Assembly: GCA_026936335.1 (NCBI GenBank)
Contig: JAPMXV010000054.1
Location: 62,001-126,000 of the forward strand
Direction: 5' to 3'
Length of the DNA: 64,000 nt
Source of the DNA: Mantamonas sphyraenae STR306
Lineage: Eukaryota > Protista > CRuMs
A program made the translations under genes and the position numbers. Shown here in pieces: positions 1 to 64,000 of this stretch. Every line of letters starts with the position of its first letter. Positions within the stretch are counted from its first letter, which is position 1. The notes beneath the pieces were generated by a model. It did not search any database. It was not told the origin of the DNA and was given only the letters and a program-made list of their open reading frames with translations.

Positions 1-1599
1 GGCTTGGCCCGCAGGAATGAGGCGTCGCACACGCCCTGTCCATGGACCAAGGTCGACTTCGGGCAGCATGTTGCCCATGGTTTTGCTGGGAAACTTGCCG
101 CGTTGCACGCCGCTGTTCTCGTTGAGACCCAAGACCTCGCCGTCGCCCCAACACTTGACGGCGTAGCTGTGTGCCATGAGCACACAGACGTGGTTGTCGC
201 TGAGGGAGGCCTGCAGGACGCCGCCCGAGTCGAGGGCAGGCACAGGAGGCAGGTTGTCGCCTGCCGTGGCTGCGGTGGCGCCCACGTTGGGATTGTCCAC
301 AGGGTTGCCGAGTTGCAGAAAGTGGTTGGAGCCCTGGCAGCGCAGCTGGCCCACGGGACCGACGTCGACGACCACACAGATCCAATCGTGGCCCAGGGTG
401 GCTTTGATGACACGCACCCCTGTGCCAAAGTCCAACGGGGCGCTGGGTTGGAGCTGCTGGCTGAGGGATGACACACGGCCGCACATGACACTGCAGTCGC
501 CCCAGCAACGCAGGCCCCCGTCGTCACCCAGGACACACCAGGTGCTGCCACCTGCAAAGATGTCGACGGCGGTGACGTTGTCGGGCATGGCCATGTACGG
601 CAGGGCGTCGCCCATCTGACCCGCTGCGTCGCCCACGGTGTCGTGGGATGCCACCTGACCCCAGCACTTGACTCCCTGATAGGTGCCGTTGGTGGTGAGG
701 GCGCAGGTGCCAAACAGGCCCGAGGCCAGTTTGAGCACGGTGAGGTTTGTGCCGAGGTCCAGGTACGGGAGGGCGTCGCCCATCTGGGCTTTGCTGACGC
801 CGACGTCGTTGCTGTGGCCCAATCCCAGGTAGCCGCCGATGCCAAAGCACTTGACACGGTGTGTGGGATGCAACAGGACGCAGGTGTGGTACTGGCCCGT
901 GGTGGCCTGGAGGACGGTGACGCCTGTGCCCAGGTCCACCACCGAGGCGTTCTTGAGCGGGTGTGTGGCGTCGCCCAGCGTGTATGACTTTGGGTCGCCG
1001 TTGCCCACGCCACCGGCTGTGGTGTCGCCCCAACAGAACAGGGTGCCGTTACGCAGGATGGCGCAGGCGTGTGTGCAAAACGGCGCCGCATGGGCAAGGG
1101 CCACAGCCTTGTCCGGCAGATCAAAGGTGGGTGCGTTGGGTCCCATGTCGCCTTGCTTCAGCCCCACAGGCCCTCCCGTGCCGTCGGTGCCGTAGTGGAA
1201 GCGTCCGGACCAGGCGACGCGACCGTCGTGGCGAAGGGCATAGGTGAACGTGAGCAGCGTTTCCACCTGTCGCACGGGCCCTCCCATGTCGCTGGTGATG
1301 TAGTCTGCACCGACGACCACGCCGTACTGGGTGCGGCTGGACTGGCCCAGCACGCCGTTCTGGTTGTAGCCCCAGCAGGCCAGGCCGCCTGTGCGCCAAT
1401 CGGGATCGCTCACGTTGCGACGCGCGCACATGTACAGGTAGCCAGCGTCCAGGTCGTATGCATCATACAGGGCGGCACGTGCATGGCTGGAGGTGTGAGG
1501 GTTGTATGGCTGGGATGCAGAGGTTGGTGGCGTGGTGGCCAAGGAGAGGAGGGAGAGGGAGAGAAGAAGAAGGGTGAGGCGGAGAGTTCGCCCAGTCAT
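1..1599 (-). CDS. Secreted or cell-surface RCC1/BLIP-II-like beta-propeller repeat protein (3'-partial, runs off the window start)
   Basis: ATG at 1599 followed by a hydrophobic signal peptide (MTGRTLRLTLLLLSLSLLSLA). Repeated RCC1-like motifs by manual translation: LACWGYNQNGVLG, HACAILRNGTLFCWGD, HTCVLLHPTHRVKCFG, HTCALTTNGTYQGVKCWG. The frame appears open to base 1, so it is absent from the ORF track for lack of a stop. Confidence 0.75.
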   Translation of the reverse strand, partial: MTGRTLRLTLLLLSLSLLSLATTPPTSASQPYNPHTSSHARAALYDAYDLDAGYLYMCARRNVSDPDWRTGGLACWGYNQNGVLGQSSRTQYGVVVGADYITSDMGGPVRQVETLLTFTYALRHDGRVAWSGRFHYGTDGTGGPVGLKQGDMGPNAPTFDLPDKAVALAHAAPFCTHACAILRNGTLFCWGDTTAGGVGNGDPKSYTLGDATHPLKNASVVDLGTGVTVLQATTGQYHTCVLLHPTHRVKCFGIGGYLGLGHSNDVGVSKAQMGDALPYLDLGTNLTVLKLASGLFGTCALTTNGTYQGVKCWGQVASHDTVGDAAGQMGDALPYMAMPDNVTAVDIFAGGSTWCVLGDDGGLRCWGDCSVMCGRVSSLSQQLQPSAPLDFGTGVRVIKATLGHDWICVVVDVGPVGQLRCQGSNHFLQLGNPVDNPNVGATAATAGDNLPPVPALDSGGVLQASLSDNHVCVLMAHSYAVKCWGDGEVLGLNENSGVQRGKFPSKTMGNMLPEVDLGPWTGRVRRLIPAGQA

Positions 1600-1657
1600 T
1601 GGAACGGGTGGATTGATTGGGAAAGGGAGGGCGGGGGAGGAAGATGGGTTGTGTGGT

Positions 1658-2470
1658 TCATTCGCCAAACACCCAATCGCGATGGTTGGTGGTGTGTGTG
1701 TTGCGTGTGTTGATGGGGGAGGACCAGGACGGGGTGGAGGTAGGGGTGGAGTTAGAGGTAGAGGTGGAGGTGGAGGTGGGGGGATGGGAAGAGGAGGACG
1801 ATGATGAGGAAGGGTCGTCTTTGTCTGGGTTGAGGCGGCGACGACGGGCAGGAGGTGGGTGTAGGTCGTCGTCAGCGTCGATCATCACGTCTTCCGTCTC
1901 GTCGACAAAGGTCCATTTGTGGCCCATGCGGCGTGCAATGTACTGATTGAGACAGTGGAGGCTGCGTGTCTGCACATGGAGGAGCGAGGGGAGGTGGCTC
2001 AAAACTGACGTCTGCAGGGTCTGACGCTGTGAGCTGGGACGCATGCGACACAGAGGGCTCAGGATGGGTTTGAATGACAGCGACGTGGCTCTGTACATGT
2101 GAGGAATGCGCGTGTTGCTGTGCAAATGGTCCACGTGGGCCGTGTAGACATCGATTGGACCGGGGGCCTCTGCGTTCAGGTATTTCAGCAGCCGTTTGGC
2201 CAGAGTAGTCTGGTGTAGGCGTTGTTTGTGGTCTTCCTCGGCATGGGATGTGTTGTGTGTGTGGCGGTGGCGGCGGGTGTGGCCAAGGGGCACCGAATCG
2301 GCTTGTCCCTTCTGCTCCTCCAGCAACTCGCGTTTACGCTTGAGGCGTGTGGAGGTGCGTAGTGTGGCAGGGGTGACCATGTACTGTACTGTCCGAGTCG
2401 GAGTAGAGGTTGAGCGTGTGGGTGGTGTGCAGGCGGGGTTGTGTTGGTGGACAGGGGCGGGGAGATTCAT
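1658..2470 (-). CDS. Hypothetical protein (start may be Met at 2380; basic NLS-like motifs and Ser/Thr-rich tail)
   Basis: 270-aa ORF that fills the gap between two genes on the same strand. Contains RLKRKRE and RRRRL clusters. No family recognised. Confidence 0.35.
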   Translation of the reverse strand: MNLPAPVHQHNPACTPPTRSTSTPTRTVQYMVTPATLRTSTRLKRKRELLEEQKGQADSVPLGHTRRHRHTHNTSHAEEDHKQRLHQTTLAKRLLKYLNAEAPGPIDVYTAHVDHLHSNTRIPHMYRATSLSFKPILSPLCRMRPSSQRQTLQTSVLSHLPSLLHVQTRSLHCLNQYIARRMGHKWTFVDETEDVMIDADDDLHPPPARRRRLNPDKDDPSSSSSSSSHPPTSTSTSTSNSTPTSTPSWSSPINTRNTHTTNHRDWVFGE

Positions 2471-2481
2471 TCGATGATGGT

Positions 2482-4972
<2,491 letters not shown>

Positions 4973-5094
4973 GGTGGTGGTGGTGTGGTGGTGGCAGCGG
5001 TGGCGCAGGTCGGCGCAGGGTTGGCCAACCGAACATCACACCCGTGGCAAGGAGCGCCGCAAGCACACCCACAGACCACACACACATAGAGGAG

Positions 5095-7683
<2,589 letters not shown>

Positions 7684-7857
7684 GGGCGGCAGCTGCAGCA
7701 AGTGAATTCCAAGTACATGTTGGTTGTTGGGGGGAATGGGAATGGGGTGGGGAAGGGGGGGGGGGGGGGGGGAGTGAAAGAGGGGGGGGTGGTGGGGTTG
7801 GGATGGTTGGGCTAACGTGGATCCCTCGATCAGATCACAAACGGATTTTCCAACACG

Positions 7858-8722
7858 ATGAGCAGCGACGACAAGCAGGACTTTCTGAACGACAAATTGT
7901 AGGTGGAGCGACGGGGCGTGTGGGCGGGGAGGCACACAGGGTGCGGCATGGAGGAGGAGAGGCGCTCGTGGAGGCGTGCGGGAAGCAGAGGGGTGCAACG
8001 GTAGCGCGCCAAAAAAAACGCATCGGGATGCGGATCCGCTGACGCAAGGCATCACAGCGCGGACACAAACCTGGACGTGGACGACGAGGAGGATCTGGAG
8101 TGGGACGACGATGATCCGGAGCTGATGCGGCTGCGAGAGGCACGCATGCAGGAGCTGCAGAGGATGTATTTGAAGGAGGAGAACAAGACGCGCAACGAGC
8201 ACGGCAAGTACGAAGAGATCACGGAGGACAGGTTCCTGAAGATGGTCACGCAGGCAGAGCATGCAGTGGTGCACTTTTTCCACAAGGAGTTTGAGCGGTG
8301 CCAGATTCTGGACCAGCACCTGGCGGTAGGTTGCGTGAGAGGAGAGGCGAGGCGGAAAGCGCGGGAAAGCAGATTGGCTGACGCGGTCGCAGACACTGGC
8401 GCACAAGCACTACGACACAAAGTTTGTCAAGATTGAGGCGGAAAAGGCGCCGTTCTTTGTGAACAAGCTGCAGATCAAGGTGCTGCCGGCAGTGATCTTT
8501 TTCGTGGACGGCGTGGCTGTGGACCGCATGGTGGGGTTTGACGACTTGGGAGGGAATGATGACTTTCGCACGGCGGCGTTGGAGAAACGGTTGGGCAAGG
8601 CTGGGGTGATTGAGTATGACAACAAGTCGACAAAGGTGCAGAAGAAGCGGGAAAAGTCGATCAAGGCGTCGAATGGGCAGGATTTTGATTTGACGGACTA
8701 CGAGGTGAGCATCGGGTTTTGA
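7858..8722 (+). CDS. TXNDC9: Phosducin-like/thioredoxin-fold protein (TXNDC9/PhLP3 family); exons 7858-7898, 8058-8325, 8393-8722
   Basis: Spliced product reads HGKYEEITEDRFL...VVHFFHKEFERCQILDQHLA|TLAHKHYDTKFVKIEAEKAPFFVNKLQIKVLP...GFDDLGGNDDF. GT-AG introns at 7899-8057 and 8326-8392 with CTGAC branch sites. Confidence 0.85.
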
Positions 8723-8799
8723 TCGGAGAAGGTGGGGGAGAGGGAGAGGGTGTGGGTTTGGGGGAGGGGAGGGGGAGGAGGGGAGGGTTTATGGTGGTG

Positions 8800-9706
8800 T
8801 TAGGCGGAGGAGGAGGAGGATTTGGTGGTGGGGGGTTGGCGGGGCTTGAAGATCGTCAACCGCCAGCTCGGTGACGATGCTGTTAAAGATTCCGAAGAGC
8901 GGTTCTTGGATTCGCCGGTGCTTAAAGATGCCAGGAACACAAGGATACCGACGACTTCGACTGCGCGCAAAGTAAATGAATAGGTCAAAAAATTCGTCTG
9001 CCGTCTGTGCTCGCCGCGATGTTGATCTGATGATGCTGAGAATTGCAAACAGTAGGAATATGCACGTAGAAGTGACCGTTAAACTTCCAATTCTCAATAA
9101 CCTACGCTTGGTTGCCTGATTTGTGCTGAATCGACGCAGTGCCAGAACCAACTTTCCGCCGTAGAAGAAAACCCCAATCATCACAGCCACCATGAGGAGT
9201 TGAAAAGACAATGCAAACACCTGCACCACACCAACATCCAGTTCACCACTGTCTCCCAGAAGTAGGATCATCGACATTGCTTGCCCTATCCATGACAAAA
9301 CCAACAGGCCTCCAAGGGAAATCCGTAGTTTCAACACAATTGGTTGAGAAGTTGCCGGGTTGCTTTGGGCCCAAATTTTGCCCCAGGTAAACACCAAGAA
9401 CAGAAACACATTGACGTAGAAGACACCGCCAATATCGAAAATAACAGTGAGGACCTCACGTGAGATGGTTTGGTCGAATGCGAGGCCATACCGGATCACC
9501 CGAGCAGTGGAAAGGAATGCACAGGCAATGTTGACGACTACCGCTGGTCGGGGGGATGTGGTCGGTGCCCAGTACATGGACAGTAGGTTGCCAACGGAGA
9601 ACAACACGAGAGCACCGAAGACAGTGATGCAGGTGATGAAGTACACCGTAAAGCCGATGTCGTTGCACCCTTCGATAATGTATCCTCGGTCGATTACTTC
9701 GCACAT
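8800..9706 (-). CDS. Seven-transmembrane protein, THH1/TOM1/TOM3 (DUF1084)/GPR137-like
   Basis: Six hydrophobic segments in ORF 8789-9706. A seventh (LRAVEVVGILVFLASL) continues in ORF 8800-9048 after a frameshift near 8965-8995. FFYGGKLVLALRRF...KRRLLRIGSLTVTSTCIFLL resembles the TOM1-family YGGRLFFMLRRF...KKLHEVGSVTAICFTCFL motif. The start codon is uncertain. Confidence 0.65.
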
Positions 9707-9765
9707 TCTGAAGCGAAGATCTCAGTTTCCAAAACGGTGTGCCCACTTGCGGGAGCTCATCCAAC

Positions 9766-11350
9766 ATGAACTTTCTGAGCGCGAGTCGAGCTCAATCACC
9801 AAGCTGTGATGACGTCGTTTTGCGAGTCCGCAAACGAGTCTGGATCGAGTATACCCATGGGGAACTTGAAGGAACAGTGAACAGCGTCATCGCCGCCTTC
9901 GAGGAGTGCGGAGTCGAAAAAGGATCCAGAATCCTGTGTGTACTGGAGGACACCGGTCATTTCTATCTCTTGGCATCCTACCTTGCCTGCGAACGGTACG
10001 GTATGGTTCTCGTACCGTGTCTCGCGCCTCGAGGTCGGCGTGTGCACAAGCAGAAGCCACGATTTGCATCGATTCTGTCGTCATGCCATATGCGATGCAC
10101 CCTTACTACCAAATCGGTGCAGAACATGTACAGAGAGGTTTTCGAAAGTCCCGTGCTGCTTGATGAACTTGAGCCAACAGCGAAAGTGTTTCAACCAAAA
10201 ACACCTCTCCCAAGCACGTTGGTTCTGCTCCAGTACAGCAGCGGAACTACGAGCAACGCCAAGCCGGTGCAAGTAGCCTTTGAGGATCTACATCACAACC
10301 TTCAGGTTCTCCAGTCGACGCTCCATGTGACCACGAACGGAGTGCAGTTTCGGTCTTGGCTTCCGTGGTGGCATGATCTGGGACTGATTTCGATGTTGCT
10401 GCTACCCTACTGGTGCTCCTGTGTCTCCCATCACGTTTCACCATTTGATTTTGTCACCGATCCATCAATGTGGCTCCTGGATTGTGGCAGATTGCCAGTC
10501 GTGAGCGCAACTCCAGATTTTGGGTTGCAGCTCGCTTTGCATCGCAAAGTAGACCTCGATTCAGTTCGTTGGCATGCCCTTATCCTGTGTGGGGAGGTCA
10601 ACCGTATGACCACTTGGGAAGCGACAAAGGCAGCATACCCCAGGTTGCACGAGACCCTTTGTCCCATGTATGGATCAGCAGAGACGACGTTGTGCGTGAC
10701 CTGCTCTTGGCGCCATTCATCCATGGTTGAAAGGGATGGGAGCGTCAGCAACGGAGGAGTCAAGCAGGATGCAAACATCCTCATCGTCGATTCTACAACG
10801 AGGAGTCAGACTGTGAGCATGGGAACTATAGGACTTGTCTTTGTTTCTCAGCCGTCGATCTCAACAGGATACTACAGAGGAGTTGCTGCAACTGGCCAAT
10901 TTCGAAAGTACATTCGTGGATTCGGACCATTCTACGAAACTGGTGACGAAGGACGAGTCACAAATGACGGCTTGTACTTGCGAGGTCGAATCAATGGATG
11001 TGTTTGTGTCGCAGGAGAGAACGTGTGGATGGAGGACATTGAGCATGCAATGACCCGTCTGTGCGAGGAGGCGAAGTGGTGCAGAAAGGGGAATGTGGCC
11101 GCCTGTCCAATGACAGACACCACACCACCATCGGTTGCTGTGTTTCAGGAGGTGATCAACACATCCAGTATCGACAAAAGGGAATGCGAACTCATAGCAG
11201 CATCTCTTCAACAAGCATTCCCACAGATTGAACTGATTATGACATTCTGCGATTCTGGAACCATGTAAGTGTGCAAGTGAAGAGACGTTGATGAACATTG
11301 CTCACACCAAAGCAGCGCAAAAACGACAAGTGGGAAACCAAACAGATCAA
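9766..11350 (+). other. NRPS loading domain: fatty acyl-AMP ligase (FAAL)-like adenylating domain
   Basis: LLQYSSGTTSNAKPV (FAAL FLQYTSGSTGxPKGV), SWLPWWHDLGLI (SWLPLYHDMGLI), PMYGSAETTL, YETGDEG, LYLRGR, and after splicing GTIAKTTSGKPNR (A10 motif IPKTTSGK). Confidence 0.8.
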
Positions 11351-14300
11351 AAACACTCAAAAAGCTGGAGAAGCAGCGCAACAATCGACCACAGGGATCC
11401 AACAGTGTACAAGCCGTGATTGCCAACTGCATGATGGCCACGTTGCAAGTGGAAAATCTGCCTTTGGACCAAAGCTTGTTCACGCTAGGCGGTGACAGTA
11501 TTCTGAGTATGCAAGTGGTGCAGAGACTGCAACGCGAGGGGCTTCGTGTGACAAGCAGTCAGGTGTATGAGCTGCAGACGGTGCGTGCGCTGGCTAATGC
11601 CCTTCAAGAAGATGCGAACACACAGCAGGGTTCACACGAGGATGTTGCAGTGGCAGCTGTGACGCAGTATGACGTGCACGAATGTGACGGAGAGGCACTG
11701 AGCAGACTGTACGAAGAAGCACGGCGCGGGGTGGTTGGCGCAACGAAGGAGATTGTGATGTGTGGATTGGGCACGGGGTATGTGGACCTTGGGAAGCGTC
11801 TGCTGTGTTGTGGAGACGCTTGGGTGATGTGTGCATGTGGAGACGGGCGTGTGACGATGTCCTACCGCGCAGAAGCTGTGGAATCTCCGCTGGAAGTGAT
11901 GCGGGGTGTGCTTGTGGGACTGGGACGAGAGGCTGTGATGCCGATGTCGTCGATGCAGCAAGGGATGGTGTTTCACTCGCTGCACAGCAGTGGCTCTGGG
12001 AAGCGGGTCCAGGAAGGACCTGCTGGTACCCCGAGTGCTACGTGGTCTACAGCCATGTTGGGCAGCGTGGTGGATGGCCGAGCAGAGTACGTCGAACACG
12101 GATTGCTGGAGATGGACAACCTGGACCGTGTGCATGCGTACGCAGAGGCATGGGCAGGCGCTTGTTCATCGCATGCCATGCTGCATGCAAGTGTGGAGTG
12201 GCCGTTCATGCGGATCGAGCGTCAGAGCACACTGAGAGTGGACTACGTGCGCGCTGACGGCTCCGATGTGATGAGGACGGTTGAAGCACACAAGAGTATC
12301 CCGATGCGACTCGACTTGGCACCGCTGGTGCGATTGCTGCTGGTGTTGCACAGGGACACGGGGAAGACAACGGTCCTGGTTACATTCCACCACGCTGTGC
12401 TTGACGGGTGGTCAAACGCGCTGCTGTTGCGGGAGATCAGTCTGCGATACATGGAGCAGTACGAAGGAAGCGTGGGTCGGGCCACAGCTATCGCAGGACA
12501 CACCGACCAGTTAGAGTATGCATGGTGGCTGTGGAACTCGAGCAAGGGGGATGCGCGACGACACTTTGCAGAACGGTTGAAGGGCGGCCCGGGTGGCAGT
12601 TTGGTGATGAACGAAGTGCAGCGCGAGCCGGCGGAGGAAGCACCGACGAAAGCCGTGGAGCGGATCACTGTGAAAGCACAGCTGCCTGCGGACGGGAACG
12701 AGGCACTGGCAGTGACAGTGAACACGCGAGTGCTTGCGGCATGGGCACTTGTGCTAAGCGAGCTGTGTGGACAACAACGAGTGACGGTTGGCATGACACT
12801 GAGTGGCCGACCCGGAAGCGTGGAGTCGACATCAAGGCTGGTTGGATTGTATGTGTGCACACTGCCACTGTGTGTGGACGTGGAACTGGGACTGGGGCTA
12901 GATGGTTACCTGGAGCGGGTGATGCGAGAACAGCAGCGCTTGCAAGAGTTCCAACACTGTGGGTTGCCGGAAGTTGCAGGGTGGTGTGGATACGGGCAGG
13001 CTGGAGAAATGTTCGACAGCGTTTCTGTGTTTGAGAACTACCCTGGGATGGATGGAGAAGGTGGGGTTGGAGAGACACTCACGGAAGAGAGTGTGCGACA
13101 ACCGTTCCGTGTTCACAGTGCGACGAGTGAGGAAGTGACGAACTATCCCGTGCTGCTGGCATCGACTGTGGACAAGAGACGTGGCGTGGTGGAAGTGCAC
13201 ATGGAGTTTTCGAATGCAGGGGGAGGCATGGCACGTGCCGTGCGCGAACGGTTGGCGGAGCAACTGGAGGGGTACCTGCGTGTGCTGTGCAGGGTGAAGA
13301 AGGGGAAACCACAGACACAAGTGGGCCGCGTGGTGGGAAAGGGATGGACACGATCAGTTGGGATGGACGGAGTGACACGTGCACGTTCAGCGTTGTCAGG
13401 GCTGGGCGGGAGGACAGGAGAGGTGACTTTGCACGTGTGCAGCGTGAGCAAGGGTGAAGTACATCTGAGCCGTGGGATGGTGTACGCGATGGGGAGGCAG
13501 GTGGCAGCGGAGCTGACAAGCATGACAGTTGGGGCAGGACCTGGTACGGTGGTGGGAGTGTGTCTGGAAGCACAGAGTGTGTACACAGTGGCATGCTGTC
13601 TGGGAGTGTGGATGTGTGGAGCAGCAGTGCTGTGTATGGAACCGCGGAACCCGGACTCGAAGCTGGAGGCACTTGCGTTGGAGGCGCAGCCGTGTGCTGT
13701 GATCACGACGCCGGAGCTGGCGGATGCACGGAACTTGGGCAGGTTGTGCGGCAACAGGATTGTGTGTGTGGCAACCGAAGGAGTCCAGGTAGCACGCAGG
13801 GGAGTTGGTGGCAGCTGGGATGGTGAACGACCATGTGTGCGTGTGTGTGGTGGTTTGGTGGCGTATGTGATTGCGACGAGCGGAACGACGGCCGGCAGAA
13901 GCAAGCTTGTGCCTGTGACACACCGGGCGTGGATGAATACGTGCATGGACAGTCAAGTCGGTGTGGCTGGTGTAATGGTCAGCGATGTTGACAGCGGAGC
14001 AAGGGTGTACCAGTTTGCATCTTTGCAGTTTGATGCCAGCATGTACGAGATTGGCTGTGCTCTTGCACGAGGAAGTAACCATGGGCATTTGGTGCACCAG
14101 CGCGATGGGGAAGGACTTTTGGGTGGAATGTCGCTGCTGGACGAAAGGTGCACATTGGCATTGATACCTCCTGTGGTGTTGACCCTGGGATGTAGGGCGC
14201 GCTTGCTTGATGAAGAAGTGGTCGTGGACACACTGGTGACGGGTGGCGAAGCATGCAGTGCAGCAGTCGTGAACGAGTGGACCCGTGTGTGTGTGGGAGA

Positions 14301-17300
14301 ATGATCCATGCGTACGGGCCGTCGGAGGACGCAATTGTGTCAAGCGCACTGATGGTGGAAAGCTCTGGTGTGAAAGAGGCACCAGGGATTGGCAGTGCAC
14401 TTGACGGGAAGACAGCGTTGGTTCTGGACGGACTGATGCGCCCTCGACCGACGACAGGGGTAGGCCTGCTGCACATGACGGGAGTGGGGATCGCTCACGG
14501 ATACATGGGGCGGCCACGACTGACGGCAGAACGGTTCCTGCCGTTTGATGACGGCCTGGTGCTGTACAACACAGGAGATCTTGTGCGTGTACACTCTGCC
14601 GGGACGATGGAGTTTGTGGGGAGAAAGGACTTTCAGCTGAAGGTGCGCGGACACCGAGTGGAAGCACAGGCGGTGGAGGGTGTGCTGGAAACCCACGAGC
14701 GTGTGGCACAAGCAGTGGTCCGGAAGCATGGCACGGGTCTAGTTGGATACGTTGCGTGTGTTGGGGGCGTGGACGCAAGCATGGAGATGTTGCAAGCGAG
14801 CCTGTACGAGCAACTGCGAACCGCATTGCCGCCGTATGCGGTTCCGACCAGCGTGGTTGCACTGGACGCGATGCCAACAACGCTGAACGGTAAGATCGAC
14901 CTGCGTCGTCTTCCGAACCCAGGGGACACGGGTGTGCAGCTGGTGCGAAGCGAGTATGCGGCGGCCGAGAGCGAGATGGAAGTAACGGTGGCGAAAGCAT
15001 TTGGTGCTGTACTTGGGGTGGATGAGGTTGGGCTGGACGACAGCTTCTTCACGCTAGGCGGTGACAGTATTCTGAGTATGCAAGTGGTGCAGAGACTGCA
15101 ACGCGAGGGGCTGCGTGTGACAAGCAGTCAGGTGTATGAGCTGCAGACGGTGCGTGCGCTGGCTAATGCCCTTCAAGACGATGCGAACACACAGCAGGGT
15201 TCACACGAGGATGTTGCAGTGGCAGCTGTGACGCAGTATGACGTGCACGAATGTGACGGAGAGGCACTGAGCAGACTGTACGAAGAAGCACGGCGCGGGG
15301 TGGTTGGCGCAACGAAGGAGATTGTGATGTGTGGATTGGGCACGGGGTATGTGGACCTTGGGAAGCGTCTGCTGTGTTGTGGAGACGCTTGGGTGATGTG
15401 TGCATGTGGAGACGGGCGTGTGACGATGTCCTACCGCGCAGAAGCTGTGGAATCTCCGCTGGAAGTGATGCGGGGTGTGCTTGTGGGACTGGGACGAGAG
15501 GCTGTGATGCCGATGTCGTCGATGCAGCAAGGGATGGTGTTTCACTCGCTGCACAGCAGTGGCTCTGGGAAGCGGGTCCAGGAAGGACCTGCTGGTACCC
15601 CGAGTGCTACGTGGTCTACAGCCATGTTGGGCAGCGTGGTGGATGGCCGAGCAGAGTACGTCGAACACGGATTGCTGGAGATGGACAACCTGGACCGTGT
15701 GCATGCGTACGCAGAGGCATGGGCAGGCGCTTGTTCATCGCATGCCATGCTGCATGCAAGTGTGGAGTGGCCGTTCATGCGGATCGAGCGTCAGAGCACA
15801 CTGAGAGTGGACTACGTGCGCGCTGACGGCTCCGATGTGATGAGGACGGTTGAAGCACACAAGAGCATCCCGATGCGACTCGACTTGGCACCGCTGGTGC
15901 GATTGCTGCTGGTGTTGCACAGGGACACGGGGAAGACTACGGTACTGGTTACATTCCACCACGCTGTGCTTGACGGGTGGTCAAACGCGCTGCTGTTGCG
16001 GGAGATCAGTCTGCGATACATGGAGCAGTACGAAGGAAGCGTGGGTCGGGCCACAGCTATCGCAGGACACACCGACCAGTTAGAGTATGCATGGTGGCTG
16101 TGGAACTCGAGCAAGGGGGATGCGCGACGACACTTTGCAGAACGGTTGAAGGGCGGCCCGGGTGGCAGTTTGGTGATGAACGAAGTGCAGCGCGAGCCGG
16201 CGGAGGAAGCACCGACGAAAGCCGTGGAGCGGATCACTGTGAAAGCACAGCTGCCTGCGGACGGGAACGAGGCACTGGCAGTGACAGTGAACACGCGAGT
16301 GCTTGCGGCATGGGCACTTGTGCTAAGCGAGCTGTGTGGACAACAACGAGTGACGGTTGGCATGACACTGAGTGGCCGACCCGGAAGCGTGGAGTCGACA
16401 TCAAGGCTGGTTGGATTGTATGTGTGCACACTGCCACTGTGTGTGGACGTGGAACTGGGACTGGGGCTAGATGGTTACCTGGAGCGGGTGATGCGAGAAC
16501 AGCAGCGCTTGCAAGAGTTCCAACACTGTGGGTTGCCGGAAGTTGCAGGGTGGTGTGGATACGGGCAGGCTGGAGAAATGTTCGACAGCGTTTCTGTGTT
16601 TGAGAACTACCCTGGGATGGATGGAGAAGGTGGGGTTGGAGAGACACTCACGGAAGAGAGTGTGCGACAACCGTTCCGTGTTCACAGTGCGACGAGTGAG
16701 GAAGTGACGAACTATCCCGTGCTGCTGGCATCGACTGTGGACAAGAGACGTGGCGTGGTGGAAGTGCACATGGAGTTTTCGAATGCAGGGGGAGGCATGG
16801 CACGTGCCGTGCGCGAACGGTTGGCGGAGCAACTGGAGGGGTACCTGCGTGTGCTGTGCAGGGTGAAGAAGGGGATGCCACAGACACAAGTGGGCCGCGT
16901 GGTGGGAAAGGGATGGACACGATCAGTTGGGATGGACGGAGTGACACGTGCACGTTCAGCGTTGTCAGGGCTGGGCGGGAGGACAGGAGAGGTGACTTTG
17001 CACGTGTGCAGCGTGAGCAAGGGTGAAGTACATCTAAGCCGTGGGATGGTGTACGCGATGGGGAGGCAGGTGGCAGCGGAGCTGACAAGCATGACAGTTG
17101 GGGCAGGACCTGGTACGGTGGTGGGAGTGTGTCTGGAAGCACAGAGTGTGTACACAGTGGCATGCTGTCTGGGAGTGTGGATGTGTGGAGCAGCAGTGCT
17201 GTGTATGGAACCGCGGAACCCGGACTCGAAAGCTGGAGGCACTTGCGTTGGAGGCGCAGCCGTGTGCTGTGATCACGACGCCGGAGCTGGCGGATGCACG

Positions 17301-20300
17301 GAACTTGGGCAGGTTGTGCGGCAACAGGATTGTGTGTGTGGCAACCGAAGGAGTCCAGGTAGCACGCGGGGGAGTTGGTGGCAGCTGGGATGGTGAACGA
17401 CCATGTGTGCGTGTGTGTGGTGGTTTGGTGGCGTATGTGATTGCGACGAGCGGAACGACGGCCGGCAGAAGCAAGCTTGTGCCTGTGACACACCGGGCGT
17501 GGATGAATACGTGCATGGACAGTCAAGTCGGTGTGGCTGGTGTAATGGTCAGCGATGTTGACAGCGGAGTAAGGGTGTACCAGTTTGCATCTTTGCAGTT
17601 TGATGCCAGCATGTACGAGATTGGCTGTGCTCTTGCACGAGGAAGTAACCATGGGCATTTGGTGCACCAGCGCGATGGGGAAGGACTTTTGGGTGGAATG
17701 TCGCTGCTGGACGAAAGGTGCACGTTGGCATTGATACCTCCTGTGGTGTTGACCCTGGGATGTAGGGCGCGCTTGCTTGATGAAGAAGTGGTCGTGGACA
17801 CACTGGTGACGGGTGGCGAAGCATGCAGTGCAGCAGTCGTGAACGAGTGGACCCGTGTGTGTTGGAGAATGATCCATGCGTACGGGCCGTCGGAGGACGC
17901 AATTGTGTCAAGCGCACTGATGGTGGAAAGCTCTGGTGTGAAAGAGGCACCAGGGATTGGCAGTGCACTTGACGGGAAGACAGCGTTGGTTCTGGACGGA
18001 CTGATGCGCCCTCGACCGACGACAGGGGTAGGCCTGCTGCACATGACGGGAGTGGGGATCGCTCACGGATACATGGGGCGGCCACGACTGACGGCAGAAC
18101 GGTTCCTGCCGTTTGATGACGGCCTGGTGCTGTACAACACAGGAGATCTTGTGCGTGTACACTCTGCCGGGACGATGGAGTTTGTGGGGAGAAAGGACTT
18201 TCAGCTGAAGGTGCGCGGACACCGAGTGGAAGCACAGGCGGTGGAGGGTGTGCTGGAAACCCACGAGCGTGTGGCACAAGCAGTGGTCCGGAAGCATGGC
18301 ACGGGTCTAGTTGGATACGTTGCGTGTGTTGGGGGCGTGGACGCAAGCATGGAGATGTTGCAAGCGAGCCTGTACGAGCAACTGCGAACCGCATTGCCGC
18401 CGTATGCGGTTCCGACCAGCGTGGTTGCACTGGACGCGATGCCAACAACGCTGAACGGTAAGATCGACCTGCGTCGTCTTCCGAACCCAGGGGACACGGG
18501 TGTGCAGCTGGTGCGAAGCGAGTATGCGGCGGCCGAGAGCGAGATGGAAGTAACGGTGGCGAAAGCATTTGGTGCTGTACTTGGGGTGGATGAGGTTGGG
18601 CTGGACGACAGCTTCTTCACGCTAGGCGGTGACAGCATTCTGAGTATGCAAGTGGTGCAGAGACTGCAACGCGAGGGGCTGCGTGTGACAAGCAGTCAGG
18701 TGTATGAGCTGCAGACGGTGCGTGCGCTGGCTAATGCCCTTCAAGACGATGCGAACACACAGCAGGGTTCACACGAGGATGTTGCAGTGGCAGCTGTGAC
18801 GCAGTATGACGTGCACGAATGTGACGGAGAGGCACTGAGCAGACTGTACGAAGAAGCACGGCGCGGGGTGGTTGGCGCAACGAAGGAGATTGTGATGTGT
18901 GGATTGGGCACGGGGTATGTGGACCTTGGGAAGCGTCTGCTGTGTTGTGGAGACGCCTGGGTGATGTGTGCATGTGGAAACGGGCGTGTGACGATGTCCT
19001 ACCGCGCAGAAGCTGTGGAATCTCCGCTGGAAGTGATGCGGGGTGTGCTTGTGGGACTGGGACGAGAGGCTGTGATGCCGATGTCGTCGATGCAGCAAGG
19101 GATGGTGTTTCACTCGCTGCACAGCATTGGTTCTGGGAAGCGGGTCGAGGAAGAACCTGCTGGTACCCCGAGTGCTACGGGGTCTACAGCCATGTTGGGC
19201 AACGTGGTGGATGGCCGAGCAGAGTACGTCGAACACGGATTGCTGGAGATGGACAACCTGGACCGTGTGCATGCGTACGCAGAGGCATGGGCAGGCGCTT
19301 GTTCATCGCATGCCATGCTGCATGCAAGTGTGGAGTGGCCGTTCATGCGGATCGAGCGTCAGAGCACACTGAGAGTGGACTACGTGCGCGCTGACGGCTC
19401 CGATGTGATGAGGACGGTTGAAGCACACAAGAGCATCCCGATGCGACTCGACTTGGCACCGCTGGTGCGATTGCTGCTGGTGTTGCACAGGGACACGGGG
19501 AAGACAACGGTCCTGGTTACATTCCACCACGCTGTGCTTGACGGGTGGTCAAACGCTCTGCTGTTGCGGGAGATCAGTCTGCGATACATGGAGCAGTACG
19601 AAGGAAGCGTGGGTCGGGCCACAGCTATCGCAGGACACACCGACCAGTTAGAGTATGCATGGTGGCTGTGGAACTCGAGCAAGGGGGATGCGCGACGACA
19701 CTTTGCAGAACGGTTGAAGGGCGGCCCGGGTGGCAGTTTGGTGATGAACGAAGTGCAGCGCGAGCCGGTGGAGGAAGCACCGACGAAAGCCGTGGAGCGG
19801 ATCACTGTGAAAGCACAGCTGCCTGCGGACGGGAACGAGGCACTGGCAGTGACAGTGAACACGCGAGTGCTTGCGGCATGGGCACTTGTGCTAAGCGAGC
19901 TGTGTGGACAACAACGAGTGACGGTTGGCATGACACTGAGTGGCCGACCCGGAAGCGTGGAGTCGACATCAAGGCTGGTTGGATTGTATGTGTGCACACT
20001 GCCACTGTGTGTGGACGTGGAACTGGGACTGGGGCTAGATGGTTACCTGGAGCGGGTGATGCGAGAACAGCAGCGCTTGCAAGAGTTCCAACACTGTGGG
20101 TTGCCGGAAGTTGCAGGGTGGTGTGGATACGGGCAGGCTGGAGAAATGTTCGACAGCGTTTCTGTGTTTGAGAACTACCCTGGGATGGATGGAGAAGGTG
20201 GGGTTGGAGAGACACTCACGGAAGAGAGTGTGCGACAACCGTTCCGTGTTCACAGTGCGACGAGTGAGGAAGTGACGAACTATCCCGTGCTGCTGGCATC

Positions 20301-23300
20301 GACTGTGGACAAGAGACGTGGCGTGGTGGAAGTGCACATGGAGTTTTCGAATGCAGGGGAGGCATGGCACGTGCCGTGCGCGAACGGTTGGCGGAGCAAC
20401 TGGAGGGGTACCTGCGTGTGCTGTGCAGGGTGAAGAAGGGGAAACCACAGACACAAGTGGGCCGCGTGGTGGGAAAGGGATGGACACGATCAGTTGGGAT
20501 GGACGGAGTGACACGTGCACGTTCAGCGTTGTCAGGGCTGGGCGGGAGGACAGGAGAGGTGACTTTGCACGTGTGCAGCGTGAGCAAGGGTGAAGTACAT
20601 CTGAGCCGTGGGATGGTGTACGCGATGGGGAGGCAGGTGGCAGCGGAGCTGACAAGCATGACAGTTGGGGCAGGACCTGGTACGGTGGTGGGAGTGTGTC
20701 TGGAAGCACAGAGTGTGTACACAGTGGCATGCTGTCTGGGAGTGTGGATGTGTGGAGCAGCAGTGCTGTGTATGGAACCGCGGAACCCGGACTCGAAGCT
20801 GGAGGCACTTGCGTTGGAGGCGCAGCCGTGTGCTGTGATCACGACGCCGGAGCTGGCGGATGCACGGAACTTGGGCAGGTTGTGCGGCAACAGGATTGTG
20901 TGTGTGGCAACCGAAGGAGTCCAGGTAGCACGCGGGGGAGTTGGTGGCAGCTGGGATGGTGAACGACCATGTGTGCGTGTGTGTGGTGGTTTGGTGGCGT
21001 ATGTGATTGCGACGAGCGGAACGACGGCCGGCAGAAGCAAGCTTGTGCCTGTGACACACCGGGCGTGGATGAATACGTGCATGGACAGTCAAGTCGGTGT
21101 GGCTGGTGTAATGGTCAGCGATGTTGACAGCGGAGCAAGGGTGTACCAGTTTGCATCTTTGCAGTTTGATGCCAGCATGTACGAGATTGGCTGTGCTCTT
21201 GCACGAGGAAGTAACCATGGGCATTTGGTGCACCAGCGCGATGGGGAAGGACTTTTGGGTGGAATGTCGCTGCTGGACGAAAGGTGCACGTTGGCATTGA
21301 TACCTCCTGTGGTGTTGACCCTGGGATGTAGGGCGCGCTTGCTTGATGAAGAAGTGGTCGTGGACACACTGGTGACGGGTGGCGAAGCATGCAGTGCAGC
21401 AGTCGTGAACGAGTGGACCCGTGTGTGTGGGAGAATGATCCATGCGTACGGGCCGTCGGAGGACGCAATTGTGTCAAGCGCACTGATGGTGGAAAGCTCT
21501 GGTGTGAAAGAGGCACCAGGGATTGGCAGTGCACTTGACGGGAAGACAGCGTTGGTTCTGGACGGACTGATGCGCCCTCGACCGACGACAGGGGTAGGCC
21601 TGCTGCACATGACGGGAGTGGGGATCGCTCACGGATACATGGGGCGGCCACGACTGACGGCAGAACGGTTCCTGCCGTTTGATGACGGCCTGGTGCTGTA
21701 CAACACAGGAGATCTTGTGCGTGTACACTCTGCCGGGACGATGGAGTTTGTGGGGAGAAAGGACTTTCAGCTGAAGGTGCGCGGACACCGAGTGGAAGCA
21801 CAGGCGGTGGAGGGTGTGCTGGAAACCCACGAGCGTGTGGCACAAGCAGTGGTCCGGAAGCATGGCACGGGTCTAGTTGGATACGTTGCGTGTGTTGGGG
21901 GCGTGGACGCAAGCATGGAGATGTTGCAAGCAAGCCTGTACGAGCAACTGCGAAGCGCATTGCCGCCGTATGCGGTTCCGACCAGCGTGGTTGCACTGGA
22001 CGCGATGCCAACAACGCTGAACGGTAAGATCGACCTGCGTCGTCTTCCGAACCCAGGGGACACGGGTGTGCAGCTGGTGCGAAGCGAGTATGCGGCGGCC
22101 GAGAGCGAGATGGAAGTAACGGTGGCGAAAGCATTTGGTGCTGTACTTGGGGTGGATGAGGTTGGGCTGGACGACAGCTTCTTCACGCTAGGCGGTGACA
22201 GCATTCTGAGTATGCAAGTGGTGCAGAGACTGCAACGCGAGGGGCTGCGTGTGACAAGCAGTCAGGTGTATGAGCTGCAGACGGTGCGTGCGCTGGCTAA
22301 TGCCCTTCAAGACGATGCGAACACACAGCAGGGTTCACACGAGGATGTTGCAGTGGCAGCTGTGACGCAGTATGACGTGCACGAATGTGACGGAGAGGCA
22401 CTGAGCAGACTGTACGAAGAAGCACGGCGCGGGGTGGTTGGCGCAACGAAGGAGATTGTGATGTGTGGATTGGGCACGGGGTATGTGGACCTTGGGAAGC
22501 GTCTGCTGTGTTGTGGAGACGCTTGGGTGATGTGTGCATGTGGAGACGGGCGTGTGACGATGTCCTACCGCGCAGAAGCTGTGGAATCTCCGCTGGAAGT
22601 GATGCGGGGTGTGCTTGTGGGACTGGGACGAGAGGCTGTGATGCCGATGTCGTCGATGCAGCAAGGGATGGTGTTTCACTCGCTGCACAGCATTGGTTCT
22701 GGGAAGCGGGTCGAGGAAGAACCTGCTGGTACCCCGAGTGCTACGGGGTCTACAGCCATGTTGGGCAACGTGGTGGATGGCCGAGCAGAGTACGTCGAAC
22801 ACGGATTGCTGGAGATGGACAACCTGGACCGTGTGCATGCGTACGCAGAGGCATGGGCAGGCGCTTGTTCATCGCATGCCATGCTGCATGCAAGTGTGGA
22901 GTGGCCGTTCATGCGGATCGAGCGTCAGAGCACACTGAGAGTGGACTACGTGCGTGCTGACGGCTCCGATGTGATGAGGACGGTTGAAGCACACAAGAGC
23001 ATCCCGATGCGACTCGACTTGGCACCGCTGGTGCGATTGCTGCTGGTGTTGCACAGGGACACGGGGAAGACTACGGTACTGGTTACATTCCACCACGCTG
23101 TGCTTGACGGGTGGTCAAACGCTCTGCTGTTGCGGGAGATCAGTCTGCGATACATGGAGCAGTACGAAGGAAGCGTGGGTCGGGCCACAGCTATCGCAGG
23201 ACACACCGACCAGTTAGAGTATGCATGGTGGCTGTGGAACTCGAGCAAGGGGGATGCGCGACGACACTTTGCAGAACGGTTGAGGGCGGCCCGGGTGGCA

Positions 23301-26300
23301 GTTTGGTGATGAACGAAGTGCAGCGCGAGCCGGTGGAGGAAGCACCGACGAAAGCCGTGGAGCGGATCACTGTGAAAGCACAGCTGCCTGCGGACGGGAA
23401 CGAGGCACTGGCAGTGACAGTGAACACGCGAGTGCTTGCGGCATGGGCACTTGTGCTAAGCGAGCTGTGTGGACAACAACGAGTGACGGTTGGCATGACA
23501 CTGAGTGGCCGACCCGGAAGCGTGGAGTCGACATCAAGGCTGGTTGGATTGTATGTGTGCACACTGCCACTGTGTGTGGACGTGGAACTGGGACTGGGGC
23601 TAGATGGTTACCTGGAGCGGGTGATGCGAGAACAGCAGCGCTTGCAAGAGTTCCAACACTGTGGGTTGCCGGAAGTTGCAGGGTGGTGTGGATACGGGCA
23701 GGCTGGAGAAATGTTCGACAGCGTTTCTGTGTTTGAGAACTACCCTGGGATGGATGGAGAAGGTGGGGTTGGAGAGACACTCACGGAAGAGAGTGTGCGA
23801 CAACCGTTCCGTGTTCACAGTGCGACGAGTGAGGAAGTGACGAACTATCCCGTGCTGCTGGCATCGACTGTGGACAAGAGACGTGGCGTGGTGGAAGTGC
23901 ACATGGAGTTTTCGAATGCAGGGGGAGGCATGGCACGTGCCGTGCGCGAACGGTTGGCGGAGCAACTGGAGGGGTACCTGCGTGTGCTGTGCAGGGTGAA
24001 GAAGGGGAAACCACAGACACAAGTGGGCCGCGTGGTGGTGGGAAAGGGATGGACACGATCAGTTGGGATGGACGGAGTGACACGTGCACGTTCAGCGTTG
24101 TCAGGGCTGGGCGGGAGGACAGGAGAGGTGACTTTGCACGTGTGCAGCGTGAGCAAGGGTGAAGTACATCTGAGCCGTGGGATGGTGTACGCGATGGGGA
24201 GGCAGGTGGCAGCGGAGCTGACAAGCATGACAGTTGGGGCAGGACTGGTACGGTGGTGGGAGTGTGTCTGGAAGCACAGAGTGTGTACACAGTGGCATGC
24301 TGTCTGGGAGTGTGGATGTGTGGAGCAGCAGTGCTGTGTATGGAACCGCGGAACCCGGACTCGAAGCTGGAGGCACTTGCGTTGGAGGCGCAGCCGTGTG
24401 CTGTGATCACGACGCCGGAGCTGGCGGATGCACGGAACTTGGGCAGGTTGTGCGGCAACAGGATTGTGTGTGTGGCAAACCGAAGGAGTCCAGGTAGCAC
24501 GCGGGGGATTTGGTGCAGCTGGGGATGGTGAACGACCATGTGTGCGTGTGTGTGTGGTTTGGTGGCGTATGTGATTGCGACCGAGCGGAACGACGGCCGG
24601 CAGAAGCAAGCTTGTGCCTGTGACACACCGGGAATATGGATGAATACGTGCTTCGCTTACTCGAAAGTACGTGTCCACGTGCAACACGTGTCCAGCAATG
24701 TTGTCTATGCAGTTTCGACGCGAGCATGCCTTGTTGGATGTGGGCTTGATTGGAGGCAGCCAGTGGTACATTGTGATTTGAGCGCGATGGCTTGTTGTAC
24801 GTGTTGAGAGCTCGTGCGTTGCAGGTTGCGTCCGTACCACCCGGTGGCTGTTGCGAGTGCACGGAGTACGCGGATCTCTGATGTTGAAAGGACTGCAAAT
24901 GGTGGTCTGCAGGAGGGGAAGCTACAACGAAAGAGATGCTGCGCAAATGGGCGGGCTCCTTGGTATACATCAAGCGTACGGTCCTTCGGAAGACTCGATT
25001 GTCTCAACGATGACTGTGTTGGGTGAATATGACACACCAAGCATCGGTAGTGCACTTGACGGGAAGACAGCGTTGGTTCTGGACGGGCTGATGCGCCCTC
25101 GACCGGCGACAGGGGTAGGCCTGCTGCACATGACGGGAGGGGATCGCTCACGGATACATGGGGCGGCCACGACTGACGGCAGAACGGTTTCCTGCCGTTT
25201 GATGACGGCCTGGTGCTGTACAACACAGGAGATCTTGTGCGTGTACACTCTGCCGGGACGATGGAGTTTGTGGGGAGAAAGGACTTTCAGCTGAAGGTGC
25301 GCGGACACCGAGTGGAAGCACAGGCGGTGGAGGGTGTGCTGGAAACCCACGAGCGTGTGGCACAAGCAGTGGTCCGGAAGCATGGCACGGGTCTAGTTGG
25401 ATACGTTGCGTGTGTTGGGGCGTGGACGCAAGCATGGAGATGTTGCAAGCAAGCCTGTACGAGCAACTGCGAACCGCATTGCCGCCGTATGCGGTTCCGA
25501 CCAGCGTGGTTGCACTGAACGCGATGCCAACAACGCTGAACGGTAAGATCGACCTGCGTCGTCTTCCGAACCAGGGGACACGGGTGTGCAGCTGGTGCGA
25601 AGCGAGTATGCGGCGGCCGAGAGCGAGATGGAAGTAACGGTGGCGAAAGCATTTGGTGCTGTACTTGGGGTGGATGAGGTTGGGCTGGACGACAGCTTCT
25701 TCACGCTAGGCGGTGACAGTATTCTGAGTATGCAAGTGTGTGCAGAGACTGCAACGCGAGGGGCTGCGTGTGACAAGCAGTCAGGTGTATGAGCTGCAGA
25801 CGGTGCGTGCGCTGGCTAATGCCCTTCAAGACGATGCGAACACACAGCAGGGTTCACACGAGGATGTTGCAGTGGCAGCTGTGACGCAGTATGACGTGCA
25901 CGAATGTGACGGAGAGGCACTGAGCAGACTGTACGAAGAAGCACGGCGCGGGGTGGTTGGCGCAACGAAGGAGATTGTGATGTGTGGATTGGGCACGGGG
26001 TATGTGGACCTTGGGAAGCGTCTGCTGTGTTGTGGAGACGCTTGGGTGATGTGTGCATGTGAGAGACGGGCGTGTGACGATGTCCTACCGCGCAGAAGCT
26101 GTGGAATCTCCGCTGGAAGTGATGCGGGGTGTGCTTGTGGGACTGGGACGAGAGGCTGTGATGCCGATGTCGTCGATGCAGCAAGGGATGGTGTTTCACT
26201 CGCTGCACAGCAGTGGTTCTGGGAAGCGGGTCCAGGAAGGACCTGCTGGTACCCCGAGTGCTACGTGGTCTACAGCCATGTTGGGCAGCGTGGGTGGATG

Positions 26301-29300
26301 GCCGAGCAGAGTACGTCGAACACGGATTGCTGGAGATGGACAACCTGGGACCGTGTGCATGCGTACGCAGAGGCATGGGCAGGCGCTTGTTCATCGCATG
26401 CCATGCTGCATGCAAGTGTGGAGTGGCCGTTCATGCGGATCGAGCGTCAGAGCACACTGAGAGTGGACTACGTGCGTGCTGACGGCTCCGATGTGATGAG
26501 GACGGTTGAAGCACACAAGAGCATCCCGATGCGACTCGACTTTGCACCGCTGGTGCGATTGCTGCTGGTGTTGCACAGGGACACGGGGAAGACAACGGTA
26601 CTGGTTACATTCCACCACGCTGTGCTTGACGGGTGGTCAAACGCTCTGCTGTTGCGGGAGATCAGTCTGCGATACATGGAGCAGTACGAAGGAAGCGTGG
26701 GTCGGGCCACAGCTATCGCAGGACACACCGACCAGTTAGAGTATGCATGGTGGCTGTGGAACTCGAGCAAGGGGGGATGCGCGACGACACTTTGCAGAAC
26801 GGTTGAAGGGCGGCTCGGGTGGCAGTTTGGTGATGAACGAAGTGCAGCGCGAGCCGGCGGAGGAAGCACCGACGAAAGCCGTGGAGCGGATCACTGTGAA
26901 AGCACAGCTGCCTGCGGACGGGAACGAGGCACTGGCAGTGACAGTGAACACGCGAGTGCTTGCGGCATGGGCACTTGTGCTAAGCGAGCTGTGTGGACAA
27001 CAACGAGTGACGGTTGGCATGACACTGAGTGGCCGACCCGGAAGCGTGGAGTCGACATCAAGGCTGATTGGATTGTATGTGTGCACACTGCCACTGTGTG
27101 TGGACGTGGAACTGGGACTGGGCTAGATGGTTACCTGGAGCGGGTGATGCGAGAACAGCAGCGCTTGCAAGAGTTCCAACACTGTGGGTTGCCGGAAGTT
27201 GCAGGGTGGTGTGGATACGGGCAGGCTGGAGAAATGTTCGACAGCGTTTCTGTGTTTGAGAACTACCCTGGGATGGATGGAGAAGGTGGGGTTGGAGAGA
27301 CACTCACGGAAGAGAGTGTGCGACAACCGTTCCGTGTTCACAGTGCGACGAGTGAGGAAGTGACGAACTATCCCGTGCTGCTGGCATCGACTGTGGACAA
27401 GAGACGTGGCGTGGTGGAAGTGCACATGGAGTTTTCGAATGCAGGGGGAGGCATGGCACGTGCCGTGCGCGAACGGTTGGCGGAGCAACTGGAGGGGTAC
27501 CTGCGTGTGCTGTGCAGGGTGAAGAAGGGGAAACCACAGACACAAGTGGGCCGCGTGGTGGGAAAGGGATGGACACGATCAGTTGGGATGGACGGAGTGA
27601 CACGTGCACGTTCAGCGTTGTCAGGGCTGGGCGGGAGGACAGGAGAGGTGACTTTGCACGTGTGCAGCGTGAGCAAGGGTGAAGTACATCTGAGCCGTGG
27701 GATGGTGTACGCGATGGGGAGGCAGGTGGCAGCGGAGCTGACAAGCATGACAGTTGGGGCAGGACCTGGTACGGTGGTGGGAGTGTGTCTGGAAGCACAG
27801 AGTGTGTACACAGTGGCATGCTGTCTGGGAGTGTGGATGTGTGGAGCAGCAGTGCTGTGTATGGAACCGCGGAACCCGGACTCGAAGCTGGAGGCACTTG
27901 CGTTGGGAGGCGCAGCCGTGTGCTGTGATCACGACGCCGGAGCTGGCGGATGCACGGAACTTGGGCAGGTTGTGCGGCAACAGGATTGTGTGTGTGGCAA
28001 CCGAAGGAGTCCAGGTAGCACGCAGGGGAGTTGGTGGCAGCTGGGATGGTGAACGACCATGTGTGCGTGTGTGTGTGGTGGTTTGGTGGCGTATGTGATT
28101 GCGACGAGCGGAACGACGGCCGGCAGAAGCAAGCTTGTGCCTGTGACACACCGGGCGTGGATGAATACGTGCATGGACAGTCAAGTCGGTGTGGCTGGTG
28201 TAATGGTCAGCGATGTTGACAGCGGAGTAAGGGTGTACCAGTTTGCATCTTTGCAGTTTGATGCCAGCATGTACGAGATTGGCTGTGCTCTTGCACGAGG
28301 AAGTAACCATGGGCATTTGGTGCACCAGCGCGATGGGGAAGGACTTTTGGGTGGAATGTCGCTGCTGGACGAAAGGTGCACGTTGGCATTGATACCTCCT
28401 GTGGTGTTGACCCTGGGATGTAGGGCGCGCTTGCTTGATGAAGAAGTGGTCGTGGACACACTGGTGACGGGTGGCGAAGCATGCAGTGCAGCAGTCGTGA
28501 ACGAGTGGACCCGTGTGTGTTGGGAGAATGATCCATGCGTACGGGCCGTCGGAGGACGCAATTGTGTCAAGCGCACTGATGGTGGAAAGCTCTGGTGTGA
28601 AAGAGGCACCAGGGATTGGCAGTGCACTTGACGGGAAGACAGCGTTGGTTCTGGACGGACTGATGCGCCCTCGACCGACGACAGGGGTAGGCCTGCTGCA
28701 CATGACGGGAGTGGGGATCGCTCACGGATACATGGGGCGGCCACGACTGACGGCAGAACGGTTCCTGCCGTTTGATGACGGCCTGGTGCTGTACAACACA
28801 GGAGATCTTGTGCGTGTACACTCTGCCGGGACGATGGAGTTTGTGGGGAGAAAGGACTTTCAGCTGAAGGTGCGCGGACACCGAGTGGAAGCACAGGCGG
28901 TGGAGGGTGTGCTGGAAACCCACGAGCGTGTGGCACAAGCAGTGGTCCGGAAGCATGGCACGGGTCTAGTTGGATACGTTGCGTGTGTTGGGGGCGTGGA
29001 CGCAAGCATGGAGATGTTGCAAGCGAGCCTGTACGAGCAACTGCGAACCGCATTGCCGCCGTATGCGGTTCCGACCAGCGTGGTTGCACTGGACGCGATG
29101 CCAACAACGCTGAACGGTAAGATCGACCTGCGTCGTCTTCCGAACCCAGGGGACACGGGTGTGCAGCTGGTGCGAAGCGAGTATGCGGCGGCCGAGAGCG
29201 AGATGGAAGTAACGGTGGCGAAAGCATTTGGTGCTGTACTTGGGGTGGATGAGGTTGGGCTGGACGACAGCTTCTTCACGCTAGGCGGTGACAGCATTCT

Positions 29301-32300
29301 GAGTATGCAAGTGGTGCAGAGACTGCAACGCGAGGGGCTGCGTGTGACAAGCAGTCAGGTGTATGAGCTGCAGACGGTGCGTGCGCTGGCTAATGCCCTT
29401 CAAGACGATGCGAACACACAGCAGGGTTCACACGAGGATGTTGCAGTGGCAGCTGTGACGCAGTATGACGTGCACGAATGTGACGGAGAGGCACTGAGCA
29501 GACTGTACGAAGAAGCACGGCGCGGGGTGGTTGGCGCAACGAAGGAGATTGTGATGTGTGGATTGGGCACGGGGTATGTGGACCTTGGGAAGCGTCTGCT
29601 GTGTTGTGGAGACGCCTGGGTGATGTGTGCATGTGGAAACGGGCGTGTGACGATGTCCTACCGCGCAGAAGCTGTGGAATCTCCGCTGGAAGTGATGCGG
29701 GGTGTGCTTGTGGGACTGGGACGAGAGGCTGTGATGCCGATGTCGTCGATGCAGCAAGGGATGGTGTTTCACTCGCTGCACAGCAGTGGTTCTGGGAAGC
29801 GGGTCGAGGAAGAACCTGCTGGTACCCCGAGTGCTACGGGGTCTACAGCCATGTTGGGCAACGTGGTGGATGGCCGAGCAGAGTACGTCGAACACGGATT
29901 GCTGGAGATGGACAACCTGGACCGTGTGCATGCGTACGCAGAGGCATGGGCAGGCGCTTGTTCATCGCATGCCATGCTGCATGCAAGTGTGGAGTGGCCG
30001 TTCATGCGGATCGAGCGTCAGAGCACACTGAGAGTGGACTACGTGCGCGCTGACGGCTCCGATGTGATGAGGACGGTTGAAGCACACAAGAGCATCCCGA
30101 TGCGACTCGACTTGGCACCGCTGGTGCGATTGCTGCTGGTGTTGCACAGGGACACGGGGAAGACAACGGTCCTGGTTACATTCCACCACGCTGTGCTTGA
30201 CGGGTGGTCAAACGCTCTGCTGTTGCGGGAGATCAGTCTGCGATACATGGAGCAGTACGAAGGAAGCGTGGGTCGGGCCACAGCTATCGCAGGACACACC
30301 GACCAGTTAGAGTATGCATGGTGGCTGTGGAACTCGAGCAAGGGGGATGCGCGACGACACTTTGCAGAACGGTTGAAGGGCGGCCCGGGTGGCAGTTTGG
30401 TGATGAACGAAGTGCAGCGCGAGCCGGCGGAGGAAGCACCGACGAAAGCCGTGGAGCGGATCACTGTGAAAGCACAGCTGCCTGCGGACGGGAACGAGGC
30501 ACTGGCAGTGACAGTGAACACGCGAGTGCTTGCGGCATGGGCACTTGTGCTAAGCGAGCTGTGTGGACAACAACGAGTGACGGTTGGCATGACACTGAGT
30601 GGCCGACCCGGAAGCGTGGAGTCGACATCAAGGCTGGTTGGATTGTATGTGTGCACACTGCCACTGTGTGTGGACGTGGAACTGGGACTGGGGCTAGATG
30701 GTTACCTGGAGCGGGTGATGCGAGAACAGCAGCGCTTGCAAGAGTTCCAACACTGTGGGTTGCCGGAAGTTGCAGGGTGGTGTGGATACGGGCAGGCTGG
30801 AGAAATGTTCGACAGCGTTTCTGTGTTTGAGAACTACCCTGGGATGGATGGAGAAGGTGGGGTTGGAGAGACACTCACGGAAGAGAGTGTGCGACAACCG
30901 TTCCGTGTTCACAGTGCGACGAGTGAGGAAGTGACGAACTATCCCGTGCTGCTGGCATCGACTGTGGACAAGAGACGTGGCGTGGTGGAAGTGCACATGG
31001 AGTTTTCGAATGCAGGGGGAGGCATGGCACGTGCCGTGCGCGAACGGTTGGCGGAGCAACTGGAGGGGTACCTGCGTGTGCTGTGCAGGGTGAAGAAGGG
31101 GAAACCACAGACACAAGTGGGCCGCGTGGTGGGAAAGGGATGGACACGATCAGTTGGGATGGACGGAGTGACACGTGCACGTTCAGCGTTGTCAGGGCTG
31201 GGCGGGAGGACAGGAGAGGTGACTTTGCACGTGTGCAGCGTGAGCAAGGGTGAAGTACATCTGAGCCGTGGGATGGTGTACGCGATGGGGAGGCAGGTGG
31301 CAGCGGAGCTGACAAGCATGACAGTTGGGGCAGGACCTGGTACGGTGGTGGGAGTGTGTCTGGAAGCACAGAGTGTGTACACAGTGGCATGCTGTCTGGG
31401 AGTGTGGATGTGTGGAGCAGCAGTGCTGTGTATGGAACCGCGGAACCCGGACTCGAAGCTGGAGGCACTTGCGTTGGAGGCGCAGCCGTGTGCTGTGATC
31501 ACGACGCCGGAGCTGGCGGATGCACGGAACTTGGGCAGGTTGTGCGGCAACAGGATTGTGTGTGTGGCAACCGAAGGAGTCCAGGTAGCACGCAGGGGAG
31601 TTGGTGGCAGCTGGGATGGTGAACGACCATGTGTGCGTGTGTGTGGTGGTTTGGTGGCGTATGTGATTGCGACGAGCGGAACGACGGCCGGCAGAAGCAA
31701 GCTTGTGCCTGTGACACACCGGGCGTGGATGAATACGTGCATGGACAGTCAAGTCGGTGTGGCTGGTGTAATGGTCAGCGATGTTGACAGCGGAGCAAGG
31801 GTGTACCAGTTTGCATCTTTGCAGTTTGATGCCAGCATGTACGAGATTGGCTGTGCTCTTGCACGAGGAAGTAACCATGGGCATTTGGTGCACCAGCGCG
31901 ATGGGAAAGGACTTTTGGGTGGAATGTCGCTGCTGGACGAAAGGTGCACGTTGGCATTGATACCTCCTGTGGTGTTGACCCTGGGATGTAGGGCGCGCTT
32001 GCTTGATGAAGAAGTGGTCGTGGACACACTGGTGACGGGTGGCGAAGCATGCAGTGCAGCAGTCGTGAACGAGTGGACCCGTGTGTGTGTGGGAGAATGA
32101 TCCATGCGTACGGGCCGTCGGAGGACGCAATTGTGTCAAGCGCACTGATGGTGGAAAGCTCTGGTGTGAAAGAGGCACCAGGGATTGGCAGTGCACTTGA
32201 CGGGAAGACAGCGTTGGTTCTGGACGGACTGATGCGCCCTCGACCGACGACAGGGGTAGGCCTGCTGCACATGACGGGAGTGGGGATCGCTCACGGATAC

Positions 32301-35300
32301 ATGGGGCGGCCACGACTGACGGCAGAACGGTTCCTGCCGTTTGATGACGGCCTGGTGCTGTACAACACAGGAGATCTTGTGCGTGTACACTCTGCCGGGA
32401 CGATGGAGTTTGTGGGGAGAAAGGACTTTCAGTTGAAGGTGCGCGGACACCGAGTGGAAGCACAGGCGGTGGAGGGTGTGCTGGAAACCCACGAGCGTGT
32501 GGCACAAGCAGTGGTCCGGAAGCATGGCACGGGTCTAGTTGGATACGTTGCGTGTGTTGGGGGCGTGGACGCAAGCATGGAGATGTTGCAAGCAAGCCTG
32601 TACGAGCAACTGCGAACCGCATTGCCGCCGTATGCGGTTCCGACCAGCGTGGTTGCACTGGACGCGATGCCAAACAACGCTGAACGGTAAGATCGACCTG
32701 CGTCGTCTTCCGAACCCAGGGGACACGGGTGTGCAGCTGGTGCGAAGCGAGTATGCGGCGGCCGAGAGCGAGATGGAAGTAACGGTGGCGAAAGCATTTG
32801 GTGCTGTACTTGGGGTGGATGAGGTTGGGCTGGACGACAGCTTCTTCACGCTAGGCGGTGACAGTATTCTGAGTATGCAAGTGGTGCAGAGACTGCAACG
32901 CGAGGGGCTGCGTGTGACAAGCAGTCAGGTGTATGAGCTGCAGACGGTGCGTGCGCTGGCTAATGCCCTTCAAGACGATGCGAACACACAGCAGGGTTCA
33001 CACGAGGATGTTGCAGTGGCAGCTGTGACGCAGTATGACGTGCACGAATGTGACGGAGAGGCACTGAGCAGACTGTACGAAGAAGCACGGCGCGGGGTGG
33101 TTGGCGCAACGAAGGAGATTGTGATGTGTGGATTGGGCACGGGGTATGTGGACCTTGGGAAGCGTCTGCTGTGTTGTGGAGACGCCTGGGTGATGTGTGC
33201 ATGTGGAAGACGGGCGTGTGACGATGTCCTACCGCGCAGAAGCTGTGGAATCTCCGCTGGAAGTGATGCGGGGTGTGCTTGTGGGACTGGGACGAGAGGC
33301 TGTGATGCCGATGTCGTCGATGCAGCAAGGGATGGTGTTTCACTCGCTGCACAGCATTGGTTCTGGGAAGCGGGTCGAGGAAGAACCTGCTGGTACCCGA
33401 GTGCTACGGGTCTACAGCCATGTTGGGCAACGTGGTGGATGGCCGAGCAGAGTACGTCGAACACGGATTGCTGGAGATGGACAACCTGGACCGTGTGCAT
33501 GCGTACGCAGAGGCATGGGCAGGCGCTTGTTCATCGCATGCCATGCTGCATGCAAGTGTGGAGTGGCCGTTCATGCGGATCGAGCGTCAGAGCACACTGA
33601 GAGTGGACTACGTGCGCGCTGACGGCTCCGATGTGATGAGGACGGTTGAAGCACACAAGAGCATCCCGATGCGACTCGACTTGGCACCGCTGGTGCGATT
33701 GCTGCTGGTGTTGCACAGGGACACGGGGAAGACAACGGTCCTGGTTACATTCCACCACGCTGTGCTTGACGGGTGGTCAAACGCTCTGCTGTTGCGGGAG
33801 ATCAGTCTGCGATACATGGAGCAGTACGAAGGAAGCGTGGGTCGGGCCACAGCTATCGCAGGACACACCGACCAGTTAGAGTATGCATGGTGGCTGTGGA
33901 ACTCGAGCAAGGGGGATGCGCGACGACACTTTGCAGAACGGTTGAAGGGCGGCCCGGGTGGCAGTTTGGTGATGAACGAAGTGCAGCGCGAGCCGGCGGA
34001 GGAAGCACCGACGAAAGCCGTGGAGCGGATCACTGTGAAAGCACAGCTGCCTGCGGACGGGAACGAGGCACTGGCAGTGACAGTGAACACGCGAGTGCTT
34101 GCGGCATGGGCACTTGTGCTAAGCGAGCTGTGTGGACAACAACGAGTGACGGTTGGCATGACACTGAGTGGCCGACCCGGAAGCGTGGAGTCGACATCAA
34201 GGCTGGTTGGATTGTATGTGTGCACACTGCCACTGTGTGTGGACGTGGAACTGGGACTGGGGCTAGATGGTTACCTGGAGCGGGTGATGCGAGAACAGCA
34301 GCGCTTGCAAGAGTTCCAACACTGTGGGTTGCCGGAAGTTGCAGGGTGGTGTGGATACGGGCAGGCTGGAGAAATGTTCGACAGCGTTTCTGTGTTTGAG
34401 AACTACCCTGGGATGGATGGAGAAGGTGGGGTTGGAGAGACACTCACGGAAGAGAGTGTGCGACAACCGTTCCGTGTTCACAGTGCGACGAGTGAGGAAG
34501 TGACGAACTATCCCGTGCTGCTGGCATCGACTGTGGACAAGAGACGTGGCGTGGTGGAAGTGCACATGGAGTTTTCGAATGCAGGGGGAGGCATGGCACG
34601 TGCCGTGCGCGAACGGTTGGCGGAGCAACTGGAGGGGTACCTGCGTGTGCTGTGCAGGGTGAAGAAGGGGAAACCACAGACACAAGTGGGCCGCGTGGTG
34701 GGAAAGGGATGGACACGATCAGTTGGGATGGACGGAGTGACACGTGCACGTTCAGCGTTGTCAGGGCTGGGCGGGAGGACAGGAGAGGTGACTTTGCACG
34801 TGTGCAGCGTGAGCAAGGGTGAAGTACATCTGAGCCGTGGGATGGTGTACGCGATGGGGAGGCAGGTGGCAGCGGAGCTGACAAGCATGACAGTTGGGGC
34901 AGGACCTGGTACGGTGGTGGGAGTGTGTCTGGAAGCACAGAGTGTGTACACAGTGGCATGCTGTCTGGGAGTGTGGATGTGTGGAGCAGCAGTGCTGTGT
35001 ATGGAACCGCGGAACCCGGACTCGAAGCTGGAGGCACTTGCGTTGGAGGCGCAGCCGTGTGCTGTGATCACGACGCCGGAGCTGGCGGATGCACGGAACT
35101 TGGGCAGGTTGTGCGGCAACAGGATTGTGTGTGTGGCAACCGAAGGAGTCCAGGTAGCACGCGGGGGAGTTGGTGGCAGCTGGGATGGTGAACGACCATG
35201 TGTGCGTGTGTGTGGTGGTTTGGTGGCGTATGTGATTGCGACGAGCGGAACGACGGCCGGCAGAAGCAAGCTTGTGCCTGTGACACACCGGGCGTGGATG

Positions 35301-38300
35301 AATACGTGCATGGACAGTCAAGTCGGTGTGGCTGGTGTAATGGTCAGCGATGTTGACAGCGGAGTAAGGGTGTACCAGTTTGCATCTTTGCAGTTTGATG
35401 CCAGCATGTACGAGATTGGCTGTGCTCTTGCACGAGGAAGTAACCATGGGCATTTGGTGCACCAGCGCGATGGGGAAGGACTTTTGGGTGGAATGTCGCT
35501 GCTGGACGAAAGGTGCACGTTGGCATTGATACCTCCTGTGGTGTTGACCCTGGGATGTAGGGCGCGCTTGCTTGATGAAGAAGTGGTCGTGGACACACTG
35601 GTGACGGGTGGCGAAGCATGCAGTGCAGCAGTCGTGAACGAGTGGACCCGTGTGTGTTGGAGAATGATCCATGCGTACGGGCCGTCGGAGGACGCAATTG
35701 TGTCAAGCGCACTGATGGTGGAAAGCTCTGGTGTGAAAGAGGCACCAGGGATTGGCAGTGCACTTGACGGGAAGACAGCGTTGGTTCTGGACGGGCTGAT
35801 GCGCCCTCGACCGACGACAGGGGTAGGCCTGCTGCACATGACGGGAGTGGGGATCGCTCACGGATACATGGGGCGGCCACGACTGACGGCAGAACGGTTC
35901 CTGCCGTTTGATGACGGCCTGGTGCTGTACAACACAGGAGATCTTGTGCGTGTACACTCTGCCGGGACGATGGAGTTTGTGGGGAGAAAGGACTTTCAGC
36001 TGAAGGTGCGCGGACACCGAGTGAAGCACAGGCGGTGGAGGGTGTGCTGGAAACCCACGAGCGTGTGGCACAAGCAGTGGTCCGGAAGCATGGCACGGGT
36101 CTAGTTGGATACGTTGCGTGTGTTGGGGCGTGGACGCAAGCATGGAGATGTTGCAAGCAAGCCTGTACGAGCAACTGCGAACCGCACTGCCGCCGTATGC
36201 GGTTCCGACCAGCGTGGTTGCACTGGACGCGATGCCAACAACGCTGAACGGTAAGATCGACCTGCGTCGTCTTCCGAACCCAGGGGACACGGGTGTGCAG
36301 CTGGTGCGAAGCGAGTATGCGGCGGCCGAGAGCGAGATGGAAGTAACGGTGGCGAAAGCATTTGGTGCTGTACTTGGGGTGGATGAGGTTGGGCTGGACG
36401 ACAGCTTCTTCACGCTAGGCGGTGACAGCATTCTGAGTATGCAAGTGGTGCAGAGACTGCAACGCGAGGGGCTGCGTGTGACAAGCAGTCAGGTGTATGA
36501 GCTGCAGACGGTGCGTGCGCTGGCTAATGCCCTTCAAGACGATGCGAACACACAGCAGGGTTCACACGAGGATGTTGCAGTGGCAGCTGTGACGCAGTAT
36601 GACGTGCACGAATGTGACGGAGAGGCACTGAGCAGACTGTACGAAGAAGCACGGCGCGGGGTGGTTGGCGCAACGAAGGAGATTGTGATGTGTGGATTGG
36701 GCACGGGGTATGTGGACCTTGGGAAGCGTCTGCTGTGTTGTGGAGACGCCTGGGTGATGTGTGCATGTGGAGACGGGCGTGTGACGATGTCCTACCGCGC
36801 AGAAGCTGTGGAATCTCCGCTGGAAGTGATGCGGGGTGTGCTTGTGGGACTGGGACGAGAGGCTGTGATGCCGATGTCGTCGATGCAGCAAGGGATGGTG
36901 TTTCACTCGCTGCACAGCAGTGGCTCTGGGAAGCGGGTCGAGGAAGGACCTGCTGGTACCCCGAGTGCTACGTGGTCTACAGCCATGTTGGGCAACGTGG
37001 TGGATGGCCGAGCAGAGTACGTCGAACACGGATTGCTGGAGATGGACAACCTGGACCGTGCACATGCGTACGCAGAGGCATGGGCAGGCGCTTGTTCATC
37101 GCATGCCATGCTGCATGCAAGTGTGGAGTGGCCGTTCATGCGGATCGAGCGTCAGAGCACACTGAGAGTGGACTACGTGCGTGCTGACGGCTCCGATGTG
37201 ATGAGGACGGTTGAAGCACACAAGAGCATCCCGATGCGACTCGACTTGGCACCGCTGGTGCGATTGCTGCTGGTGTTGCACAGGGACACGGGGAAGACAA
37301 CGGTCCTGGTTACATTCCACCACGCTGTGCTTGACGGGTGGTCAAACGCTCTGCTGTTGCGGGAGATCAGTCTGCGATACATGGAGCAGTACGAAGGAAG
37401 CGTGGGTCGGGCCACAGCTATCGCAGGACACACCGACCAGTTAGAGTATGCATGGTGGCTGTGGAACTCGAGCAAGGGGGATGCGCGACGACACTTTGCA
37501 GAACGGTTGAAGGGCGGCTCGGGTGGCAGTTTGGTGATGAACGAAGTGCAGCGCGAGCCGGCGGAGGAAGCACCGACGAAAGCCGTGGAGCGGATCACTG
37601 TGAAAGCACAGCTGCCTGCGGACGGGAACGAGGCACTGGCAGTGACAGTGAACACGCGAGTGCTTGCGGCATGGGCACTTGTGCTAAGCGAGCTGTGTGG
37701 ACAACAACGAGTGACGGTTGGCATGACACTGAGTGGCCGACCCGGAAGCGTGGAGTCGACATCAAGGCTGATTGGATTGTATGTGTGCACACTGCCACTG
37801 TGTGTGGACGTGGAACTGGGACTGGGGCTAGATGGTTACCTGGAGCGGGTGATGCGAGAACAGCAGCGCTTGCAAGAGTTCCAACACTGTGGGTTGCCGG
37901 AAGTTGCAGGGTGGTGTGGATACGGGCAGGCTGGAGAAATGTTCGACAGCGTTTCTGTGTTTGAGAACTACCCTGGGATGGATGGAGAAGGTGGGGTTGG
38001 AGAGACACTCACGGAAGAGAGTGTGCGACAACCGTTCCGTGTTCACAGTGCGACGAGTGAGGAAGTGACGAACTATCCCGTGCTGCTGGCATCGACTGTG
38101 GACAAGAGACGTGGCGTGGTGGAAGTGCACATGGAGTTTTCGAATGCAGGGGGAGGCATGGCACGTGCCGTGCGCGAACGGTTGGCGGAGCAACTGGAGG
38201 GGTACCTGCGTGTGCTGTGCAGGGTGAAGAAGGGGAAACCACAGACACAAGTGGGCCGCGTGGTGGGAAAGGGATGGACACGATCAGTTGGGATGGACGG

Positions 38301-41300
38301 AGTGACACGTGCACGTTCAGCGTTGTCAGGGCTGGGCGGGAGGACAGGAGAGGTGACTTTGCACGTGTGCAGCGTGAGCAAGGGTGAAGTACATCTGAGC
38401 CGTGGGATGGTGTACGCGATGGGGAGGCAGGTGGCAGCGGAGCTGACAAGCATGACAGTTGGGGCAGGACCTGGTACGGTGGTGGGAGTGTGTCTGGAAG
38501 CACAGAGTGTGTACACAGTGGCATGCTGTCTGGGAGTGTGGATGTGTGGAGCAGCAGTGCTGTGTATGGAACCGCGTAACCCGGACTCGAAGCTGGAGGC
38601 ACTTGCGTTGGAGGCGCAGCCGTGTGCTGTGATCACGACGCCGGAGCTGGCGGATGCACGGAACTTGGGCAGGTTGTGCGGCAACAGGATTGTGTGTGTG
38701 TGGCAACCGAAGGAGTCCAGGTAGCACGCGGGGGAGTTGGTGGCAGCTGGGATGGTGAACGACCATGTGTGCGTGTGTGTGGTGGTTTGGTGGCGTATGT
38801 GATTGCGACGAGCGGAACGACGGCCGGCAGAAGCAAGCTTGTGCCTGTGACACACCGGGCGTGGATGAATACGTGCATGGACAGTCAAGTCGGTGTGGCT
38901 GGTGTAATGGTCAGCGATGTTGACAGCGGAGCAAGGGTGTACCAGTTTGCATCTTTGCAGTTTGATGCCAGCATGTACGAGATTGGCTGTGCTCTTGCAC
39001 GAGGAAGTAACCATGGGCATTTGGTGCACCAGCGCGATGGGGAAGGACTTTTGGGTGGAATGTCGCTGCTGGACGAAAGGTGCACGTTGGCATTGATACC
39101 TCCTGTGGTGTTGACCCTGGGATGTAGGGCGCGCTTGCTTTGATGAAGAAGTGGTCGTGGACACACTGGTGACGGGTGGCGAAGCATGCAGTGCAGCAGT
39201 CGTGAACGAGTGGACCCGTGTGTGTGGGAGAATGATCCATGCGTACGGGCCGTCGGAGGACGCAATTGTGTCAAGCGCACTGATGGTGGAAAGCTCTGGT
39301 GTGAAAGAGGCACCAGGGATTGGCAGTGCACTTGACGGGAAGACAGCGTTGGTTCTGGACGGACTGATGCGCCCTCGACCGACGACAGGGGTAGGCCTGC
39401 TGCACATGACGGGAGTGGGGATCGCTCACGGATACATGGGGCGGCCACGACTGACGGCAGAACGGTTCCTGCCGTTTGATGACGGCCTGGTGCTGTACAA
39501 CACAGGAGATCTTGTGCGTGTACACGCTGCCGGGACGATGGAGTTTGTGGGAGAAAGGACTTTCAGCTGAAGGTGCGCGGACACCGAGTGGAAGCACAGG
39601 CGGTGGAGGGTGTGCTGGAAACCCACGAGCGTGTGGCACAAGCAGTGGTCCGGAAGCATGGCACGGGTCTAGTTGGATACGTTGCGTGTGTTGGGGGCGT
39701 GGACGCAAGCATGGAGATGTTGCAAGCAAGCCTGTACGAGCAACTGCGAAGCGCACTGCCGCCGTATGCGGTTCCGACCAGCGTGGTTGCACTGGACGCG
39801 ATGCCAACAACGCTGAACGGTAAGATCGACCTGCGTCGTCTTCCGAACCCAGGGGACACGGGTGTGCAGCTGGTGCGAAGCGAGTATGCGGCGGCCGAGA
39901 GCGAGATGGAAGTAACGGTGGCGAAAGCATTTGGTGCTGTACTTGGGGTGGATGAGGTTGGGCTGGACGACAGCTTCTTCACGCTAGGGTGGTGACAGCA
40001 TTCTGAGTATGCAAGTGGTGCAGAGACTGCAACGCGAGGGGCTGCGTGTGACAAGCAGTCAGGTGTATGAGCTGCAGACGGTGCGTGCGCTGGCTAATGC
40101 CCTTCAAGACGATGCGAACACACAGCAGGGTTCACACGAGGATGTTGCAGTGGCAGCTGTGACGCAGTATGACGTGCACGAATGTGACGGAGAGGCACTG
40201 AGCAGACTGTACGAAGAAGCACGGCGCGGGGTGGTTGGCGCAACGAAGGAGATTGTGATGTGTGGATTGGGCACGGGGTATGTGGACCTTGGGAAGCGTC
40301 TGCTGTGTTGTGGAGACGCTTGGGTGATGTGTGCATGTGGAAACGGGCGTGTGACGATGTCCTACCGCGCAGAAGCTGTGGAATCTCCGCTGGAAGTGAT
40401 GCGGGGTGTGCTTGTGGGACTGGGACGAGAGGCTGTGATGCCGATGTCGTCGATGCAGCAAGGGATGGTGTTTCACTCGCTGCACAGCAGTGGTTCTGGG
40501 AAGCGGGTCGAGGAAGAACCTGCTGGTACCCCGAGTGCTACGTGGTCTACAGCCATGTTGGGCAACGTGGTGGATGGCCGAGCAGAGTACGTCGAACATG
40601 GATTGCTGGAGATGGACAACCTGGACCGTGCACATGCGTACGCAGAGGCATGGGCGTGCGCTTGTTCATCGCATGCCATGCTGCATGCAAGTGTGGAGTG
40701 GCCGTTCATGCGGATCGAGCGTCAGAGCACACTGAGAGTGGACTACGTGCGTGCTGACGGCTCCGATGTGATGAGGACGGTTGAAGCACACAAGAGCATC
40801 CCGATGCGACTCGACTTGGCACCGCTGGTGCGATTGCTGCTGGTGTTGCACAGGGACACGGGGAAGACTACGGTACTGGTTACATTCCACCACGCTGTGC
40901 TTGACGGGTGGTCAAACGCTCTGCTGTTGCGGGAGATCAGTCTGCGATACATGGAGCAGTACGAAGGAAGCGTGGGTCGGGCCACAGCTATCGCAGGACA
41001 CACCGACCAGTTAGAGTATGCATGGTGGCTGTGGAACTCGAGCAAGGGGGATGCGCGACGACACTTTGCAGAACGGTTGAAGGGCGCCCGGGTGGCAGTT
41101 TGGTGATGAACGAAGTGCAGCGCGAGCCGGTGGAGGAAGCACCGACGAAAGCCGTGGAGCGGATCACTGTGAAAGCACAGCTGCCTGCGGACGGGAACGA
41201 GGCACTGGCAGTGACAGTGAACACGCGAGTGCTTGCGGCATGGGCACTTGTGCTAAGCGAGCTGTGTGGACAACAACGAGTGACGGTTGGCATGACACTG

Positions 41301-44300
41301 AGTGGCCGACCCGGAAGCGTGGAGTCGACATCAAGGCTGATTGGATTGTATGTGTGCACACTGCCACTGTGTGTGGACGTGGAACTGGGACTGGGGCTAG
41401 ATGGTTACCTGGAGCGGGTGATGCGAGAACAGCAGCGCTTGCAAGAGTTCCAACACTGTGGGTTGCCGGAAGTTGCAGGGTGGTGTGGATACGGGCAGGC
41501 TGGAGAAATGTTCGACAGCGTTTCTGTGTTTGAGAACTACCCTGGGATGGATGGAGAAGGTGGGGTTGGAGAGACACTCACGGAAGAGAGTGTGCGACAA
41601 CCGTTCCGTGTTCACAGTGCGACGAGTGAGGAAGTGACGAACTATCCCGTGCTGCTGGCATCGACTGTGGACAAGAGACGTGGCGTGGTGGAAGTGCACA
41701 TGGAGTTTTCGAATGCAGGGGGAGGCATGGCACGTGCCGTGCGCGAACGGTTGGCGGAGCAACTGGAGGGGTACCTGCGTGTGCTGTGCAGGGTGAAGAA
41801 GGGGATGCCACAGACACAAGTGGGCCGCGTGGTGGGAAAGGGATGGACACGATCAGTTGGGATGGACGGAGTGACACGTGCACGTTCAGCGTTGTCAGGG
41901 CTGGGCGGGAGGACAGGAGAGGTGACTTTGCACGTGTGCAGCGTGAGCAAGGGTGAAGTACATCTGAGCCGTGGGATGGTGTACGCGATGGGGAGGCAGG
42001 TGGCAACGGAGCTGACAAGCATGACAGTTGGGGCAGGACCTGGTACGGTGGTGGGAGTGTGTCTGGAAGCACAGAGTGTGTACACAGTGGCATGCTGTCT
42101 GGGAGTGTGGATGTGTGGAGCAGCAGTGTTTGTGCATGGAACCGCGGAACCCGGACTCGAAGCTGGAGGCACTTGCGTTGGAGGCGCAGCCGTGTGCTGT
42201 GATCACGACGCCGGAGCTGGCGGATGCACGGAACTTGGGCAGGTTGTGCGGCAACAGGATTGTGTGTGTGGCAACCGAAGGAGTCCAGGTAGCACGCGGG
42301 GGAGTTGGTGGCAGCTGGGATGGTGAACGACCATGTGTGCGTGTGTGTGGTGGTTTGGTGGCGTATGTGATTGCGACGAGCGGAACGACGGCCGGCAGAA
42401 GCAAGCTTGTGCCTGTGACACACCGGGCATGGATGAATACGTGCTTCGCTTACTCGAAGTACTTGTCCACGTCAACACGTGTCGGGCAAATGTTGTCTAT
42501 GCAGTTCGACGCGAGCATGCTTGAACTGGGATGGGGCTTGATTGGAGGCAGCCAAGTGGTACATTGTGATTTGAACGATGGCTTGTTGTACGTGTTGGAG
42601 AGCTCGTGCGTTCAGGTTGCGTCCGTACCACCGGTGCTGTTGGCGAGGCACGAGTACGCGGATCTCTCGGTTGAAGGACTGCAAATGGTATCTGCAGGAG
42701 GGGAAGCTACAACGAAAGAGATGCTGCGCAAATGGGCGGGCTCCTTGGTATACATACAAGCGTACGGTCCTTCGGAAGACTCGATTGTCTCAACGATGAC
42801 TGTGTTGGGTGAATATGACACACCAAGCATCGGTAGTGCACTTGACGGGAAGACAGCGTTGGTTCTGGACGGGCTGATGCGCCCTCGACCGGCGACAGGG
42901 GTAGGCCTGCTGCACATGACGGGAGTGGGGATCGCTCACGGATACATGGGGCGGCCACGACTGACGGCAGAACGGTTCCTGCCGTTTGATGACGGCCTGG
43001 TGCTGTACAACACAGGAGATCTTGTGCGTGTACACTCTGCCGGGACGATGGAGTTTGTGGGGAGAAAGGACTTTCAGCTGAAGGTGCGCGGACACCGAGT
43101 GGAAGCACAGGCGGTGGAGGGTGTGCTGGAAACCACGAGCGTGTGGCACAAGCAGTGGTCCGGAAGCATGGCACGGGTCTAGTTGGATACGTTGCGTGTG
43201 TTGGGGGCGTGGACGCAAGCATGGAGATGTTGCAAGCAAGCCTGTACGAGCAACTGCGAACCGCATTGCCGCCGTATGCGGTTCCGACCAGCGTGGTTGC
43301 ACTGGACGCGATGCCAACAACGCTGAACGGTAAGATCGACCTGCGTCGTCTTCCGAACCAGGGGACACGGGTGTGCAGCTGGTGCGAAGCGAGTATGCGG
43401 CGGCCGAGAGCGAGATGGAAGTACGGTGGCGAAAGCATTTGGTGCTGTACTTGGGGTGGATGAGGTTGGGCTGGACGACAGCTTCTTCACGCTAGGCGGT
43501 GACAGTATTCTGAGTATGCAAGTGGTGCAGAGACTGCAACGCGAGGGGCTGCGTGTGACAAGCAGTCAGGTGTATGAGCTGCAGACGGTGCGTGCGCTGG
43601 CTAATGCCCTTCAAGACGATGCGAACACACAGCAGGGTTCACACGAGGATGTTGCAGTGGCAGCTGTGACGCAGTATGACGTGCACGAATGTGACGGAGA
43701 GGCACTGAGCAGACTGTACGAAGAAGCACGGCGCGGGGTGGTTGGCGCAACGAAGGAGATTGTGATGTGTGGATTGGGCACGGGGTATGTGGACCTTGGG
43801 AAGCGTCTGCTGTGTTGTGGAGACGCCTGGGTGATGTGTGCATGTGGAGACGGGCGTGTGACGATGTCCTACCGCGCAGAAGCTGTGGAATCTCCGCTGG
43901 AAGTGATGCGGGGTGTGCTTGTGGGACTGGGACGAGAGGCTGTGATGCCGATGTCGTCGATGCAGCAAGGGATGGTGTTTCACTCGCTGCACAGCAGTGG
44001 CTCTGGGAAGCGGGTCCAGGAAGGACCTGCTGGTACCCCGAGTGCTACGTGGTCTACAGCCATGTTGGGCAGCGTGGTGGATGGCCGAGCAGAGTACGTC
44101 GAACACGGATTGCTGGAGATGGACAACCTGGACCGTGCACATGCGTACGCAGAGGCATGGGCAGGCGCTTGTTCATCGCATGCCATGCTGCATGCAAGTG
44201 TGGAGTGGCCGTTCATGCGGATCGAGCGTCAGAGCACACTGAGAGTGGACTACGTGCGTGCTGACGGCTCCGATGTGATGAGGTCGGTTGAAGCACACAA

Positions 44301-47300
44301 GAGCATCCCGATGCGACTCGACTTGGCACCGCTGGTGCGATTGCTGCTGGTGTTGCACAGGGACACGGGGAAGACAACGGTCCTGGTTACATTCCACCAC
44401 GCTGTGCTTGACGGGTGGTCAAACGCTCTGCTGTTGCGGGAGATCAGTCTGCGATACATGGAGCAGTACGAAGGAAGCGTGGGTCGGGCCACAGCTATCG
44501 CAGGACACACCGACCAGTTAGAGTATGCATGGTGGCTGTGGAACTCGAGCAAGGGGGTGCGCGACGACACTTGCAGAACGGTTGAAGGGCGGCTCGGGTG
44601 GCAGTTTGGTGATGAACGAAGTGCAGCGCGAGCCGGCGGAGGAAGCACCGACGAAAGCCGTGGAGCGGATCACTGTGAAAGCACAGCTGCCTGCGGACGG
44701 GAACGAGGCACTGGCAGTGACAGTGAACACGCGAGTGCTTGCGGCATGGGCACTTGTGCTAAGCGAGCTGTGTGGACAACAACGAGTGACGGTTGGCATG
44801 ACACTGAGTGGCCGACCCGGAAGCGTGGAGTCGACATCAAGGCTGATTGGATTGTATGTGTGCACACTGCCACTGTGTGTGGACGTGGAACTGGGACTGG
44901 GGCTAGATGGTTACCTGGAGCGGGTGATGCGAGAACAGCAGCGCTTGCAAGAGTTCCAACACTGTGGGTTGCCGGAAGTTGCAGGGTGGTGTGGATACGG
45001 GCAGGCTGGAGAAATGTTCGACAGCGTTTCTGTGTTTGAGAACTACCCTGGGATGGATGGAGAAGGTGGGGTTGGAGAGACACTCACGGAAGAGAGTGTG
45101 CGACAACCGTTCCGTGTTCACAGTGCGACGAGTGAGGAAGTGACGAACTATCCGTGCTGCTGGCATCGACTGTGGACAAGAGACGTGGCGTGGTGGAAGT
45201 GCACATGGAGTTTTCGAATGCAGGGGGAGGCATGGCACGTGCCGTGCGCGAACGGTTGGCGGAGCAACTGGAGGGGTACCTGCGTGTGCTGTGCAGGGTG
45301 AAGAAGGGGAAACCACAGACACAAGTGGGCCGCGTGGTGGGAAAGGGATGGACACGATCAGTTGGGATGGACGGAGTGACACGTGCACGTTCAGCGTTGT
45401 CAGGGCTGGGCGGGAGGACAGGAGAGGTGACTTTGCACGTGTGCAGCGTGAGCAAGGGTGAAGTACATCTGAGCCGTGGGATGGTGTACGCGATGGGGAG
45501 GCAGGTGGCAGCGGAGCTGACAAGCATGACAGTTGGGGCAGGACCTGGTACGGTGGTGGGAGTGTGTCTGGAAGCACAGAGTGTGTACACAGTGGCATGC
45601 TGTCTGGGAGTGTGGATGTGTGGAGCAGCAGTGCTGTGTATGGAACCGCGGAACCCGGACTCGAAGCTGGAGGCACTTGCGTTGGAGGCGCAGCCGTGTG
45701 CTGTGATCACGACGCCGGAGCTGGCGGATGCACGGAACTTGGGCAGGTTGTGCGGCAACAGGATTGTGTGTGTGGCAACCGAAGGAGTCCAGGTAGCACG
45801 CAGGGGAGTTGGTGGCAGCTGGGATGGTGAACGACCATGTGTGCGTGTGTGTGGTGGTTTGGTGGCGTATGTGATTGCGACGAGCGGAACGACGGCCGGC
45901 AGAAGCAAGCTTGTGCCTGTGACACACCGGGCGTGGATGAATACGTGCATGGACAGTCAAGTCGGTGTGTGGCTGGTGTAATGGTCAGCGATGTTGACAG
46001 CGGAGTAAGGTGTGTACCAGTTTGCATCTTTGCAGTTTGATGCCAGCATGTACGAGATTGGCTGTGCTCTTGCACGAGGAAGTAACCATGGGCATTTTGT
46101 GCACCAGCGCGATGGAGAAGGACTTTTGGGTGGAATGTCGCTGCTGGACGAAAGGTGCACGTTGGCATTGATACCTCCTGTGGTGTTGACCCTGGGATGT
46201 AGGGCGCGCTTGCTTGATGAAGAAGTGGTCGTGGACACACTGGTGACGGGTGGCGAAGCATGCAGTGCAGCAGTCGTGAACGAGTGGACCCGTGTGTGTG
46301 GGAGAATGATCCATGCGTACGGGCCGTCGGAGGACGCAATTGTGTCAAGCGCACTGATGGTGGAAAGCTCTGGTGTGAAAGAGGCACCAGGATTGGCAGT
46401 GCACTTGACGGGAAGACAGCGTTGGTTCTGGACGGACTGATGCGCCCTCGACCGACGACAGGGGTAGGCCTGCTGCACATGACGGGAGTGGGGATCGCTC
46501 ACGGATACATGGGGCGGCCACGACTGACGGCAGAACGGTTCCTGCCGTTTGATGACGGCCTGGTGCTGTACAACACAGGAGATCTTGTGCGTGTACACTC
46601 TGCCGGGACGATGGAGTTTGTGGGGAGAAAGGACTTTCAGCTGAAGGTGCGCGGACACCGAGTGGAAGCACAGGCGGTGGAGGGTGTGCTGGAAACCCAC
46701 GAGCGTGTGGCACAAGCAGTGGTCCGGAAGCATGGCACGGGTCTAGTTGGATACGTTGCGTGTGTTGGGGGCGTGGACGCAAGCATGGAGATGTTGCAAG
46801 CAAGCCTGTACGAGCAACTGCGAACCGCATTGCCGCCGTATGCGGTTCCGACCAGCGTGGTTGCACTGGACGCGATGCCAACAACGCTGAACGGTAAGAT
46901 CGACCTGCGTCGTCTTCCGAACCCAGGGGACACGGGTGTGCAGCTGGTGCGAAGCGAGTATGCGGCGGCCGAGAGCGAGATGGAAGTAACGGTGGCGAAA
47001 GCATTTGGTGCTGTACTTGGGGTGGATGAGGTTGGGCTGGACGACAGCTTCTTCACGCTAGGCGGTGACAGCATTCTGAGTATGCAAGTGGTGCAGAGAC
47101 TGCAACGCGAGGGGCTGCGTGTGACAAGCAGTCAGGTGTATGAGCTGCAGACGGTGCGTGCGCTGGCTAATGCCCTTCAAGACGATGCGAACACACAGCA
47201 GGGTTCACACGAGGATGTTGCAGTGGCAGCTGTGACGCAGTATGACGTGCACGAATGTGACGGAGAGGCACTGAGCAGACTGTACGAAGAAGCACGGCGC

Positions 47301-50300
47301 GGGGTGGTTGGCGCAACGAAGGAGATTGTGATGTGTGGATTGGGCACGGGGTATGTGGACCTTGGGAAGCGTCTGCTGTGTTGTGGAGACGCTGGGTGAT
47401 GTGTGCATGTGGAAACGGGCGTGTGACGATGTCCTACCGCGCAGAAGCTGTGGAATCTCCGCTGGAAGTGATGCGGGGTGTGCTTGTGGGACTGGGACGA
47501 GAGGCTGTGATGCCGATGTCGTCGATGCAGCAAGGGATGGTGTTTCACTCGCTGCACAGCAGTGGTTCTGGGAAGCGGGTCGAGGAAGAACCTGCTGGTA
47601 CCCCGAGTGCTACGTGGTCTACAGCCATGTTGGGCAACGTGGTGGATGGCCGAGCAGAGTACGTCGAACACGGATTGCTGGAGATGGACAACCTGGACCG
47701 TGCACATGCGTACGCAGAGGCATGGGCAGGCGCTTGTTCATCGCATGCCATGCTGCATGCAAGTGTGGAGTGGCCGTTCATGCGGATCGAGCGTCAGAGC
47801 ACACTGAGAGTGGACTACGTGCGCGCTGACGGCTCCGATGTGATGAGGACGGTTGAAGCACACAAGAGCATCCCGATGCGACTCGACTTGGCACCGCTGG
47901 TGCGATTGCTGCTGGTGTTGCACAGGGACACGGGGAAGACAACGGTCCTGGTTACATTCCACCACGCTGTGCTTGACGGGTGGTCAAACGCTCTGCTGTT
48001 GCGGGAGATCAGTCTGCGATACATGGAGCAGTACGAAGGAAGCGTGGGTCGGGCCACAGCTATCGCAGGACACACCGACCAGTTAGAGTATGCATGGTGG
48101 CTGTGGAACTCGAGCAAGGGGGATGCGCGACGACACTTTGCAGAACGGTTGAAGGGCGGCCCGGGTGGCAGTTTGGTGATGAACGAAGTGCAGCGCGAGC
48201 CGGCGGAGGAAGCACCGACGAAAGCCGTGGAGCGGATCACTGTGAAAGCACAGCTGCCTGCGGACGGGAACGAGGCACTGGCAGTGACAGTGAACACGCG
48301 AGTGCTTGCGGCATGGGCACTTGTGCTAAGCGAGCTGTGTGGACAACAACGAGTGACGGTTGGCATGACACTGAGTGGCCGACCCGGAAGCGTGGAGTCG
48401 ACATCAAGGCTGGTTGGATTGTATGTGTGCACACTGCCACTGTGTGTGGACGTGGAACTGGGACTGGGGCTAGATGGTTACCTGGAGCGGGTGATGCGAG
48501 AACAGCAGCGCTTGCAAGAGTTCCAACACTGTGGGTTGCCGGAAGTTGCAGGGTGGTGTGGATACGGGCAGGCTGGAGAAATGTTCGACAGCGTTTCTGT
48601 GTTTGAGAACTACCCTGGGATGGATGGAGAAGGTGGGGTTGGAGAGACACTCACGGAAGAGAGTGTGCGACAACCGTTCCGTGTTCACAGTGCGACGAGT
48701 GAGGAAGTGACGAACTATCCCGTGCTGCTGGCATCGACTGTGGACAAGAGACGTGGCGTGGTGGAAGTGCACATGGAGTTTTCGAATGCAGGGGGAGGCA
48801 TGGCACGTGCCGTGCGCGAACGGTTGGCGGAGCAACTGGAGGGGTACCTGCGTGTGCTGTGCAGGGTGAAGAAGGGGAAACCACAGACACAAGTGGGCCG
48901 CGTGGTGGGAAAGGGATGGACACGATCAGTTGGGATGGACGGAGTGACACGTGCACGTTCAGCGTTGTCAGGGCTGGGCGGGAGGACAGGAGAGGTGACT
49001 TTGCACGTGTGCAGCGTGAGCAAGGGTGAAGTACATCTGAGCCGTGGGATGGTGTACGCGATGGGGAGGCAGGTGGCAGCGGAGCTGACAAGCATGACAG
49101 TTGGGGCAGGACCTGGTACGGTGGTGGGAGTGTGTCTGGAAGCACAGAGTGTGTACACAGTGGCATGCTGTCTGGGAGTGTGGATGTGTGGAGCAGCAGT
49201 GCTGTGTATGGAACCGCGGAACCCGGACTCGAAGCTGGAGGCACTTGCGTTGGAGGCGCAGCCGTGTGCTGTGATCACGACGCCGGAGCTGGCGGATGCA
49301 CGGAACTTGGGCAGGTTGTGCGGCAACAGGATTGTGTGTGTGGCAACCGAAGGAGTCCAGGTAGCACGCGGGGGAGTTGGTGGCAGCTGGGATGGTGAAC
49401 GACCATGTGTGCGTGTGTGTGGTGGTTTGGTGGCGTATGTGATTGCGACGAGCGGAACGACGGCCGGCAGAAGCAAGCTTGTGCCTGTGACACACCGGGC
49501 GTGGATGAATACGTGCATGGACAGTCAAGTCGGTGTGGCTGGTGTAATGGTCAGCGATGTTGACAGCGGAGCAAGGGTGTACCAGTTTGCATCTTTGCAG
49601 TTTGATGCCAGCATGTACGAGATTGGCTGTGCTCTTGCACGAGGAAGTAACCATGGGCATTTGGTGCACCAGCGCGATGGGGAAGGACTTTTGGGTGGAA
49701 TGTCGCTGCTGGACGAAAGGTGCACGTTGGCATTGATACCTCCTGTGGTGTTGACCCTGGGATGTAGGGCGCGCTTGCTTGATGAAGAAGTGGTCGTGGA
49801 CACACTGGTGACGGGTGGCGAAGCATGCAGTGCAGCAGTCGTGAACGAGTGGACCCGTGTGTGTTGGAGAATGATCCATGCGTACGGGCCGTCGGAGGAC
49901 GCAATTGTGTCAAGCGCACTGATGGTGGAAAGCTCTGGTGTGAAAGAGGCACCAGGGATTGGCAGTGCACTTGACGGGAAGACAGCGTTGGTTCTGGACG
50001 GGCTGATGCGCCCTCGACCGACGACAGGGGTAGGCCTGCTGCACATGACGGGAGTGGGGATCGCTCACGGATACATGGGGCGGCCACGACTGACGGCAGA
50101 ACGGTTCCTGCCGTTTGATGACGGCCTGGTGCTGTACAACACAGGAGATCTTGTGCGTGTACACGCTTCCGGGACGATGGAGTTTGTGGGGAGAAAGGAC
50201 TTTCAGTTGAAGGTGCGCGGACACCGAGTGGAAGCACAGGCGGTGGAGGGTGTGCTGGAAACCCACGAGCGTGTGGCACAAGCAGTGGTCCGGAAGCATG

Positions 50301-53300
50301 GCACGGGTCTAGTTGGATACGTTGCGTGTGTTGGGGGCGTGGACGCAAGCATGGAGATGTTGCAAGCAAGCCTGTACGAACAACTGCGAAGCGCACTGCC
50401 GCCGTATGCGGTTCCGACCAGCGTGGTTGCACTGGACGCGATGCCAACAACGCTGAACGGTAAGATCGACCTGCGTCGTCTTCCGAACCCAGGGGACACG
50501 GGTGTGCAGCTGGTGCGAAGCGAGTATGCGGCGGCCGAGAGCGAGATGGAAGTAACGGTGGCGAAAGCATTTGGTGCTGTACTTGGGGTGGATGAGGTTG
50601 GGCTGGACGACAGCTTCTTCACGCTAGGCGGTGACAGCATTCTGAGTATGCAAGTGGTGCAGAGACTGCAACGCGAGGGGCTGCGTGTGACAAGCAGTCA
50701 GGTGTATGAGCTGCAGACGGTGCGTGCGCTGGCTAATGCCCTTCAAGACGATGCGAACACACAGCAGGGTTCACACGAGGATGTTGCAGTGGCAGCTGTG
50801 ACGCAGTATGACGTGCACGAATGTGACGGAGAGGCACTGAGCAGACTGTACGAAGAAGCACGGCGCGGGGTGGTTGGCGCAACGAAGGAGATTGTGATGT
50901 GTGGATTGGGCACGGGGTATGTGGACCTTGGGAAGCGCCTGCTGTGTTGTGGAGACGCTTGGGTGATGTGTGCATGTGGAGACGGGCGTGTGACGATGTC
51001 CTACCGCGCAGAAGCTGTGGAATCTCCGCTGGAAGTGATGCGGGGTGTGCTTGTGGGACTGGGACGAGAGGCTGTGATGCCGATGTCGTCGATGCAGCAA
51101 GGGATGGTGTTTCACTCGCTGCACAGCAGTGGTTCTGGGAAGCGGGTCGAGGAAGAACCTGCTGGTACCCCGAGTGCTACGTGGTCTACAGCCATGTTGG
51201 GCAACGTGGTGGATGGCCGAGCAGAGTACGTCGAACATGGATTGCTGGAGATGGACAACCTGGACCGTGCACATGCGTACGCAGAGGCATGGGCGTGCGC
51301 TTGTTCATCGCATGCCATGCTGCATGCAAGTGTGGAGTGGCCGTTCATGCGGATCGAGCGTCAGAGCACACTGAGAGTGGACTACGTGCGTGCTGACGGC
51401 TCCGATGTGATGAGGACGGTTGAAGCACACAAGAGCATCCCGATGCGACTCGACTTGGCACCGCTGGTGCGATTGCTGCTGGTGTTGCACAGGGACACGG
51501 GGAAGACTACGGGTACTGGTTACATTCCACCACGCTGTGCTTGACGGGTGGTCAAACGCGCTGCTGTTGCGGGAGATCAGTCTGCGATACATGGAGCAGT
51601 ACGAAGGAAGCGTGGGTCGGGCCACAGCTATCGCAGGACACACCGACCAGTTAGAGTATGCATGGTGGCTGTGGAACTCGAGCAAGGGGGATGCGCGACG
51701 ACACTTTGCAGAACGGTTGAAGGGCGGCTCGGGTGGCAGTTTGGTGATGAACGAAGTGCAGCGCGAGCCGGTGGAGGAAGCACCGACGAAAGCCGTGGAG
51801 CGGATCACTGTGAAAGCACAGCTGCCTGCGGACGGGAACGAGGCACTGGCAGTGACAGTGAACACGCGAGTGCTTGCGGCATGGGCACTTGTGCTAAGCG
51901 AGCTGTGTGGACAACAACGAGTGACGGTTGGCATGACACTGAGTGGCCGACCCGGAAGCGTGGAGTCGACATCAAGGCTGATTGGATTGTATGTGTGCAC
52001 ACTGCCACTGTGTGTGGACGTGGAACTGGGACTGGGGCTAGATGGTTACCTGGAGCGGGTGATGCGAGAACAGCAGCGCTTGCAAGAGTTCCAACACTGT
52101 GGGTTGCCGGAAGTTGCAGGGTGGTGTGGATACGGGCAGGCTGGAGAAATGTTCGACAGCGTTTCTGTGTTTGAGAACTACCCTGGGATGGATGGAGAAG
52201 GTGGGGTTGGAGAGACACTCACGGAAGAGAGTGTGCGACAACCGTTCCGTGTTCACAGTGCGACGAGTGAGGAAGTGACGAACTATCCCGTGCTGCTGGC
52301 ATCGACTGTGGACAAGAGACGTGGCGTGGTGGAAGTGCACATGGAGTTTTCGAATGCAGGGGGAGGCATGGCACGTGCCGTGCGCGAACGGTTGGCGGAG
52401 CAACTGGAGGGGTACCTGCGTGTGCTGTGCAGGGTGAAGAAGGGGATGCCACAGACACAAGTGGGCCGCGTGGTGGGAAAGGGATGGACACGATCAGTTG
52501 GGATGGACGGAGTGACACGTGCACGTTCAGCGTTGTCAGGGCTGGGCGGGAGGACAGGAGAGGTGACTTTGCACGTGTGCAGCGTGAGCAAGGGTGAAGT
52601 ACATCTGAGCCGTGGGATGGTGTACGCGATGGGGAGGCAGGTGGCAACGGAGCTGACAAGCATGACAGTTGGGGCAGGACCTGGTACGGTGGTGGGAGTG
52701 TGTCTGGAAGCACAGAGTGTGTACACAGTGGCATGCTGTCTGGGAGTGTGGATGTGTGGAGCAGCAGTGTTGTGCATGGAACCGCGTAACCCGGACTCGA
52801 AGCTGGAGGCACTTGCGTTGGAGGCGCAGCCGTGTGCTGTGATCACGACGCCGGAGCTGGCGGATGCACGGAACTTGGGCAGGTTGTGCGGCAACAGGAT
52901 TGTGTGTGTGGCAACCGAAGGAGTCCAGGTAGCACGCGGGGGAGTTGGTGGCAGCTGGGATGGTGTGAACGACCATGTGTGCGTGTGTGTGGTGGTTTGG
53001 TGGCGTATGTGATTGCGACGAGCGGAACGACGGCCGGCAGAAGCAAGCTTGTGCCTGTGACACACCGGGCATGGATGAATACGTGCTTCGCAGTCAAGTC
53101 GAAGTGGCTTGTCCACGTCAACACGTGTCGAGCAAATGTTTTGCTCTTTGCAGTTTGACGCCAGCATGTACGAGACTGGGATGTGGGGCTTGCATTGGAA
53201 GCAACCAAGTGGTATTTGGTGCATTTGAACGATGGCTTGGAAGGACTTTTGGAGAGCTCGTGCGTTCGAAAGGTTGCGTCCGTACCACCTGTGCTGTTGG

Positions 53301-56300
53301 CGAGGCACGTAGTACGCGGATCTGCTCGGTTGAAGAACTGGTCGTGGTACACTGGTGACGGGTGGCTAGCATGCAGTGCAGCTGTCGTGAACGATGGACC
53401 CGGCTCCTTGGAGACATGATCCATGCGTACGGGCCGTCGGAAGACGCGATTGTGTCAAGCGCACTGACTGGTGAAAGCTCTGGTGTGAATGAGGCACCAA
53501 GCATTCGCAGTGCACTTGACGGGAAGACAGCGTTGGTTCTGGACGGGCTGATGCGCCCTCGACCGACGACAGGGGTAGGCCTGCTGCACATGACGGGAGT
53601 GGGGATCGCTCACGGATACATGGGGCGGCCACGACTGACGGCAGAACGGTTCCTGCCGTTTGATGACGGCCTGGTGCTGTACAACACAGGAGATCTTGTG
53701 CGTGTACACGCTTCCGGGACGATGGAGTTTGTGGGGAGAAAGGACTTTCAGCTGAAGGTGCGCGGACACCGAGTGGAAGCACAGGCGGTGGAGGGTGTGC
53801 TGGAAACCCACGAGCGTGTGGCACAAGCAGTGGTCCGGAAGCATGGCACGGGTCTAGTTGGATACGTTGCGTGTGTTGGGGGCGTGGACGCAAGCATGGA
53901 GATGTTGCAAGCAAGCCTGTACGAGCAACTGCGAAGCGCATTGCCGCCGTATGCGGTTCCGACCAGCGTGGTTGCACTGGACGCGATGCCAACAACGCTG
54001 AACGGTAAGATCGACCTGCGTCGTCTTCCGAACCCAGGGGACACGGGTGTGCAGCTGGTGCGAAGCGAGTATGCGGCGGCCGAGAGCGAGATGGAAGTAA
54101 CGGTGGCGAAAGCATTTGGTGCTGTACTTGGGGTGGATGAGGTTGGGCTGGACGACAGCTTCTTCACGCTAGGTGGTGACAGCATTCTGAGTATGCAAGT
54201 GGTGCAGAGACTGCAACGCGAGGGGCTGCGTGTGACAAGCAGTCAGGTGTATGAGCTGCAGACGGTGCGTGCGCTGGCTAATGCCCTTCAAGACGATGCG
54301 AACACACAGCAGGGTTCACACGAGGATGTTGCAGTGGCAGCTGTGACGCAGTATGACGTGCACGAATGTGACGGAGAGGCACTGAGCAGACTGTACGAAG
54401 AAGCACGGCGCGGGGTGGTTGGCGCAACGAAGGAGATTGTGATGTGTGGATTGGGCACGGGGTATGTGGACCTTGGGAAGCGCCTGCTGTGTTGTGGAGA
54501 CGCTTGGGTGATGTGTGCATGTGGAGACGGGCGTGTGACGATGTCCTACCGCGCAGAAGCTGTGGAATCTCCGCTGGAAGTGATGCGGGGTGTGCTTGTG
54601 GGACTGGGACGAGAGGCTGTGATGCCGATGTCGTCGATGCAGCAAGGGATGGTGTTTCACTCGCTGCACAGCAGTGGTTCTGGGAAGCGGGTCGAGGAAG
54701 AACCTGCTGGTACCCCGAGTGCTACGTGGTCTACAGCCATGTTGGGCAACGTGGTGGATGGCCGAGCAGAGTACGTCGAACATGGATTGCTGGAGATGGA
54801 CAACCTGGACCGTGCACATGCGTACGCAGAGGCATGGGCGTGCGCTTGTTCATCGCATGCCATGCTGCATGCAAGTGTGGAGTGGCCGTTCATGCGGATC
54901 GAGCGTCAGAGCACACTGAGAGTGGACTACGTGCGTGCTGACGGCTCCGATGTGATGAGGACGGTTGAAGCACACAAGAGCATCCCAATGCGACTCGACT
55001 TGGCACCGCTGGTGCGATTGCTGCTGGTGTTGCACAGGGACACGGGGAAGACTACGGTACTGGTTACATTCCACCACGCTGTGCTTGACGGGTGGTCAAA
55101 CGCTCTGCTGTTGCGGGAGATCAGTCTGCGATACATGGAGCAGTACGAAGGAAGCGTGGGTCGGGCCACAGCTATCGCAGGACACACCGACCAGTTAGAG
55201 TATGCATGGTGGCTGTGGAACTCGAGCAAGGGGGATGCGCGACGACACTTTGCAGAACGGTTGAAGGGCGGCTCGGGTGGCAGTTTGGTGATGAACGAAG
55301 TGCAGCGCGAGCCGGTGGAGGAAGCACCGACGAAAGCCGTGGAGCGGATCACTGTGAAAGCACAGCTGCCTGCGGACGGGAACGAGGCACTGGCAGTGAC
55401 AGTGAACACGCGAGTGCTTGCGGCATGGGCACTTGTGCTAAGCGAGCTGTGTGGACAACAACGAGTGACGGTTGGCATGACACTGAGTGGCCGACCCGGA
55501 AGCGTGGAGTCGACATCAAGGCTGATTGGATTGTATGTGTGCACACTGCCACTGTGTGTGGACGTGGAACTGGGACTGGGGCTAGATGGTTACCTGGAGC
55601 GGGTGATGCGAGAACAGCAGCGCTTGCAAGAGTTCCAACACTGTGGGTTGCCGGAAGTTGCAGGGTGGTGTGGATACGGGCAGGCTGGAGAAATGTTCGA
55701 CAGCGTTTCTGTGTTTGAGAACTACCCCGGAATGGATGGAGAAGGTGGGGTTGGAGAGACACTCACGGAAGAGAGTGTGCGACAACCGTTCCGTGTTCAC
55801 AGTGCGACGAGTGAGGAAGTGACGAACTATCCCGTGCTGCTGGCATCGACTGTGGACAAGAGACGTGGCGTGGTGGAAGTGCACATGGAGTTTTCGAATG
55901 CAGGGGGAGGCATGGCACGTGCCGTGCGCGAACGGTTGGCGGAGCAACTGGAGGGGTACCTGCGTGTGCTGTGCAGGGTGAAGAAGGGGATGCCACAGAC
56001 ACAAGTGGGCCGCGTGGTGGGAAAGGGATGGACACGATCAGTTGGGATGGACGGAGTGACACGTGCACGTTCAGCGTTGTCAGGGCTGGGCGGGAGGACA
56101 GGAGAGGTGACTTTGCACGTGTGCAGCGTGAGCAAGGGTGAAGTACATCTGAGCCGTGGGATGGTGTACGCGATGGGGAGGCAGGTGGCAACGGAGCTGA
56201 CAAGCATGACAGTTGGGGCAGGACCTGGTACGGTGGTGGGAGTGTGTCTGGAAGCACAGAGTGTGTACACAGTGGCATGCTGTCTGGGAGTGTGGATGTG

Positions 56301-58452
56301 TGGAGCAGCAGTGTTGTGCATGGAACCGCGTAACCCGGACTCGAAGCTGGAGGCACTTGCGTTGGAGGCGCAGCCGTGTGCTGTGATCACGACGCCGGAG
56401 CTGGCGGATGCACGGAACTTGGGCAGGTTGTGCGGCAACAGGATTGTGTGTGTGGCAACCGAAGGAGTCCAGGTAGCACGCGGGGGAGTTGGTGGCAGCT
56501 GGGATGGTGAACGACCATGTGTGCGTGTGTGTGGTGGTTTGGTGGCGTATGTGATTGCGACGAGCGGAACGACGGCCGGCAGAAGCAAGCTTGTGCCTGT
56601 GACACACCGGGCATGGATGAATACGTGCTTCGCTTACTCGAAGTACTTGTCCACGTCAACACGTGTCGGGCAAATGTTGTCTATGCAGTTCGACGCGAGC
56701 ATGCTTGAACTGGGATGGGGCTTGATTGGAGGCAGCCAAGTGGTACATTGTGATTTGAACGATGGCTTGTTGTACGTGTTGGAGAGCTCGTGCGTTCAGG
56801 TTGCGTCCGTACCACCGGTGCTGTTGGCGAGGCACGAGTACGCGGATCTCTCGGTTGAAGGACTGCAAATGGTATCTGCAGGAGGGGAAGCTACAACGAA
56901 AGAGATGCTGCGCAAATGGGCGGGCTCCTTGGTATACATACAAGCGTACGGTCCTTCGGAAGACTCGATTGTCTCAACGATGACTGTGTTGGGTGAATAT
57001 GACACACCGAGCATCGGTAGTGCACTTGACGGGAAGACAGCGTTGGTTCTGGACGGACTGATGCGCCCTCGACCGACGACAGGGGTAGGCCTGCTGCACG
57101 TGACGGGAGTGGGGATCGCTCACGGATACATGGGGCGGCCACGACTGACGGCAGAACGGTTCCTGCCGTTTGATGACGGCCTGGTGCTGTACAACACAGG
57201 AGATCTTGTGCGTGTACACGCTTCCGGGACGATGGAGTTTGTGGGGAGAAAGGACTTTCAGCTGAAGGTGCGCGGACACCGAGTGGAAGCACAGGCGGTG
57301 GAGGGTGTGCTGGAAACCCACGAGCGTGTGGCACAAGCAGTGGTCCGGAAGCATGGCACGGGTCTAGTTGGATACGTTGCGTGTGTTGGGGGCGTGGACG
57401 CAAGCATGGAGATGTTGCAAGCAAGCCTGTACGAGCAACTGCGAACCGCATTGCCGCCGTATGCGGTTCCGACCAGCGTGGTTGCACTGGACGCGATGCC
57501 AACAACGCTGAACGGTAAGATCGACTTGCGTCGTCTTCCGAACCCAGGGGACACGGGTGTGCAGCTGGTGCGAAGCGAGTATGCGGCGGCCGAGAGCGAG
57601 ATGGAAGTAACGGTGGCGAAAGCATTTGGTGCTGTACTTGGGTTGGATGAGGTTGGGCTGGACGACAGCTTCTTCACGCTAGGCGGTGACAGCATTCTGA
57701 GTATGCAAGTGGTGCAGAGACTGCAACGCGAGGGGCTGCGTGTGACAAGCAGTCAGGTGTATGAGCTGCAGACGGTGCGGGCTTTGGCGTCTTTTCATGC
57801 CCCCCATTTGAAACGTGGGTCAGTTTTGATTGAACTGACAAAGAATGACGGTCCGGTGGTTGTACTCTTCCCTGGTGCTGCAACAACTTTTCATTGCTTC
57901 GAGCGTTTGATTGAGGAAGCAACCCCTGCGCACCATTTGTACGCTGTTGATGACGGCTATCTTTACGGTCGTTCTGATGCTCATGCGACTTTGATGGATC
58001 TGGCGGTCGCCGTTAGCTCGGAGCTGTTGTTGTTCGTTCCGGTTGTGGAGAACGTCCAACTTGTGGGCTGGTCGTACGGTGGTGCAGTCGCGCATGAAGT
58101 TGGCGTGCTGTGTCATCATACAGTGACTCAAGTCACCTTGTTGGACGCCCCTGTGTGCCCTGTGAGTGTGCCGTGGACCGTTTCTCCTGGATCCAATGGC
58201 AACGACACTGACTTGATAACTGCCGACGCTTCGTTGCGTCATCATCACTTACTGGAACACGTGACCAGTTCTTCAGTTCAACGGACTGTGTTGGTGCTGA
58301 GCGATTCAGCACGGCGCACCAATCTCCATGACTACCATCGCTGGGGCGAATTCATTGAGACATCAGACTTTCACATTGTTGCCGTTCCAGGTGACCATCA
58401 CGGCATGTTAGATTCTTCAGAATTCATTGACGTGGTGATGCGACTGCAGTAA
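9766..58452 (+). CDS. Giant multimodular nonribosomal (lipo)peptide synthetase: FAAL-like - T - (C-A-T)x13 - TE, ~16,200 aa; intron 11265-11315; many apparent assembly frameshifts
   Basis: 14 carrier motifs FTLGGDSILSM (GG codons at 11488, 15057, 18625, 22191, 25709, 29284, 32854, 36418, ~39987, 43495, 47061, 50627, 54172, 57682). 13 C domains with HHAVLDGWS. 13 A domains with YVIATSGTT, FDAS, AYGPSE, YNTGDL, GRKDFQLKVRGHRVE and NGKIDL. Terminal thioesterase present. All on one strand with no intergenic gaps. Confidence 0.9.
11265..11315 (+). other. 51-nt spliceosomal intron within the NRPS loading domain
   Basis: GTAAGT donor at 11265, branch-like TGCTCAC at ~11299-11305, AAGCAG acceptor ending at 11315. 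It contains in-frame stop codons. Removing it fuses ORF 9739-11268 in frame to ORF 11416-14304 and restores AT|C-GCA-AAA-ACG-ACA-AGT-GGG-AAA (I-A-K-T-T-S-G-K). Confidence 0.85.
24652..25048 (+). other. Module 4: B-type A-domain specificity subdomain (indel-rich copy)
   Basis: Matches the B-type DNA (cttcgcttactcg...gacacaccaagcatcggt) with many small indels and short A-type intrusions. Confidence 0.75.
42445..42834 (+). other. Module 9: B-type A-domain specificity subdomain
   Basis: 390 bp encoding FAYSKYLSTSTRVGQMLSMQFDASMLELGW...SAGGEAT...IQAYGPSEDSIVSTMTVLGEYDTPSIG in place of the 447-bp A-type segment. Confidence 0.9.
53087..53508 (+). other. Module 12: fine-grained A/B mosaic specificity subdomain (frame-broken)
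   Basis: Short tracts of A-type and B-type sequence alternate, and the unit length is intermediate (3545 bp). Confidence 0.75.
56629..57018 (+). other. Module 13: B-type A-domain specificity subdomain
   Basis: Essentially identical to 42445-42834 and lies within the uninterrupted ORF 53362-58452. Confidence 0.9.
57780..58452 (+). other. Terminal type I thioesterase domain of the NRPS
   Basis: VVLFPGAA, nucleophile elbow LVGWSYGG (GxSxG), LLDAP acid and VPGDHHGML histidine give a complete catalytic triad. Stop TAA at 58450-58452. Confidence 0.9.
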
Positions 58453-58459
58453 AATCGAC

Positions 58460-60538
58460 CTACTCGTCAAACAACGCATCCAGCTCATCCTTCAGCACCC
58501 TCACCTCCTTCGCCCACCTCCCCCTCTTGTGACTCATCTCCTCCTCCGCCTGCGCGTCGATCAGGTCTTCATCCAGCTCAATGTCCATCTCCTCCGCAGC
58601 CTTGCGAAACCAATCATTCTCGGCCTTTTGCTTGCGCTTCTTCCTCAACTTGCTGTCCAGCTTTTTCGCCGTGTGCACGCGTCGCCTGAGGCGTTTGTAC
58701 TCCACCAGATCAATGTCCATGAGGGGCACCTTGTCGAGGCGCTTGCCCATGCGTTGCATGAGCCGCTTGAACATCCCCTCCTCCTTGGGCCCCACGAGCA
58801 GCACGGACGTGCCCGCCTGCGACGCGCGTGCTGTGCGCCCTGCCCTGTGCACGTACGTGTCTGCGGCCCTTGGCACCTGATAATGGATGACATGCGACAC
58901 CTGCGGGATGTCCAACCCGCGTGCGGCCACGTCTGTGGCCACGAGCACCGCGTCCTTCTGCGCCCTGAACCGATCCATGTTCTTGAGCCGCTGCCGCTGC
59001 TGCATCTGTGCGTGCAGGGGCAGCACAGGCACGCGCAACAGTTCAAAGATGTGCACGATGCGTCGGATGGCATCGATGCTGTTGGCAAACACCAGCCGCC
59101 TGCCCTGGCCCTGGGTCAGCGTGAGCAGCACGTACAGGTACGAATCCTTGTCGATATCGATGCAATGGATGCGATACTCGCTCAGTGCCTGTGCGGTGAT
59201 CTTGGCCGACGTCAGGTCGATGTGTGCCAGCTTGCGTTGCAGTCGCAGCTTGCGTTGCAGCTCCTCCATCTTCTTGCCCGTTTCACTGGCCGCGTCCAGG
59301 GCCATGGTTGCCGAGAACAGGAATGTTTGGCGTGGTTTGGCCGTGCCCTTTGCCAGCTGCGCCTTTTTGGCCTCCTCCTCATGCTGTTGGATCAGCGTGA
59401 CAATCTGGTCCAGCTCCGCGTAGTGGCCCTTTTCGATCATGCGATCCGCCTCGTCGATGACCAGGAAGCGCAACGAGCCCAAGTGTTCCAGAAAGGGAGT
59501 GCCGTCCGAGTACAGGTCCCACAGACGGCCTGGTGTGGCCACGACAATGGCCGGCTTCTTTGCCAGCAGCCTGTGTTGCTTCTGCACACTCATCCCTCCA
59601 AACACAGTCACCACATGCACCTGTGGGATATGCTGCGCAATGTCCCTCACGTGTGCCGCCACCTGTGTCGCCAGCTCCCGTGTCGGCGTCACCACCAGTG
59701 CCAGCGGCTGCGTCAGCGTCATCTGCGGGTTTTTCCTGTACATGATGGCCAGCTGCGCCACAATGGGGATGGCAAAGGCCAGTGTTTTCCCCGAGCCCTG
59801 TGAGAGTGTAAGGAAGGAGGGGGGGGTAAGTGGGTTGAGGGAAAGGTGTGAGGTGGTGGGTCGTTCACTCCCCGTTGCATGTTTCCGCCTGACCACCTAC
59901 AGTCTCTGCGGCACCCAGCACGTCTTTGCGGTCCCTCCAACCAGCTTCGATGCTCTTGCGTTGGATTTCCGTGGGTTTGCTAAACCCCAGTGTGTCCAGT
60001 GCCTGCAGCACGCCCTGCGGCAAGTTGAACGGACTCCATGCCGAAAGATCCGTCGTCGTCGTCGTCGTCGTCGTCGTTTTCTCCTCCCCCTCTCCATCCT
60101 CCACCTGCTTTCCCTTTTTCTCCTTCTTCTCCTTCTTCTCCTTCTTCTCCTTCCTCTCCTTCTTCTTCTTCTTCTTTGCCTCGCTCTTGTCCACACGCGC
60201 CCGTTTCGAGTCGTGGTCCACCTCCTGCTCGTCCCCGCCTCTCCCACATCTCCCACTTGCTTTCGTTTCCTCGTTGCCTCCTCTGCACCTGCTCCTGCAG
60301 CAGCCCCTCTTGCTCCCTTTCTCCCTTGGTGCCTCTCTTGCGCCTTCTTCTCCTTGAGCTGTGCCTCGTTGCGTACAATCTTGCCGGAAAACTCACGGCC
60401 GTCGATGGTCTCCATGGAGATGAAGCCATAGGCCTGAATGGCTGCCAGTTGGTACTCTGGCACCTCCACACTTGTCCACTCGCTATCCTTCTGTGCCTTC
60501 CGCGTCAACTTGCGTCCCTTGTCTGCCATCTTGGTCAT
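58460..60538 (-). CDS. DDX24: DEAD-box RNA helicase DDX24/MAK5; exons ~60538-59901 and 59797-58460
   Basis: GFSKPTEIQ, GAAET|GSGKTLAF, PTRELA, DEADRMIEKGHYAEL, RQTFLFSAT, LHAQMQQRQRLKNMDRF, HRAGRTAR. GT-AG intron at 59900-59798. One missing G in a G-run near 60233 shifts the N-terminal frame, probably an error. Start is at 60538 or 60529. Confidence 0.88.
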
Positions 60539-60557
60539 CCCAGCGCACACACTCCCT

Positions 60558-60620
60558 CCCCTACCTTGCCCCTACCTTGCCCCTACCTTGCCCCTCCCTT
60601 GCCCCTCCCCTGCTTGCCCC
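60558..60620. repeat. 11-bp tandem repeat (CCCCTACCTTG x3 plus degenerate copies) in the DDX24/MMAB divergent intergenic region
   Basis: Seen directly: cccctaccttg cccctaccttg cccctaccttg cccctcccttg cccctcccctg. Confidence 0.8.
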
Positions 60621-60649
60621 ATGCCACCCAACCAATATCAACACACACC

Positions 60650-61417
60650 ATGTTTGCACGCGTATCCGCAGGACGGACGACGATGAGGACGACGACGACG
60701 ACGGTGGTGAGCAGGGTGGCGAGTGTGGCACGAGAGGACACGATGGGGACGGTGCGCAGTGTGTCTGTGTACACACGGACGGGGGACAAGGGCAAGACGA
60801 GCCTGTTCAACGGGGAGCGGAGGAAAAAGTCGGATGCGCTGTTCCACGCGTTGGGTGGCACGGACGAACTGAACGCACACGTGGGTCTTGCCTGCGACCA
60901 CCTGGAGGAACACAAGCAGGCCAAGCTGAGTCGATACCTGCGCACAAATGCCCAGCTGCGTCAGATCCAGGTGGAATTGCTGGAGCTCGGGGCCTTTCTG
61001 GCCACGCCGCGGACCAGCGCAAAGACCACAGAGGCACAGGTGGCACGCACCAAGTTCCCATCGTCGCGGTCGGAACGATTGGAGACGTGGATTGACGACA
61101 TGGATGCGGATCTGCCTGCCTTGACTGCGTTTGTGCTGCCTAGTGGTGGTGTGGCCTCGTCCACACTCCACGTGGCACGCACGGTGTGCAGGCGACTGGA
61201 ACGCCACGTGGTGGAGGCGGACATTGACGAACAGGCCATCCAGAGTTACATCAACCGCCTCAGTGACTATCTCTTTGTGGCGGCACGCTACGTGGCGGAA
61301 AAGCCGGAGATCAAATGGGAACCGCACAAGGCCACCTCCACAGACGGAGGCAACACGGCAAAGCCCACGAGCACGGCAGCCCACACAGGAGCTGATGACA
61401 TGGTCAAGGAGGGGTAG
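60650..61417 (+). CDS. MMAB: PduO-type ATP:cob(I)alamin adenosyltransferase, probable mitochondrial precursor
   Basis: VYTRTGDKGKTSL, ALGGTDELNAHVG, FVLPSGG...LHVARTVCRRLER, YINRLSDYLFVAAR. The Arg/Thr/Ser-rich N-terminus resembles a presequence. Confidence 0.92.
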   Translation: MFARVSAGRTTMRTTTTTVVSRVASVAREDTMGTVRSVSVYTRTGDKGKTSLFNGERRKKSDALFHALGGTDELNAHVGLACDHLEEHKQAKLSRYLRTNAQLRQIQVELLELGAFLATPRTSAKTTEAQVARTKFPSSRSERLETWIDDMDADLPALTAFVLPSGGVASSTLHVARTVCRRLERHVVEADIDEQAIQSYINRLSDYLFVAARYVAEKPEIKWEPHKATSTDGGNTAKPTSTAAHTGADDMVKEG

Positions 61418-61771
61418 AGTAGACACAGTAGACACAAACAAAGCTTCATATGATGTGTGCCCCCCCCTCCTCATCCAACAACGCCAAGCCCTTTGTGTTT
61501 GACATGACCCTTCAGATGTGTGCTTCCACCACCCAGCCCCCCCCCCCTTCCTCATCCAACAAGGCCAAGCTGTTTGACATGTCCCTTCATATGTGTGCTT
61601 CCAAACCCCCCCAAAACCCCCCCCGTTTCCCCCCTTCACCCCTTCACCCCAATCCAAGCTTGCTGCGACTGTGGCGTCGATGGTGTTGCCGTTGCAATCG
61701 CATCGCGCCTGCTTTGCCCTCCTCCTCATCCCCCCCCCTACTGCAAATCCACTCCACCAGCATCCCTTGCG

Positions 61772-61778
61772 CTCTCTC

Positions 61779-61809
<31 letters not shown>

Positions 61810-61818
61810 TTCCTCTCT
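61772..61818. repeat. (CT)n microsatellite
   Basis: ctctctctct... run directly downstream of the PP2A B55 stop codon. Confidence 0.85.
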
Positions 61819-63868
61819 TACACGGCCGAGTAGATGTACAAGTTGTTGAGGGCGGCGACGGCGAGGACGTTCTCGGTCGGATGCCAGCCGGTGTGGAGCA
61901 CCTTCTTGTTAAAGTCCATCTGGTCGACGCTGATGTCCGTGTTCTGCTTCTTGTTGTCCTTCTTGCGCAGAGTGATCTTGGACTTTGTGCTCTGCGGCTT
62001 CTTCTTGGGCGGCGGGCTCTTGCTGGCCTCCACGCACACGTCCGACTTGCCCTCGCGGTCGTAGATGTGGAAGAGGTTGTGGTACGAGCCCGTGGCCATG
62101 TGGCTTCCGTCGCCCGAGAACGAGCACTCAAACTTGTCAAAGATAAAGTCGTTCTCGTACAGGTCGCACAGCTTCGAGCGCAGGTGCTCGTGGATCTGGA
62201 TCGTCTTGACCGGCTTCGACTCCTGGTTGATGTCCCAGATGCGCAGCGTCAAGTAGTCACGCGACAGGATGTACCGTCCGTCGGCGCTGAACTTGATGTC
62301 CGAAATCGACGAGATGATCTCCGAGAAGAACGACTTGTTCCCCGGGTCCTCGTCCTCCTCAAAGATCTTTGCGTACTCGTCGCACAGAGCAGAGTCACGC
62401 ATGTCCGCCAGCTTGATGCTGCCCTTGCTGCTGCTGTACATAAACACGTTGCACTGCTGCGGATGGAACTCGGCCGCCGTGATCACCTCTGTCAGTTCCT
62501 CCATGTTTGCCGGCTTGATGTCCACAATGTCTGTGTGGTGTGTTGCCAGCGGCGCCCACGTGTTAGACACAGCCCACCACCATCACCCACCCACCCACCT
62601 CCATCCCCCCAACTCACTGAAACTCTGATCATTAATCCCCAGATTCCAAAGATTAATGCGCAGATCATCTGCACTGAGGTACGTCTCGCCATCCGAGTTC
62701 AACGAAATGCTGTTGATGTGATACGCATGCCCGTTGGCAAACACCTTGCGCGGCACCGCTGTGATCTGCGTCTCGTAGGTGTTCAACTTTGGGATCATCA
62801 CACTGTCCAGAGCGCGCTGCCCGCCGCCGTAGCTTGACGACCCCTCCAGGTTGTTCGACGACACCTCCTTCACCTCCTTCTCGTACACTTTCCACAGCTT
62901 GATCGTCTTGTCTGTGTGTGTGTGTGTGTGTGTGTGCGCGTGTGTGTGTGTGTTGTGTTGTTTGTCGCACCACCACGAATGTGTGAGTCTCCACCCGCTC
63001 CCCTTTCCCTTTTTCCCCTCCCTTCTGCCGTCCCCATTCCCATCCAAACACAACGCCTGCTGAGCCACCGCCCTCCCACACCACGCCCAGCATGCACTCG
63101 GTTGCCCATTGGCGCCCTGAGGCTGCCCTGGCCCACCCATGCGTGTGCTAGGCGCCCCGTTGCCCTTTCTGAGCAAAATGCAATCTCTGTCCAGGGGCGC
63201 CGCCCTTCCTTTGCGCCCCTTTGCACACACACACGTCCCCGCACTCGCTCGACCCGTCCATGGCTCGCCCCATGCACCCATGCATGCCTGGACGGCGGAT
63301 GTGTGGTTGGCAGCCGCTTCCTGTGCCGCCGTGGGGCGTGTTGCAGCGGGGCAGGGGCGACGATCAGGCGCAAAACCCTCTTTGGGTGTAAACTCACCGT
63401 TGGTAGACACCAGGTAGTGGGAGTCGTTCGTCGACGGCAGCCACTTGATCTTGTTGATCTTCTCCTCGATCTCCAGCGACTTGAGGTAGTCGAATTCGGG
63501 CTCGTGGGACTGAAACTCGGTGTAGAAGCGATACTCAAAGTTGGACGCCTTGCTCTTGCGGCCTGTGCTCTTGCCGCTCTCCTTGGCCCGCTCAAAGATC
63601 ACCACGCGTCCACCCTTGTCGCCTGTGGCAATGTAGTCGCCCGTGCGGTCGAACTCCACCGTCGACACAATGTCGGCTGTGCAAACGGGTCCACGGTCAG
63701 TGTGCAATCCCAATCCTCCCCTCTCTCCCGCTTTTTCCCGTTCTTTTTCTTTCTCCCCCCGTGTACGCCGGCTCCATTCCTCTCGCTGCCTCTCTGCACA
63801 CTCACCTTCGCTTGCCAGTCCCTCGTCGATGGCATCCCGGTCGCCAAACACCTGGGAGAACTTCCAGT
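61818..63868 (-). CDS. PPP2R2: PP2A regulatory subunit B55/PR55 (WD40), 5'-partial; exons 63868-63806, 63676-63398, 62911-62618, 62530-61818
   Basis: [118 protein letters not shown] introns lie between these blocks. Confidence 0.95.
62913..62953. repeat. (TG)n microsatellite at the 3' end of a PP2A B55 intron
   Basis: tgtgtgtg... run adjacent to the acceptor; reads ACACAC...AG on the coding strand. Confidence 0.85.
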
Positions 63869-64000
63869 CTGCGCGTGTGTGTCCTGCGTGTGAGTTTGGA
63901 TGTCGGCGCCCCTCCCGACCTTCTCGACGCCTCCTTTGCTCGCGCCCCACACGTCCCACACGCCCCACCGCTCTCCCTCCCACACGCCCCCGAGCCCCAT

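Follow-up and report, generated by a model that had tools for sequence, protein, structure and literature searches.

Can a heterotrophic protist carry, in its own genome, a bacterial-type nonribosomal peptide synthetase (NRPS) of megadalton size, and does such a gene still function? A locus on contig JAPMXV010000054.1 of Mantamonas sphyraenae STR306 (assembly GCA_026936335.1) raises this question. We analysed it in a window of 64,000 nt (contig positions 62,001 to 126,000; all coordinates given here are those of the window). A sequence-only reading had described one giant synthetase gene set among host genes and producing an acyl-tridecapeptide. Our analyses lead us to consider it probable that the gene encodes a working, host-encoded NRPS of bacterial type, which would load an acyl group, join ~10-13 residues of two kinds and release the product through a TE.

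The gene lies on the forward strand, from the ATG at 9766 to the TAG at 58450-58452 (Table 1). Domain and motif searches bear out the order FAAL-like–T–(C-A-T)n–TE-like that had been read from it: the assembly contains 14 carriers, 13 each of C and A domains and a hydrolase at the end, the repeated C-A-T modules and flanking domains carry the catalytic motifs HHAVLDG, NGKID (with the A10 Lys) and GWSYG/LLD/GDHH, and the last ORF scores above the TIGR01733 cut-off. Repeats follow one another with a period of ~3566 nt for X modules and ~3510 nt for Y modules, and outside a cassette in the A domain their DNA is 98.5-99.5% identical, as expected from the proposed amplification of a single module. 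The assembled order is X X X Y X X X X Y X X (mixed) Y. Provided that all 13 assembled modules read in frame, the gene comprises 16,194-16,213 codons, which agrees with the ~16,200 aa first proposed. Its description as one continuous gene fails, since the longest ORF measures 1,697 aa, 71 small indels interrupt the assembled frame, and directly before the FAAL A10 Lys motif KTTSGK lies an intron of 51 nt that contains two stops in frame. No structured RNA was found.

Table 1. Features of the NRPS locus and its immediate neighbours, in window coordinates.
Feature	Position (nt)	Strand	Basis
Gene for a THH1/TOM1-like membrane protein, head to head with the NRPS gene	8789..9706	-	
Exon 1, FAAL-like acyl-AMP ligase with a short FAAL insertion	9766..11264	+	best PDB and NCBIfam matches are FAALs
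Spliceosomal intron, 51 nt, GTAAGT...CTCAC...AG	11265..11315	+	sequence; predicted splicing
T0 loading carrier, C-terminal half identical in sequence to the module carriers	11419..11604	+	
Thirteen near-identical repeats in tandem, each with carrier core, a linker of ~100 aa, DCL-type C domain, A domain and carrier start	11488..57681	+	
Repeat starts	11488, 15057, 18625, 22191, 25709, 29284, 32854, 36418, 39988, 43495, 47061, 50627, 54172	+	
T-C linker of module 1 (one per module), ~90 aa above bacterial T-DCL pairs	11608..11937	+	
C domain of module 1, DCL-type like every other; no starter C	12265..13215	+	
X cassette (module 1), code DAYLVGAIVK; likewise in modules 2, 3, 5-8, 10 and 11	13901..14400	+	
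Module-4 cassette of type Y; consensus poor, with 22 small indels	24606..25055	+	
Y cassette of module 9, code DALSSGAIVK	42401..42841	+	
Cassette of module 12, X and Y interleaved base by base	53043..53515	+	
Y cassette of module 13, frame intact	56585..57025	+	
Final carrier domain	57613..57792	+	
TE-like alpha/beta hydrolase of divergent sequence (GWSYG, LLD, GDHH), including the stop codon	57787..58452	+	
DEAD-box helicase gene (exon 2 and intron)	58460..59900	-	

The gene is real and forms part of the host genome. The diploid M. sphyraenae genome was assembled with FALCON from PacBio RSII reads (N50 11 kb) and polished with Racon and Pilon, yielding 25.06 Mb in 78 contigs; the culture was xenic, and the deposited reads comprise two runs of Illumina DNA, one of PacBio and one of RNA (PMC10492846). 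We found the window in four runs of one 2022 study, which behave as two Illumina DNA runs, a PacBio run and an RNA run. A 3,721-nt Illumina contig from run X2 leads from the thioredoxin-fold gene across the TOM1-like gene and the FAAL into T0, which confirms the claimed embedding among host genes, and the junction between the last carrier and the TE is present in both Illumina and RNA contigs. Beyond this junction one RNA contig continues for 2,295 nt and, by its length, would reach the helicase gene. Of the two neighbours originally named, the DEAD-box gene stands, convergent with the NRPS gene and with 7 nt between their stop codons, and the thioredoxin-fold gene is only second on the 5′ side, where the direct neighbour is the TOM1-like gene on the minus strand, with 59 nt between the start codons. 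The FAAL intron, moreover, carries the same signals as the host introns.

Exons and ORF pieces, each used as a separate query, retrieved no close relative or orthologue from 5.8 billion proteins, 1.8 billion representatives, JGI metagenomes or IMG/VR; no orthologous known synthetase emerged, and no relative exceeded ~39% identity over whole domains. The best relatives are bacterial, with 28-39% identity over whole domains, which supports the bacterial type that the sequence-only reading had assigned to the domains, and a horizontal origin is likely. The domains are very divergent at this level and contain odd insertions. That the NRPS of a co-cultured bacterium had been joined to a host chromosome in a chimeric contig might be suspected, given the xenic culture and the fact that, among the matches listed, all named proteins are bacterial except for one weak fungal match. 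Such a chimera is, however, largely refuted by the independent Illumina contig spanning the 5′ junction, the spliceosomal intron within the gene, the absence of a close bacterial relative and the RNA contig that continues past the last carrier, and we regard it as extremely improbable.

A second question is whether the frameshifts belong to the gene or to its assembly. The 71 indels, which were located by a script that measured the array against in-frame pieces of observed modules and which exclude the module-12 cassette, are private to a single module in 65 cases and fall in simple repeats in 53; among the SNPs, 37 of 59 are shared between modules. Illumina contigs over 11465-14289 contain no indel, as a statement about the majority module only, rare variants dropping out of such contigs. 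The frame of one module is open in the Illumina consensus and broken in the assembly, and the X unitig (523 nt) is longer than the Y unitig (466 nt) by 57 nt, an in-frame difference. Substitutions between modules give a pN/pS of 0.31-0.34 (p=5e-4 for a comparison with equal rates that does not model transition bias) and include no nonsense SNP; the modules differ under purifying selection. Single-copy sequence is hit as well, with a surplus base at 8987 inside the TOM1-like neighbour and one frameshift in the assembled gene for an MbtH-like protein. Because the Illumina frames are open, the indels are mostly private and in simple repeats, and selection is purifying, we judge that the frameshifts are most likely not real; as assembly errors, they behave like those of long reads.

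The modules are also transcribed. Run X3 is RNA, as the thioredoxin-gene intron is spliced in it, and it contains module, X, Y and TE contigs; its contigs have nothing over 8690-11290 and cover neither the FAAL nor the FAAL intron, which, by its sequence, is presumably spliced out. The ratio of Y to X depth is 1.47 in RNA (28 vs 19) and 0.38 in DNA, where X is 2.7 times Y, and the RNA contig shows, at several sites, variants of modules 9, 12 and 13, with the variant at 11799 occurring only in modules 12 and 13. Since Y exceeds X and the variants of modules 12-13 dominate, the signal is best read as a 3′-biased long mRNA; carry-over of genomic DNA as its source was ruled out by the Y/X ratio together with the empty single-copy region. 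The module part of the gene is transcribed, then, its 3′ modules being present in the RNA run, the contigs of which do not specify the strand. A recently decayed pseudogene, with real indels and transcription by read-through from the helicase gene, would agree with the dozens of frameshifts in the assembly, with the absence of RNA over the 5′ end and with this missing strand information, but it is hard to reconcile with open frames in the Illumina contigs, assembly indels in single-copy genes, purifying selection on the modules and the presence in the RNA run of X cassettes, which lie at least 5 kb away from the helicase stop, and we consider it unlikely. Intron, transcription and purifying selection together support the domestication that had been proposed.

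The two building blocks claimed for the product correspond to two kinds of cassette, X (498 nt) and Y (441 nt), and X and Y modules differ solely in the stretch that opens shortly after motif A3 and closes shortly after A5, where 49 of 150 aligned columns are identical. The module-12 cassette matches X at 401/512 positions and Y at 383/480, and is a consensus artefact of mixed reads or mixed alleles, an X/Y mixture instead of a new A type. Another candidate for a third A-domain type, a loose end at 13853, was rejected because it belongs to an unrelated locus (C56). Across three DNA runs, X accounts for 0.72-0.73 of the module depth, a share expected from 8X+3Y (0.727) as well as from 13 modules with a heterozygous module 12 (9.5/13, 0.731), the fit being poorer for 9/13 (0.69) and 10/13 (0.77). 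The depth of modules relative to unique sequence is 10.0 in run X2 and 7.6-13 in run X1, contig depth being a rough measure and no copy number. The array is truly multi-copy, with about 10-13 units and 13,800-16,200 aa.

Module count and order are not secure, and the tridecapeptide is unproven: because module 12 is mixed and the depths fit 11 modules equally well, neither length nor sequence of the peptide can be read from the assembly, and the claim of 13 residues in a given order lacks support in the form first made. We lean slightly towards the same gene having been mis-assembled in its array, with ~11 modules (8X+3Y) or with alleles that differ in length or order, in which case the product would not be a single 13-mer. 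The interleaving in module 12 and the noise in module 4 point this way, as do the X share, the depth ratios, and a read N50 of 11 kb set against a 46-kb array in a diploid genome (PMC10492846); on the other hand, the modules contain shared SNP patterns that the assembler could use, contig depth is not copy number, and 13 modules with a heterozygous module 12 would give the same X share.

At the entrance of the line, the loading domain is fused to a carrier and has FAAL/FadD-type proteins as its top 14 PDB matches, while scoring below the NCBIfam cut-offs; its FAAL-specific insertion is ~20-22 aa shorter than in 7R7E and P0215 and does not pass as a FAAL insertion. In function it is probably comparable to an acyl-AMP ligase. 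Among NCBIfam models, PRK05691 ranks first for the FAAL and for the modules alike, at scores far under the family cut-off. Alignment to GrsA and LgrA supplied the A-domain codes of X and Y (Table 1); with Asp235 kept, the A domains would take alpha-amino acids, and the codes point loosely to hydrophobic residues. The terminal hydrolase follows the last carrier and has the GxSxG/Asp/His motifs, with weak matches only (Abhydrolase_6, E 9e-5; AB3403 TE, E 0.024), and is not picked up by the Pfam Thioesterase model PF00975.

The condensation domains may carry a trace of a different past. They score 208.6 bits on the DCL profile vs 84.6 on the LCL profile and fall in the DCL clade with support of 97, on a long branch of 2.19 (FastTree). 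DCL domains normally come after an E domain (PMC8949500), and the NRPS gene has no E domain in cis. Every carrier has the GGDSI motif and every C domain is of the DCL type, and in our bacterial sample 64 of 66 E domains sit behind GGDSI. This signature says that the module formerly stood behind an epimerase. The stretch of carrier, linker and C domain has its best structural match in PvdL PCP2...C3 (Z 32.5, rmsd 3.3, 470 residues), and the linker exceeds by ~90 aa the one in bacterial T-DCL pairs that are likewise E-less. As a remnant of an E domain this linker was rejected, both by HMM score (-2.1, inside the shuffle range) and by hhalign, in which 18 of 200 shuffles scored equally high; the AlphaFold model is unreliable over the linker, and ESM Atlas yielded nothing for it. 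The first C domain is ~99% identical to the others, no dedicated starter C or distinct first C being present, and, being the same, must accept the acyl donor.

The likely partner genes are dispersed rather than clustered. The window holds no PPTase, MbtH or tailoring gene, as had been stated, but a PPTase and an MbtH-like gene do exist elsewhere in the genome: a Sfp/AASDHPPT-type PPTase gene (AASDHPPT_N and ACPS) on contig C44, and, among host genes on C43, an MbtH-like gene that scores above the PF03621 cut-off, keeps the conserved Trp residues and matches PA2412 with E 5e-11. An intact, stand-alone E domain is encoded on contig C4; it keeps all of the core motifs and is preceded by a rhodanese-like domain that an intron splits. 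The top PDB matches are PvdL E2 for the E domain and the pyoverdine MLP for the MbtH-like protein. Searches of the genome, the counts of which are lower bounds, found no other NRPS and no modular PKS. That these proteins serve the NRPS is an inference, strongest for the PPTase and the MLP and weakest for the E domain.

A split line with epimerisation in trans, in which the rhodanese-like/E protein of C4 would dock on the GGDSI carriers and create D residues before acceptance by the DCL domains, is a tentative possibility that we do not favour. The uniform GGDSI and DCL signatures speak for it, as does the E domain being the sole other condensation-family domain found in the genome, where no second NRPS able to use it was found. 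Yet bacteria often keep E-less T(GGDSI)-DCL pairs, of which our sample held 35, so the signature may be a relic, and the E gene lies apart from the NRPS gene, is joined to a rhodanese-like domain and has a long Ser-rich insert. In cyclosporin formation, the D residue is supplied by a trans-acting alanine racemase (PMC8949500); that racemase acts on the free amino acid, in contrast to an E domain, which acts on a carrier-bound substrate. Slightly more doubtful again is the wider scenario of a eukaryote that dismantled a bacterial T-E-DCL line, in which an epimerase-less module would have grown into a megadalton NRPS served in trans by the E and MbtH-like proteins, the product being a D-rich acyl-peptide that might vary in length and sequence between alleles through changes in module copy number and cassette swaps.

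For the preferred reading of a working NRPS, known domain chemistry suggests the following course. One ancestral C-A-T module would have given rise to ~10-13 tandem copies, with recombination keeping the copies alike, and a swap limited to the substrate-binding part of the A domain would have produced the module kinds X and Y at ~2.7 to 1. The host Sfp-type PPTase would prime the carriers, the FAAL-like domain would place an acyl group on T0, and each A domain would load an alpha-amino acid, probably with help from the MbtH-like protein, whose gene is unlinked. Chain extension would fall to the C domains, and the TE would free a linear or cyclic acyl-peptide, mostly X plus some Y. One may speculate about a function in defence, in the handling of prey or in gliding-surface chemistry.

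Such chemistry is already known; what is new is the host, the size, the homogenised DCL array and the dispersed E and MLP partners. Bacterial NRPSs with a FAAL and an ACP, of the PvdL/PRK05691 type and with vioprolide-type loading, open with the same FAAL-like, carrier and C-A-T series, and parts of PvdL are the top PDB matches for the module (PCP2/C3) and the E domain (E2). Unlike the PvdL/PRK05691 type, the Mantamonas NRPS is a single chain of 10-13 near-identical modules that ends in a TE, lacks both a cis E domain and a distinct starter C, contains an intron and has its partners on other contigs of a eukaryotic host. Cyclosporin synthetase and kolossin synthetase are giant single-chain NRPSs of the same size class, but they have divergent modules and no FAAL loading, whereas the Mantamonas modules are near-identical and follow a FAAL-like start. 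Recombination of A subdomains occurs naturally in bacterial NRPSs (Baunach et al., PMC8097286). The X/Y swap is likewise confined to the substrate-binding part and leaves the C-A and Asub-T interfaces untouched, although it took place within one eukaryotic gene whose modules are otherwise 99% identical. In a 2015 survey, protist NRPSs were rare, the largest microalgal one being that of Bigelowiella with 490 kDa and 10 domains (PMC4661987). Giant assembly lines with near-identical duplicated modules are common to algal and protist NRPS/PKS systems and to Mantamonas, which differs in having ~36-42 domains and 1.5-1.8 MDa in a pure NRPS of a heterotrophic CRuMs lineage.

We found no paper tying Mantamonas to nonribosomal peptides, and no natural product from CRuMs is reported in the literature searched. 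The locus extends full-size NRPS chemistry to this lineage, which branches deeply and close to the base of Amorphea, in an enzyme three to four times as large as the biggest protist NRPS of the 2015 survey (PMC4661987), and offers a clean natural example of an assembly line grown through tandem copying and A-subdomain swaps. With the unlinked MbtH-like and E genes, native use of an MLP by a eukaryote and the ability of an E domain to act in trans become directly testable questions. M. sphyraenae, a bacteria-eating marine flagellate, is kept in culture, so the product can be sought.

An MbtH-like protein (MLP) gene with an acidic C-terminal extension lies on contig C43 of the host assembly, flanked by genes for a proteasome ATPase and for a protein resembling long-chain acyl-CoA synthetases, and carries a single frameshift as assembled. 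To our knowledge, no native MLP has been described in eukaryotes, and a literature search for one found none. On contig C4, a gene with several introns between its rhodanese-like domain and a stand-alone NRPS epimerase (E) domain retains intact E motifs, along with a long Ser-rich insert. In the 2,183-aa ORF on C29, two AMP-binding domains occur together with AIR9-type Ig domains and a coiled coil; no carrier domain is present. The ORF adjoining the PPTase gene has a C-terminal zinc ribbon that may resemble that of TnpB/Fanzor.

Features in the window and on other contigs of the host assembly
Feature	Position	Contig position	Strand
MbtH-like gene	L013:1240-1670	C43:~328600-329030	minus
Rhodanese-like domain and stand-alone E domain	L001:56-3040	C4:142187-145171	
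ORF, two AMP-binding domains	L018:2437-8985	C29	
Zinc-ribbon ORF	L011:2230-3165		
Stop-free frame, 1,975 codons, holding CDC5L (Myb_Cef)	window 2482-8406 and 5803-7683		minus (2482-8406)
TOM1/THH1-like membrane gene, divergently oriented to NRPS	window 8789-9706		
Cobalamin adenosyltransferase (MMAB-like) gene, divergently oriented to DEAD-box gene	window 60650-61417		

Within the NRPS, GC skew is strongly positive (0.2-0.39) over the entire module array (window 11400-57800), whose encoded protein is Val/Gly/Cys-rich. Because modules 9, 12 and 13 (window 39988-57681) have in common several SNPs located upstream of the substrate-binding cassette, constituting a Y-type haplotype, module 12 could either belong to the Y kind or represent a misplaced copy of module 13.

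Upstream of the NRPS, CDC5L lies within the last 800 codons of the long stop-free frame, the first part of which overlaps other genes and is probably non-coding. The TOM1/THH1-like gene, not detected in RNA run X3, has a GC content of about 50%, the same lower GC as the FAAL and TE regions; it could be co-regulated with the NRPS.

Follow-up and report, generated by a model that had tools for sequence, protein, structure and literature searches.

Homogenised assembly lines are already known from bacteria. The polyketide synthase (PKS) genes for mycolactone, mlsA1, mlsA2 and mlsB, are located on plasmids of Mycobacterium ulcerans, and their homogeneity has been ascribed to frequent recombination; the locus is prone to deletions, with product variants differing by strain (PMC2569948). 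Concerted evolution has been described for nonribosomal peptide synthetases (NRPSs) and PKSs, with the syringopeptin NRPS as an extreme case (Medema et al., 2014; PMC4256081). The natural recombination boundary of XUT exchange units lies in the FFxxGGxS motif of the carrier (T) domain (Bozhueyuek et al., 10.1101/2022.12.02.518901). Swaps of subdomains within the A core are also on record (Baunach et al., 2021; PMC8097286, where Cruesemann 2013 and Kries 2015 are also cited).

The window analysed here comprises 64,000 nucleotides from Mantamonas sphyraenae STR306 (assembly GCA_026936335.1, contig JAPMXV010000054.1, positions 62,001 to 126,000 of the forward strand). This locus differs in that 13 complete NRPS modules (as assembled) follow one another as a strict tandem array, all in one 47-kb exon of a nuclear gene of a eukaryote (Table 1), with no relative above 35% identity. 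We regard it as probable that this is one real nuclear eukaryotic gene for a lipopeptide synthetase, with a 13-module array (copy number as assembled) that arose by unequal recombination between T-domain cores, is homogenised by continuing exchange and includes two cassette types. The 5' breakpoint of the initial recombination would lie at the FFxxGGxS motif, and the units would since have been kept nearly identical by unequal exchange or gene conversion inside the array (concerted evolution), while two module types, differing only in a substrate-pocket cassette around motifs A4 and A5, would persist. We infer each of the exchange mechanism, the selection on the cassette and the product.

Table 1. 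Features of the synthetase gene, in window coordinates.
Feature	Position	Strand	Basis or remarks
Exon 1, FAAL-like loading adenylation domain	9766..11264	+	ORF opens at 9739, first ATG at 9766; Pfam AMP-binding, E 6e-33
Candidate spliceosomal intron, 51 nt	11265..11315	+	Sequence read: GTAAGT...CAG, in-frame TAA
Exon 2 start: A10 region, linker, unique N-terminal half of loading carrier domain T0	11316..11472	+	Translation; repeat identity only from 11473
Head-to-tail tandem array, 13 units + 113 bp (as assembled)	11473..57779	+	Identity, domains, motif counts
U1-U3 (starts 11473, 15042, 18610), type A	11473..22175	+	
U4, type B, noisy cassette 24636-25048, 5' backbone type A-like	22176..25693	+	
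U5-U8 (starts 25694, 29269, 32839, 36403), type A	25694..39968	+	
U9, type B, cassette 42429-42834	39969..43479	+	
U10, U11 (starts 43480, 47046), type A; reference type A cassette 49501-49963	43480..50611	+	
U12, 5' backbone U9/U13-like, cassette 53071-53508 an interleaved A/B mosaic	50612..54156	+	
U13, type B, cassette 56613-57018	54157..57666	+	Inside unbroken ORF 53362-58452
Extra 113 bp, 14th copy of the T-domain core, GGDS at 57682	57667..57779	+	
Unique C-terminal half of last carrier domain, thioesterase-like alpha/beta-hydrolase tail (GxSxG at 58066), stop codon	57780..58452	+	PP-binding; weak Abhydrolase_6 and Thioesterase matches below Pfam cut-offs

The corrected gene is predicted to encode a protein of ~16,200 aa with the architecture FAAL-T-(C-A-T)x13-TE-like, in two exons separated by the candidate intron and with a total length of ~48.6 kb. 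Length and architecture were derived from exons translated separately, with false indels discounted; in these translations the frame is kept across the candidate intron, and the A10 lysine (TSGKPNR) of the loading domain falls in exon 2. The closest solved structures for exon 1 are fatty acyl-AMP ligases (7r7e-g, 3kxw, 3pbk, FadD23/28/32). The adenylation, carrier and condensation domains of a modular type I NRPS are all present in the array. Adenylation domains were recognized by Pfam AMP-binding and AMP-binding_C and by PDB matches to LgrA, TycA, McyB and GrsA (E down to 9e-59); motifs A5, A7, A8 and A10 were each counted 13 times, and A3 and A4 in 12 of 13 units, the noisy U4 being the exception. 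Carrier domains (Pfam PP-binding) are represented by 14 GGDS[IL] motifs, one per period. HHxxxDG occurs in all 13 units, with a Pfam Condensation match (E ~1e-32) limited to profile positions 98-411. The C-terminal tail scored 23.7 bits for Abhydrolase_6 and 22.1 bits for Thioesterase, both below the Pfam cut-offs. For the module order a a a B a a a a B a a ? B, an N-acyl tridecapeptide of two residue kinds is predicted as the product. No relatives above 36% identity were found by word search and none above 35% by an exhaustive HMMER search of 1.84 billion representatives; metagenome contigs gave matches of 22-29% only, plus one 29-residue fragment at 52%. The sequence on either side of the gene is eukaryotic. 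The bacterial Kolossin synthetase of Photorhabdus (15 modules, ~1.8 MDa) is likewise one giant NRPS polypeptide and comparable in size; to our knowledge, its modules have not been reported to be near-identical in DNA.

A 1-kb probe matched 13 times in the window, at a spacing of 3506-3570 bp and with 99.0-100% identity, which agrees with the 13 tandem units counted in the earlier note, as a count in the assembly. That note had also set the array edges within the T domain, at ~11472 and 57780. Identity to the following unit indeed starts sharply at 11473 and ends at 57779/57780, exactly where short-read contigs from two sequencing runs (X1 and X4) exit the array. Each unit has the layout T(C-terminal part)-C-A-T(N-terminal part), so that the module is cut within the carrier domain and, with 13 periods plus 113 bp, the T-domain core is present 14 times. 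The half of T0 facing the loader and the half of the last T domain facing the TE are unique sequence outside the array. The 5' boundary (11472/11473) corresponds to the codon preceding [F/L]FTLGGDS, which encodes the residue that opens S-[F/L]-F-T-L-G-G-D-S, where the FFxxGGxS motif begins. This breakpoint is that of XUT-type units and bears out the proposal that the T domain served as the crossover register. Unlike in XUT units, the 3' boundary lies 113 bp (37 codons) deeper in the T domain; the two ends are not at the same site, and the exchange may have taken place anywhere within the shared 113 bp. XUT work concerns exchange between different bacterial synthetases, whereas amplification here took place inside one gene. 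Tandem Repeats Finder, with a maximum period of 500, is blind to a period of ~3.5 kb and missed the array.

The units fall into two types. Nine units (type A, 3567 bp) differ from U4, U9 and U13 (type B, 3510 bp) solely in a cassette of 405-462 bp located between adenylation motifs A3 and A6 (alignment columns 2482-2965), where B departs from A by 181 substitutions and 67 gap columns, with ~46% protein identity. Up to and including A3 the protein sequences agree, and they agree again from shortly before A6 onwards; A4 and A5 lie inside the cassette. The divergent stretch lies wholly within the A core, is flanked by conserved motifs and includes the pocket residues. As in A-core subdomain swaps, only the pocket-forming part differs, the breakpoints adjoin conserved core motifs, and the C-A linker, A-sub domain and T interface are unchanged. 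Unlike in those swaps, both versions coexist as repeated states in one array, and no donor was found in the genome: the B cassette matched array units only when the whole genome was searched. Nor did the HMMER search or the metagenome contigs reveal a close relative outside the genome. The earlier note had described amplification of a single module with all units alike. The signatures of amplification stand, but with two coexisting types this description is too simple, and U4, U9, U13 and the A/B interleave of U12 contradict the likeness of all units.

The difference between the cassettes is ancient and saturated; since both types coexist nonetheless, selection may shield the cassette from homogenisation, or the cassette may have been grafted and then spread. 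In the mycolactone PKS, differences are likewise restricted to the specificity-determining part (there, domain types). That system, however, is a bacterial, plasmid-borne PKS rather than a eukaryotic, nuclear NRPS; its modules do not form a strict single-period tandem array, and whole domains are swapped instead of a subdomain cassette. The bacterial cases treated by Medema et al., which were deduced from protein trees, resemble this locus in that module duplication is followed by a cycle of internal recombination that homogenises the modules, while functionally diverged parts escape. They differ from it in that here 13 full modules in one exon share 99.4% DNA identity and the escaped part is narrowed down to 405-462 bp. 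Two naturally exchanged units are hereby delimited more sharply than by comparative studies, namely split-T / C-A / split-T with one breakpoint at FFxxGGxS, and a pocket cassette of 135-154 residues between A3 and A6. The array represents a natural control for the engineering rules of XUT and subdomain swaps.

Reads entered the analysis as Logan contigs of four public runs (X1-X4) from one study, which were compared over positions 24001-30000 (6000 letters, indel-rich). In each of the four runs, the word depth of type A cassette contigs is 0.67-0.73 of that of the backbone (9/13 = 0.69 expected). Type B is documented by the assembly, in two copies 100% identical in protein; the cassettes of U9 and U13 are one base apart, and none of the runs gave contigs over the central U4 type B cassette (~24601-25000). 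The U4 cassette contains 12 A states and 20 other states. Along the 437 bp of the U12 cassette, the state changes 47 times between A and B; of the 246 diagnostic columns, 97 carry A, 131 carry B and 18 carry neither. A third cassette type, our first reading, was dropped after this interleave was seen; the interleave is implausible and is read as a consensus artefact.

There is an appreciable, though clearly smaller, chance that the array is multi-copy but misassembled in size or order, either with an A and a B unit collapsed into U12 (at least 14 units) or as a blend of two alleles or subpopulations that differ at this place. The switches in U12 resemble the consensus of a mixed pile-up; the noisy U4 cassette and the under-polishing of the assembly throughout the genome point the same way, and the type A depth share fits 9/13, 10/14 and 10/13 about equally. 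Against this, each of the 13 units has a SNP haplotype of its own (4-38 differences), and no second contig in the genome contains array sequence. Such misassembly would alter the unit count, not the nature of the locus. The mixed signal of U12 is also compatible with, but not diagnostic of, copy-number variation. We consider it unlikely, yet worth stating, that the signal is biological, with alleles or cells differing in unit number or cassette state, so that the locus would be a coding minisatellite yielding lipopeptides of varied length and sequence. It is about equally speculative that, on the same minisatellite reading, T-register exchange and two-state cassettes would form a natural counterpart, in a eukaryote, of XUT and subdomain-swap engineering. 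The locus is a candidate system for following the evolution of peptide length and sequence via repeat dynamics.

Outside the cassette, 51 of 2912 gap-free columns are variable, 35 of them in at least two units, in keeping with the few dozen recurring SNPs noted earlier. The mean pairwise difference of this backbone is 0.61% (~99.4% identity; maximum 1.3%), which falls within the level of about 98% or more DNA identity between domains of the same function that marks a homogenised assembly line. Near-identity extends to synonymous sites (piS 1.25%), as had been claimed; the piN/piS ratio of 0.31 suggests purifying selection. Divergence grows with separation along the array (Mantel r=0.53, p=0.0004), adjacent units are more similar (p=0.025), private SNPs are clustered in the edge units U1 and U13, and diversity is highest at the edges. 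The four-gamete test was failed by 284 of 595 informative site pairs, including 12 adjacent pairs. The U4 backbone has 4-6 differences to its type A neighbours versus 14-19 to U9 and U13, which makes U4 a recombinant, with its backbone from type A and its cassette from type B, provided that the assembly has phased the SNPs correctly. These observations favour the unequal crossing-over or concerted evolution put forward in the earlier note and, subject to the same phasing, would indicate exchange between modules and not a clean tree of duplications. All three arguments (Mantel, four-gamete, U4) depend on how an error-prone long-read assembly has phased the SNPs. This phasing may be partly chimeric, since reads from different units were mixed by the assembler, as is evident from the U12 mosaic and the noisy U4 cassette.

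A recent burst of whole-unit duplications with no continuing exchange, in which a single graft introduced the B cassette and the B unit was duplicated afterwards, would explain the very low piS, the single-base difference between the U9 and U13 cassettes and the 5' backbone haplotype common to U9, U12 and U13 (that of U12 being nearest to U13 and U9). We judge it improbable, given the four-gamete failures and the B cassette of U4 on an A-like backbone, both dependent on phasing, and a cassette donor found nowhere in the genome.

The number of 13 units is the assembly count, as the contig data gave no single-copy depth. Contig word depth was dropped as a measure of copy number: the compared stretch contains no single-copy reference, and the sole flank contig seen ran contrary to the expectation for DNA. 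This X4 contig (2295 bp) begins in the last 30 letters of the array and continues into the unique 3' flank, projected to ~60044, across a DDX24 gene; its depth is 76.4, versus 26.6 for the array contigs. A flank deeper than the array does not fit 13-copy DNA unless X4 is RNA, and X3 and X4 may both be RNA. Strain differences read from X3 and X4 contig paths were likewise dropped, these contigs being chimeric walks through a collapsed repeat; one X4 contig, for example, has U12/U13 letters at column 331 and none at columns 633-692.

Expansion of one to three true copies by the assembler is very unlikely in our estimation, even though the assembly is error-prone and the array is reduced to a single unit in the short-read contigs. 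A stretch of 75 bp (columns 523-598) holds at least five local haplotypes, the depth shares of contig variants are intermediate (0.24-0.5), and a type A share of ~0.7 requires both types at ~2:1. Every SNP seen in the reads recurs in the assembly, and each of the 29 contig variants is a letter that other units have in that column; the substitutions between units are real. Long-read assemblers, moreover, tend to collapse repeats, not to expand them.

Some 33 indels of 1-2 bases outside the cassette, a feature absent from the earlier description, interrupt the reading frame of the + strand and leave it as more than 25 ORF fragments. This fragmentation would suit a decaying pseudogene array with real frameshifts, a reading that was dropped after contigs contradicted the indels of U5 and that we now find hardly credible. 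All U5 indels tested (25739, 26062, 26292, 26347, 26771, 27119, 27905, 28067 and 28522) are contradicted in every covering run; 25739 is covered by X2 alone, the other eight sites by three or four runs. The catalytic motifs are all intact, and the piN/piS ratio also argues against decay. The indels lie in or adjoin homopolymers, and the same homopolymer errors occur across the genome; genome-wide under-polishing replaced our initial view of a polishing failure specific to the repeat. The more than 30 frame-breaking indels are assembly errors. A practical lesson is that both the seeming pseudogenisation and the seeming third module type were assembly artefacts. The true unit lengths of both types are divisible by three, the corrected CDS is in frame, and one unbroken ORF (47333-51544) is longer than one period.

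The head-to-tail NRPS array spans positions 11473 to 57779 and comprises, as assembled, 13 periods (units U1 to U13) plus 113 bp, since the repeat identity starts at the former position and stops at the latter; the extent given in the earlier note is thus borne out. At the 5' edge, unit 2 matches unit 1 in 45–50 of 50 bases back to 11473, beyond which identity drops to chance level. At the 3' edge, unit sequence is matched through 57779 and is unrelated from 57780 onward. Contigs from two of four public sequencing runs of one study (X1–X4, examined as assembled contigs), namely X1 and X4, exit the array precisely at 57779/57780. A 1-kb array probe found 13 copies in the assembly (spacing 3506–3570 bp; identity 99.0–100%), and array sequence was present on no other contig of the 25-Mb genome (78 contigs). 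Tandem Repeats Finder did not report the array because the longest period it searched was 500.

The 13 units had been described as nearly uniform. This holds for the backbone, that is, the unit sequence outside a cassette located between adenylation motifs A3 and A6, but not for the cassette itself, since columns 2482–2965 of the global unit alignment are occupied by a different sequence in U4, U9, and U13. The cassette is 405 bp long in these three units (type B) and 462 bp in nine others (type A), which sets the true unit length at 3510 bp for type B and 3567 bp for type A, each divisible by three. At the protein level, types A and B show no difference up to and including A3, nor from a point just upstream of A6 onward; in the intervening stretch, which holds A4, A5, and the pocket-lining positions, they share only about 46% identity. 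Using FDAS, the PP turn, GGE, and YGPSE as anchors, together with GrsA numbering, we take the type A pocket to be D-A-Y-L-V-G-A-I-V-K and that of type B to be D-A-L-S-S-G-A-I-V-K. One base separates the cassettes of U9 and U13, and no further copy of the type B cassette was detected outside the array in the 25-Mb genome.

The U12 cassette was considered as a third type. Among 246 columns diagnostic for A or B, it displays 97 A, 131 B, and 18 other states with 47 switches, and a third type was rejected on this ground. The interleaved pattern appears to be an artefact, because so many switches fit the consensus of a mixed read pile-up, while no recombination history would yield them. The U4 cassette is affected in a similar way, though to a lesser degree: its sequence is B but includes 12 A states and 20 others. 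The 5' backbone of U12 clusters with those of U9 and U13. The module order as assembled would read a a a B a a a a B a a ? B, with U12 as the question mark.

Approximately 33 indels of one or two bases occur outside the cassette, nearly all within or adjoining homopolymers, and split the plus strand into more than 25 ORFs. Comparison of the X1–X4 contigs with positions 24001–30000 contradicted the indels at 25739, 26062, 26292, 26347, 26771, 27119, 27905, 28067, and 28522. At these sites, every covering run (three or four for eight of the sites; X2 alone at 25739) has contigs in which the extra base is absent or the missing one is present. The frame-breaking indels are assembly errors. The short-read contigs collapse the array to one unit and break at variable columns; all of their variant letters (29 of 29) equal letters of other units in the same column. 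The substitutions between units are real. Word depth of the type A cassette relative to the backbone was 0.73, 0.67, 0.72, and 0.72 in the four runs, with 9/13 = 0.69 expected.

Each unit consists of a carrier-domain core, C, A, and the N-terminal half of the carrier that follows. One naturally unbroken ORF (47333–51544) exceeds one period and contains Condensation, AMP-binding, AMP-binding_C, and PP-binding domains. Three-frame motif counts were 14 for GGDS and 13 each for HHxxxDG, A5, A7, A8, and A10. If the candidate intron listed below, whose flanking exons were translated separately, is taken as such, the FAAL-like loader would be joined in frame to T0, the loading carrier domain. With true unit lengths, the corrected CDS has 48,612 or 48,669 nt, is in frame, and encodes about 16,200 amino acids. 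At 47333–47840, and at the corresponding place in every unit, the Pfam Condensation match does not begin until profile position 98. The stretch of about 100 residues that separates the carrier domain from the matched C core has no domain assigned.

Features flanking the array (window coordinates)
Feature	Position	Strand	Remarks
Cdc5/Cef1-type Myb protein	2482–8406	-	1974-aa ORF; Myb domains from residue 1185 only
THH1/TOM1/TOM3-like membrane protein	8789–9706	-	head-to-head with start of synthetase; gap of a few tens of bases
Unique adenylating domain	9739–11264		upstream of array; nearest solved structures are fatty acyl-AMP ligases
Candidate intron	11265–11315		51 nt; GTAAGT...CAG; in-frame stop inside; sequence reading
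Unique end of last carrier and weak thioesterase-like hydrolase match	57780–58452		downstream of array
DDX24/MAK5 helicase	58460–59896	-	
PduO/MMAB-type cobalamin adenosyltransferase	60038–61417	+	240-aa N-terminal extension
C-rich tandem repeat	61460–61603		75 bp; 1.9 copies; 85% matches

At the 5' boundary, ...LPLDQ gives way to S-[L/F]-F-T-L-G-G-D-S, where the FFxxGGxS motif starts. In a phylogenetic study on bacterial NRPSs, a sharp recombination boundary was reported in this motif, and split-T / C-A / split-T units are used there as exchange units (10.1101/2022.12.02.518901). The 3' boundary lies 37 codons beyond the motif position of the 5' boundary, so that the half of T0 facing the loader and the half of the last T facing the TE stay unique. 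These unique outer halves would make functional sense under the interface model of that study.

The backbone has 51 variable positions among 2912 gap-free columns; every unit is distinct (4–38 differences; mean pairwise difference 0.61%), with piS of 1.25%, piN of 0.38%, and a ratio of 0.31. Divergence grows with unit separation (Mantel r = 0.53, p = 0.0004), neighbouring units are more alike (p = 0.025), 10 of 16 singletons reside in the edge units U1 and U13, and 284 of 595 informative site pairs fail the four-gamete test. The 5' backbone of U4 is nearest to U3, U7, and U6 (4–6 differences versus 14–19 to U9/U13), despite its B cassette, while its 3' backbone is nearest to U9 (one difference). 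Whole-unit duplication alone does not explain the distance trend, the edge singletons, the four-gamete failures, or the U4 mosaic. Together these are the expected marks of local unequal exchange plus conversion in a tandem array, with the cassette kept apart. They lend partial support to the unequal crossing-over or concerted evolution proposed in the earlier note, the SNPs having been phased into units from an assembly with demonstrable read mixing at U12 and U4.

That the modules of an assembly line can evolve in concert is established; the extreme cases are the syringopeptin NRPS and the mycolactone PKS (PMC4256081). The mycolactone genes share >98.5% nucleotide identity among like domains and undergo recombination-driven replacement; deletion mutants and strain-specific products are known (PMC2569948). 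Swaps of A-core subdomains adjoining core motifs are widespread (PMC8097286). The M. sphyraenae locus operates like these systems but differs from them as an NRPS in a eukaryotic nucleus, with a strictly single-period, tandem array and a two-state cassette whose donor is not identifiable. The synthetase appears to be without close relatives in the collections searched. Namely, a word search revealed none above 36% identity, an exhaustive HMMER search of 1.84 billion representatives none above 35%, and metagenome contigs only relatives at 22–29%, plus one 29-residue fragment at 52%.

Both array flanks are eukaryotic in gene content and also include a WD40 protein. The ORF of the Myb protein probably extends too far or covers two genes. 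The top matches of the helicase, from early-diverging fungi and animals, are just 44–47% identical, and the host of this gene is without a close sequenced relative in a collection of 5.8 billion proteins. The adenosyltransferase gene suggests adenosylcobalamin-dependent metabolism in M. sphyraenae. The sole other C-domain locus in the genome, L001 (G000:C4:142132-145917), encodes a stand-alone 678-aa protein (ORF 1006–3042; Condensation domain, E 3e-58), which might function with the synthetase in trans.

One X4 contig of 2295 bp begins within the last 30 array letters and continues into the 3' flank; on window coordinates (~57750–60044), it would cross the neighbouring helicase gene. Its word depth was 76.4 versus 26.6 for the X4 array contigs, a contrast that suits an RNA library better than DNA. 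Contigs of X3 and X4 are short (20 kb or less), and both runs may represent RNA-seq, in which case the array would be transcribed.

Follow-up and report, generated by a model that had tools for sequence, protein, structure and literature searches.

A-core swaps such as that of hormaomycin are very widespread in bacteria, and donors were identified for five of 12 such events (Baunach et al. 2021, PMC8097286). Because Baunach et al. found donors in only these five, a donor is not required for the A-core exchange class. The flavodoxin-like subdomain of Kries (2015), as given in PMC10212144, extends from a point between motifs A3 and A4 precisely to the G-motif. Engineered swaps needed more than 55% identity to succeed, and those at 29-44% failed (Thong et al. 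2021, PMC8616955). Concerted evolution, with a homogenisation that spares functionally diverged parts, has been described for the syringopeptin NRPS and the mycolactone PKS (Medema et al. 2014, PMC4256081), and GRINS are a further case of long near-identical repeats (Nivina et al. 2021, PMC8256042).

Here we compare with these systems a locus of the diploid protist Mantamonas sphyraenae, a unicellular marine predator. The locus is contained in a window of 64,000 nucleotides (contig C54, 62001-126000; the whole stretch of DNA that was analysed; positions given without a contig refer to it). It holds a single nuclear NRPS gene, which has an intron and the domain order FAAL-T-(C-A-T)x13-TE, with the following parts:

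9766..11264, + strand: FAAL-like loading domain, exon 1 (top specific NCBIfam matches are fatty acyl-AMP ligases; Pfam AMP-binding)
11265..11315, + strand: GT-AG intron of 51 nt (from the sequence)
11485..57678, + strand: array of 13 units of 3.51-3.57 kb each
57679..58452, + strand: remainder of the final carrier domain, then a thioesterase of the alpha/beta-hydrolase type with its stop at 58452 (Abhydrolase match; GxSxG in the translation)

The FAAL gene model with its intron was read exon by exon and, when the downstream exon is translated alone, exon 2 starts with the A10 lysine motif in frame with the first carrier domain. Each unit consists of the C-terminal half of a carrier (T), a short remnant, a condensation (C) domain, an adenylation (A) domain and the N-terminal half of a carrier. 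Units M1 to M7 start at 11485, 15054, 18622, 22188, 25706, 29281 and 32851, and M8 to M13 at 36415, 39985, 43492, 47058, 50624 and 54169. The gene has the architecture of a lipopeptide NRPS: a domain for loading the acyl group, C-A-T modules whose active-site motifs are intact, and a terminal thioesterase (TE). The genes flanking it on both sides are eukaryotic (CDC5L-like, TOM1-domain, DEAD helicase and WD40), and bacterial contamination was ruled out by these neighbours together with the spliceosomal intron. We searched the whole assembly (25,061,354 bases in 78 contigs), which had been built with FALCON from PacBio RSII reads with an N50 of 11 kb and polished with Racon and Pilon (PMC10492846). 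This is the sole multi-module NRPS in it, the other condensation or carrier matches being one stand-alone domain (contig C4) and one carrier (contig C51).

Inside the A domain, the units carry a segment, which we call the cassette, in two forms named A and B:

13945..14393, + strand: cassette A of M1, cut between common flanks
17515..17961, + strand: cassette A of M2, cut between common flanks
21081..21527, + strand: cassette A of M3, cut between common flanks
24652..25048, + strand: cassette B of M4, noisy, in an A-type chassis
28173..28620, + strand: cassette A of M5, cut between common flanks
31741..32189, + strand: cassette A of M6, cut between common flanks
35310..35756, + strand: cassette A of M7, cut between common flanks
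38877..39324, + strand: cassette A of M8, cut between common flanks
42445..42834, + strand: cassette B of M9, flavodoxin-like subdomain, code DALSSGAIVK
45949..46397, + strand: cassette A of M10, cut between common flanks
49517..49963, + strand: cassette A of M11, clean copy, code DAYLVGAIVK
53087..53508, + strand: cassette of M12, a fine A/B mosaic in a B-type chassis
56629..57018, + strand: cassette B of M13, clean copy adjoining the unique gene end

As assembled, the order of the cassettes is AAABAAAABAA?B, where the question mark is M12. Cut between the common flanks, cassette B has 390 bp in M9 and M13, which are one base apart, and cassette A has 447 bp in M2, M3, M7 and M11 and 448-449 bp in M1, M5, M6, M8 and M10. 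The majority type A unit has 3567 bp and M13 has 3510 bp, both with open frames, and the difference of 57 bp is exactly that between 447 and 390, so that the cassette accounts for the two unit lengths, as had been proposed from the sequence alone. The same sequence-only reading placed the shorter segment in M4, M9 and M13, which is right for M9 and M13, but M4 holds a noisy B of 397 bp. Similarly, its two module types describe nine A units and the B units M9 and M13, but not M12, which is neither; and the flanks that it called identical are so right beside the cassette, but the chassis as a whole is 98.8-99.8% identical between units at the DNA level. In the cassette, 50 of 127 aligned residues are equal between A and B (38-39%), whereas the rest of the module is 98-99% identical, a contrast far greater than chance would give (99.4% over the 322 residues upstream and 98.5% over the 200 downstream, A-type against B-type). 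These edges are sharp and the flanks are far more alike than the segment, as in A-core exchange. GC content and G-skew are somewhat lower in B than in A. Furthermore, B is part of the array, as claimed before: the M13 cassette lies ~0.7 kb from the unique TE and has no copy elsewhere in the genome, and on these grounds we rejected a mis-assembly of B from another locus.

The best solved-structure match of both cassettes is GrsA PheA (1AMU), on which the segment extends from ~211 to Gly349. Its start thus lies between motifs A3 and A4, and its end coincides with the G-motif, which is located between A5 and A6. This agrees with its previous identification as the flavodoxin-like recognition subdomain. 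It had also been stated that the segment holds nearly all Stachelhaus residues, and nine of the ten code positions do lie inside it; the remaining one, Lys517, is the A10 lysine and belongs to the common chassis. The B domain, modelled with AlphaFold (pLDDT 88), has strands and helices in alternation over residues 184-313, and the model matches adenylation domains of NRPSs. The engineered subdomain, as far as it is portrayed in PMC10212144 (for Kries 2015) and PMC8616955, has the same extent from A3/A4 to the G-motif with nine of ten code residues, and the Mantamonas cassettes have 130-149 residues compared with 139 in the EndA subdomain. In contrast to engineered pairs, the Mantamonas pair is natural, and its 38-39% identity falls within the range in which those swaps failed (29-44%).

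The codes given earlier, DAYLVGAIVK for A and DALSSGAIVK for B, were reproduced by alignment to 1AMU and by multiple alignment. They differ at three positions of the pocket floor, which are Tyr in A and Leu in B at 239, Leu and Ser at 278, and Val and Ser at 299. The A code matches at eight of ten positions the code DAMLVGAICK of a variovoracin module, and the product of that module carries leucinol (PMC12964202). Because of this match, A probably activates Leu or a similar aliphatic residue, which supports the hydrophobic residue previously suggested for it. B probably activates a larger or polar residue, because three bulky pocket residues are replaced by Leu, Ser and Ser; Tyr or Trp would be a first guess. 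A literature search for the exact B code found no characterised match.

Among the relatives fetched, flanks at least 90% identical around a subdomain at most 60% identical were found in three of 246 multi-module proteins and in one of 57 genome loci, with about the same edges. These four parallels are from Paenibacillus sp. FSL R7-0652 (WP_342551889.1, P0067), Trinickia sp. LjRoot230 (L027) and metagenomes (P0061 and P0136). Like the Mantamonas gene, they combine flanks that are 91-100% identical with a subdomain that is 27-33% identical, but their lines are shorter and their cassettes more distant. Repeats may have collapsed in the two cases from metagenomes; those of Paenibacillus and Trinickia lie on long contigs and have non-identical flanks. 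Such a pattern is not exceptional among NRPSs. P0061, with 5775 residues, has five modules on one chassis and three cassette types, and HHxxxDG was not found in its condensation domains. Compared with the bacterial A-core swaps (hormaomycin; PMC8097286), the Mantamonas case differs in its host, a diploid protist, and in having no identifiable donor; moreover, the whole line and not one module is built on one chassis, and the cassettes are sisters.

Close relatives of the gene were not found, identities being at most 39% to representatives (mostly multi-module proteins), 38% in homolog searches and 37% to metagenome contigs. With outside relatives at ~39% protein identity at most, the modules show the within-gene likeness of concerted evolution. 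As in the syringopeptin NRPS and the mycolactone PKS, modules have been duplicated and have probably recombined internally while functionally diverged parts escaped, but in Mantamonas it is a subdomain that escapes, and homogenisation extends to all 13 condensation domains, the fatty-acid acceptor included. This first condensation domain (11485-15053) is ~99% identical to the internal ones and is not of a distinct starter type. Among SNP pairs, 324 of 666 are incompatible with a single tree, to which read mixing in polishing could contribute, and adjacent units are more alike than distant ones, the distance rising with the spacing. Both observations are as expected from unequal crossing-over or conversion, and polishing could add to them. 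In addition, M4-M6 (22188-32850) and M9-M11 (39985-50623) have private SNPs in common pairwise as well as one deletion, which is either a higher-order duplication or an assembly echo. Early in the condensation domain, a loop (unit columns ~500-590, e.g. 54670-54760) contains a cluster of replacement SNPs, whereas the SNPs elsewhere are mostly silent.

The array also resembles GRINS in its long near-identical repeats and in a strong GC skew confined to them (Nivina et al. 2021, PMC8256042). GRINS are defined by repeats of more than 500 bp that are more than 80% identical and by GC and TA skews whose mean absolute values each exceed 0.15. The array has such repeats, and its GC skew is 0.293, but its TA skew is 0.096 (below 0.15) with a correlation of 0.20, and GRINS membership was therefore rejected. 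G exceeds C with a skew of 0.29 over 11485-57750 (0.45 G and 0.18 C at third positions), only in the repeated modules, the FAAL and TE having a skew of ~0.04.

Two modules depart from the simple scheme. The M4 cassette, of 397 bp, has 21 gap events and seven mismatches with respect to that of M13, and it is a poorly polished B. The unit as a whole is nearest to M3 and M7 (nine differences), with 15, 22 and 27 differences to M9, M12 and M13, respectively. At nine upstream sites on which M9, M12 and M13 agree, its alleles are of type A, and B alleles follow at the cassette and for 58 bases further. Its B-like tract therefore begins somewhere within 24340-24636 and ends at 25106 at the earliest. 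These alleles suggest that M4 probably received B as a cassette-sized copy. It is the sole direct sign of such copying, yet it is found in the noisiest unit. By contrast, M9, M12 and M13 have six private SNPs in common, up to 1.9 kb upstream of the cassette, and therefore spread as a C-plus-A block. The proposal that the peptide is written by exchanging cassettes on a uniform chassis thus finds a counterpart in M4, which looks like a cassette-sized copy, but not in the other three modules. In the 422 bp of the M12 cassette, 175 bases are painted A and 154 B, with 18 switches and all three frames broken, and the M12 chassis has B alleles at all upstream diagnostic sites. A real third cassette was ruled out, as it would require 18 crossovers in 422 bases between sequences 60% alike and would leave all frames broken; the mosaic is most likely a consensus artefact of mixed reads.

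Regarding the origin of the cassettes, the A/B four-fold sites are saturated (four of 21 equal), whereas the chassis is ~1% diverged. A tree built from the cassettes only, together with 69 bacterial ones, places A and B as sisters (bootstrap 100, SH-aLRT 95), both on long branches, so that their pairing could partly be long-branch attraction. A and B have in common motifs around A4 and A5 that are present in none of 1070 bacterial domains, and their score for rarity-weighted residues in common is 131, compared with at most 75 with any bacterial domain. The sisterhood, the rare motifs and the saturated sites therefore indicate an ancient divergence of the cassettes inside a single lineage. The sequence-only reading had called for a search for additional cassette donors, and this search gave none: in neither the genome nor the fetched relatives could a donor be identified, and silent donor cassettes elsewhere in the genome were rejected.

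With moderate confidence, we favour the explanation that this is a fatty-acid-loading NRPS in which two ancient cassettes have been kept by selection while recombination homogenised the array. A fatty acid would be loaded and ~13 residues of two kinds would then be added. A and B would descend from two ancient modules of one NRPS lineage, and unequal crossing-over and gene conversion would have overwritten everything else with one sequence, the recognition subdomain being protected by selection for two substrates and by its lack of DNA similarity. B would move inside larger duplicated blocks (M9, M12 and M13) and also in a tract that barely exceeds the cassette (M4). The same model has been put forward for bacteria (PMC4256081, PMC8097286). 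The cassette order, as assembled, would spell the peptide: about nine Leu-like residues plus three or four others, followed by release by the thioesterase. Hence, from the predicted specificities, we infer that the product would be a hydrophobic lipopeptide, probably membrane- or surface-active.

An unlikely explanation is a one-step subdomain swap, in which a single A module gave rise to the array and B entered it one time from another NRPS (lost or foreign), by a double crossover at the edges of the subdomain, and was then copied. The cassette edges are indeed very sharp, the A-B similarity (62 bits) is about equal to that with the best bacterial cassettes (63-73 bits), in the bacterial parallels, whose edges are the same, the cassettes are only 27-33% identical, and the lower GC and G-skew of B would also fit. 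However, the genome contains no donor, and since A and B are sisters with rare motifs in common, the donor would be a paralogue of the same lineage, which is nearly the same event as in the explanation that we prefer.

It is rather less probable that A and B are real and the order of the 13 modules is largely an assembly product, the true array differing in length or order. In that case B would spread in whole blocks only, and M4 and M12 would be read mixtures of copies or haplotypes. This could be expected from PacBio RSII reads with an N50 of 11 kb in a diploid genome, M12 is clearly a consensus of mixed reads, no unit is noisier than M4, and M4-M6 are like M9-M11 at private SNPs and one common deletion. 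Against this, unique sequence anchors the array on either side, the outermost cassette being A on the 5' side and B on the 3' side, M13 is error-free, and the substitutions are enriched for silent changes, unlike errors. Under the favoured explanation too, the SNP patchwork, M4 and the module order may partly be artefacts of 11-kb noisy reads over a 46-kb array. As assembled, 48 indels affect 12 of the 13 modules and none M13; 47 of the 48 are of one or two bases, and 40 lie in base or dinucleotide runs, where 38% would be expected at random. The chassis substitutions comprise 28 silent, 24 replacement and no nonsense changes (pN/pS 0.31, p 2e-5). The indels thus appear to be residual read errors and the gene to be under purifying selection. 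That it is a decaying pseudogene whose cassette difference has no present function, as frameshifts in 12 of 13 modules and deviant A1-A3 motifs might suggest, is very improbable given an indel profile typical of such reads, the substitution pattern without nonsense changes and the intact catalytic motifs of C, A, T and TE.

Several genes elsewhere in the genome could serve this assembly line. All of its carriers have the GGDSI motif, which has been linked to DCL-type condensation domains (PMC10212144), and the line itself contains no epimerase. A stand-alone epimerisation domain is found on contig C4 (143137-145173, + strand; TIGR01720 above cut-off, typical E motifs), which is the only condensation-family domain outside the array and may act in trans on the NRPS. 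An MbtH-like gene (contig C43, 328859-329001, - strand), with a frameshift of one or two bases in a G-rich stretch as assembled, lies 1.7 kb from an AMP-binding gene (325939-327162), and its product is a likely partner of the NRPS. To our knowledge, MbtH-like proteins are regarded as bacterial. There are two matches to the phosphopantetheinyl transferase family (contig C44, 11074-11265, and contig C15, 175268-175639), so that the carriers could be primed. On contig C29 (156125-159124), one open frame of 2183 residues has two AMP-binding domains and no carrier match.

In our literature search, we found no report of an NRPS in Mantamonas, nor of this cassette arrangement in its branch of the eukaryotes. 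The mechanism is known from bacteria, and the novelty lies in the host and the scale. NRPS specialists will find the swap itself no surprise; what deserves attention is the host, the scale and the simplicity of a two-letter system. A bolder interpretation, doubtful in our opinion, is that the two chromosomes carry different cassettes, A and B, in the same M12 chassis, that copying is still active, and that the gene is a rewritable two-letter template for two allelic lipopeptides, assisted by the trans epimerase and the MbtH-like partner; if so, the chassis would tolerate cassettes only 38% alike. One chassis that holds cassettes 38-39% alike, under the identity at which engineered swaps have usually worked, may be a tolerant host for subdomain engineering. 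Furthermore, one condensation sequence would have to join the fatty acid and A- and B-type residues in all combinations, which bears on the gatekeeping by C domains. If the gene is active, the rule by which bacterial NRPSs diversify, to change the recognition subdomain and keep the interfaces, would also be at work in a deep-branching eukaryote.
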